From the IMG/VR virus record IMGVR_UViG_3300044260_000054, positions 1-40,329 of that record: 40,329 nucleotides of DNA, one strand, 5' to 3'. Both the position numbers and the translations under genes were made by a program. This document shows, in pieces, positions 1 through 40,329 of the stretch (positions are counted from its first letter, which is position 1; every line of letters starts with the position of its first letter). A model generated the notes under the pieces. That model was not told the origin of the DNA and ran no database searches. It worked only from the letters and a program-made list of their open reading frames with translations. Source of the stretch: a virus (Duplodnaviria; Caudoviricetes).

Positions 1-6
1 GGTGAC

Positions 7-312
7 ATGAGAGGACTTCGATATGAGAAGTTGCAACGCCGCTTCGAGGCCGCCCGCGGGCTCACGCGGATGGCACGGCCGGCGGATCCGGTATCGGGCG
101 AGCTCATCCGCCCGGGCGTGGTCGTGCTGAGCAATGGGATTGCGTATTACTCGCCCGGGGCGGTGTGGCGCGCCGCGCTCGAGCTCCAGGCCGAGGGGCC
201 AGGGCCGACCGATCGGGGCGATTTTGTGGCGGCCATCCTGGGCCGGCTCACCAAGGAACGCCTCGACGCCGAAGACGCGCAGCGCCGGGCCGCCGAGGCG
301 GTGCGGGCGTGA
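7..312 (+). CDS. hypothetical protein (101 aa)
   Basis: ATG ORF whose TGA overlaps the GTG of the next gene (GTGA). Confidence 0.6.
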   Translation: MRGLRYEKLQRRFEAARGLTRMARPADPVSGELIRPGVVVLSNGIAYYSPGAVWRAALELQAEGPGPTDRGDFVAAILGRLTKERLDAEDAQRRAAEAVRA

Positions 313-1172
313 GCGGTACGTTTTCGCGGCTCGGTGAGGCCGAATACCACGCGGACCCGGCGCCGGCGCCATCGCTGTCGGCGTCGGTCGCCCATGTCCT
401 ACTCACCCGCTCGCCCAAACATGCCTGGTACGCACACCCACGGCTGAATCCGGCCTGGACGCCGAGCCCACCGACACCAGCGATGGAATTTGGCTCGGCC
501 GTGCACGCGCTCTTTCTGGAAGGCTCGGCCGAGCGCATCGAGGTGGTGGACGCCGGCGACTGGCGCAGCAAAGCGGCACAGGCGGCGCGCGAGGAAGCGC
601 GCAAGGCCGACAAGATTCCGCTCTTGGCGGAGAAGTTTGCGGAGGCCGAGGCGATGGCGGAGGCGGGGCGCACGCAAATTCAGGGCACCGAGCTCGACGA
701 GATGCTCACCAGCGGCGAACCGGAGGTGTCCGCGCTCTGGCATGACGCCCAAGGCGTGTGGTGTCGCGGGCGCCTCGACTGGAAGGCGAAAGACCACCGT
801 CTGATTGTCGATTTGAAGACGCGCAATGCCAGCGCCGAGCCCAACACCTTCATTCGTGCGATTCTCGGCGAGGGCATGGACCTACAGGCGGCCATGTACC
901 GCCGCGCGGTCAAAGCGATCACCGGGGTTGACGCGCGGTTCGTCTTCGTCGTGCAAGAGACGGAGCCGCCCTACCTGCTGTCGATGGTGGGGCTCAAACC
1001 GGAGTGGATGAATTTTGCAGAGCACAAGCTGCGCCGCGCGCTGGAGACGTGGGAGAAATGCCTTTTGACGAACCGCTGGCCGGGCTATCCCGATCGCGTG
1101 GCGTGGGTCAACGCGCCGGCATGGGCCGAAGCGCAATGGATGGAACAAGAACTTGAGGGGGTGGCCGCATGA
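309..1172 (+). CDS. RecE/exonuclease VIII-like PD-(D/E)xK nuclease (DUF3799-like)
   Basis: GTG start at 309 by GTGA coupling; motifs EYHAD..SLSAS, FGSAVHA, CRGRLDW, IVDLKT, LQAAMY, FVFVVQE, WPGY. Confidence 0.85.
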   Translation: MSGTFSRLGEAEYHADPAPAPSLSASVAHVLLTRSPKHAWYAHPRLNPAWTPSPPTPAMEFGSAVHALFLEGSAERIEVVDAGDWRSKAAQAAREEARKADKIPLLAEKFAEAEAMAEAGRTQIQGTELDEMLTSGEPEVSALWHDAQGVWCRGRLDWKAKDHRLIVDLKTRNASAEPNTFIRAILGEGMDLQAAMYRRAVKAITGVDARFVFVVQETEPPYLLSMVGLKPEWMNFAEHKLRRALETWEKCLLTNRWPGYPDRVAWVNAPAWAEAQWMEQELEGVAA

Positions 1173-1447
1173 CGTTTGCCGAATTAGTGGAAGCCATCGA
1201 GCATCTACGCATCGAGCGGGGCAGCCAGGAGAGCGCCGAGGTAAGCGTGTCCCATTGGTCGCACCAGAGCGGCAACAAGACGCTTGAGTGGCGCATCTTC
1301 TGGACGCGCGTCCCGTCTGGGGCAGGCATGTCATACGAGGGCCGCGGGCCGACCGCGGCGCGGGCGCTGGTGAGCCTCCTGGAGAAGATCGCGCCGGTGC
1401 CGCCCGACGTCGGCCAGGTCGATCCGGTCAAAGAGGGGTACCGATGA
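1169..1447 (+). CDS. hypothetical protein (92 aa)
   Basis: ATGA-coupled at both ends; GAGGGGG SD upstream. Confidence 0.65.
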   Translation: MTFAELVEAIEHLRIERGSQESAEVSVSHWSHQSGNKTLEWRIFWTRVPSGAGMSYEGRGPTAARALVSLLEKIAPVPPDVGQVDPVKEGYR

Positions 1448-1935
1448 GGCGCTGCTCGATCGAGGGGTGCGAAGGTCGTCACATGGCGCGCGGCTGGTGC
1501 CAGATGCACTATAACCGCTGGTGGAGAAACGGCGATCTCCGTAAGCGACGGCGTAACCACGGAGAGGGGACGCGACACGCGGACGGGGGCTGGCAGTTTG
1601 TAGTCAGGGGCCGGACCGTCTTCCGCCATATCCTTATGGCGGAGCGCGCGTGTGGGTTTCGCCTCGGTCGGCACCATCCGGTGCATCACGTTGACGGCAA
1701 CCGCAGCAATGATGCGAACACGAATCTCGTGATCTGTGAGAGCCCCGCGTATCATCGGCTGCTCCACATCCGGACACGCGCCCTGAAAGCGTGCGGCCAT
1801 GCGAATTGGCGCCATTGCTGGCGCTGCGGCCAGTGGGATGCGCCCGAAAATCTCCGGTTCAACGGTCACAGCAACAACGTCAAGGGACATCGAGAGTGCA
1901 TCGCCGCATACGCGAGAGAACGGAGGGCCGCCTAA
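1444..1935 (+). CDS. HNH homing-type endonuclease with N-terminal Zn motif
   Basis: CSIEGC..ARGWCQMHY N-terminus and VHHVDGNRSND...NLV...YH HNH motif; start at 1444 (ATGA). Confidence 0.85.
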   Translation: MRRCSIEGCEGRHMARGWCQMHYNRWWRNGDLRKRRRNHGEGTRHADGGWQFVVRGRTVFRHILMAERACGFRLGRHHPVHHVDGNRSNDANTNLVICESPAYHRLLHIRTRALKACGHANWRHCWRCGQWDAPENLRFNGHSNNVKGHRECIAAYARERRAA

Positions 1936-2954
1936 TGTACGAGTTTCGACCCGCGGTGACGACCGAAGCCAAACCCTTGATCGGATTATTCGCAGAGAGT
2001 GGCTGCGGCAAAACGATGTCAGCACTCCTGCTTGCCAAAGGCTTCACGGAGAACATGCGGAAGGTGGGGATGATCGAAACCGAATCGGGGCGTGGCGAGG
2101 TGTTCGCCGATGATCCAGTAGTCGGTGGCTACCGGGTGCTCTCGATTCGTGAAGACTTCTCACCGAAGAACTACGGGAAGGCAATCACGGCAGCCGAGAA
2201 AGCAGACCTACGCGTGTTGATAATTGATTCCGCCTCGCACGAATGGGACGGCGCCGGCGGCGTGCTGGCGATGGCCGCCAAGAATCAGGCCGAAGGGAAG
2301 AAAGGGCCGATCGTGTGGCAGCAACCGAAGATCGACCACGCCCGCGAGTTTGTTCTCCGGCTCCTACAAACGCCGATCCCGCTGGTGATCGTGTGCATGA
2401 GGGCCAAATATCCCATGACGCAAGTAACGGCCGACTACGCCAAGACGCACCCGGGGGCGAAAGTAGGTGAGTGGGTACGCGACACCGAACTGTCGCCGAA
2501 ACAGTCCGAAGATATTCTCTACGAGATGATGGTCCATGGCTGGATCGACAAGGAGCACCGCCTCCACGTCACGAAGTACACGAAGGAGGCGTTTCGCTCG
2601 ATCTTCCTCGACGGCGAGCCGATCACAGTCAAGACGGGCGAACGGCTCGCGGCCTGGGCCGCGGGCGCATCTGTTCCCGCCGCACCGCGGGCCGGGGCCC
2701 CGAGGGAACCAGCGCCCGCGAGCGCAACTCGGGGCGCCGCACCCTCGCGCAACGCCATCATTGCCCAGGTAACGACCGCGGCGGAGGCGGCCGGGTGGGG
2801 CGTGCGGGATCTCTTGAAGCTGATCCTCAAGCGGGACATTCGCAGCTCGCGCGAGCTCACCGAGGCCGACGTGCAGGCCCTCGCCGCGCTGACGCCGGAG
2901 CAACTCAAGCTCGCCATGGAGAATGCACTTGCCGACGCTGCCGCTGGCAAGTGA
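1935..2954 (+). CDS. Sak4-like AAA ATPase / single-strand annealing recombinase
   Basis: TAATG coupling; Walker A ESGCGKT, Walker B IIDSASHEW, VIVCMRAK; lies downstream of the RecE-like gene. Confidence 0.75.
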   Translation: MYEFRPAVTTEAKPLIGLFAESGCGKTMSALLLAKGFTENMRKVGMIETESGRGEVFADDPVVGGYRVLSIREDFSPKNYGKAITAAEKADLRVLIIDSASHEWDGAGGVLAMAAKNQAEGKKGPIVWQQPKIDHAREFVLRLLQTPIPLVIVCMRAKYPMTQVTADYAKTHPGAKVGEWVRDTELSPKQSEDILYEMMVHGWIDKEHRLHVTKYTKEAFRSIFLDGEPITVKTGERLAAWAAGASVPAAPRAGAPREPAPASATRGAAPSRNAIIAQVTTAAEAAGWGVRDLLKLILKRDIRSSRELTEADVQALAALTPEQLKLAMENALADAAAGK

Positions 2955-3093
2955 GCCGTGCCCGTACTGTGGCGGTCCCGTTGGAGCACACGGGTGCTGG
3001 AACGAGGACCCGCAGGAACCGGACGACGACGAAGACACGGACCCGCCCGGCGGCTTTTGGGAACAAGTGAGACGGGACAACCCCGTCACGTAG
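2923..3093 (+). CDS. small acidic CxxC protein (56 aa), not in the ORF track
   Basis: Hand translation MHLPTLPLASEPCPYCGGPVGAHGCWNEDPQEPDDDEDTDPPGGFWEQVRRDNPVT; fills the gap before the 3103 RBS; start uncertain. Confidence 0.45.
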   Translation: MHLPTLPLASEPCPYCGGPVGAHGCWNEDPQEPDDDEDTDPPGGFWEQVRRDNPVT

Positions 3094-3102
3094 AGGAGGA
3101 GG

Positions 3103-3324
3103 ATGATGGCGGAACTTATTCAGACGTGCCAGCTGTGCGCGGCGCCGGTGCACTACATTCGCAGTGCAAAGGGCCGTTTGCGGGCCTGCAACTACAGGCC
3201 GGTGACGGTCATGCTTGAGAACGGCCAAACGGTCAAAGGCTACCTACCGCACGCGCCGACGTGCACCTGGAAACAGCCCGAACCGGAGGCGCCCGCGGCC
3301 GAGCCCGCACCCGTCGAGGAATGA
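3103..3324 (+). CDS. small putative Zn-binding protein (73 aa)
   Basis: Strong GAGGAGG SD; CQLC near the N-terminus and HAPTC near the C-terminus. Confidence 0.7.
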   Translation: MMAELIQTCQLCAAPVHYIRSAKGRLRACNYRPVTVMLENGQTVKGYLPHAPTCTWKQPEPEAPAAEPAPVEE

Positions 3325-3608
3325 GCCGGCGCAAACCGTCGACGCCCCGCTCGCAAGTCAAGTCGGCGCTGCGTCGGCTATGGCTCCGATCGCGGGAACG
3401 TCAGGCGACGTTGAAGCGGGACGGGTACAGCTGTGTTGAGTGCGGCGTGAAGCAGAGCCGGCGTAAGGGCTCTGAGGTCTATGTCGAGGTACACCATCGG
3501 GACGGTATCCAGTGGGAAAAGATCATGGACTACCTCTATCGACACCTCTTGTGTCCACCAGAGCAGTTAGAGACGCGATGCAAACCCTGTCACGACAAGG
3601 AACCATAA
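3321..3608 (+). CDS. small HNH endonuclease
   Basis: RDGYSCVECG...VEVHH...LETRCKPCH; ATGA-coupled start at 3321. Confidence 0.8.
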   Translation: MSRRKPSTPRSQVKSALRRLWLRSRERQATLKRDGYSCVECGVKQSRRKGSEVYVEVHHRDGIQWEKIMDYLYRHLLCPPEQLETRCKPCHDKEP

Positions 3609-3676
3609 CAACAACCCGAGGGGCGGCTCGGTGCGCGCATGGGTGCCGCCCTCCCCATGCGTTCGGAGGGGAAACG

Positions 3677-3868
3677 ATGGCACGCACCGCAGAACAGACG
3701 GCCGCGGTATTGCTGGCGGCCATGCCGTACCGAAATGAAATGCGCTGGCGCGAGCTTACCACGGCCGATGTGCAGCTGCTCGATCGGCTCCGCGATCGGC
3801 TCCTCTTGCACCTGCTAGACCTCGATCGGCTCCGTGATCTCGCCCGGCGCTTGGGAGCAGGGGAGTGA
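3677..3868 (+). CDS. hypothetical protein (63 aa)
   Basis: GGAGGGG SD at 3665-3671; starts MARTAEQ; Leu/Arg-rich helix. Confidence 0.55.
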   Translation: MARTAEQTAAVLLAAMPYRNEMRWRELTTADVQLLDRLRDRLLLHLLDLDRLRDLARRLGAGE

Positions 3869-4161
3869 TGGCTGACGTGGACGAGATCACCGCCCACACA
3901 AGCCAGGCCGAGCAGTGGGAGCGGCTGACGGCCGAGAACGCCCGCCTCACCGCCGAGGTGGCCGAATGGCGCGAGGCGCGGGACTGCGCGCAAGCGACGG
4001 CTATAGCCCTGGAGGCGGAGCATATCCGCCTGACCGCCGAGGTCGAACGGTTACGCACGATTCTACAACGATGCATGACCATTCTGGATGAAGTCCGTCC
4101 GGACGAGGAGGTGCGACAGCTCTGCTGCGACCTACGCGCCGCCCTGCGCAAGGGGGAGTGA
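3865..4161 (+). CDS. coiled-coil hypothetical protein
   Basis: RLTAE repeated three times; coupled start (GTG 3865 or ATG 3868). Confidence 0.65.
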   Translation: MMADVDEITAHTSQAEQWERLTAENARLTAEVAEWREARDCAQATAIALEAEHIRLTAEVERLRTILQRCMTILDEVRPDEEVRQLCCDLRAALRKGE

Positions 4162-4292
4162 TGGCCTCAATAAGTCGATACCTGCTCCTGATCGGCCTGG
4201 CCCTTGTCGGCTACGTGCTCTGCGCCCAGGTTGTCGGGCTGTTTCGCACCCGTGACGTGTGTGGAACAAGCATGGTGCGCAAGGGGGAATGA
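4161..4292 (+). CDS. small single-TM protein (43 aa), not in the ORF track
   Basis: MASISRYLLLIGLALVGYVLCAQVVGLFRTRDVCGTSMVRKGE; TGATG-coupled at both ends with AAGGGGGA SD. Confidence 0.65.
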   Translation: MASISRYLLLIGLALVGYVLCAQVVGLFRTRDVCGTSMVRKGE

Positions 4293-4600
4293 TGAACGAG
4301 CGCACAACAAACCTCCTCATGTTCTTCGCCGCCGCCGCGGTGCTCGGCTGGTGCATCTTCCTGGCGTTCGGGTGCGGCAATCAGTCGCGGATCTCGGCGG
4401 AGGCGGCCGCGGTTACGCCGGCGCCGTTGCCACCGACGTTCGCGCCGGATGGCACATGGAGCTACGCCAACTGGTCGGGACCGCCCTCGGCGCCGGTACC
4501 GTGCTGGTACACGCTCTCATGGCATTGTGGCGCCGACGTGCCGACGCCGGGCTTCGCCTACGTCGACGGCTCCAAAATCACGCCGATTCCCTGTAACTAA
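4289..4600 (+). CDS. putative lipoprotein / membrane protein
   Basis: Hydrophobic N-terminus ending LAFGC (lipobox-like), then a Pro/Trp/Cys-rich region; stop overlaps the convergent stop of the - strand operon. Confidence 0.6.
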   Translation: MMNERTTNLLMFFAAAAVLGWCIFLAFGCGNQSRISAEAAAVTPAPLPPTFAPDGTWSYANWSGPPSAPVPCWYTLSWHCGADVPTPGFAYVDGSKITPIPCN

Positions 4601-5952
4601 CGGCGCGCGGCGAGCAGCTGGCGCACCGAGGCCGTGGGGCGCAGCTCGCGCCGGCGGCCGCCTGCCCGGAGGAGCTTATGCTCCTCGAGCGCCTCGTAAT
4701 CTGCCGCCATCTGCGGGCCGAGATCGTTGCGGTAGCGCATCTTCGGGATATGGAGCACGTCGATATTGCCGTAGGCTTGCCGGGCGGCCTTTTCGATCGT
4801 GGCGCCAACCCCGACCACTTGCGCGACCCACCCATGAGGGCCGCTGGTAATGGGCTCGCCGTGCTCGTCGAGCGCCAACTCCATAGGGTACACGCCAGAC
4901 TCGTCGAGGGACTCCTCAGGGTCATAGCCACTGATCGGGAGATCCTCGGCCAGGTCGACGTCTTCGGGCGGGATCGGGAACGGGGGAACGTGGATCCGCA
5001 CGCCGACGGCGAACTTGTCACTTGAGGCGCGCGCCGGCGAGCCATTGGCAATCTCCCACAAGACACCGGCGAAGTCGTCGACCAACGGCATGAGTGCCTG
5101 AATCGCGCCGTAGCCAAACCGGGGCGTGAACTCTAACCACCAGGGAACACCCATGTCGTCAACAATGGCGTTGACGTCGATCGGGCCCCGGTATCGGCCG
5201 CGCAGGTAGTCGGCCAGGGGGAGCACGAGCTCGGCCACCAGGGGCGCCTCGAGCTCGGGATAGATCCAGACGGCTTCGCCGCTCGAGCCGATCTTTTCGC
5301 CGATGTCGCCGGGCATGAGCTTATTGCGCTCAAGCGTGCCGTTCGGGAGGCTGAAATTTTCGCCGTCAAACCAGGCTTCGGTGGATACCTCGAGGCCCTT
5401 GATGACCTCCTGCAAAATGAAGTCGGGCGGTTCGTGCAGCTTCTCGAAGCGGGGCGCGAAGTAGCGAAACAGGCGCTCCATTTGCTCGCTGGAGTCCGCA
5501 ACCTGGGTGCCGACGCCGGCGCGGTTGGCCTTGAACACGGCGCCATGCCGGAACGTCTGCCCGCCGAGCCACTTGCTTGCCTCCTCGAACGCTCGCGGGC
5601 CGGAAAAACTTTCCCACTTCGGGATATGGAGCCCGGCGGCCTTGGCAATCGTGGTTCCGAACGCGCGATTTTTTTCCAGGCGGTGCGCGAACGTCGAGGA
5701 GCCGAGGCAGGGCGTGCCGGCGGCCATGAGCTCGTCGGCCTCCTCCGGCAGCTGCTTGTCGTTGCAGTCGAACACCACGCAATGGGCCCAGCTCCGCGCG
5801 GCGTCGTCATAGTGGCACTTGTCGACCAGGCGGTCGCCAACCCGGGCGGCCGCGCGATCGCAGATCGCCATGCGGGCGCTGTGGCCCTCCTCCATCACGC
5901 GACGCGCGAGCGAAAGGCCCTCGCCCCAGCGGCTACGGAAAAGGAAATTCAT
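4597..5952 (-). CDS. PurD (GAR synthetase)-like ATP-grasp ligase, function unknown
   Basis: LEKNRAFG, VFKA, FILQEVIKGLEVSTE, GPIDVN, LEFTPRFGY and C-terminal MRYRNDLG match the PurD/ATP-grasp architecture. Confidence 0.8.
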   Translation of the reverse strand: MNFLFRSRWGEGLSLARRVMEEGHSARMAICDRAAARVGDRLVDKCHYDDAARSWAHCVVFDCNDKQLPEEADELMAAGTPCLGSSTFAHRLEKNRAFGTTIAKAAGLHIPKWESFSGPRAFEEASKWLGGQTFRHGAVFKANRAGVGTQVADSSEQMERLFRYFAPRFEKLHEPPDFILQEVIKGLEVSTEAWFDGENFSLPNGTLERNKLMPGDIGEKIGSSGEAVWIYPELEAPLVAELVLPLADYLRGRYRGPIDVNAIVDDMGVPWWLEFTPRFGYGAIQALMPLVDDFAGVLWEIANGSPARASSDKFAVGVRIHVPPFPIPPEDVDLAEDLPISGYDPEESLDESGVYPMELALDEHGEPITSGPHGWVAQVVGVGATIEKAARQAYGNIDVLHIPKMRYRNDLGPQMAADYEALEEHKLLRAGGRRRELRPTASVRQLLAARR

Positions 5953-8900
5953 GGTTGCGCGAACTCCTGCACGAGCCGCTCCCGGTCGGCTTTCGGCAGC
6001 GCCTCAAACTGCCGCTGAATGCTGGTCTTGCCGCTCGACTTGAGGAGGTTGCTGAGCGTTTGCACGGTCACGGGCCGTTCCTGCTTCGCGGCCTCGACCA
6101 CCCACGCCTTGAGGGCTTCGGTGTCGCCGGCCTTCACGCCCTCGCGCGCCTTCACCTTCAGCTGGTCGAGCGTCTTTTGCTCAGGGGTGCGCGGCCCCCG
6201 AGCCCCGTGAATATCCTGTAAGCGGCCTTGAATCTCTTTCTGTAACGGGCTGGTGATAACGGCGCGCGGCGCCTTGGTGATGCCGGCGAAGGCTTCGAGG
6301 TGTGCCGGAAGACTGGCTTTGCCTTCCGCAAGCCGGCGGTATTGCTGCACGCTGAACGGCTGCATCTCGGTCATCATGTGCTCGGCTACCTGCTTGACCT
6401 TTGTCGGCAGCACGTCGTTCGGATTCCAGATGTAGTCGCCGAAAAAGTCGCGGTTCTGCCAAAGATTGACGGCGAGGTTCAGCACGGGCGACAGCTTGTT
6501 GACTATCGTGCCCTTGATATCCGTGATGCCGTAGATGTCCTTGAAGTAGGTCGGGAACCGCACGCGGATTTCATTGCCGTCCGCGTCGCGTTGTCCATTG
6601 CGAGGGAAAAAATAGTCCTTGAGTTGCTGCGGGGCCTCTCCGGTGTGGAGGTATTGGTAGAGCGCGCCGGCCGAGGCGACGGTGAACGTGAGCCCGGCGA
6701 GATACTGCATCTTCGGTGTGAACTGCCCGCCCTGGCCCGTCAGCAATCCCTTGATTGCCTGCGGTGTGTCCTGGAGGGCGGCACCGCCGAGCTCGCGCAG
6801 CGTCCCGTGGTTCCAGCCGACCGCGCGCCACATGAGTTGCATCGAGGATTGAAACGTCCGGTTCCAAAACAGGTTATCGTAATTGATCTTGCCGAAACGG
6901 TTCTCAATGTTCTTCCAGGCGTCGCGGGCCACGGTCTGTTGACTGATCTTGCCGGCGGCGATGTCGCCCGCGTTGCGTTCCAGCTCGTCGGCCATGAGGT
7001 CGAGGTAGGCGCCGACCTTCACGCGCGGGATGACGTGCTCGAACAGCGGTTTCATCATGCCGTCGATTGCGGCCATCGGTGCTTTCGTGATTGCCGCGCC
7101 GTATTCCTTGCGGCGCATGTTGGCGAGGAACGCATCCCACACGCTGCCCGTGCCAAACGCGCCGGTGGGCCTGGCAAGCTGTGCGCCAGCCTTCAGCGGG
7201 CCGAGTGCGGCCTCGACAAGCGCCGGGTCATTCCAGGCTTTGACGCCTTCGCGGAGGTAGCGGTAGGGGGCGATCGGGGTTTCGAGCGCCCGTTTGGCTG
7301 CGCCGACCCAATCGCCGCGGGCGAGCCGGCCCATGGCGAGCCCAGCGTGCGACGCGACCGGGTTGAACACGACATCGCCGACCGCATGGAAGCCGGAGAG
7401 GCCGAGTTGTAAGCCATTCAAGCTCGCGTTGGCACGCATGACGGCGCGCACGGTTGGCCGTTCCATCATCTTGTTACGGGAAAGGTAGTTATTTAGGAGC
7501 CGCGCCTCGCCCTCGTCGACGGCCCAGCGGCCGGCGAGCGTCGGACCCATTGCGGTACGGCCGAGCGTGCGAACCTCGGGCGGGAGATGTAGTTCGGTGG
7601 CCTCAGTGCGCAGGATTGTGCGGATCTTCTCGGTGATCTCCTTGATGACGGTCGTTTGTGCCTCGGCGGAGGCTTCCGGCGTCGCCTTTGCGCCCGCGGC
7701 CTTGAGGCGATCAATGAACTGGCGCGCTTCCCCCTCTGAGAATCCGCGCGCCGTCAGCGCCTCGTAGACTCGATCCTCGATCTTGCCGGCCGGGACGTTG
7801 GGCGGGCCGGTGCCGCCGGTTGTCTCGACGGTGCGCGTTGTGCGCGCTGGCCCCTGGGTTGCGCGTTCGGTGCGTACCACCTCGGCGAATTGCGAGAGGG
7901 TGTCGCGGAGATTGCCCTCAGGGATGATGAGGGGCACCTGATTGCGCGGGAAGTATCTACGCGCGACCGCATCGTCAAGGAATGCCTTACCCTCGGGCGC
8001 TTGTCCGGTCCCGGGCACCCACTGCCAGCGGCCCGCTTCAATGCCGTCCTGACTGACGTGCTGCGCGTAGACGAACTTGCGCACGTCCTCTAGGTAGGTG
8101 CGGACCAGGGTTTCAGGGTTGTCGGTGACGGGCTCCAGGCCGGCGGCGATGCCGTCCTCGAAGTCGCGGTAGAACTTCTTTCGGAGGAAATTCTTTGAGC
8201 CCTCCAGCGGCCGGCGCCCGCGTGTCATCAGCACCCGTTCCGCGTTGGCGGGATCTTTCCAGATGCCGGGTACGTAGTTTTCGAGGTAAGGGAAGTCGCC
8301 GCGCACCTCGGCCACGCTGAGCGCCGCAGCGTCGAGGGCCTGCCGGTGGAAGTCGGCGAGGCGTTGCAGTTCGGGGGTCGACTGTTTGCGGCCGGTAGAC
8401 ATGCGGCCGAGGTAATCGTAGGCAGCCTGCTTTCCGCCCGCGCCGATCATCCGGTCAAACGTCGCTTCGTTGCCCTTCGATGCCTGGTTGTACTGGAACC
8501 GCGCGGCCTCGATGTCGGCCCCCTTGCGACCGACGAGCGTGTTGAGCGTCTCGTCGCTGGCGAAGCCGATAGGATCAAACCACTTCGCCAGAAAGGCAGC
8601 ATCTTCCTTGAGCGCCCCCGCCACCTTCTCGGCGGTCTGCGCCCCTGGCACGACGGCGGCCCCCTTCTCACTTTTCAGGATGTCGGCGACGGTGGCTTTG
8701 CCTTTGCGTACCTTCTTGGCTGCTGGCGGAGGTGGTGGAGCGGGTTCTCCCCATACGTCTGCGCGGACGGTCCCGTACAGTTCGCGGAACTCTGGCTTTT
8801 TCGCGCTCTCTGCCATCACTTCGGCTTCAGGCTTGGTGAAGTCGATCATTTGGCCGAGCCGCCACGCTGCTACCCTTGCTTGTTCCTGGGTGGAAAACTC

Positions 8901-10901
8901 GCCCATAACGCGCTTGCCGCTCGCAACGTGGCTGATCTGGTATTCAGCGGGGGTGCCTGGTGCGGAGACTTTATGGACGATGAGGCCGCCAATCGACGGG
9001 CCCTTGATGGTTGCTGGACCAGTCGGCTCGCCTTCTTTAAACATCGGGACATCCACCTTCGCCTGCTTGAACTTCACGCCCTTGAACTGTTCTTGAAGGT
9101 TGGCGCGATACTCCTGCTGACGTTGATAGGAGGCAGCTTCGGCCGCACGCCGCTCGGCTTCGGCCGCCGACCGCTCGGCCATTCGGGCTTGTTCTGTCTC
9201 TACCGCCGCGCGTAGGCGAGGTGACAAAATATCCTCGGGTTGCACGCCCCGCCCGAAACCCTCTTGACGTGCGATGCGTTCTCCCATTCGGTCTATCAGT
9301 GCTTCCGGTGCTCCACCGGTCGCCTCATAGGCGGACTCCCAAGGTTCGTTTGTGCCCGCCGTCCGTACTTCAATCCGATAGTTGTTGAACTCGTTGCGCC
9401 CGACACGGAACTCATAATCTGGCCCGCCACCGATGGCACGTTGACGCCATGCAATTTCCGGCTCCTCGGCCGTTGGTGCCTCAACCGGCTTTGCCACCTT
9501 CGGCTTGCGGCCCTTCTTCATGGTCGCGGCGATGCCGGGAGCGGCCTCGACCGGAGGGGGATTAATCCGGTCGTGTTCACGCACGGCGGTGTTGTAGTCC
9601 TCAGCGCTCCACTCCGTGCGCCCTGCCCGACGCATCGCCCTGTTAGCCTCATCCGCTCCCGCCAGAGAACCAAGATCCGCCGCCGGCATCCCCGCCGCTG
9701 GCGCTGCCGCTTCGGGGGATAGCTGCGACGTTTGCGGCTCGGGTGACACCACGGGCTGTTCCGGCAACGATCGTGGCTCTACGGGGCTTGTAGCGCGTTC
9801 TACGGCCATGGCGCCCCCGCCGGGCCTCTGTGGGAGGTCTGGCGGTGACGGCGGGGGCGCCATGCCGCGCTGAATCGTGCGCGCGGAAGCCTCAGCGTCG
9901 GCCTGGTTCGGGAACCGACGCATTTCGGGGAGGGTCCTCCCAGAATCGAGGTCGGCGACTGTCACGGTGAACTCACCGGTTGGCTTGCCGGCACTGTCGG
10001 TTGTCCGAATGACGCGCGCCTCGGTGTTCTCTGGGCCAGGGAACCGCGCCACGAGGCCGGGGATCTGCGCTGCCGTTCCGCCCTCGATCGGACCCGGCTC
10101 GGCGATGCGGGGTGCCTCGGGCGGCGGGAATGGCGCTTCAAAGCCCGGTGGACGCTGTGGTAGACCAGACAGCGCGGGCTGCGCACGAATTGCCTGCAAC
10201 GCCTCGGTTGCCGTCGGCCTCTGCCCCGCCTCCAGCCAGCCGGGGGCCAGTTCTGCCGGCGCTGCGGCTTGGAAGGGCTCGGTAGGAACCGGTGGCTCAC
10301 GCGGCGCGGGTGCCGGTGCGGGTGCCGGTGCCGGTGGCAGGTTGCGCCGGCGCAGCATGGCGCCTACCCCAGCTTCGGCGAGGCCAGGCGCCAGAAATGC
10401 GCCCTGCTCCAGCACTCCCCGCCCGATCTGTGACCACGTTCCTTCACCAGGAATGAGCTTTTCGATGCCAGGTTGAGCGAGTTCGGCGGCCTTGGTGCCC
10501 GTGAACATCTGCGCGGCTGTTCGCAATGCGCCCGCACCGCCGGGCAGCAGGCCCATCGCGGCACCTTCGGTCACGGCCTGCATCTCGGGAGCGGGGAGGA
10601 TGTTCGGCTGTGGCGGGATGAACCGCGTCATCCGCTCGGGTTCTGCCGATGTCTGCGTCTGCGTCGCGGCACGGAGGGCAGCAGCTTCGTAATCGGGCGG
10701 CGGCTTGTCGAAACCGCTGATGTCTGGCCCCGATGTCGGGGCGAGGTCAAGCATGTTAAGGCCGCGTGGAGGTTCCTGCGGCTGCGGTTGTTGCGGTTCC
10801 TGCGGTTGCGCCCGGAGTGCGGCCAGGGCTTCGCGTGCGGATGGTCGCGGTGCGGCGCCGCGCAACTGTGCGAGGGCGTCTCGCGTCGACAGCTCGGGCA
10901 T
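5949..10901 (-). CDS. large internal virion / DNA-ejection protein (1650 aa)
   Basis: Size and position at the end of the podovirus tail module; NYVP, NRFGKINYD and C-terminal SPVLNLAVNLWQNRDFFG (LPD38-like) resemble large ejection proteins. Confidence 0.7.
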   Translation of the reverse strand: MPELSTRDALAQLRGAAPRPSAREALAALRAQPQEPQQPQPQEPPRGLNMLDLAPTSGPDISGFDKPPPDYEAAALRAATQTQTSAEPERMTRFIPPQPNILPAPEMQAVTEGAAMGLLPGGAGALRTAAQMFTGTKAAELAQPGIEKLIPGEGTWSQIGRGVLEQGAFLAPGLAEAGVGAMLRRRNLPPAPAPAPAPAPREPPVPTEPFQAAAPAELAPGWLEAGQRPTATEALQAIRAQPALSGLPQRPPGFEAPFPPPEAPRIAEPGPIEGGTAAQIPGLVARFPGPENTEARVIRTTDSAGKPTGEFTVTVADLDSGRTLPEMRRFPNQADAEASARTIQRGMAPPPSPPDLPQRPGGGAMAVERATSPVEPRSLPEQPVVSPEPQTSQLSPEAAAPAAGMPAADLGSLAGADEANRAMRRAGRTEWSAEDYNTAVREHDRINPPPVEAAPGIAATMKKGRKPKVAKPVEAPTAEEPEIAWRQRAIGGGPDYEFRVGRNEFNNYRIEVRTAGTNEPWESAYEATGGAPEALIDRMGERIARQEGFGRGVQPEDILSPRLRAAVETEQARMAERSAAEAERRAAEAASYQRQQEYRANLQEQFKGVKFKQAKVDVPMFKEGEPTGPATIKGPSIGGLIVHKVSAPGTPAEYQISHVASGKRVMGEFSTQEQARVAAWRLGQMIDFTKPEAEVMAESAKKPEFRELYGTVRADVWGEPAPPPPPAAKKVRKGKATVADILKSEKGAAVVPGAQTAEKVAGALKEDAAFLAKWFDPIGFASDETLNTLVGRKGADIEAARFQYNQASKGNEATFDRMIGAGGKQAAYDYLGRMSTGRKQSTPELQRLADFHRQALDAAALSVAEVRGDFPYLENYVPGIWKDPANAERVLMTRGRRPLEGSKNFLRKKFYRDFEDGIAAGLEPVTDNPETLVRTYLEDVRKFVYAQHVSQDGIEAGRWQWVPGTGQAPEGKAFLDDAVARRYFPRNQVPLIIPEGNLRDTLSQFAEVVRTERATQGPARTTRTVETTGGTGPPNVPAGKIEDRVYEALTARGFSEGEARQFIDRLKAAGAKATPEASAEAQTTVIKEITEKIRTILRTEATELHLPPEVRTLGRTAMGPTLAGRWAVDEGEARLLNNYLSRNKMMERPTVRAVMRANASLNGLQLGLSGFHAVGDVVFNPVASHAGLAMGRLARGDWVGAAKRALETPIAPYRYLREGVKAWNDPALVEAALGPLKAGAQLARPTGAFGTGSVWDAFLANMRRKEYGAAITKAPMAAIDGMMKPLFEHVIPRVKVGAYLDLMADELERNAGDIAAGKISQQTVARDAWKNIENRFGKINYDNLFWNRTFQSSMQLMWRAVGWNHGTLRELGGAALQDTPQAIKGLLTGQGGQFTPKMQYLAGLTFTVASAGALYQYLHTGEAPQQLKDYFFPRNGQRDADGNEIRVRFPTYFKDIYGITDIKGTIVNKLSPVLNLAVNLWQNRDFFGDYIWNPNDVLPTKVKQVAEHMMTEMQPFSVQQYRRLAEGKASLPAHLEAFAGITKAPRAVITSPLQKEIQGRLQDIHGARGPRTPEQKTLDQLKVKAREGVKAGDTEALKAWVVEAAKQERPVTVQTLSNLLKSSGKTSIQRQFEALPKADRERLVQEFAQP

Positions 10902-10908
10902 GGGCTGC

Positions 10909-11868
10909 CTACGGAATCCAGCCCTCGGCGCGAAGGTCTTCGTCAGTCACGCCCATGGCGCGCATTTTTGCGATCTCGTCCGGTGTGGGAGGGGCCTCGG
11001 TGCTCTGCCCAGCTGGAGGAGGAGGAGGAGGAGGTGGTGGGGGAGGGGCTATTCCTGTGTCCGGTGCCGGCGCGCCGCCGAGCCTGATGTTGCCTTGTGC
11101 GTCGATGAAGATGGCGCCACTACCTTGTGCATGGGGTGGCGCCTCGCCGAGTGTCTGCACCTGTTGCCCGTTCTCGTCGAACAGGACGACTTCCGGCTTC
11201 TGCGTGATCGGATTGACCACCGTGGCGCGAAACGTCTTCCGTTTCGGCTGGAGTGCCTGTTGCGCCAGTGCATTTGTCCGATCGGCCTGCTCGCCGACCA
11301 GCGCCACGCGCCCCGGTCGCATCTGGTTCTCTGTCACCGTGCGCGCACCGGACAAGCCAGCGGCAGCGCCCGCCGCTCCTGCCTGTGCCACGTTGCGCGT
11401 CGCCGCAGTGGTGGCCTGCCTCGTCTTCGGGCCGGTGATGAACTCCGTTTCGGCCTGGGTCTGCTGGGTCTTCGGCCCGGCCGTATAAGCGGCTGCGGCG
11501 CCTTTCTGTAGGATGGTCGCTAGGTTGGTCATCCCGCCCATCGGCGTTTGGGACCGTCCGAGTAATTGCGTGTAGCGGGCCGCATCCAGAATGCCGGCCG
11601 AGCGGTCGGGGTTTTTCAATGACTCATCGATGGTCTGATCGGCGCGCGTGGTCAGCGGTGTGCGCTCCTTGAGGGAATATCCATCTGCACCAGCACGGCG
11701 CCCCACCTCGGCGATCCGCCGCATCCGTGCGTCGGGGTCTTTCTCGGCGTCGATCGCGGCAATATCCGCGCCATACTTCTCCTCAAAGTTCGGACGTAGA
11801 AGCGCCCCGCCCGCCCGCGACAGCGTATCGACGATCGGGAGCCCGGTTTCGCCAAAGAGTCCAGGCAT
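10909..11868 (-). CDS. internal virion / ejection protein (319 aa)
   Basis: Ala/Gln/Thr-rich helical protein with a poly-Pro run, between two other ejection-type genes. Confidence 0.6.
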   Translation of the reverse strand: MPGLFGETGLPIVDTLSRAGGALLRPNFEEKYGADIAAIDAEKDPDARMRRIAEVGRRAGADGYSLKERTPLTTRADQTIDESLKNPDRSAGILDAARYTQLLGRSQTPMGGMTNLATILQKGAAAAYTAGPKTQQTQAETEFITGPKTRQATTAATRNVAQAGAAGAAAGLSGARTVTENQMRPGRVALVGEQADRTNALAQQALQPKRKTFRATVVNPITQKPEVVLFDENGQQVQTLGEAPPHAQGSGAIFIDAQGNIRLGGAPAPDTGIAPPPPPPPPPPPAGQSTEAPPTPDEIAKMRAMGVTDEDLRAEGWIP

Positions 11869-11871
11869 GGT

Positions 11872-12897
11872 CTACGCTGCGGGCGTGGACGGGGCGGCGG
11901 TGCCCGCGCCCCAATTAGCAATCCCGAAGCCCCCACTTGAGGAATCGGAGCCCCCAGTGCTCTGTGAGGTTCGGCCGGCACCCGCGAGCGTCGCGTATTG
12001 CTGTAGCCAGGTGTTGAGCGCGGTGGACAGCGACGAGAGTTTTTGTTGATCCATGCGAGCCAGGTCGGTTTCCTGTACCCCGAGGTATTGCAGGAAGGCC
12101 GACCGCGCGTTCTGCGCGCTTTGCTGGTCGAGGCCCAGGGTGGCGAGGTAGTTCGCCGCGGTCGCCGTGTTGCCGGCGAGCACGTTCGAGGCGTTGGCGA
12201 TGTTGGCTTGTTGCTGGCGGCCGAGGTTGGCTTGCTGTTCCTGCTCTTGGAGGCCGAGCGTCTGCGCCGTCGCCGTCGTGGCGGCCTGTCCCGCCTGCTG
12301 CTGTAACTGCTGCGTGCGCTCGGACTGTTGCCGTGCGAGCAGCCCTTGGCCGACGCCAGAGGTGGCGAGGCCGGCGTTGGCGGCATTGGACAAGAGCCCG
12401 CGATCGGCGATGCCCCCGAGGCGCGTAGTTTCGGCGGCAATCGGGTTGTAGGTCTGCTCAAAGAGCGATTTGCGGAGCGTGTCGTAGTTGCCTGCGCCGA
12501 GCCCGCCGGTCGCGGCCTCGATGGTGGGCGCCGTCACGGCCGCCGGCGGCGTGTAGGTAGTCGGTGCCGCACCGAGGCCGACGTTAGTTGCACCAACCTG
12601 ATTGAACAGACCAGCCCCCGGGGTCGCCCCAGGGTACGCAGCAACGGCACCGCTCGGGTTCGTGGTCGCGTCAAAGAGGCCGGTACTGGTGGGACGGCTG
12701 GCGAGGAGCTCGTCGAGGGTCAACGGGCGTCCCACAACGGGTGTCGCGCCACTGACAAAGGCCGAGGGCCATTCCGTACCGGAGCTGCTTTGTTGCTTTG
12801 AGGAGCTACCGGAGCCTCCGGCGGAGATCCCGCCGCGGATCAAACGAATGCGCGTCCCGGGGTAGTAGCCACTGAGCAAGTCGGAGTGTCGTTTCAT
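11872..12897 (-). CDS. internal virion / ejection (pilot-type) protein (341 aa)
   Basis: Leader ending IRLIRGG, then Gly/Ser-rich and Gln/Ala/Asn-rich segments; occupies the P22 gp7 position. Confidence 0.65.
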   Translation of the reverse strand: MKRHSDLLSGYYPGTRIRLIRGGISAGGSGSSSKQQSSSGTEWPSAFVSGATPVVGRPLTLDELLASRPTSTGLFDATTNPSGAVAAYPGATPGAGLFNQVGATNVGLGAAPTTYTPPAAVTAPTIEAATGGLGAGNYDTLRKSLFEQTYNPIAAETTRLGGIADRGLLSNAANAGLATSGVGQGLLARQQSERTQQLQQQAGQAATTATAQTLGLQEQEQQANLGRQQQANIANASNVLAGNTATAANYLATLGLDQQSAQNARSAFLQYLGVQETDLARMDQQKLSSLSTALNTWLQQYATLAGAGRTSQSTGGSDSSSGGFGIANWGAGTAAPSTPAA

Positions 12898-13291
12898 CGG
12901 CTACACGCTCAAGCGCCCAACCGCGGCGCTCGCCAAACCCAATATGTGCACAAATGCCCTCGACGCCGGGGAGTTCACGGAGGGCGCGCGTCGCTTTGTG
13001 GAGCTGGTGAGGCACCAGCGAAAGAGCATCGGCCACGAAAAGGACGGGGCCGGCCGTGAGCTCCTGGTGCTCGAGCTCGTAAGCCAGTCGAAAATTGCGT
13101 TCCTCAAAGAGCGGAACAGATTCCCAGCGGCACCGAAGCCAGGCGACAAAGCCCCCGGGGAACTCGGAAAACTGCCCGAGGCCGTCGCACCAGCCCAGAA
13201 CTTGCGCGATGCGCGCGGGATCCGCATGAAGCGTAGAATCCGCATGAAGCGCCTCCGTTGCCGCGTAGTCAGCCATAGAAAAGCGGGGCAT
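12806..13291 (-). CDS. putative GNAT/HlyC-like acyltransferase-fold protein (P22 gp14 / T7 gp13 position)
   Basis: GAGGA SD 7 nt before ATG 13291; GFVAWLRC...ELTAGPVLFVADAL resembles the TAAT/HlyC core; overlaps the next gene by 92 nt; start uncertain. Confidence 0.5.
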   Translation of the reverse strand: MPRFSMADYAATEALHADSTLHADPARIAQVLGWCDGLGQFSEFPGGFVAWLRCRWESVPLFEERNFRLAYELEHQELTAGPVLFVADALSLVPHQLHKATRALRELPGVEGICAHIGFGERRGWALERVADETTLRLAQWLLPRDAHSFDPRRDLRRRLR

Positions 13292-13353
13292 ATCGTCATC
13301 CTCTACACCTATGAACAAGGCCCGAAACCGGCGCAAGGCTCCCTGCACGCATC

Positions 13354-14919
13354 TCAGCAGTCCGCGAAGAAGCAATAGGCGTCGACGGCCCCGGAGCCAA
13401 CGGTCGCCGTAGGTATCGGCGTTGCCGTAGGGGTGGCTGTGGCCGTGGGCGTTTCCGTGGGCGTTTCCGTGGGGGTGTCTGTGGGCGTGGGCGTGGGGGT
13501 ATCCGTGGGCGTGGGCGTGGGGGTGGCCGCGGGTGTCGGTGTCGGGATATCCTCGGTGCAGCCGATCATGTATGTCTCGCCGCCCGTGCCGGTCGTGATC
13601 GTTCCGCCGGCTATCATTTCTAAGCCGAGGCATCCGTGTGCGGGAACCGAGAAGGCATTGGTGGCCGTGCAGGAAACGTGCGTCCCAACCGTCAGCGTGC
13701 ACAGCGTCGTCTCGTCGTAGGAGAGATCGGCACATGATTGTGTGCTGGAAAGCCCCGCCGTGGAGGTTCGCGCCTTGACGGTCCAGGTGGGCGAGCTAGA
13801 CCCTGCACCGACTTGCTTGAGCGCGATCGCGGCGTTGCAGCCGCTCAGTGCATACTGACCGTTCACCCAAAACGTGTCTTGATTGGTGCTTGTCGCGTTT
13901 GTGGGGCCAGGGCCGAGGTAGTGCGTTGCGGTATACGTGCCGGTCGGACTGCCGGGGTTGCCGCCATAGAACCACGGGCCGCCCGTGCTGTAGGGCGCGG
14001 AACTATCGGCCGAGCAACTGAGATTCGTCCAGGGAACCGCGGCAGCCGCCGAGTTGTTCCGCGTCACCACACCACTGAAGCATGAGAATTGCGGGACAGT
14101 CACCGTATTGTCGATGGTAAAGGAGCACCTTTTCGCCGCGCTGCCAATGTTGCACTTGCTCGCACTGGTGGAATACGTGAAGTCGCCGCACGTTGTCGTG
14201 CCCGCGCCCGCGTCAAGCGTCGAGGCGGTTGTTCGGACTTCAAAATCACGGTTTCCCGTGCCGCCCGGAACCGTGTCGATGACCAACGAGCCAGCACACG
14301 CAGCGATTGCGTAGGGCGCAATAATGAAGGCGGCGGGGACAGTGGCGGCGGGCTGGGAGACGTTTTGCGCCGCGCCAATATATGCGACGTTCAGGATGCT
14401 TTGCTGGTAGTTCGCCATCGATGAGATGCCATCGACGGCGCTCGCCTCCCAGCAATCGAGCGACCAGTCGATACTCCCGGTGTTCGCGGCCGAATTTGCA
14501 GACGCGCCTTTCACTTGCAGGCACGACCCGGCACCAGGGCTAAAAGTCACGTCAGCCGAGCAGAATTTGTCACTCCCGGACACGGAACAGCCAGCGATGT
14601 CGCTCATGCTTCCCGCGTCGGTGATGCAGTCGTTGCCCGCTGCTGGAGCCGCGGTGTTGTAGCTGATGGAAATATCCCAACTCTTAGCGCTACCCGGCGC
14701 GGTGCCGAGGGCTACGGACAGATGGCAACCACCGAGCGCGCGGGACGTGGTGTAGAACGTCGGAGCGGTTTGCGTCGTCGCCACGGCGAAGCCCCCGTAC
14801 CACGTATTTGCGGAACTGATGCTGCCCCCGGAGCCGGCAAAATATTCGCCGCCATCAAGCGCGGCGTGGGCGGAACGTACCAGGAGAAGGCCAAGCAGGA
14901 TGAAAATTGCGCGCTTCAC
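13354..14919 (-). CDS. secreted Cys-rich protein with three tandem beta domains and a Pro/Thr tail (521 aa)
   Basis: GTGA-coupled start at 14919; signal peptide MKRAIFILLGLLLVRSAHA; PT repeats near the C-terminus. Confidence 0.75.
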   Translation of the reverse strand: MKRAIFILLGLLLVRSAHAALDGGEYFAGSGGSISSANTWYGGFAVATTQTAPTFYTTSRALGGCHLSVALGTAPGSAKSWDISISYNTAAPAAGNDCITDAGSMSDIAGCSVSGSDKFCSADVTFSPGAGSCLQVKGASANSAANTGSIDWSLDCWEASAVDGISSMANYQQSILNVAYIGAAQNVSQPAATVPAAFIIAPYAIAACAGSLVIDTVPGGTGNRDFEVRTTASTLDAGAGTTTCGDFTYSTSASKCNIGSAAKRCSFTIDNTVTVPQFSCFSGVVTRNNSAAAAVPWTNLSCSADSSAPYSTGGPWFYGGNPGSPTGTYTATHYLGPGPTNATSTNQDTFWVNGQYALSGCNAAIALKQVGAGSSSPTWTVKARTSTAGLSSTQSCADLSYDETTLCTLTVGTHVSCTATNAFSVPAHGCLGLEMIAGGTITTGTGGETYMIGCTEDIPTPTPAATPTPTPTDTPTPTPTDTPTETPTETPTATATPTATPIPTATVGSGAVDAYCFFADC

Positions 14920-15068
14920 AGCAACGCCTTTCGTGCGCAGTGGCACAGGTAGTCCCAACCGGCCCCGAGTACCGTCATCGGCACAGCGAGAATCACAGCG
15001 GCAGGAAATAGGACCACACCAAGAATGATCTTGCCGACCAAGGCGGCTCGGTTGATCTGGTCGCTCAT
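14916..15068 (-). CDS. small membrane protein (50 aa)
   Basis: ATGA-coupled; long hydrophobic stretch IILGVVLFPAAVILAVPMTVLGA. Confidence 0.6.
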   Translation of the reverse strand: MSDQINRAALVGKIILGVVLFPAAVILAVPMTVLGAGWDYLCHCARKALL

Positions 15069-15400
15069 GGTACCCCCCATAGCTCGATGAACAGAAAGGG
15101 CTCGCCGGCCAGCGGCGGCGTGCCCATGACGACGGTTTGCTGATTGCGGCGAAGATACCATTTGCCGGCCGCCGGCGGATCGGCTGCGTCATAGAGCACT
15201 AGGGCGCTGCCCTGATAGAGCAGCGCCCGCGGGACGCCGTTGACGTCGAGGGAAATTTTCACCGGGGCCATAAACTCTAGCGCAACGCCATCGGCGCCAT
15301 CGATCGTGAGATTGAACAGCTGGTAGTCGCGTCGGAGGAGGTAATCGCGCACGCCGTCAAGGGTTCGAAAGACCGGCGGCCCATACTGTTTCACGGCCAT
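15065..15400 (-). CDS. putative tail protein (post-nozzle position, 111 aa)
   Basis: Overlaps the nozzle stop; beta-rich C-terminus. Confidence 0.55.
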   Translation of the reverse strand: MAVKQYGPPVFRTLDGVRDYLLRRDYQLFNLTIDGADGVALEFMAPVKISLDVNGVPRALLYQGSALVLYDAADPPAAGKWYLRRNQQTVVMGTPPLAGEPFLFIELWGVP

Positions 15401-17529
15401 CGGCGCACCGTTCGCAGCTGCACATCACATTGGACGCGATGCAGCTCGAAATTCGGGCCATCGGTTGGGTTGGTGAACAGGAAATCAACCACGCGCCCGG
15501 AGTGCGCCAGGTCGGTGATTGTGGTGCGCGGCTCTTGAAACGCCGGCCCTGTCGGACGCACGGCACCGGCGAAGAACGGCACCGCGTTGGTGTTGTCCTC
15601 CTCGTATCGGATCACGCCGTTGAGCCGCTGCGCGCCGCGATATTGGGGCTTGAGATAGGCGACGCGGCCGAGCCGCAGCATGGGCGAGCGATCATCGAGC
15701 AGCTGGCTGCGCGTGCGAATGGTGACGGGAATCGGCTCGGGGCCGCCGTCGGTGTCATCCGTTGTGCCCGTGTCGAACTCGCGGATCCAGCCGTCGAGGC
15801 CGCCGGCGATGAGTTCGCCCTGGTCGGGAGAGCCGACCCACACGCACGCGGCGTTGAGCGGCATCGTCGGGACATGCGACCAGGCGAGGGTGAATCCGCC
15901 GCCGGCGGCCGGGATGAATTGTAACACGTAACCGTCAGCCACGTCCGGATCCAGCTTGAGCCAATACTGATTCCGGCGCGGGTGAAAGACGCCGATCGCG
16001 CTAGGGTACGGCGTCGGTTCGTTGGCAGTGCGCGGGGCAAACAGCGTCGCAATCGCCCCCGATAGGTCGGTCGGCGTCATGCTCTGCGCGTCGGTCAGGT
16101 ACAGGCCCCCGTGTCCGAGGTAGATCACACCCCATGGACATTCCTGCACCGTTTCCGGCGCCGTGCAGCCGACCGTCGAATAGAGATTGAGCTGGCCGCC
16201 GGCCAGGGGATCGCCGAGGAACGAAAACAGACACGTATCTTTCAGAATCACGAGTGGCGCAGACAGCGAGGCGAGCCCCACCAGCCCGGTAATCTTGCCC
16301 CCCTTCGGGTCATTGACGGAGAGCTGCACGTCGGCGAACCACGTTGTTTCATCGTTCACTTCCGAGCCGTAGACTGAAAAGCTCAGTTCCCCGGGCGTGG
16401 TCGCCCAGAGGCGAGACTTCCACAGCGTCAGGTACGGCCCCGTAGGAAGCGACACCTGGCTGGCCGTGCCCGATTGTTCCACGGCCACCAGACGGCGCGT
16501 GCTAGGCAGCGAGTAGTTATGTGAATAGCGCTGCATCGGGTTGGTGCCGTCGGCAATGAAGGTCGCCCCCTTCTCAGACCAGGCCGCGAAGTGTGGGCGG
16601 AACGTCGGCGCGGCCAGCGGCGGTGCCGGGAGATTATTGAGGTCGATGTTTGGCACTACGAGCTCGCCGGCGTCGTTGCTGGCAAAATACCGCAGTGCCA
16701 CAAATCCGCCGAGCGCGGCAACGGGGCCGACGGTGCCGACAATCTGACTCGGCCTGGTGGCGCCCTCAAAGTAGACCGTCACCTTGATCGCCTCGACGAA
16801 CACCTCGACTTGATAGCTGTTCCCCGGGCCCGCAAACGTGACGTACAGATAGACACCGAACGTCGGATCATTGAGCTCGGCCGGTGTCAGCCCGTCCCAT
16901 AGCGTGGTGGGAGAACCGAAGACGTCAGTAACCGAGCGGCGCACGACTAGCCCGTTTTCGTCGAGCTGCACCCAGTTGGCGGTGTTGGCCTCGACATGCG
17001 GGCCACTCTGGCCTTGATACGCGAGCTGCATCGAGGCGGTGATGGTCGGATAGGAGGTTGATCCTTCTCCGCCCTCAACGTGGTGCGTAAGATCGAACTG
17101 CAAGCCAGTGATCCGCGCGCCAGCAGGGATATGCCAAGCGGCCTCGGTCCACCGTAAGAAGTTGGTGCTTGTGTCCGTGGTATTCGGCGCAAATGTCGCG
17201 TGTGCGGTGAGATAGGGCTGGCCGGCCTCGGGAGTCCACGGCACCGGGCCGCCGCCCGCGATGTTTTCGAGGTTGGCAAAAAATGGCGTCGAGGTGCTCG
17301 CCACTTCCACCCGCGAGTAATGGCGGGCCAGGGCCACGACGCTATTTTCGAGTTGCGTGTAGCGCCGCGCCCGACCACGGCGGCCACGCACCGCACCGCT
17401 CGCCTGATATTCGACGTTCTCCGCCTCGAGCAGCGCATTCGCGGGCACGGCAAAGCCCGGCTGCGGATCGGCACTATTGGCGTCACCCGGTAACCAGAGG
17501 CCGCCGTTGAAGTTGTCGAGCGGTAACAC
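15391..17529 (-). CDS. tail nozzle / tube protein (P22 gp10 / T7 gp12-like)
   Basis: N-terminal NFNGGL...ENVEY...VRGRRG; beta-propeller-like motifs WKSRLW, ITGL, VILKD, VGCTAPETV, GVIYLG; follows the adaptor. Confidence 0.8.
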   Translation of the reverse strand: MLPLDNFNGGLWLPGDANSADPQPGFAVPANALLEAENVEYQASGAVRGRRGRARRYTQLENSVVALARHYSRVEVASTSTPFFANLENIAGGGPVPWTPEAGQPYLTAHATFAPNTTDTSTNFLRWTEAAWHIPAGARITGLQFDLTHHVEGGEGSTSYPTITASMQLAYQGQSGPHVEANTANWVQLDENGLVVRRSVTDVFGSPTTLWDGLTPAELNDPTFGVYLYVTFAGPGNSYQVEVFVEAIKVTVYFEGATRPSQIVGTVGPVAALGGFVALRYFASNDAGELVVPNIDLNNLPAPPLAAPTFRPHFAAWSEKGATFIADGTNPMQRYSHNYSLPSTRRLVAVEQSGTASQVSLPTGPYLTLWKSRLWATTPGELSFSVYGSEVNDETTWFADVQLSVNDPKGGKITGLVGLASLSAPLVILKDTCLFSFLGDPLAGGQLNLYSTVGCTAPETVQECPWGVIYLGHGGLYLTDAQSMTPTDLSGAIATLFAPRTANEPTPYPSAIGVFHPRRNQYWLKLDPDVADGYVLQFIPAAGGGFTLAWSHVPTMPLNAACVWVGSPDQGELIAGGLDGWIREFDTGTTDDTDGGPEPIPVTIRTRSQLLDDRSPMLRLGRVAYLKPQYRGAQRLNGVIRYEEDNTNAVPFFAGAVRPTGPAFQEPRTTITDLAHSGRVVDFLFTNPTDGPNFELHRVQCDVQLRTVRRWP

Positions 17530-17535
17530 GACCGA

Positions 17536-17763
17536 TCACGGCTTGTTGAGTTTCCCGAACGAGCGCACGGCCGGAATATGGTCGGCACCCTTGGTGAAAC
17601 CACGCAGCTTCGCGTTGCGAATCTTCACGCGCGGGATGCCCGGTAGGCCACGGGGGTTGTAGGTTGCCTTCATGCCGTGGCCGTCGCTGCCGCACGCGGC
17701 GGCAAATTCCGCGTGCGCGGCGCCCGGTTCGTCGTGGTATCTGCCCTTGTTTTTTGGTCGCAT
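17536..17763 (-). CDS. small basic protein (75 aa)
   Basis: GAGGG SD before ATG 17763 (MRPKNKG); Lys/Arg-rich. Confidence 0.55.
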   Translation of the reverse strand: MRPKNKGRYHDEPGAAHAEFAAACGSDGHGMKATYNPRGLPGIPRVKIRNAKLRGFTKGADHIPAVRSFGKLNKP

Positions 17764-17771
17764 AGCTTCCC

Positions 17772-18470
17772 TCACTCGTAGAATTTGTGGTGATGCGGCG
17801 CGCGTCGGTATTGGCGGTTTGGCAACACGCCACCCGTCACCCACCTTTTCCCCCACATGACACGCTTCGCGCGCTGGTAGAGCAGTTGCGTCGTTTGCCG
17901 GTCTTGTTGAAGGGTCTCAGAAAACGTTGCGCCCTTGGCCTGCAGGCCGAGCGCCACACACTCGATGTCCTCCTGGGCAATGTCCAGCACGTCATCATCG
18001 AGGCCGATACTGTGCCAGGGGGCGATAAAGGTGATTTCGCAGTCGACGCCGGCCGAGAGCGCATCCGCCGGCGGGTAGACTTGGAGGGTGCGGTTATTCG
18101 GGTACAGCCGCCAAAGGCGCCACTTCTCGCGCCAGAGCGTGCCATACTGCATCCGCACCCGGTCCCAACGATCGTCGTCGAGCCCCTGCTCCACGCGGCC
18201 AAACGGGATGCCCCAATCAGGCACAAAGAGCGACAGCACCGCCGCCGGATAGTGCGGGGTCAATTTTGTGATGCCGCGCGTGTCGTACTCGTAGCGGTCG
18301 GCTTCGATCGTGAAGCGGGTCAAGCGCCGCACCGCCGCAATGCACTCGTCGGCGGTGAGATCCGAGAGCACGAAGTCAAAGGCCGGCGCAAGGATGTCGT
18401 TTACGAACGCCTCGGAGGTGTCGCCGAGTTGGCGACCAGCGGCCAGAAGGATGTCACGTTTTGTTGCCAT
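17772..18470 (-). CDS. head-tail adaptor (P22 gp4 / T7 gp11-like)
   Basis: N-terminal helix MATKRDILLAAGRQLGD; YEY and LQVYPPAD motifs; upstream of the nozzle. Confidence 0.7.
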   Translation of the reverse strand: MATKRDILLAAGRQLGDTSEAFVNDILAPAFDFVLSDLTADECIAAVRRLTRFTIEADRYEYDTRGITKLTPHYPAAVLSLFVPDWGIPFGRVEQGLDDDRWDRVRMQYGTLWREKWRLWRLYPNNRTLQVYPPADALSAGVDCEITFIAPWHSIGLDDDVLDIAQEDIECVALGLQAKGATFSETLQQDRQTTQLLYQRAKRVMWGKRWVTGGVLPNRQYRRAPHHHKFYE

Positions 18471-18844
18471 TAGACGGCCTCGTGGCCCACGCCGCAGGCG
18501 AAGGCGCGAATATGCGCCGGCGTCGTGCCGACGTAGTTGAGTTCAACCGGCACCAGGGTGTCGAGACGCACATGACAGTCCCACAGGACAAAGACGCCGC
18601 CGGCTTCGACGGTGATCTCGCCGTTGATCTGGCGATAGACGCGCACGCCGATGGTTTGATCGCTCAGCAGCACGAGCCCCTGCATGACGCCGAGTTTCGT
18701 GATGGGGAGGTCAACCCAGCCGCTGGTCGCGGCGAGCTGGTAGTTGATGAGTTCGTAATCCTCGGCCTCGATCGGGTGCACGTAGGGCGAGGCGGGGAGA
18801 TGCCGAGAGCCGGAGCGCAGAACCGCGGACAAGAGAAAGCGCAT
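18470..18844 (-). CDS. small beta-rich virion protein, paralog A (124 aa)
   Basis: TGATG/TAATG coupling; start MRFLLSAVL at 18844. Confidence 0.65.
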   Translation of the reverse strand: MRFLLSAVLRSGSRHLPASPYVHPIEAEDYELINYQLAATSGWVDLPITKLGVMQGLVLLSDQTIGVRVYRQINGEITVEAGGVFVLWDCHVRLDTLVPVELNYVGTTPAHIRAFACGVGHEAV

Positions 18845-19191
18845 CAGTCGCCCCCTACCCAGCCGGTGATCCGCGTCTGAGCCTCCGCCTTGCACTCGCT
18901 GTCGGGCGTGTTGAGGGCGCCGTTGTAGAGGAGAAAGAGGCCCCCGGGCTCGATCGGAATGTTGCTGGTCGTTTGCGTACCGACCCGGAGCTTGACCGCG
19001 CCGGCGGATTGCACCACGAGAATGTGCGGATCCGCGACCTGTTCCACGGCCATAGGGGCATAGACCGCATCCCCCTCGCGGGCGAGCCGGAACCCTTGCA
19101 CCAGGGCAACGTCGAGGCTCTCGAGCCACGGGAACCAGTCGAGCGGTTCGTCGTCCATCTCGAGGCGGAGCGTGAGCTGTGTCGCTATCAT
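18844..19191 (-). CDS. small beta-rich virion protein, paralog B (115 aa)
   Basis: GGGGGA SD; start MIATQL at 19191; aligns by eye with paralog A. Confidence 0.65.
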   Translation of the reverse strand: MIATQLTLRLEMDDEPLDWFPWLESLDVALVQGFRLAREGDAVYAPMAVEQVADPHILVVQSAGAVKLRVGTQTTSNIPIEPGGLFLLYNGALNTPDSECKAEAQTRITGWVGGD

Positions 19192-19199
19192 GGTTCCCC

Positions 19200-21527
19200 C
19201 TACGGGCCGACGCACCCACCAAAGCGGCACGCATACTGACAGCGGTTGCCGCAGGTACCACAATTTGCACGGTTCGAGAGCGGATCCACGCAGCCGGTAG
19301 AGCAGAAGATTTGACCGGGTGGGCACGGTGAGGGCGTCAAGACGTCGACGCAGACGGTCAGGCCCGGCCCCGTATCCGAATCGGCCGAGTAAGGATCCCA
19401 CTCATTGCGGCCGCGCGGTTGGCCGCCGGAGATCCCGACGCGAAATTTAGTGAAGCCGCTCGTATTGATCGCGGCGGGATCGAGAGGGATGCGGAACACA
19501 TGATAGGGTGCCCAGGCGCCAGGATGCCCGGCTGGCATCTCAAACGCCGTCGAGGCGACAGCATCGCTATAGTCGGCCGCGGAGATTGGCCCGTCGGGCA
19601 ACACCTCGCCAACGAGGTTGCGGGAATCGTCGTTGTGCCATTCAGGGATGATGCCCTCCCAAGTGGCGGAATGCACATGGGCACCGGCGAGGACACTCGT
19701 GTCGTAGCGCCACACGGAAACGTCGGTCCAGAAACGGCCGAGATCGGCCACGTCCCAATAGCGGTTCTTCATCGTCTGGTTGACGTTGCCCTCGGTCCAC
19801 ACGCCGCTTTGCGTGGTCGGCGGGTAGGTGCCACCGTGGCGCCAGGCCACGCCGTCATCGCCGTTCGTGAGGCCGAAGTGGGTGCAGTTCACCGCCAGGC
19901 TAGGGGTGGGCGTCGGGATGCTGGTTTGCGTGATCGTCGGGGTCGGGGTCGCCGTCTCAGTCGCGGTCTCAGTCGCGGTCTCAGTCGCGGTGGGGGTTGG
20001 CGTTGGCGGCGATGTGAAGGTGGGCAGCGGCGTCCGCGTGGGCGTGAACCATACGCAGATGCCGAGGGGCGTCGGCGTGGGGGTAGGTGTCTCCGTCGCC
20101 GTGGCCGTGGGAATCGGCGTTAATGGTGTTTCAGTGGGCGTCGCCGATTCAGCCGGCGTGGGCGTTGGGGTGTCCGTGGGCGTTGGGGTGTCCGTGGGCG
20201 TCGCCGTTGCGCCCGTCGTCGGCGTCCACGTCGGCGCCGGCGTTGCTACGCCGCACCCTCCCGGCGCAGCCAGGGGCGCACCCGGGGGGGCCATTTCCCA
20301 ATTCACCCCGATCGAGCCCGTGTTCTGCCCGGGGGGGCTAATTGCGGTCATATAGACATACCCTTGTGGGATCGCGCGAGTCGCCACAAGGTCGGTGCAG
20401 CCCACGGTGCCCGCGGCCACAACACAGGAAGGCACATCGCAAAGGAGGCGCGAATCGTCCGCACCCACGCAGGTGGTAACAGTAATATCCTGCGTTGCCG
20501 GCCCGCTCAGGCGAACACGGAGATTCTGCGCGATCCCGTCGGCGTCATTGCAGTACGTCACCGTAGCGACGTCGTTCAATGCGCCCACGAGCGGATTCAG
20601 GAAGTGGCTGAAACTGTCAATCCATTGGGAGCCGCGGCCGGTCAGGATCTGGCCGGTGTTGCCAAACTCGATAACGTGGGTCGCGGGCAAAGGATGCAGC
20701 CCCCCGACTGCGTTTTCTCGAATATAAACTTGATCGCCTCCAGTGACGCTACAGTTCGAGGAACAGGTGACGGCATTTGAATAGAGCCCGCTCCCGGTGG
20801 CAATCGAGGTCGAGACAATGTCGCTCGCAGTCGTCACGTCATGAAGACTTGTCCCAATGGAGGTGCAAAAGCCGGCGCAGAGAGATTCATTATTGAGGGA
20901 GAGTGTTGAAGCTGCGGCGTCCCGCGGCATGACTATCGCCTCGTTCGAGGTAGTAGACCCACACTTTGGTCCTAAGAGCGAAACCGCTTCCGGGATGCAG
21001 AATTTATTGTTCCCGTTGACGTTGTTAGGTATCCCAAAATCAAGCACGGCATCGTGTGCGGATCCATCTTGCGCCAAGACCGTGAGGGTGACGTTGCATG
21101 TGTGGCTGCTAAGAGAGCTCGCGTTGAGAAGGACGTAGTCGCCTTGATTGAAATTTACGTAGTCGCCCGTTGTCGCATAGCGGTCAAGGCAACCGGGGTG
21201 CCCGGCACTGGAACAGGCCAGAGCTGAATTGACCCCGTTGACGGCGACAGTAAACGAGGCCGTGAGGGGCGCCTCGCATTTGACCGTGAGGTTTTGTAAG
21301 CGTCCCGCCGAGGGCATATAGAGGCCAAACACGCCACCATTTGCCCAGCTCGTCGCCGGCTGACTGCCTCCCGAAGCATCAAAATGCCAAGCCAAATGCG
21401 CCCGGCGAATGTCGGGCGTCGCGGTGCCCGCCGCAGTCGGCGTGCTGGTGGCAGTCGGCGTCGGCGTTTGTGCGGGCAGCCAGAGCGGCCACGCAACGAT
21501 GAGGGCGATAAGGAGCCGTTTCACCAT
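19200..21527 (-). CDS. secreted multidomain Cys-rich Pro/Thr-repeat protein (775 aa)
   Basis: Signal peptide MVKRLLIALIVAWPLWLPA; three repeated beta domains, long PT linker, DNRLRE-like domain, Stig1-like C-terminal CVD..NCGTCG..C. Confidence 0.8.
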   Translation of the reverse strand: MVKRLLIALIVAWPLWLPAQTPTPTATSTPTAAGTATPDIRRAHLAWHFDASGGSQPATSWANGGVFGLYMPSAGRLQNLTVKCEAPLTASFTVAVNGVNSALACSSAGHPGCLDRYATTGDYVNFNQGDYVLLNASSLSSHTCNVTLTVLAQDGSAHDAVLDFGIPNNVNGNNKFCIPEAVSLLGPKCGSTTSNEAIVMPRDAAASTLSLNNESLCAGFCTSIGTSLHDVTTASDIVSTSIATGSGLYSNAVTCSSNCSVTGGDQVYIRENAVGGLHPLPATHVIEFGNTGQILTGRGSQWIDSFSHFLNPLVGALNDVATVTYCNDADGIAQNLRVRLSGPATQDITVTTCVGADDSRLLCDVPSCVVAAGTVGCTDLVATRAIPQGYVYMTAISPPGQNTGSIGVNWEMAPPGAPLAAPGGCGVATPAPTWTPTTGATATPTDTPTPTDTPTPTPAESATPTETPLTPIPTATATETPTPTPTPLGICVWFTPTRTPLPTFTSPPTPTPTATETATETATETATPTPTITQTSIPTPTPSLAVNCTHFGLTNGDDGVAWRHGGTYPPTTQSGVWTEGNVNQTMKNRYWDVADLGRFWTDVSVWRYDTSVLAGAHVHSATWEGIIPEWHNDDSRNLVGEVLPDGPISAADYSDAVASTAFEMPAGHPGAWAPYHVFRIPLDPAAINTSGFTKFRVGISGGQPRGRNEWDPYSADSDTGPGLTVCVDVLTPSPCPPGQIFCSTGCVDPLSNRANCGTCGNRCQYACRFGGCVGP
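19954..19989. repeat. perfect 12-bp tandem repeat (GTCTCAGTCGCG)x3 encoding ATET units
   Basis: Read directly; a second 18-bp duplication lies at 20157-20192. Confidence 0.9.
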
Positions 21528-21531
21528 GGGG

Positions 21532-22791
21532 TCATCCCGGCGTCGGAGTCAGACAGATGCCGTTGCCGCCACAGTCGGCGTCGACGGTGCAGCGCACGAC
21601 TGGCGGTATAGTGGCCGTAGGCGTCGCCCCGGTTGGGGTTAGGCTTGGTGTTGCCGTCAGCGTCGGCGTCGATGAGGGCGTCACCGTCGAGGTCACGGTG
21701 CGGGTCGGCCCCGCGAGATATTGGGGAAAGTAGTCAGTGCCGGGCGTCGGCGGCGCCGTAGGAAACCCAAAGGGGGTTACGGTTGGCGTGTTCGTAATCG
21801 TGCGGGTTGGCGTGGCCGTTGCCGTCGATGAAGGGGTCCACGTTTGCGTGGGGGTGTAGGTGTTGCTCGGCGTCGCGGTTGACCCCGGGGTATTCGTGAT
21901 CGTCGGCGTCGGTGTGATTGTCGGCGTGGCCGTCGGGGTCCAGGTCGGCGGAAACGTCGGCGTGGCCGTCGGAGCAAACAGGTATTGCGTCACGTAGTCC
22001 GTCGCCGGCGTCGGGGCTGGTTCAACGCAGAGCTCCAACACCGGGCCCTCGGCGTTCGCGGTCGGCGTTGGATCATCGACAGACGAAAAGCCGAGGATGG
22101 TCTGATCCAAGTCGGCGAGTGGTTGCGTGCCGATGCCCCACACGCGAAAGGCAGTGTAGCCTGCGGCGTTAATGCCCGTCACACTTGTGAGCGGCAGCGT
22201 GGTGCTCCCCCAGGGGATGACGCCAAACGACACGTTGAAGGCCGGCGAGCCCGTGGGCCGTGCGGCGAAGTCGCCGCAGGAATACGTGGACACGCTGCCG
22301 TCGTAATACGTGCCGGTGAGCGCGCCGGTGGTGTCGGGAAAAATCATGAGCTTGAAGTTGGGCGCAATGCGGAGATCGCCCTGCGCGACGCGCGTGCCGC
22401 CGGGGATACCGGAGGTGTCGAACCGCATCGCCGCGACCGCCCGATAATACGTGCCACTGAGAAGCTCATCGGCGGCGAATAGATCCGTGTTGTCGAAGTC
22501 GATAAACTGACACACCGGCGCATCGTAGACCGGCGAATAGCCCCAGAGGGTGACGTCATCATTCGTCGCCGCGATCGGGATGGAGAGCGGCGTCTGGCCG
22601 GCGGCGCAGGCGACCGTCGGCGTTGCGGTCGGGGTCGGTGTCGAGGTCGGTGTCTCGGTGGGCGTGTCGGTCGGCGTGGCCGTCTGACCAAACGCGGGGA
22701 GTCCGCCCAGGGCGCCCAGGGCGAGGCTCAGCACAAACAGGGCGAACCGGCGGCGCGCTACATTCGGGAGGAACCGCGGCGGGTGTCGCAT
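21532..22791 (-). CDS. secreted Pro/Thr-repeat protein with DNRLRE-like domain (419 aa)
   Basis: Signal peptide ...[24 protein letters not shown] (RRxF, possibly Tat); MRFDTSGIP; C-terminal [13 protein letters not shown]. Confidence 0.75.
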
Positions 22792-22816
22792 GGGGGGGGC
22801 TCACGCATCGGCGCGG

Positions 22817-23434
22817 TCAATTCGGATAGGAAAGGTTGATGCTCTGAATGACCATTTTCCCGGTCGGCTGTGTCCCGCCCGTGAGACAATCCACGCGCTT
22901 GACGAGCACCTTCGCCAGTTGCCCGTTGCACACGCTGGCGGCGCACGCGCTGCCGGTTGCGGAATTGGTGACCACAAGGCCGGTCGTCACCGCGGGGATC
23001 GGCACATATTGCCCGGCCGTCGCGGCGCTGATCGCGGTGCCGCCCACGGACGCGAGGCCCGAGGTCATCACGTTGGTCGCGGCGTCGGCCTCAAAGACAG
23101 TAATGGACGCCTGATAACACGCGCGTTTGCCCGTGGTGGTTTCATCGAGCGGCCACTGATAGACCGCCATCGAGGGGGCCACGCCCGCGGCGTTGTAGTC
23201 GTCTGGCAACGTGACCGTGAAATAGGTGGTATCGTTGCTCCCATACGCGCACCCCGGCCCCTTGTAGGGCATCCCGTCGAGGGCGCGCGTGCCTTGTTCG
23301 GTGGAGCAGGGATTGACCGCGCCAGCTTCGGCTTGCCCGCCCACAAGGTAAATGTGCGAGGTGCCGCCCCAGGCCGGCGTTGTGAGCACCACCCCGAACG
23401 CCACTGCCACGAGTCCACGCATGAGCTGTTTCAT
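22817..23434 (-). CDS. secreted beta-rich Cys-containing protein (about 205 aa)
   Basis: Signal peptide MKQLMRGLVAVAFGVVLTTPAWG; alternative start at 23443. Confidence 0.7.
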   Translation of the reverse strand: MKQLMRGLVAVAFGVVLTTPAWGGTSHIYLVGGQAEAGAVNPCSTEQGTRALDGMPYKGPGCAYGSNDTTYFTVTLPDDYNAAGVAPSMAVYQWPLDETTTGKRACYQASITVFEADAATNVMTSGLASVGGTAISAATAGQYVPIPAVTTGLVVTNSATGSACAASVCNGQLAKVLVKRVDCLTGGTQPTGKMVIQSINLSYPN

Positions 23435-23439
23435 CGTCC

Positions 23440-23835
23440 TCATCCTTTCGCTGGTGGTCCGGTGATAAATTCCCACTCCACGTCGCCGTTGTCGGTCATG
23501 CGGAGGTAGCTCCAGACCGCTTCGGACAGATCAATACCGGCGCCATTGGTGCGTCGGCCCTGTTCGTCGGTGCCGCTTTCTGCCGCGGGCCGCGCGCCAT
23601 GCATCACATACTGGTCGTCATGGGTGTTCCACGGTCCCAGGTCGCCGACCGGGGCCATGCAGCAGCGTCCGTTCGCGCAGTTGCTAACGAAGACGATGCG
23701 GCGGAGGGCCCAGCGTGAGGGCAGCGCCACGAACCAATTTGCCAGCTGGTAGGGGTGCTTGAGGTCCAGCACCCGAAACCCGATCGCCGTGAGGTTGCCG
23801 ATTTGCCCCTCGCGGGTCGCTTTCACGCGGATCAT
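23440..23835 (-). CDS. endolysin, RlpA-like double-psi beta-barrel lytic transglycosylase
   Basis: FVALPS, APVGDLGPWN, AGIDLSEAVW and VEWEF motifs; ATGA-coupled start at 23835. Confidence 0.7.
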   Translation of the reverse strand: MIRVKATREGQIGNLTAIGFRVLDLKHPYQLANWFVALPSRWALRRIVFVSNCANGRCCMAPVGDLGPWNTHDDQYVMHGARPAAESGTDEQGRRTNGAGIDLSEAVWSYLRMTDNGDVEWEFITGPPAKG

Positions 23836-24251
23836 CGGGCACTCCTCGATTTCTGGGGTGTGCGTTGCACTTGCAGCACTTCGGCCTGGAGCATGTGCAG
23901 CGTCTCGATAATTTGCTCGTGCTGTCCAAGCACACGATCGCTCAGGCGCTCGATGGCCGCGACACGCCGCTGGCAGTCGTCGAGAGATTGCTCGACACGT
24001 ATTTTGTCGTGGCTCCATGGACTTTCCTTGAGGGCCTCGCGCACCATGGCCTGCACCAGAAACTTGTCAGGCACATCCTCAAGCCGGTGCGCTAAGACCC
24101 CATAGGCGCCCCCCACGGCAAAGGCGGCAGCCACCAGGCCGATAAGCACGTAGTACCAGACCGTCGGGCGGCCCTTGCTCTCGAGCGCATCCAGCACCCG
24201 TTGCAGGCTGGGTTCCTCGCCATGGTCGTCGTGATCGCTGGACGCATCCAC
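23832..24251 (-). CDS. single-TM plus coiled-coil protein (possible holin-like)
   Basis: TM segment VWYYVLIGLVAAAFAVGGAYGVL followed by a coiled coil; directly upstream of the endolysin. Confidence 0.55.
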   Translation of the reverse strand: MDASSDHDDHGEEPSLQRVLDALESKGRPTVWYYVLIGLVAAAFAVGGAYGVLAHRLEDVPDKFLVQAMVREALKESPWSHDKIRVEQSLDDCQRRVAAIERLSDRVLGQHEQIIETLHMLQAEVLQVQRTPQKSRSAR

Positions 24252-24263
24252 ATGGCCCCCGGG

Positions 24264-25016
24264 TTACGTTGGCGATGGCGACGGCGGCGAAGTGGGGGTC
24301 AGGGTCGGGGTTGGGGTTAAGGTTGGCGTCGGCGTCTTGGTCGGCGTCTTGGTCGGCGTCGGCGTCAAGGTTGGCGTCGGCGTCCAGGTCGGTGTCGGCG
24401 TGCGGGTCGGCGTGAACGTCGGCGTATTGCGAGGGGTCTTGGTCGGCACCGGCGTGGAGCGGTCGGGGAGATCGCCTTGCTCGACCGCCCACACGGGGAT
24501 CGGCGTGGCCGCCCCCTTGCACTGCCAGGGTTGCTCGGCCGTGGACCGGCCGTGGTAGCCAGCGGAGAACCCAGCATGGAGCGGCGACGCGGCCGTCACG
24601 GGCGCCCAATTCGAGTTTGCATCTGCCGTGGGACCGCACATGAGGGTCCCTGTGGTGTCGGTTGTCCGCAGCTCGAGGAGCCAACGGCCAGAATTACTGC
24701 CGACCGTCGAGGGTGTCGGGTTGACGTTATATGTGGTAATGCGGCTGCCGACCTCGGCCCGGGCGACGCTGGCGGACAGGCAGAAGCCCAGCACCAGGAG
24801 TTTTTTCAGGTGCATGAAGTCGGAGAGCTGTCGATCGGACATTCGCGGATCTCCCTTAGCGGGGCGCCCGGCGCGCTGGCGGGTTCTGACCGCAGCCATA
24901 AAGCGCCGCTGGCGTTCGCTGACGGCGGGATTGAAACTCAACTCGCGGGCGTGTTCTCGTCCGCATCCCTCGGCAAACGCTGCGTGCCCGGCCGTTGACT
25001 CGTCGCTCGATCGCAC
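24264..25016 (-). CDS. fusion ORF: DUF3008-like basic module, internal signal peptide, small domain, Pro/Thr tail
   Basis: PAVSERQRRFM...MSDRQLSDF runs in frame into MHLKKLLVLGFCLSASVARA (possible internal ATG 24815) and a PT tail. Confidence 0.6.
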   Translation of the reverse strand: MRSSDESTAGHAAFAEGCGREHARELSFNPAVSERQRRFMAAVRTRQRAGRPAKGDPRMSDRQLSDFMHLKKLLVLGFCLSASVARAEVGSRITTYNVNPTPSTVGSNSGRWLLELRTTDTTGTLMCGPTADANSNWAPVTAASPLHAGFSAGYHGRSTAEQPWQCKGAATPIPVWAVEQGDLPDRSTPVPTKTPRNTPTFTPTRTPTPTWTPTPTLTPTPTKTPTKTPTPTLTPTPTLTPTSPPSPSPT

Positions 25017-25026
25017 CGCGTCACCG

Positions 25027-25695
25027 TCACGCCGCCTCCAACCGCTGCCCGCTGTAGTCGATCAAGCTGTAGGGGTACGACATGCGTTCATGGCGCACCA
25101 GCCGCGGGTTGCCGTTCTCGTCCACCTCGCGCACCCATGCCTCCAGGCGCGCGTGGTCCAGCACCTCGAGCACTTCGACCGGCACGATCGTTTGCACGCC
25201 GCGTGGAATCCGGTAATGCCGACCGTTGACCCCGACGTCGACCGGGTAGTTCTGCGCCGGGTCTTCGTGCGAGTGCACGCTGATGGTGCACATGCCGCCG
25301 TTGGCGGTGATCCGCGCGTAAATTCTGCGTCGTTCCTGCTCGGCGTTGAGTGCCGTCACCTCGGCGGCGATCCGCGAATAGCCGCCTTGATCCTTGGCGA
25401 GTTTCTGCACGAGCTCGTTGTTCGCGCGTAGCTGCTCCTCCAGGAGCAGGATGCGGCGCTCGGTCGCGGAATTGATCTGGTCCTTGAGCCGTGCGGTTTC
25501 GGCGTCGCATACGGCGTCGCGTGCCTCAATCTCGGCCGGCGTCTTGCCGACGTATTGATCGACGGGCACGGGCGGGATGTCCCGCCGGCCGTCGATGATT
25601 TCGTCGATGGTCTTCTCCGTCGCGGCGATCTGCGCCGGGGTGAACTCGGGGCCGCCCATCGGCGGGGTGACAGTCGGGCGGTTGTGTCGCGCCAT
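25027..25695 (-). CDS. conserved capsid-neighbour protein (N4 gp55-like position)
   Basis: VDVGVNGRHYRIPRGVQTIVPVEVLEVLDHA motif; start MARHNR at 25695. Confidence 0.65.
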   Translation of the reverse strand: MARHNRPTVTPPMGGPEFTPAQIAATEKTIDEIIDGRRDIPPVPVDQYVGKTPAEIEARDAVCDAETARLKDQINSATERRILLLEEQLRANNELVQKLAKDQGGYSRIAAEVTALNAEQERRRIYARITANGGMCTISVHSHEDPAQNYPVDVGVNGRHYRIPRGVQTIVPVEVLEVLDHARLEAWVREVDENGNPRLVRHERMSYPYSLIDYSGQRLEAA

Positions 25696-25699
25696 CGCT

Positions 25700-26218
25700 T
25701 TAGCGGTTCCGTCGTGCGGCGAGGATGATGTTGGCACCGCCAGCCACTTGCAGGGCGGCCGGGATAGATAGGCCCGCTTGCGTCATGAAGTTGCCGGAAC
25801 CAGTGAGCGAGGCGCCCGTGGAGCTCGATGCCACCAGGCCGGTAATGGCCGCGCCGTCTTGGTCGACGTGCTTCGGGTCACTATTGGTCGTCTCGTCGCC
25901 GCTTTCGCTCGTGTCCACACCGCTCACCCAGCGCTCGCCGGCGCTGTCGAGCACAACGATGTCGCCGCCGGCGTAAGCGGTGATGCCCGACGTGACGCGG
26001 GTCACGACGCCCGTCGAGCCAGTGGTCAGCAGACTCAGCGCGGCCGCCCACTGCGAAAGGTTGGTGTTGTTGAACCACCAGTATTGGTTCGGGTTGGTGC
26101 CGCCATGGTCGACGAACAGGAGCGCGAAGTCGGGCACGAAGCCGAACATGACTTTGACCACACCGGCACTCGACGTCTTGCTGGTGAATTGCGCGATGGC
26201 CAGATCAGAAATTTCCAT
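25700..26218 (-). CDS. virion structural / decoration protein (172 aa)
   Basis: AAGGGAG SD; directly after the capsid gene; GFVPD motif. Confidence 0.65.
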   Translation of the reverse strand: MEISDLAIAQFTSKTSSAGVVKVMFGFVPDFALLFVDHGGTNPNQYWWFNNTNLSQWAAALSLLTTGSTGVVTRVTSGITAYAGGDIVVLDSAGERWVSGVDTSESGDETTNSDPKHVDQDGAAITGLVASSSTGASLTGSGNFMTQAGLSIPAALQVAGGANIILAARRNR

Positions 26219-26248
26219 GTGTGTCTCCCTTTGTGGGTGCCTCTGCCG

Positions 26249-27283
26249 TTACGGGGCTAACAGCCCGGCGGTGACTTCGGCCCGCACCATAAACGTCTCG
26301 TTGAGGCGCTTGCGGGCGCCGGTGTGCTTCCAGCCAGAGGTGCCGATTTGGTTGAGAGGATCGGAGGGGCCGCCGCTGCCAATGGGCTTGATGATGTTTT
26401 CCAAGCTCATGCCCTCAAGCGGCACCGCCGCGACGGCTTCCTCGCCAAACGCGAGAATGAAATACACGTCGGCGTTGCCACTGGTGAGGTACACGTCTCC
26501 GGCGGCCGTCCCGCCTCCGCCGCGGAGCACCTTCGCGCCGCCCAGGGCGTCTGTCGTGCCGCCCGAGGATGCCAGAAACCGCAACTCGCGGAACGCGCCG
26601 ACTTCGGCCTCCATGACGGCGGAGCTGCCGGAGTAGTGCGATACGGGCACCCACTCGTCGAGCGTCTCGAGGGTTGCCACCACGTCGGGGTGCGTGATCG
26701 CCCAAAAGGCCGCGCGGATCGGGTGCGTGTCGACCTTCACGCTGGCTGTGACAATCTTGGTGAAGCGGCTCGCGTTGGCGTCGAACAGCGCGCGGATCAT
26801 CCGCACGAGGAGGTTCGCGTCGACCTTCTGCGTGGTCGTGGTCAGGTTCGCCCGACCGGCCACACCGCCGCCGTAAAACACGTTGGTGCCGGCACACTGC
26901 TCCTCGCGCATCAAGACGTCGATGGTTTGCGCCGCCTGCTCGCCGAGCACCTTGTTGGCGTCGTTCAAGAGGGGGTGGTCGATCGTCGCCTTGATGAGAT
27001 CCGCGATTGTGATGTAATCGCCCCATTGCTGGATCTTCACTGAAATATCGGTGTGGCTGACCTTCTGCCCGGACGGCGGTGTGCCCTCGACCAGCGGCGT
27101 CGTTGCCAGAGAGAGACTCTCAACACGCCGGAACACCATGGTGTTGCCGGAGCGCTGTTTGAGCGGCCGGCGCTCCGCAACCCGTGCGTGGACCAGCAAG
27201 GGGAGCGCGCGGGAGAGTAATGCCCGGTCAAAGTAGGTTTGAACGACTGGCGGGATAACGCCACTGTCAGTGAGTACGCCCAT
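26249..27283 (-). CDS. major capsid protein, N4-gp56 family
   Basis: GAGGAG SD; PLVEGTPP, QWGDY, LGEQAAQTID, AITHPD, EVGAF, SDPLNQIGTSGWK. Confidence 0.92.
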   Translation of the reverse strand: MGVLTDSGVIPPVVQTYFDRALLSRALPLLVHARVAERRPLKQRSGNTMVFRRVESLSLATTPLVEGTPPSGQKVSHTDISVKIQQWGDYITIADLIKATIDHPLLNDANKVLGEQAAQTIDVLMREEQCAGTNVFYGGGVAGRANLTTTTQKVDANLLVRMIRALFDANASRFTKIVTASVKVDTHPIRAAFWAITHPDVVATLETLDEWVPVSHYSGSSAVMEAEVGAFRELRFLASSGGTTDALGGAKVLRGGGGTAAGDVYLTSGNADVYFILAFGEEAVAAVPLEGMSLENIIKPIGSGGPSDPLNQIGTSGWKHTGARKRLNETFMVRAEVTAGLLAP

Positions 27284-27294
27284 AGTCTAACTCC

Positions 27295-28173
27295 TCATGC
27301 GACGCCTTGCTGGCGTCGGAGATTTTCAAATTCCGCATCGGTCATGTTCCAAATGGCTTGACTGTCCACCTTGCGGCGCTCGGCGCCCGGGCCGCGCTCA
27401 CGGAGTGCTTTGTCGGCGCCGCGGCGGGCCGCCTCGGTGATCTTGTCGGTGGTTTCCTTTGCGCCGTCGACGCGCGCATTGAGCGCATCCATGATGGACC
27501 GCAGGGCCCGCACTTCATGGCCCTTGTGTTGGGTGAAGGTGCGCAGGATCACAGCGGCGGCCATCTCCGCCAGGGCGGGATTGTCGGGGGCCAGTGCATG
27601 GACGTGGGACCGCAACGCCGGATCCCGACTGAAAGCGGGCTCGAGGTAGGTGGAGCGCATTTGATCGTAGCTACGATCGGGCGCCCCCATGGCGTCGGCG
27701 GAAAACTTGCCGCGCGCCTCGGCCTCGGAGTTGGCAATGCGGGTCTGCCGGGCAATCTGGTTCTGAATATCCGAGAGGCCGCGCTTGTTCTGCCAGTCGA
27801 TATAGGCCAGGAGCTCGTCGGCCGTGGCCTCGCCCGACTGGAGCCGCTCGAGCGACACGGGCGGTTTTGTGGCGGCCTCGGTGAGCGCGCGGGTGCGTTC
27901 CTCGATCAGCGGCCCGAATTGCGATCGCAACTCGTTGACGGTGCGCTCGAGCGTGAAGTTGCGCTCGCGGAGCTCGGCGACCGGATCCGCCGCCGGTGCG
28001 GTTGACGCCGGCGGTGCCGGGGAAGGCGCCGGCGCCGCCGGTTGATCGGCGTCAACCGTTGGGGATGGTTGTTCGGCCGCCTCCGCAGTCACATCGAGGT
28101 CATAGTGCACCTCGGGTTCTGCTTGCTCGCTGGGAGCGTGCTCGACGCCCTGGTCGCTCGTGTCTGTGTCCAC
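27295..28173 (-). CDS. scaffolding protein
   Basis: Acidic/Pro-rich N-terminus, coiled coils, C-terminal IWNMTDAEF; between portal and capsid; GTG start at 28173 preferred but uncertain. Confidence 0.75.
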   Translation of the reverse strand: MDTDTSDQGVEHAPSEQAEPEVHYDLDVTAEAAEQPSPTVDADQPAAPAPSPAPPASTAPAADPVAELRERNFTLERTVNELRSQFGPLIEERTRALTEAATKPPVSLERLQSGEATADELLAYIDWQNKRGLSDIQNQIARQTRIANSEAEARGKFSADAMGAPDRSYDQMRSTYLEPAFSRDPALRSHVHALAPDNPALAEMAAAVILRTFTQHKGHEVRALRSIMDALNARVDGAKETTDKITEAARRGADKALRERGPGAERRKVDSQAIWNMTDAEFENLRRQQGVA

Positions 28174-28234
28174 GACCTGACAGGTGTAGGGAACGCAGAC
28201 ACCCGTCAACGCTGTCTGTCAGGGTTGGCGTGCC

Positions 28235-30199
28235 TTAGCGCACGCGCGGAGCGGGGCGGGGTGGCGGGGCTGCGCCTTGTTCGGCGGCGAGCTTTTGCTG
28301 CGCGTAGGCGAGAATCTTCATCGCGTCGTCTTCGCCGATAATGCCGGCGTCGCGCGCTTTGTCGACGGCCACCTCGGGCGGGATATAGCCCGGGAACTCC
28401 CGCATGATCTCGCGCACCGAATCCCACATCGCCATCTGGACCGTTGTCTCCCAGGGCTTGGAGGCGTCAACGGCGACGTCATACTCGGCGAGCATCGCGT
28501 CTTGCAGGAGGCGCACCACATCGGCGCCCGGATCCTGTAAGATCGGCCCGACGGTGCCCGGTTGCGCCGGTTGGCCCGCCACCGGTGGCGGCGCCGCGGC
28601 GGCCGCTTGCTGTTCGCGGGCAGCCAGGGTGCCGAGAATCCGCAGCGCCTTCGCCACGGGCATGTATTGCTGAATCGCGCGTACCATAAACTTGATCGCG
28701 GGTTCTTTGTCGGTGAGAAAACTCTCGAGGAGCGGCTCTTGCGTGGTCATGCCGCCGCGCTGGCGTGCTTCGATCGCCTTCCCACTGACCGTTTTTTGCG
28801 TGGTGTTGCCGAGCAGCTCGCGGTGGATCTGCGACACGTCTTCGACGTCGCGGTCGGCTTGCTGTTCGAGCCAGACGAGCGTTTGCGGAAGCTCGGGCGG
28901 AGGGATCCGTTGCGGCGGCGTGTTCTCGTAGGGAATCTCCGCCACTTCGCCGGCGCCGAACTTGCGAATGTCCTCGCTCTTGGCCCCGTCCGCGCGCTTA
29001 TTGAAAAATCCCCCCAAGGGCATTTTTTGCACGATCTCCACGATGGTCGAGCGCCGCCGGTTTTTCTCCCGCTGCGGATCTTTCATCGGGTGTACGACCC
29101 CGAACGGGTTGCGCCAGAAATAGTAGCCCACTGTGGGCCAGATCGGGAACTCTGGCGCATCAAACGGGCTCGGCTCGTCCTCGAGGAGCAACGAATTGAG
29201 CACGTAGGCGCGGCGCACCATGCTGACCGGACGCTTGAAGAATTGAAAGTCACCGGCGGCGTGCGGCATCGCCTTGAGCCGGGCGCGCAGGGCCTTCACT
29301 TTGTCCGGATCGCCCGACACGTCGCCGGTCACTTGGTTGCGCACGACCGTGACGTTGAGCCGGCGCCGATACCAGCATTCCAGGAGCCGGATCCGTTGCG
29401 TGTCCGGATCCCAAAAGAGGCGCTCGGCCGACCAGCTGTCGCCGGCGCCCTCGCCCGTGCCGGCGTCGGAGCCGAAGCGCGAGGAATTTTCCGACAGCCA
29501 CTCGCCGAACTGCGAGGCGATTTGTTCGTGAAACTCGGGGAACTGATCTTGCGCGGCCTGGCGGGTCATCCACATGGCGTGGATCACATACTCAGCGGCG
29601 TCCCAACCGAGATCAAACCAATTCGGATCACCGAAGATTGAGAGGGGGTGCGGCCGCTCCCAGGCCGGCAACCCGTCCGGGTCGTGCGTGTAGTCGAGCA
29701 CCACCTTGCGGTAGCCGAGGCCGGTGATGATTTTGTCGGCGAAAATGGTGTCATCCAGCTGGTTCTCACGGCTGGCCCTGGCGATGTACTTCAAGAGCGC
29801 GGTCATCAGCTGCGCGCCCTTCACGGAATCGCCCCCCGTCGCCGGGAGGAGCGTTACGTCGGTGCGTTTCTGGCGCTGCACGCCCAGGAGAAACAGCACG
29901 GGGCCAAGAATTTTGTTGATCGTCAGGCACGGGCGGCCGCCGAGCTCGTCGAGATCCTCCGCGCGCCATTGCTGGCCGCTGACGAACTCGTAGGACTCAA
30001 TGGCTTGCTGGCGCCAGACGTCGGTTTGCCGCGCGGAATCCGAAAACCAGGTCGTGATCTGGTCGGCGAACTTCTTGTCATCATCGCGCCGCTCAAGGCC
30101 GTCTTGGTCTTGCGGCGTGCTGCGTTCGGTCAGGCCGAAATCGCCGCCGGCCGCTTGTTGCGGCTGATAGCCGACGCGCCTGGTTGCCAGTTCACCCAC
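28235..30199 (-). CDS. portal protein (P22 gp1-like)
   Basis: FVSGQQW, RPCLTINKI, ITGLGY, MKDPQREKN, SGKAIEARQ motifs. Confidence 0.92.
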   Translation of the reverse strand: MGELATRRVGYQPQQAAGGDFGLTERSTPQDQDGLERRDDDKKFADQITTWFSDSARQTDVWRQQAIESYEFVSGQQWRAEDLDELGGRPCLTINKILGPVLFLLGVQRQKRTDVTLLPATGGDSVKGAQLMTALLKYIARASRENQLDDTIFADKIITGLGYRKVVLDYTHDPDGLPAWERPHPLSIFGDPNWFDLGWDAAEYVIHAMWMTRQAAQDQFPEFHEQIASQFGEWLSENSSRFGSDAGTGEGAGDSWSAERLFWDPDTQRIRLLECWYRRRLNVTVVRNQVTGDVSGDPDKVKALRARLKAMPHAAGDFQFFKRPVSMVRRAYVLNSLLLEDEPSPFDAPEFPIWPTVGYYFWRNPFGVVHPMKDPQREKNRRRSTIVEIVQKMPLGGFFNKRADGAKSEDIRKFGAGEVAEIPYENTPPQRIPPPELPQTLVWLEQQADRDVEDVSQIHRELLGNTTQKTVSGKAIEARQRGGMTTQEPLLESFLTDKEPAIKFMVRAIQQYMPVAKALRILGTLAAREQQAAAAAPPPVAGQPAQPGTVGPILQDPGADVVRLLQDAMLAEYDVAVDASKPWETTVQMAMWDSVREIMREFPGYIPPEVAVDKARDAGIIGEDDAMKILAYAQQKLAAEQGAAPPPRPAPRVR

Positions 30200-30392
30200 G
30201 CTCTCGGGTTATCTGACGCGCGGTCGGCGCGCAACGCTGTCTGCGTCGGCGCTCCCGGCTGGCGGGGCAGGTATTGGCGAAGATCGCCCGCACGCAGCCC
30301 TCCGGTAAGAGGGGCGGCCCGGCCCGGCGCTCGAGCTCGGCGAGCAAGGGCGGGAGCAGCCACTCGGCGAGGCGCTGTGCGTACCGGCGCAT
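30192..30392 (-). CDS. hypothetical protein (66 aa)
   Basis: Abuts the upstream stop and overlaps the portal start. Confidence 0.5.
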   Translation of the reverse strand: MRRYAQRLAEWLLPPLLAELERRAGPPLLPEGCVRAIFANTCPASRERRRRQRCAPTARQITRERG

Positions 30393-30848
30393 TTACCATT
30401 TCCAGTCGTGTACGTGCGGCGGCCGGTGCTTGGTGCGCGTCGGGCTCGGCGTGCTGGTCGCGGTGGGCGTCGGGGTCGCGGTCAGCGTGGGGGTTGGTGT
30501 GATGCAGACCTGCGCATTGCTTGGGTCCGAACAATAGCCGTCTATGGGACACGCGAGGAGACAGAACGCCCCGATCCCGACGCCGGAGAGTGCCGTCTCG
30601 TAGTAGTCGGGCGGTGTCGGCGTGGGGTTGGGCGTGACGTGCGCGCGGTCGATCGTCGCCGGCGGCGTCCCGTTGGCGACGATTACGAGCCAATGGTGTA
30701 CCGGCGTCGGTTCCTCTTGGCTGAAAATGACGAACGAATGCGCCGCATCGCAGACTTTCGGCGTCGGCACGCCACACGTCGGGGGCGCTGTCGGCGCCTG
30801 GGCCTGGGCGAGGCCGGCGACCAGGAGGAGGGCGACCGTCAGGCGCAT
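30393..30848 (-). CDS. secreted Cys-containing Pro/Thr-repeat protein (151 aa)
   Basis: TAATG-coupled to terL; signal peptide MRLTVALLLVAGLAQA; PT tail. Confidence 0.7.
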   Translation of the reverse strand: MRLTVALLLVAGLAQAQAPTAPPTCGVPTPKVCDAAHSFVIFSQEEPTPVHHWLVIVANGTPPATIDRAHVTPNPTPTPPDYYETALSGVGIGAFCLLACPIDGYCSDPSNAQVCITPTPTLTATPTPTATSTPSPTRTKHRPPHVHDWKW

Positions 30849-32278
30849 TAGCGCGCCATCCAGGTGGTGCGATGCCGCCGCGGCACCGTGCGCTGTAACG
30901 GGTTGAAGGGCGGGAGGTGCCGGGCCGTGGTGAGCGCTTGCGTCGCGTCGCCGGTGACGGCGGAAAACTCGCCGGAGCACAGATACTCAAAGGCGTTGGC
31001 GCTGTGCGAAAACTTATTCTTCTGTGGCGCTGGGTCTTTTTGGTGATCCCAACTCTTGCCGTAGCGGTAGCCGCCGAGCAGCGCCTCCATGAGCACCGGG
31101 CAGTGGTTGCGATCAATCAGCACGGCCGGGTGCCCGTCGATGAAGCGGCCGAACCGCTTGGACACGGACTCAAAGCGCGCGGTGAAATCCACCGCCCCAG
31201 GCTGGACGGAAAAGCCCTCGGCCGCCAGGAGTTGAAAACAGGTGCGCTCGTCGGTCTGGGCACGCTGCGCGCCGGCCGGATCCCCCCAACACCGCCAGCG
31301 GGTGAACCCGGGAAACTCGCGCTTGAGGAGCTCTTTCAGTTCGTCAGCGAGCCGCGCAATGCCCGCGCTCCACAGTTGCAATTCGGAGAGAATCAAGAGG
31401 CGCCCGTTGGGCAGCGTTTGCCCGATGAGGGCTACGGGGGTCAACCCAAAGTCGAAGCCGAGCACCAGGGGGAGGCCGGGCACGCCTTGGAGGTTCTCGG
31501 TAAAATGAATTTGCTCATACGCTTCGGTATAGACGCGCCGGCCCGGGTAGATCGTGACCACTTCGCCGAGCACAAACCGCCGCGCGAGGTCTTCGCCGAG
31601 CCGCGAGAGCATGTTCTGGTAGTAGTTTGGCGGGAGGTTTTTCGCGTTCTCGTAGGGCACACAGCGAAAGAGCGCGTAATCACGCTCCGTCAGCTCCGCC
31701 GCGGTCGGCCGAAAAAATTCATCGTAGATCCAGTGAAATTTGGACGGCGGGTTGAACGACAGGAGGATATTGAGCCGATGCAGACCGCCTTGCCGCAACC
31801 GCATGAGCGCCATGTCGAAGAGTTCCTCCGGCAGCCCGGCGCCGATCACGCCGCCTTCGGTCTGATAGGCGGGCACGGGCTCCTCGAGCCACATCACGCC
31901 GTATTCCGTCGACAGCAGGTTACTCACTTCCTCCGGCCGCCGGCAGTGGCGGAAATCCAACTCATGCGTCAGCGTCTCGCCGTCGACGTTGGGCAACGTG
32001 ATGCGCAACTGCTCGTCGCCCTTGTGGTAGCTCGAGCAGCCGCCAAACCATTCCTGTAAGGTGCGCCGCGTCGAATCGTGTAACTGCCGGTAGGATTCCC
32101 GCACCACCAGTGCACGCAGCGGGACAGGACTTTCCGTGGCGGTGAAGAAAATCTCAAAGCCACACGCAATCGTCTTGCCGCAGCCGGCCGGGCCGCATAA
32201 CGCTTTCACCTGCGCGTGGGAATTGTGAAACGGGAGAATCGAGGGGTGCGGGTGATATTCTCGCTCAACGAGGGCCAT
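30848..32278 (-). CDS. terL: terminase large subunit
   Basis: Walker A GPAGCGKT, Walker B VMWLEE, coupling motif SFNPP, nuclease GFDFG and GDPAG; start MALVER at 32278. Confidence 0.92.
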   Translation of the reverse strand: MALVEREYHPHPSILPFHNSHAQVKALCGPAGCGKTIACGFEIFFTATESPVPLRALVVRESYRQLHDSTRRTLQEWFGGCSSYHKGDEQLRITLPNVDGETLTHELDFRHCRRPEEVSNLLSTEYGVMWLEEPVPAYQTEGGVIGAGLPEELFDMALMRLRQGGLHRLNILLSFNPPSKFHWIYDEFFRPTAAELTERDYALFRCVPYENAKNLPPNYYQNMLSRLGEDLARRFVLGEVVTIYPGRRVYTEAYEQIHFTENLQGVPGLPLVLGFDFGLTPVALIGQTLPNGRLLILSELQLWSAGIARLADELKELLKREFPGFTRWRCWGDPAGAQRAQTDERTCFQLLAAEGFSVQPGAVDFTARFESVSKRFGRFIDGHPAVLIDRNHCPVLMEALLGGYRYGKSWDHQKDPAPQKNKFSHSANAFEYLCSGEFSAVTGDATQALTTARHLPPFNPLQRTVPRRHRTTWMAR

Positions 32279-32300
32279 CGTCCCGCACGCCTCGGTCTGC

Positions 32301-32606
32301 TTACGCCAACGTGAAATCCACGCCGCCGATCGTATCGACAGGCGCGGCAACGGCATCGACAGTATGCGATGCGCTGTGGTGGAACCCCGCTTCGTCTACG
32401 TCCATCGTGAGGACGACATCCGTTGCCGGGGCAACCGCAGTCACTTCCGGCGACGCGGCGCTGGGATCGCTGAACTCGATGCCGGGGTCGGACGAGCTCC
32501 ACTTGAAGACGGACCCTTCGGGAAAAGCGACGGCGGCGCCGTCAGGCCCGGTTGCGCTCGGCACGGCGGTCTTGTGCGTGCCAACGGTGAGAGTGAAATC
32601 AGCCAT
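32301..32606 (-). CDS. small Ig-like (Big_2-like) acidic protein (101 aa)
   Basis: AAGGAGGTG SD; FKWSSSDP motif. Confidence 0.7.
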   Translation of the reverse strand: MADFTLTVGTHKTAVPSATGPDGAAVAFPEGSVFKWSSSDPGIEFSDPSAASPEVTAVAPATDVVLTMDVDEAGFHHSASHTVDAVAAPVDTIGGVDFTLA

Positions 32607-32621
32607 AGTGTTCACCTCCTT

Positions 32622-32738
32622 TCACATGAGGGTAAAGTTGACCCTCTTGATCCTGTCTTTTTTGTGCGGTTTCGGCTTGTGGTGTTTGATCCATGCCTCG
32701 ATGATTTCGCACAATATCCACCAGAATGATGTCGCCAT
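32622..32738 (-). CDS. small peptide (38 aa)
   Basis: TAATG-coupled; MATSFWWILCEIIEAWIKHHKPKPHKKDRIKRVNFTLM. Confidence 0.6.
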   Translation of the reverse strand: MATSFWWILCEIIEAWIKHHKPKPHKKDRIKRVNFTLM

Positions 32739-33133
32739 TATGCCACCTGGGAGATCGGCGCCGCGCGCTTCTCGGCCTGGATCTCTAGCGCTTGCTGCCG
32801 CGCCTGCACCGTGCCGCGCGCCACGCCCACAATCTTGATCGCCACGGCCGCCGTCGGCCCACTGTTCTCCGCCCCTTGGATCACTTCGCGCTGCGTGGGG
32901 AGAATCCGGTCGATCAGCCCCATCAACATGCGGCCTTGCGCCTCGGTGTCCCGGCTGCCGTTCTCGATCTGGTTTTTGATCTGGTCCCAAAACCACTCGC
33001 GTTGCTCGTGCAACTTCGTCAGGAGCCAGACGCGCAACTCCATGGCGATCGGCGCGTCGGGCCGGGAGGCCAACCGCGCGAGCTTGCGCTGGTCGGAGAG
33101 CGAGAGTTCTTTACGGCGCTTTGTGGTTTTCAT
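32738..33133 (-). CDS. putative terminase small subunit
   Basis: 131 aa helical protein with LIDRILP and a C-terminal beta strand, upstream of terL; ATGA-coupled. Confidence 0.5.
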   Translation of the reverse strand: MKTTKRRKELSLSDQRKLARLASRPDAPIAMELRVWLLTKLHEQREWFWDQIKNQIENGSRDTEAQGRMLMGLIDRILPTQREVIQGAENSGPTAAVAIKIVGVARGTVQARQQALEIQAEKRAAPISQVA

Positions 33134-33444
33134 GGGACGGGAGGGTGGTCGGGCACGATCGTATTGCAACAACACGGGCACCGCTCGGGTTCGTCGCGGG
33201 CGACGTCGGCCTGGTCGGTGATGCCGGCCTGTCGCCAGAGGCCGCGCACGTCCACCTCCGCCAGGGCGCCGCGCTCGACGAGGGTTTCGCCCAGCTGGCG
33301 CACGAATTGCGCCGGGATCCGCCGCGCGCTCGTGCGGTTCAGCGGGTGCGCCAACGCCACACACAAATTTTGTAGGATCACGAGCCAGTCAAAGAGCTCG
33401 GCCTCGATGGTCAAATGCGCCTGCATGTGCCGGCAGTCGCCCAT
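33130..33444 (-). CDS. hypothetical protein (104 aa)
   Basis: Coupled at both ends; C-terminal CPCCC. Confidence 0.55.
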   Translation of the reverse strand: MGDCRHMQAHLTIEAELFDWLVILQNLCVALAHPLNRTSARRIPAQFVRQLGETLVERGALAEVDVRGLWRQAGITDQADVARDEPERCPCCCNTIVPDHPPVP

Positions 33445-33666
33445 CTAACCCCGCCCCGCATCGGGCTGTGCCGTGGACCCCGCGCGCTGTAAGAGCGCTG
33501 CGGTGAACGCCGGCAGCTGTTCGGGATGCTGGCGGAAAAACTGGCCGGCCGCCGCGAACACGTAGAGCACCTCCGCCCCGTTCACGCCCCGCCCGGCCAG
33601 TAACGGGTGCTCGCACAAATACGCCGCGAATTGCGGGAGTTTGAAGTGCACGCGCCGGTCACGCAT
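33445..33666 (-). CDS. hypothetical protein (73 aa)
   Basis: MRDRRVHFKLPQF...; the plausible coding part of the 353-aa track ORF. Confidence 0.6.
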   Translation of the reverse strand: MRDRRVHFKLPQFAAYLCEHPLLAGRGVNGAEVLYVFAAAGQFFRQHPEQLPAFTAALLQRAGSTAQPDAGRG

Positions 33667-33671
33667 GGCCG

Positions 33672-33833
33672 TTAGCGATTCAACGCCGACCGCAACGCGG
33701 CCAGGCCACCGAACCCCAAGAGCTCCAGCACCTGCCGCGCCGTGTCCGCCGTAATGAGCCCCGTCGCCTGCAACCCCAACACCACCACCGCTAATCCCAC
33801 GCACACGTAGGTGCGATACCCCTGCAACATCAT
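33672..33833 (-). CDS. putative holin (53 aa), not in the ORF track
   Basis: MMLQGYRTYVCVGLAVVVLGLQATGLITADTARQVLELLGFGGLAALRSALNR; LxGx[KR]TY...GLAALR pattern of small two-helix holins; GGAGGG SD. Confidence 0.7.
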   Translation of the reverse strand: MMLQGYRTYVCVGLAVVVLGLQATGLITADTARQVLELLGFGGLAALRSALNR

Positions 33834-33845
33834 CGCCCTCCCGTC

Positions 33846-34310
33846 TTAATTCTGCGCGGCCAGTACCGCCGCCGTGCCTCCCGCGCGTCCCGCGCCCTCG
33901 CGGAACAGGCGGGTTGTGCTGCTGTCGTGCCCCTCGTCGCTCCCCTGTGTGGGTGCCGGTGTCGCCTCCACCCGCTGGAGGTCGTCGAGTACGCCGAGAA
34001 TCGCCTCCAACGCCGTCGCCGTATACGCCGCCGACACGCTGGGCCGCGCCTCGCGCTCCGCCTCCGCAATCGCCAGCGCCGTCTCCGCACGCCCCAGCGC
34101 GAGATACACCCCCTGTGCCGCCCCCGGCGATAACCGCTGGTCTTGCACCACGTCCGCCGCCCGTGCGTAGGCAACCGTCAGCTGGATCCGTACCGCCTCC
34201 AACTGCGCCACCTCCAGCGGCCGCTCCGGCGAGGCCGGCGTCGCGCGGATCACCGCGCAACTGGCAATGAGTCCCAGCATCCCCGCGCCCCACATGCTCC
34301 ACCGTGGCAT
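33846..34310 (-). CDS. lipoprotein (possible spanin-like)
   Basis: GGGGAGG SD; LGLIASC lipobox; helical body; next to the holin. Confidence 0.55.
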   Translation of the reverse strand: MPRWSMWGAGMLGLIASCAVIRATPASPERPLEVAQLEAVRIQLTVAYARAADVVQDQRLSPGAAQGVYLALGRAETALAIAEAEREARPSVSAAYTATALEAILGVLDDLQRVEATPAPTQGSDEGHDSSTTRLFREGAGRAGGTAAVLAAQN

Positions 34311-34319
34311 ACCCCTCCC

Positions 34320-34682
34320 CTATCCGATTGCGACCCCGCGTGCATCTAGTGCCGCCCGCATCCGCCGCCGCAGCGCCTCGGCGTCCACCCCCACCGCCTC
34401 GCAACACTCCGCAAACGTGTGTGGCCGATCGGCCGGATCGTCCTGAAATAACCACGCCAGCGCATCCGCCCGCGCCCGCGCCACCTCCCGCTGAAACACC
34501 GGCCACTGCGAATACCCCACCGCATCCCCCCAGGCCCGCTCAATCACCGCCATCAACAAGCGGTGCTCCCCCGCCGTCACCATCCCCCGCCGCGCCGCCG
34601 GGATTTCCGCCACCACGCTCGCCATCCCCGCGACCACCGGCTCTTGCTCCACCAACCACGCCACGCTCAGCACGCCCGCCAT
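34320..34682 (-). CDS. conserved helical protein (GEHRLLMAV...AW..D...F...CE.. family), possible transcription regulator
   Basis: GGAGG SD; GEHRLLMAVIERA...ALAWLFQDD...TFAECCEAVGVDAEALR. Confidence 0.65.
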   Translation of the reverse strand: MAGVLSVAWLVEQEPVVAGMASVVAEIPAARRGMVTAGEHRLLMAVIERAWGDAVGYSQWPVFQREVARARADALAWLFQDDPADRPHTFAECCEAVGVDAEALRRRMRAALDARGVAIG

Positions 34683-34720
34683 CCGCCACCTCCTCCGCCT
34701 CCTCCGCCTCCAGGACGCGC

Positions 34721-35257
34721 CTAGCCTCCCAACGCCCGCCCGTCACATCGCGCCGTAAACCCCTCCTCACGCACATGGAACACGCGACAGTGCCGACACT
34801 TCAACAACCCGCCATCGCGGTAGAGCTCGTGGCTCTTATGCGCGCCGCGTGCCTCCATCCGCCGTGGCTCCTCCTCGGGTCGCTCCCTCGTCGCACCATT
34901 CGCCCCGGCGACTTTCGCGCGATAGATTCCCTTGCCTGCCCGCTCCACGCCCCGCAATGCGCAGAGCTGAATCCCAATTTTCTTGGGCTCCCCTCGCACC
35001 GCATCGGCGACCACCGCGATCGTGTACTCGCCCGGATGCGCTTGCAGCCACGCGAGGAGCACCTTCGCGCTGACCCCCGCCGGCGCCGCCCCGTTCCTCT
35101 TCCGTGCCGCCTCTCTCCGCGTCACCACCGCAGGCGACGGCGTGGCTGCTGGCGCTCCCTTCCGCTCCGCCCAGCGCCGCACTACCACCAGCGCCGCGTC
35201 AATCTCCGCCCGCTCCGCTTCCAACTCCGCTACCGCCTGTGCCCATATCTCACTCAT
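34721..35257 (-). CDS. putative DNA-binding protein (coiled coil, wHTH-like, CxxC)
   Basis: AGGAGG SD before ATG 35257; VERAGKGIY wing-like segment; CRHC. Confidence 0.6.
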   Translation of the reverse strand: MSEIWAQAVAELEAERAEIDAALVVVRRWAERKGAPAATPSPAVVTRREAARKRNGAAPAGVSAKVLLAWLQAHPGEYTIAVVADAVRGEPKKIGIQLCALRGVERAGKGIYRAKVAGANGATRERPEEEPRRMEARGAHKSHELYRDGGLLKCRHCRVFHVREEGFTARCDGRALGG

Positions 35258-35629
35258 CGTGTCCCTCCTGCTTGGATTGATTTTTTTTGCGTGCGTCGTC
35301 CGCGCTCGCTTGCGAGGCCGCGTGTGGGGCGGGGCCCCTGATACACAGCCGGAGGCCGGGGGGGGGTCCAAGGTCGGGACCAGGACCAGGCCGACGAGCT
35401 GAGCGCCGGGCGCCGTCGTTGTCGACCGGCACGCTGAGTAAGCGTGTTGACCACGTGGCGCTGTCGAGGCCTTCACCAAGTTGTGGTGCGGTTGCTGGTG
35501 CGGGTTGCCCGTCCACTCGTCTTCGATGTGGCCGCGCAGCTGCTCGTGGTCGAAGCCGTGCCCGCTGGCTGGCTGCAAGGGGTAGACGCCACCTATCGGA
35601 AAGCGGGCGGAGCTATTAGACTGCGGGGC

Positions 35630-35851
35630 ATGAGGCGGCGAAGGAGAGCACCGACACGGCTGCAACGGGAGCGCGGCGCTGGGTGGAACGTGCTGCGGGT
35701 GAACCCGACGAGTTATCAGCTGCCATTGCCTCCGGGACTGCTCCGGCAAGCGGGACTGCTGCCAGACGCCGAGGTGATCGCGCGGGTGATCGAGCCGGGA
35801 CTGATTGCGGTGCGGAAGCTGCCGGCGGGATGGCGGGAGCGGAAGGGCTGA
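35630..35851 (+). CDS. AbrB/MazE-like small DNA-binding protein (73 aa)
   Basis: SYQLPLPPGLLRQAGLLPDAEVIARVIEPGLIAVRKL swapped-hairpin pattern; TAGACT 7 nt upstream of the ATG (leaderless geometry). Confidence 0.6.
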   Translation: MRRRRRAPTRLQRERGAGWNVLRVNPTSYQLPLPPGLLRQAGLLPDAEVIARVIEPGLIAVRKLPAGWRERKG

Positions 35852-35981
35852 GGTCATGAGGGGTGCACTCGTGCATCCGCCCAAGTGGCCGCGGCCTCGG
35901 TGGTGACGGAGGCGAGGCGGGAGGCCGCGCGGGTAAACGGGCGCTGCGGTGGGCGGCCGAAAGGCTCCGGCAAGAAGCCAG

Positions 35982-36566
35982 TCATTCCGGTCCCTGCGTA
36001 AGCAACTCGAGCTGGTGGTGGAGCGCGCGGCGGCGTTGCTCTGCCGCCAGCTGGTCGTGTGGGTCAACGAGATCCGGCACGCTCTTGATGCCGGCGAGGT
36101 AGGCCGCGACGGCGGCACGGTGTGCGCCGACCATGCGATGCCAGCAATCGGCAGGACAGGAGGCGTGGAAGGCATGGAACGCAGCCTGGAAGTCACGAGG
36201 GTAGTCTTCGACTTGGGGCGCGCGCAGGCCGTGGCGGCGGGCGACGGCGACGGGATCGTTGACGATCGGGCCGAGGCGGGCGAGCTGGTCGGGATAGACG
36301 AACACGGCGCAGCGGCGGCAGAGGGTTTCATGGGAACTGACGCACTGGTCGCAGCCCATGGGTTGGTGACAGTGCCAGCAGTCGGGATGCCGGCGGCGGC
36401 CGTGATGCGGGTTGGGAATCCAGCCACGGGCATAGGCGATGGGGGAGCCGGTGCAGTGGAGAGGGGCCGGCGCGGGCCCGCGGCCATACCAGAACTCCCG
36501 GGGCATGATTTCGCCGCAGGTGGCGCACCGGCCATGGGGCGCGGGCGGGTCGATACGTGTGCGCAT
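35982..36566 (-). CDS. Cys/His-rich putative Zn-binding protein (194 aa)
   Basis: GGAG SD; CATC, CWHC, CDQC, CRRC; immediately downstream of rep. Confidence 0.6.
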   Translation of the reverse strand: MRTRIDPPAPHGRCATCGEIMPREFWYGRGPAPAPLHCTGSPIAYARGWIPNPHHGRRRHPDCWHCHQPMGCDQCVSSHETLCRRCAVFVYPDQLARLGPIVNDPVAVARRHGLRAPQVEDYPRDFQAAFHAFHASCPADCWHRMVGAHRAAVAAYLAGIKSVPDLVDPHDQLAAEQRRRALHHQLELLTQGPE

Positions 36567-36570
36567 GGGG

Positions 36571-37311
36571 TCATCTCCGTTGGAGCAGCTTCGGGCGGCG
36601 TTCGAGGTATTCGCGCACCCAGTTGCGCCAGACAGCATTCCAATCCGAGCGAGGGGCCGCGAACTCATGATCGCACATGGCGTCGAACTGGCGTTCGGCT
36701 TCGGCGACCGTCAGGCCGTGGGCGGTGGCGAAGGCGAGACGATCGGGTTCGAGGTCGAACTCGAGGGGCACGCGGCGCGCGGCGGCGGGTTTGGGTGGCT
36801 TCGGTTTCTTGGGTTTCGGGGCCGGCGGAATCAGGGTGAGGGTCGGGGGATCTGGAGGCGTGATTTCGGGTCGGTCGTCGTCTTTCTTTGGAGAGACGAT
36901 AGTCTCTCTTTCTTTTCTTTCTGTAGGACCAGGACCAGGACCAGGACCGGAGAGGGCATTGCTCGGGCGTTCGTCGGGCGGCGTTCGGGTACGCAGCATT
37001 TGAAATTCCGCGAACTTAGGCCACTTGATCGCCGTGATGTCGCCGCGACGTTCAACCGATATCGACGCGATGTCGGCGAGACGTCGAAGAGACATCGACG
37101 CGATGTCGGGCCGATGTTTGCCCGATATCCGCATCGCGTCGGCTCGACTCAGGAGGCATTCGCACGCTTGTTCGGGGGTCAGTCCATCCCGTGCCCACCG
37201 TTCGTGCAGGTGGGCCATGAGGAGCACCAACTGGCCCACCTGTTCGGTGCTCCACGGCTCGTGGCCGATCGCATCGGCGACAAAGAAATAGTGTCGGCGT
37301 CCGGTCGCCAT
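36571..37311 (-). CDS. phage replication initiator (lambda O-like organisation)
   Basis: wHTH-like N-terminus ending IKWPKFAEFQ, GPGPGP and Pro linker, C-terminal DWNAVWRNWVR; internal iterons. Confidence 0.75.
   Translation of the reverse strand: MATGRRHYFFVADAIGHEPWSTEQVGQLVLLMAHLHERWARDGLTPEQACECLLSRADAMRISGKHRPDIASMSLRRLADIASISVERRGDITAIKWPKFAEFQMLRTRTPPDERPSNALSGPGPGPGPTERKERETIVSPKKDDDRPEITPPDPPTLTLIPPAPKPKKPKPPKPAAARRVPLEFDLEPDRLAFATAHGLTVAEAERQFDAMCDHEFAAPRSDWNAVWRNWVREYLERRPKLLQRR
37035..37133. repeat. iteron array: nine degenerate 11-bp units (core GAYRT), putative replication origin
   Basis: tgatgtcgccg/cgacgttcaac/cgatatcgacg/cgatgtcggcg/agacgtcgaag/agacatcgacg/cgatgtcgggc/cgatgtttgcc/cgatatccgca in exact 11-nt phase inside rep. 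Confidence 0.7.
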
Positions 37312-37721
37312 CAGCCCTCGAGGAGATCAAAGCGTCCGTCAAACGCGACGAGCCGATCGCGCCGCGGCCGGATCCCCACATGGCGCGTGTAGGTGAGCCG
37401 ATCGGCCGCGCGCCCCGGGACGATGGCCGCGGCGTGGGCGTCCAGGTCGACGAGCACCCAGAAGTCCGGGGCCGGCGTCACCGGGCGGCCCTGCGTGTGC
37501 AGATTGAAGTGGACGCGCGGCACGTCATAGACGTACTCGGTGCCGGCGGCCGAGCGGACCCGCTGGCGGTGCGTGTAGCCATGCGCCGCGCGCACCTGCA
37601 CCGTGTAGCCGTTGACGCGGACCAGGCCGTAGTGGATGGGCCTAGCCTGGAGCCCGCGGCGCTTGCAGGCGGCCACGAACCAGCGCACGCCCTGGCGTTG
37701 GACCAGACACTTACCGTGCAT
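37311..37721 (-). CDS. hypothetical protein, degenerate PD-(D/E)xK-like fold (136 aa)
   Basis: VNGYTVQVR...FNL...DFWVLV...IVP...FDLL pattern; TGATG-coupled to rep. Confidence 0.55.
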   Translation of the reverse strand: MHGKCLVQRQGVRWFVAACKRRGLQARPIHYGLVRVNGYTVQVRAAHGYTHRQRVRSAAGTEYVYDVPRVHFNLHTQGRPVTPAPDFWVLVDLDAHAAAIVPGRAADRLTYTRHVGIRPRRDRLVAFDGRFDLLEG

Positions 37722-37744
37722 ACGGCACGCCCGGCGCGAGCGAA

Positions 37745-37929
37745 CCCGCACCAAGAAGCGCACCGCAAACGTACGTACTCGTTAGTGCGCAAGGACGATA
37801 CCGACGCTCTCCAGGCGTGCCCCTTCGGCCACTCGGGCACCTCTCCAACCGCAAAACGCTTGGTTTCATTACACCCAACCTCCTCTGACGACAACCCACG
37901 ACAACCCGACCCGCACCACAACCCGCACC
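37745..37929. promoter_or_regulatory. attP region with integrase arm-type sites and candidate Xis sites
   Basis: Paired (C/A)(C/G)CGCACC repeats 12 nt apart at 37745/37757 and 37910/37922; CGACAACCC twice at 37889/37899. Confidence 0.65.
37804..37846 (-). other. attP core: 5' half of tRNA-Ser(GGA), not a full tRNA
   Basis: GGAGAGGTGCCCGAGTGGCCGAAGGGGCACGCCTGGAGAGCGT gives the acceptor 5' strand, D arm and anticodon arm with GGA; no variable arm, T arm or 3' strand follows; just downstream of int. Confidence 0.8.
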
Positions 37930-37933
37930 GCGG

Positions 37934-38980
37934 TTAGGTGCCTGATGACTCCTCGCGCGCCGGCGGCGTCAGCGCGACCATGGCCGCCTCGAGCCGCGCG
38001 GCCACTGCCCACAGCTCGGCGTCTATTGTGTGCAAGTAGCGCTCTGTGACGCCCGTGTTCGTATGCCCCAGAAACCGCGCAATCGCTTTCTTGGACCCGC
38101 CGCCGGCGGTCGCCACATAGCCGGCCCAATGGCGCATCTGATGGAAGCCATACCGCGGCAGGCCGAGCCGATCGCAGAGCGCGTGCAGCCGGTGCAGCTC
38201 GGCGTCGTAGCTCATCCGCCCGCCCTGGAGCCCGGCGAAGACGTACTCCCGCCCGCGGGCTAGCAAGGGCCGGAGCGCGGCCACGGCAAAGCCCGTCAAC
38301 GGTTGCGGCCGCTTGCGCTCATGCCCGCCCACGTTCTTGCGCGTCGTGAGCAGGCAGAACGGCCGGGCCCCCTCGAGGAACACTTCGGCCACGTTCAGCC
38401 GGCGCAGCTCGACGAACCGGGCCCCGGTCTGGGACTGGACGGTCAGCAGCGCGGCCAGGGCGCCGTCGGCGCCGAGGATCAGTTGCTGGAGGTGCGCCTG
38501 TGGAATCGGCTGTATCTCAACGGCCGGCTCCGGCACCTTCGGGATCCGCGCGGCAACGTTGCCCTCCAGGGCGCCCGCCTTCACGCCGTAGTTGAGGACG
38601 GCCAGGATAATCTTGCGGTATTCGTTCAGCGACCGGGCGCCGCGGCGCGAGGCCGCCAGCTGGGTGAGGCAGCGGTCGACGTGCGCCGTCGTGATCTGCC
38701 GTGGCGGCAGCAGCGCCAGGGTCGCAAAGCCCCGGTTCAGTTTCTTCTCGAGCTGATAGCACCAGTCAGCGCTTTTCGTGCGTTGGCTCGACGTGAGGAA
38801 CGCGCCGACGAGATCAGCGAATGTCGGGTAAGGGTCTAAACGGCCCGCCTCCAGGGCCTTGCGGTGCGCGTGCTCGGCGTCGGCCGCGGCCTTGCGCGTG
38901 GCGAAGCCGCGTTTGGTGTAGCGATGTAGCTGATACTCGAAATGGTAGCGCCATCGGGATTTGTCCCGGTACACAGTCAT
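37934..38980 (-). CDS. int: tyrosine integrase
   Basis: Arm-binding N-terminus GFATRKAA; catalytic R (TGARFVE), HQMRH, LGH, TERY; start MTVYRD at 38980. Confidence 0.93.
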   Translation of the reverse strand: MTVYRDKSRWRYHFEYQLHRYTKRGFATRKAAADAEHAHRKALEAGRLDPYPTFADLVGAFLTSSQRTKSADWCYQLEKKLNRGFATLALLPPRQITTAHVDRCLTQLAASRRGARSLNEYRKIILAVLNYGVKAGALEGNVAARIPKVPEPAVEIQPIPQAHLQQLILGADGALAALLTVQSQTGARFVELRRLNVAEVFLEGARPFCLLTTRKNVGGHERKRPQPLTGFAVAALRPLLARGREYVFAGLQGGRMSYDAELHRLHALCDRLGLPRYGFHQMRHWAGYVATAGGGSKKAIARFLGHTNTGVTERYLHTIDAELWAVAARLEAAMVALTPPAREESSGT

Positions 38981-39143
38981 GGCTTTGCCCTTCAATAAAG
39001 CGGTCGAGCGCCTCTTGGGTGAGACGGAGCTTCCCCGCGACTTTGATCCATCCGAGTTGTGAACGCATCCGACCGCGAATGACCGAACCGAGGTCCACGC
39101 GCAACTGGTCGGCGACTTCCTGCGGGGTCAAGACTCTGCACAT
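38814..39143 (-). CDS. xis: excisionase (HTH_17/Xis-like)
   Basis: VLTPQEVADQLRV...WIKVAGKLRLTQEALDRFIE; its 3' end overlaps int. Confidence 0.75.
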   Translation of the reverse strand: MCRVLTPQEVADQLRVDLGSVIRGRMRSQLGWIKVAGKLRLTQEALDRFIEGQSHDCVPGQIPMALPFRVSATSLHQTRLRHAQGRGRRRARAPQGPGGGPFRPLPDIR

Positions 39144-39643
39144 CGCCGGTCCTTTCGGGGGCGTTGGTTGCGATTCTGTTCCAGTCGTGTCGCCCACCGC
39201 ACGTTTCCCGGCTCATAATTCCCGTCGTTGTCTATGCGGTCGAGCATCGCGCGGGAAAACGGCCGATCACCCATATCTCCCAGGAAGTTTTCGAAGTGCA
39301 TCCAGCGTTCACACACCTGGATGCCGCGCGCCCCGTAATTCTTGTAGCTGACGTGATTAGGATACGCGCACCGTTCGATCATTCCCGCCCAGACACGGTG
39401 AATCGATGATCGCTGCCCTCGCCGCGCGTGCCCATGCTGCAACATGCGCGTGGCAGTAAGTTCGCGGCGTAAGCAGCCGCAGGACTGCGTATCCCCTCGG
39501 AGCAGTAGCCTTTGCCGGATGAGCTTGAGCGTCCCACAGCTACAGAGGCACCACCACTGGCTTTTGTAGCGGGCTGTGCTAGGTCCGCGTCGATCAACCC
39601 GTAGGCGCCCGAACTGTTTGCCCTCTAGATTGAATCGCGCCAT
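39128..39643 (-). CDS. HNH homing-type endonuclease
   Basis: GKQFGRL, WWCLCSCG, SCGC, YGARGIQVCERW, LDRIDNDGNYEPGNVRWAT; start at 39643. Confidence 0.88.
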   Translation of the reverse strand: MARFNLEGKQFGRLRVDRRGPSTARYKSQWWCLCSCGTLKLIRQRLLLRGDTQSCGCLRRELTATRMLQHGHARRGQRSSIHRVWAGMIERCAYPNHVSYKNYGARGIQVCERWMHFENFLGDMGDRPFSRAMLDRIDNDGNYEPGNVRWATRLEQNRNQRPRKDRRCAES

Positions 39644-39653
39644 GCGGCACACC

Positions 39654-39836
39654 TCAGGCGGCGCGCGCAGCCCGGCTAGGGGCTGATTCAGCCTTGGCGA
39701 GCTCACGAAGGAGCAGGTCGCGGATGAGGCTGGCTTTGTCTTTCTTCTGTTGCCGCGCGTACCGGCCCACCCGTCGCTTGAGCGCATAGGGCACGGGCAC
39801 GCTCAGGAAATAGCGCTTGCGTTTTGTAGTTTCCAT
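39654..39836 (-). CDS. ribbon-helix-helix (Arc/CopG-like) regulator (60 aa)
   Basis: FLSVPVP strand followed by two helices, ending DKASLIRDLL. Confidence 0.7.
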   Translation of the reverse strand: METTKRKRYFLSVPVPYALKRRVGRYARQQKKDKASLIRDLLLRELAKAESAPSRAARAA

Positions 39837-39873
39837 GTGTGACCAAAGTCGCACAAAACGCGCGGCGTGTCAA
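39837..39873 (-). promoter_or_regulatory. candidate leaderless leftward promoter with operator
   Basis: TTGACA-17 nt-GACTTT-8 nt-ATG; overlapped by the imperfect palindrome TGTGAC-CAAA-GTCGCA (39838-39853); the -10 box is weak. Confidence 0.45.
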
Positions 39874-39876
39874 CCG

Positions 39877-40104
39877 TCAGGCGTCGTCCCGCTCCGCGTT
39901 GGGTTCATCGATGTCGGGGTCATAATCGGTGTGTTCCGCGACGAGCATGCGGATCAACGCCGAGGGATCCAGGGCCTTTTTTCGCGCCGTGCGCTTCAAC
40001 GCTTTGATAAGCCCGGGCGTCATCCGCACACTGAGATGGCGCACCTTGATCTTGAGGTCGGGGTCTTGATGTTTCCGGCCCCGTTGCTGCGGTGCTGCCG
40101 CCAT
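39877..40104 (-). CDS. ribbon-helix-helix regulator (75 aa), candidate repressor
   Basis: HLSVRMTP strand followed by helices ending DPSALIRMLV; GGGGAGG SD. Confidence 0.7.
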   Translation of the reverse strand: MAAAPQQRGRKHQDPDLKIKVRHLSVRMTPGLIKALKRTARKKALDPSALIRMLVAEHTDYDPDIDEPNAERDDA

Positions 40105-40186
40105 GCCCCCGCCCTCCCCGGCGTGTCACACATTAGACCGATGGGCGCGGCGCATTCAACCACGATCACGGCAGGGCCTCGGCGAC

Positions 40187-40215
40187 TTGACGGCGTGTGA
40201 CTAGCGTGTTACAGG
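40187..40215 (+). promoter_or_regulatory. candidate rightward promoter with operator
   Basis: TTGACG-17 nt-TACAGG with a TG extension; contains TGTGAC-N6-GTTACA. Confidence 0.4.
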
Positions 40216-40329
40216 CGTAACCGGATGGCGGACGGACAGAGAATGCACCAGGAACGGGAGGAACGCCGATGGGGAAACAGATGGTGAGGGAGACGGGTGG
40301 TGTCTTGATTGCGCTGGCCGCCGGCTGTG

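Follow-up and report, generated by a model that had tools for sequence, protein, structure and literature searches.

The accepted view is that tailed-phage particles are finished in the cytoplasm. How, then, should a tailed-phage gene block be read in which the genes for capsid and tail stand among genes for proteins with signal-peptide-like leaders? The window analysed here is a whole virus record of 40,329 bases from an uncultured phage, without a tRNA gene, which has a podovirus-type virion block on the minus strand (32356 to about 5949) in the order large terminase, P22-type portal, scaffold, major capsid protein and then adaptor-, nozzle- and ejection-like genes. The last three names rest on gene position and on homologues in relatives; the adaptor and the nozzle had no Pfam, PHROG or PDB sequence match. 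Six leader-bearing open reading frames (ORFs A to F, Table 1; together with their counterparts in relatives, the cassette) lie in this block. The first-pass annotation had described them as co-oriented with terL, capsid, adaptor and nozzle and as about 6.8 kb in total, and so they are: the stops and the strand are as described, and with the boundaries given there the six sum to 6780 nt. No known family accounts for the pattern, which is real and occurs across the clade; folds and export route are each known, and no published description of the two together was found.

Table 1. Positions of the genes and motifs discussed, numbered along the window.
Feature	Position	Strand	Description
Large terminase (terL)	30848-32356	-	PF04466; adjoins ORF A
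ORF A	30393..30848	-	151 aa; lies between terL and portal; leader of 16 aa, then a small domain rich in Cys (6) and a Pro/Thr tail
P22-type portal	28235-30199	-	PF16510; other flank of ORF A
Major capsid protein	26249-27283	-	phrog_1357
172-aa protein	within 25700..27283 (ORF 25700-26218)	-	conserved follower of the major capsid gene; cement-like by position only
ORF B	24264..25016	-	probably 250 aa; basic 67-aa peptide, internal leader (24756-24815), jelly roll with Cys pair, Pro/Thr tail
Holin-like ORF	23832-24251	-	inserted between ORFs B and C
RlpA-like lysin	23440-23835	-	weak match; inserted between ORFs B and C
ORF C	22817..23434	-	205 aa; leader and one domain with 6 Cys, without Pro/Thr linker
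ORF D	21532..22791	-	419 aa; leader, one CBM96-like domain (weak), Pro/Thr linkers, two Gln-centred motifs, Cys-rich tail
Gln-centred motifs of D	about 21976-21996 and 21712-21732	-	within Pro/Thr linkers
ORF E	19200..21527	-	775 aa; behind the leader a Cys-rich N-terminal region (weak internal repeats), then Pro/Thr linker, domain like CBM96 (weak) and Cys tail
Pair of small leaderless proteins (115, 124 aa)	18470..19191	-	before adaptor; candidate docking parts
Head-tail adaptor-like protein	17772..18470	-	by position and homologues in relatives
Nozzle-like protein	15391..17529	-	712 aa; ~230-aa inserted domain at about 16590-17292; by position and homologues in relatives
Leaderless stub	15065..15400	-	111 aa; post-nozzle fibre slot; candidate docking part
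ORF F	13354..14919	-	521 aa; in the slot after the nozzle; behind the leader three ~145-aa repeats in tandem, then a Pro/Thr linker and a short tail with Cys

Leaders were called by a heuristic of our own, not SignalP, which asks for a best 11-residue Kyte-Doolittle window of at least 2.0 in the first ~40 residues, together with a net positive N-region and a small-residue cleavage site. By this heuristic all six ORFs have signal-peptide-like leaders (hydrophobicity scores 2.26-3.31) with the Sec/SPase I hallmarks of a basic N-region, a hydrophobic core and small residues at -3/-1. Two of 24 other window ORFs examined reach 2.0, and neither of these (33846-34310, 4259-4600) lies in the virion module; none of 44 virion-module ORFs passes in the cassette-free genomes used as controls (L002, L004, L011 and Bacillus phage Palmer). 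The mature parts of the six hold 68 Cys in 2122 residues (3.2%), tenfold more than 12 leaderless proteins of the virion module (16 in 5010, 0.32%). TPT/PTP triplets number 11, 20, 0, 25, 31 and 17 in ORFs A to F, and thus Pro/Thr linkers are present in five of the six; leaders, Cys and linkers had all been reported correctly, including the exception of ORF C. The leader is followed by Pro/Thr sequence or by a head domain, and no podovirus-type N-terminal virion-attachment segment was seen. Translational coupling, which had been proposed for some of the genes, holds as direct stop/start overlap for ORF A (with terL) and ORF F (with a 50-aa membrane ORF), the other four lying 4-25 nt from a neighbour. 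Nothing in Pfam, PHROG or NCBIfam matched any of the six, ORF A included, above the cut-off.

For ORF B, the stop and the leader given in the first-pass annotation hold, and its start is probably 25016 rather than 24815: the reading frame continues upstream by 67 codons, and the basic peptide encoded there has 44-51% identity to its counterparts in three homologues (L001, P0002, P0004), which implies that the leader of B is probably internal. L034 encodes this basic peptide as an ORF of its own (64 aa), and the B protein of L016 lacks it. Thirty homologues of B were recovered when 1.84 billion proteins were searched with a profile. In every one of these a hydrophobic stretch immediately precedes the domain and two or more Cys are present (25 also have a Pro/Thr tail), so that the leader character is kept in 30 of 30 while its sequence diverges; several distant homologues have long, often hydrophobic N-terminal extensions.

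Predicted models cover B, C and one repeat of F, and in each of them the jelly-roll or TNF-like head fold looked for in podovirus fibres and spikes was found; the comparison with receptor-binding and decoration folds that had been proposed thus gives virion-type predictions for all three. B is modelled as a single jelly roll (pLDDT 81), the best viral fold matches of which are uncharacterised Caudovirales proteins of 83-100 aa (TM 0.6-0.7), with tectivirus proteins also among them. Its top solved-chain match is the PM2 spike P1 (Z 8.2, a middling value, rmsd 2.3, 81 aligned); XepA, the exported jelly-roll protein of prophage PBSX, is also among the matches. Jelly rolls are common, and with the fold library used Z values of 8-8.6 lie close to background; a Foldseek search of B against the PDB returned nothing at E<=0.001. 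C is predicted to have a phage spike-head fold, its model resembling predicted models of tailed-phage (Uroviricota cluster) proteins of 212, 405 and 422 aa (TM 0.79), with an Atlas feature score of 0.93. The three repeats of F have six Cys each, in register. One repeat was modelled as a TNF/C1q-like jelly roll (pLDDT 69; Z 8.6, rmsd 3.0, 115 aligned), with XepA scoring about as high (Z 8.5), and its viral fold matches include tail-fibre, minor-tail and collagen-tip proteins; judging by this model, the three repeats in one chain may form a single-chain pseudo-trimer that mimics the head of a trimeric fibre. Only repeats of F were folded, as MAFFT found no register between the repeats of E and those of F. 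Word-index searches with C and F returned the C and F of the window only (7994 candidates were scored in the search with F).

D and the C-terminal part of E have in common a domain of ~190 aa, which is also present in four copies in a 1197-aa protein of L001 and once in the protein that occupies the slot of F in that genome. The domain did not match CBM96 (PF24517) at E<=1; its likeness to that family comes from one homologous domain of L001 (E 0.039, 14.2 bits against a gathering cut-off of 26), and "CBM96-like" is used here as a weak lead. Cys residues stand on the first and last strands in six of seven leader-bearing copies and not in the copy of L011, which lies in a leaderless 963-aa protein matched by the domain of D at E 5e-4. 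The tail of E has a bacterial-type Cys motif like that of STIG1/MXAN_6577 (below cut-off). In tblastn searches of GenBank phages, the N-terminal region of E and the domain of D had no match.

Relatives were found by scans with the capsid and the 172-aa protein, and ten of them form a clade with the window in the capsid tree (support 91/96; the inner forks are partly open). Among viral contigs, scans with B and with the portal brought up the record of L001 only, and the nozzle and distant B homologues, used as queries, gave no match. The stretch between a 236-aa gene and the adaptor is covered at least partly by seven relatives (L017, L018 and L036 end too early), and six of the seven (L001, L016, L032, L033, L034 and L035), with capsids 44-80% identical, have leader-bearing genes there. 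The synteny that had been put forward as a check is present, and neither an absence of signal peptides nor a lack of conservation in relatives, both named earlier among the refuting outcomes, was found. In L001 this slot holds B, C and the 1197-aa D/E-like protein. Between terminase and portal, L032 and L034 each have two leader-bearing ORFs other than A, whereas L001 has none, and A has no homologue in L001; the L001 protein in the slot of F differs from F in its domains. The leader-bearing proteins range in size from 151 to 1247 aa. From this comparison it follows that slots and leaders are conserved whereas their cargo turns over. Small lipoprotein-like genes are present in the cassettes of L001 and L034.

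The seventh relative, L002, which groups with L033 in the capsid tree (95/96), has a small basic ORF in place of the leader-bearing genes; it is the sole cassette-free genome within the clade and is a 12-kb fragment. Its post-nozzle gene encodes a leaderless, fibre-like protein of 995 aa with Fn3 and CBM domains. By comparison, five of the six cassette phages in which this slot is visible have a stub of 111-135 aa after the nozzle (111 in the window, then 118, 117, 135 and 135 aa), the exception being L035, which has both a cassette and a 356-aa leaderless post-nozzle protein. The stub of the window is 46% identical to the 118-aa gene of L001, and the stub of L032 corresponds to one Fn3 unit of the 995-aa protein of L002 (37% over 115 aa, E 4e-14); the stubs of the window and of L037 did not match that fibre. 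Cassette-free podoviruses have leaderless fibres or spikes in the slots that the six occupy, in agreement with the positions suggested earlier. One such case is the capsid-to-adaptor region of Bacillus phage Palmer, where a leaderless sugar-binding tail protein (gp10) is annotated.

The statement that no normal tail fibre is present stands as far as long fibres are concerned, and has to be qualified for the nozzle insert and for small leaderless proteins (the 115/124-aa pair, the 111-aa stub and the 172-aa protein), which could supply receptor binding without export. The stub, the 172-aa protein and the nozzle had no sequence relative in the PDB. The insert of ~230 aa is missing from two relatives, and that of L001 matches both the insert of the window and the head of a leader protein of L032 (30% over 114 aa, E 6e-10). 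One domain thus occurs in two settings, as part of a core virion protein and downstream of a leader. The 115/124-aa pair is conserved in L001 and was not found in L002 or L032-L036; the idea that these two proteins are jelly-roll paralogues of B is unsupported, as hhalign showed no similarity to B.

Several known systems have parts of this arrangement. The tailed Cellulophaga phage phi18:3 has classical leaders on three neighbouring gene products (gp085-gp087, KC821620), which are annotated in GenBank as structural by MS/MS, among 12 proteins so annotated in the region examined. They have no sequence similarity to the six, have 0-3 Cys each and come from a different host group, and they could have co-purified with the virions rather than being structural; by analogy, they suggest that leader-bearing proteins can occur with tailed-phage particles. 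In the head spike of RcGTA (PMC7296036), the small jelly roll Rcc01079, as a pentamer bound to the capsid penton, carries the flexible polysaccharide-binding fibre Rcc01080, which is docked by a short hydrophobic peptide; hanging a flexible sugar-binding fibre on a capsid thus takes no more than a small jelly roll and a short peptide. The spike may serve as a model for B and the Pro/Thr proteins, which are known here from their genes and from the monomer model of B. RcGTA is absent from the fold matches listed for B, and no homology to it is claimed. We take its two spike parts to be without leaders.

The receptor-binding virion protein pIII of M13 is exported by Sec, forms disulfides in the periplasm and has flexible linkers. 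Unlike the six, it has a C-terminal membrane anchor and joins the particle during non-lytic extrusion; the window phage is a lytic-type podovirus with an HK97 fold, and no such anchor was seen. The capsid spike gp52 of Pa223 (bioRxiv 10.1101/2025.06.11.659172) has a TNF-fold knob, forms a homotrimer and has an N-terminal attachment arm. Both gp52 and gp10 of Palmer are like the six in their TNF-like head domains and in their position in the virion gene block, whereas gp10 is leaderless, and in F three repeats follow a leader within a single chain instead of forming a homotrimer. Exported accessory proteins of phages include Lom and Bor of lambda and Llp of T5. Huge phages are reported to encode sortase substrates and outer-membrane proteins (bioRxiv 10.64898/2026.10.24.761521). 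All of these are sent to the envelope of the host, as is proposed for the six; they are lipoproteins, barrels or wall-anchored proteins, whereas the six have predicted soluble virion-type folds and fixed structural slots.

Taking these comparisons together, we hold it to be fairly probable that the six are exported, disulfide-bonded appendages which dock on the particle at lysis as host-binding and decoration parts. The six genes would be expressed together with the late operon, and their products would cross the inner membrane by Sec, with cleavage of the leaders and formation of disulfides in the periplasm; the Thr residues of the Pro/Thr linkers, seen here as composition only, may be O-glycosylated. 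The proteins would wait in the periplasm and meet finished particles at lysis. The CBM96-like and TNF-like heads would bind sugars on flexible Pro/Thr stalks, and docking could be by a small jelly roll (as in the base of the RcGTA spike), by short linear motifs (the Gln-centred repeat is one example) or by leaderless stubs. This proposal, which had been made in part before, is partly supported by the leaders and in-register Cys conserved in relatives and by the predicted spike or fibre-tip folds. It draws on the conservation of the slot in six of seven relatives with turnover of content; on the exchange between an ordinary fibre (the 995-aa protein of L002) and the stubs of cassette phages; on the virion-type folds predicted for B, C and the F repeat; on the presence of the same domains in virion proteins that lack a leader (the L001 nozzle with its insert, the L011 protein); on a signature of oxidative folding (the B homologues, the Cys of the CBM96-like domain and the 3 x 6 Cys of F); and on the precedent of phi18:3.

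A different function for exported lectin-like proteins would be to act on the envelope, staying with the infected or lysogenic cell or being shed, and never joining the particle. Roles might be receptor masking, superinfection block, decoys or help in lysis, with virion folds borrowed for the purpose. The window phage encodes an integrase, which makes lysogen-expressed accessory genes possible, and XepA, an exported protein encoded by a prophage, is among the fold matches. The cassettes of the window, L032, L034 and L035 include lysis genes; however, B and C are kept in L001, the lysis genes of which sit elsewhere. The wide range of sizes, the mosaic content (A absent from L001 and the F slot differing there, the 115/124-aa pair missing from five relatives) and the bacterial-type Cys tail of E also favour action on the envelope. 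The mosaic content, the integrase and the tail of E count against docking on the virion too, and so do the single in-clade control, a fragment, the exception of L035, the nozzle insert, the near-background Z values and a CBM96 call resting on one match. Against action on the envelope, the slots are fixed within the virion block across the 44-80% range of capsid identity, the cassette is exchanged with a long leaderless fibre, and a hydrophobicity scan saw no C-terminal anchor in the six. Promoter- and terminator-like sites in the region are at chance level (by a weak scan), and GC3 of the six (0.72-0.84) matches that of core genes (0.75-0.84), which likewise speaks against such a role; as hallmarks of morons the features are mixed, the slot being conserved and its content mosaic. 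Action on the envelope without joining the particle, the main alternative, is in our judgement unlikely, but to be taken seriously.

If some leaders were uncleaved anchors, the proteins could instead tether particles to the inner membrane or sit on wrapping vesicles. The conserved basic peptide of B, which would be cytoplasmic and stands before an internal hydrophobic segment, the N-terminal extensions of distant B homologues and the small lipoprotein-like genes of two cassettes are in keeping with such membrane-linked maturation. It is nevertheless improbable, given that a small-residue cleavage-type site ends all six leaders, that the basic peptide is detached in L034 and missing in L016, and that the presence of holin-like and lysin-like genes suggests lysis in the ordinary way. 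The leaders might also be no leaders at all, the hydrophobic N-termini being docking or oligomerisation segments of cytoplasmic proteins. The use of a heuristic in place of SignalP leaves room for this; but the leader character is kept through the divergence of the 30 B homologues, the control ORFs uniformly fail the heuristic, and Cys pairs appear together with the leader, so that we regard it as very improbable.

With export followed by docking as the preferred reading, a broader proposal can be made, which is tentative and a little short of an even chance: that the clade has handed host recognition over to the secretion, disulfide and glycosylation machinery of its host, with the cytoplasmic fibre reduced to a stub, trimeric heads remade as triple repeats stapled by disulfides in a single chain, and long Pro/Thr tethers that dock on the particle at lysis via the Gln motif. 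If this were so, tailed phages would have a second, extracytoplasmic stage of assembly. Were receptor-binding parts to mature in the periplasm, infectivity would depend on export, oxidation and perhaps glycosylation by the host; and were they to attach at lysis, they could neither jam assembly nor bind before release. The host-range genes of such phages would then escape annotation pipelines in which genes with signal peptides are dismissed as morons. No paper describing this route of export and docking was found in full-text searches (most subscription journals and supplements were outside their scope, and an earlier mention of the phi18:3 leaders is possible). The clade offers a natural pair with and without the cassette (L033 and L002) and a short repeated motif, and phi18:3, which is cultured, is a possible bench model.

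The host is suggested to be diderm by a lipoprotein-like gene and the RlpA-like lysin (itself a weak match), and from the Pro/Thr-linker proteins we merely guess it to belong to the Binatia. The repeated motif is a short hydrophobic one around an invariant Gln, inside Pro/Thr linkers, with two copies in D, five in L001, 12+1 in L032 and 9+1 in L034. Because the copies themselves served to define the pattern, a shuffle test overstates its significance, and its support is the recurrence in four phages; it could be a site of docking, cross-linking or processing.

The small basic peptide that precedes the leader of B, a probable 250-residue protein with a predicted jelly roll and a Pro/Thr tail, is fused in frame ahead of the leader in some relatives and is an ORF of its own in others; in the related phage L002, its slot holds a small basic ORF, which is unrelated to the peptide of the window and L034. 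Seven distant homologues of B have long N-terminal extensions with hydrophobic segments, in frame ahead of the leader, which appear holin-like by eye, and an L033 ORF has the same layout (hydrophobic N-terminal extension, then leader).

Gln is the first residue of the predicted mature protein in three of the six leader-bearing window proteins (A, D and E), where it may be capped as pyroglutamate. Several predicted mature proteins in relatives likewise start with Gln. The Pro/Thr linkers of four phages hold a hydrophobic, Gln-centred motif, in 2–12 copies.

Features of the window and of related phages
Feature	Location	Remark
Small basic peptide	window 24816-25016; L034 11075-11269
B homologues with long N-terminal extension		P0009, P0020, P0021, P0023, P0024, P0025, P0029
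Extended leader-bearing ORF	L033 11473-12027
Gln-centred motif	window 21976-21996 and 21712-21732; L001 13942-17535; L032 13364-15796; L034 13388-17131
Nozzle inserted domain	window 16590-17292
G8 + CEMIP protein	L033 15382-16623
HINT protein	L011 12401-13828
Lipoprotein-like ORF	window 33846-34310; L001 3988-4392
101-aa ORF ahead of terL	window 32301-32606	leaderless, beta-rich
PurD-like ligase	window 4597-5952
Replication-initiator-like ORF	window 36571-37311
33-nt direct repeats	window 37028-37126	three copies

The inserted domain of the nozzle is missing in two relatives; through its L001 counterpart, it is linked by homology to the head of a predicted exported L032 protein. Within the L033 cassette, a leader-bearing protein has G8 and CEMIP beta-helix domains, and could be a polysaccharide-degrading spike; a HINT domain was found in a virion-block protein of the cassette-free control phage, L011.

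Upstream of the terminase genes, the window and L001 have a lipoprotein-like helical ORF, possibly a spanin or exclusion protein. The 101-aa ORF looks Ig-like by eye and has no match in Pfam or PHROG. A PurD-like ligase of the ATP-grasp type (E 1e-23 to TIGR00877, under the cut-off) immediately follows the large ejection-like gene; none was seen at the matching place in L013. The 33-nt repeats, within the replication-initiator-like ORF, are possible origin iterons.
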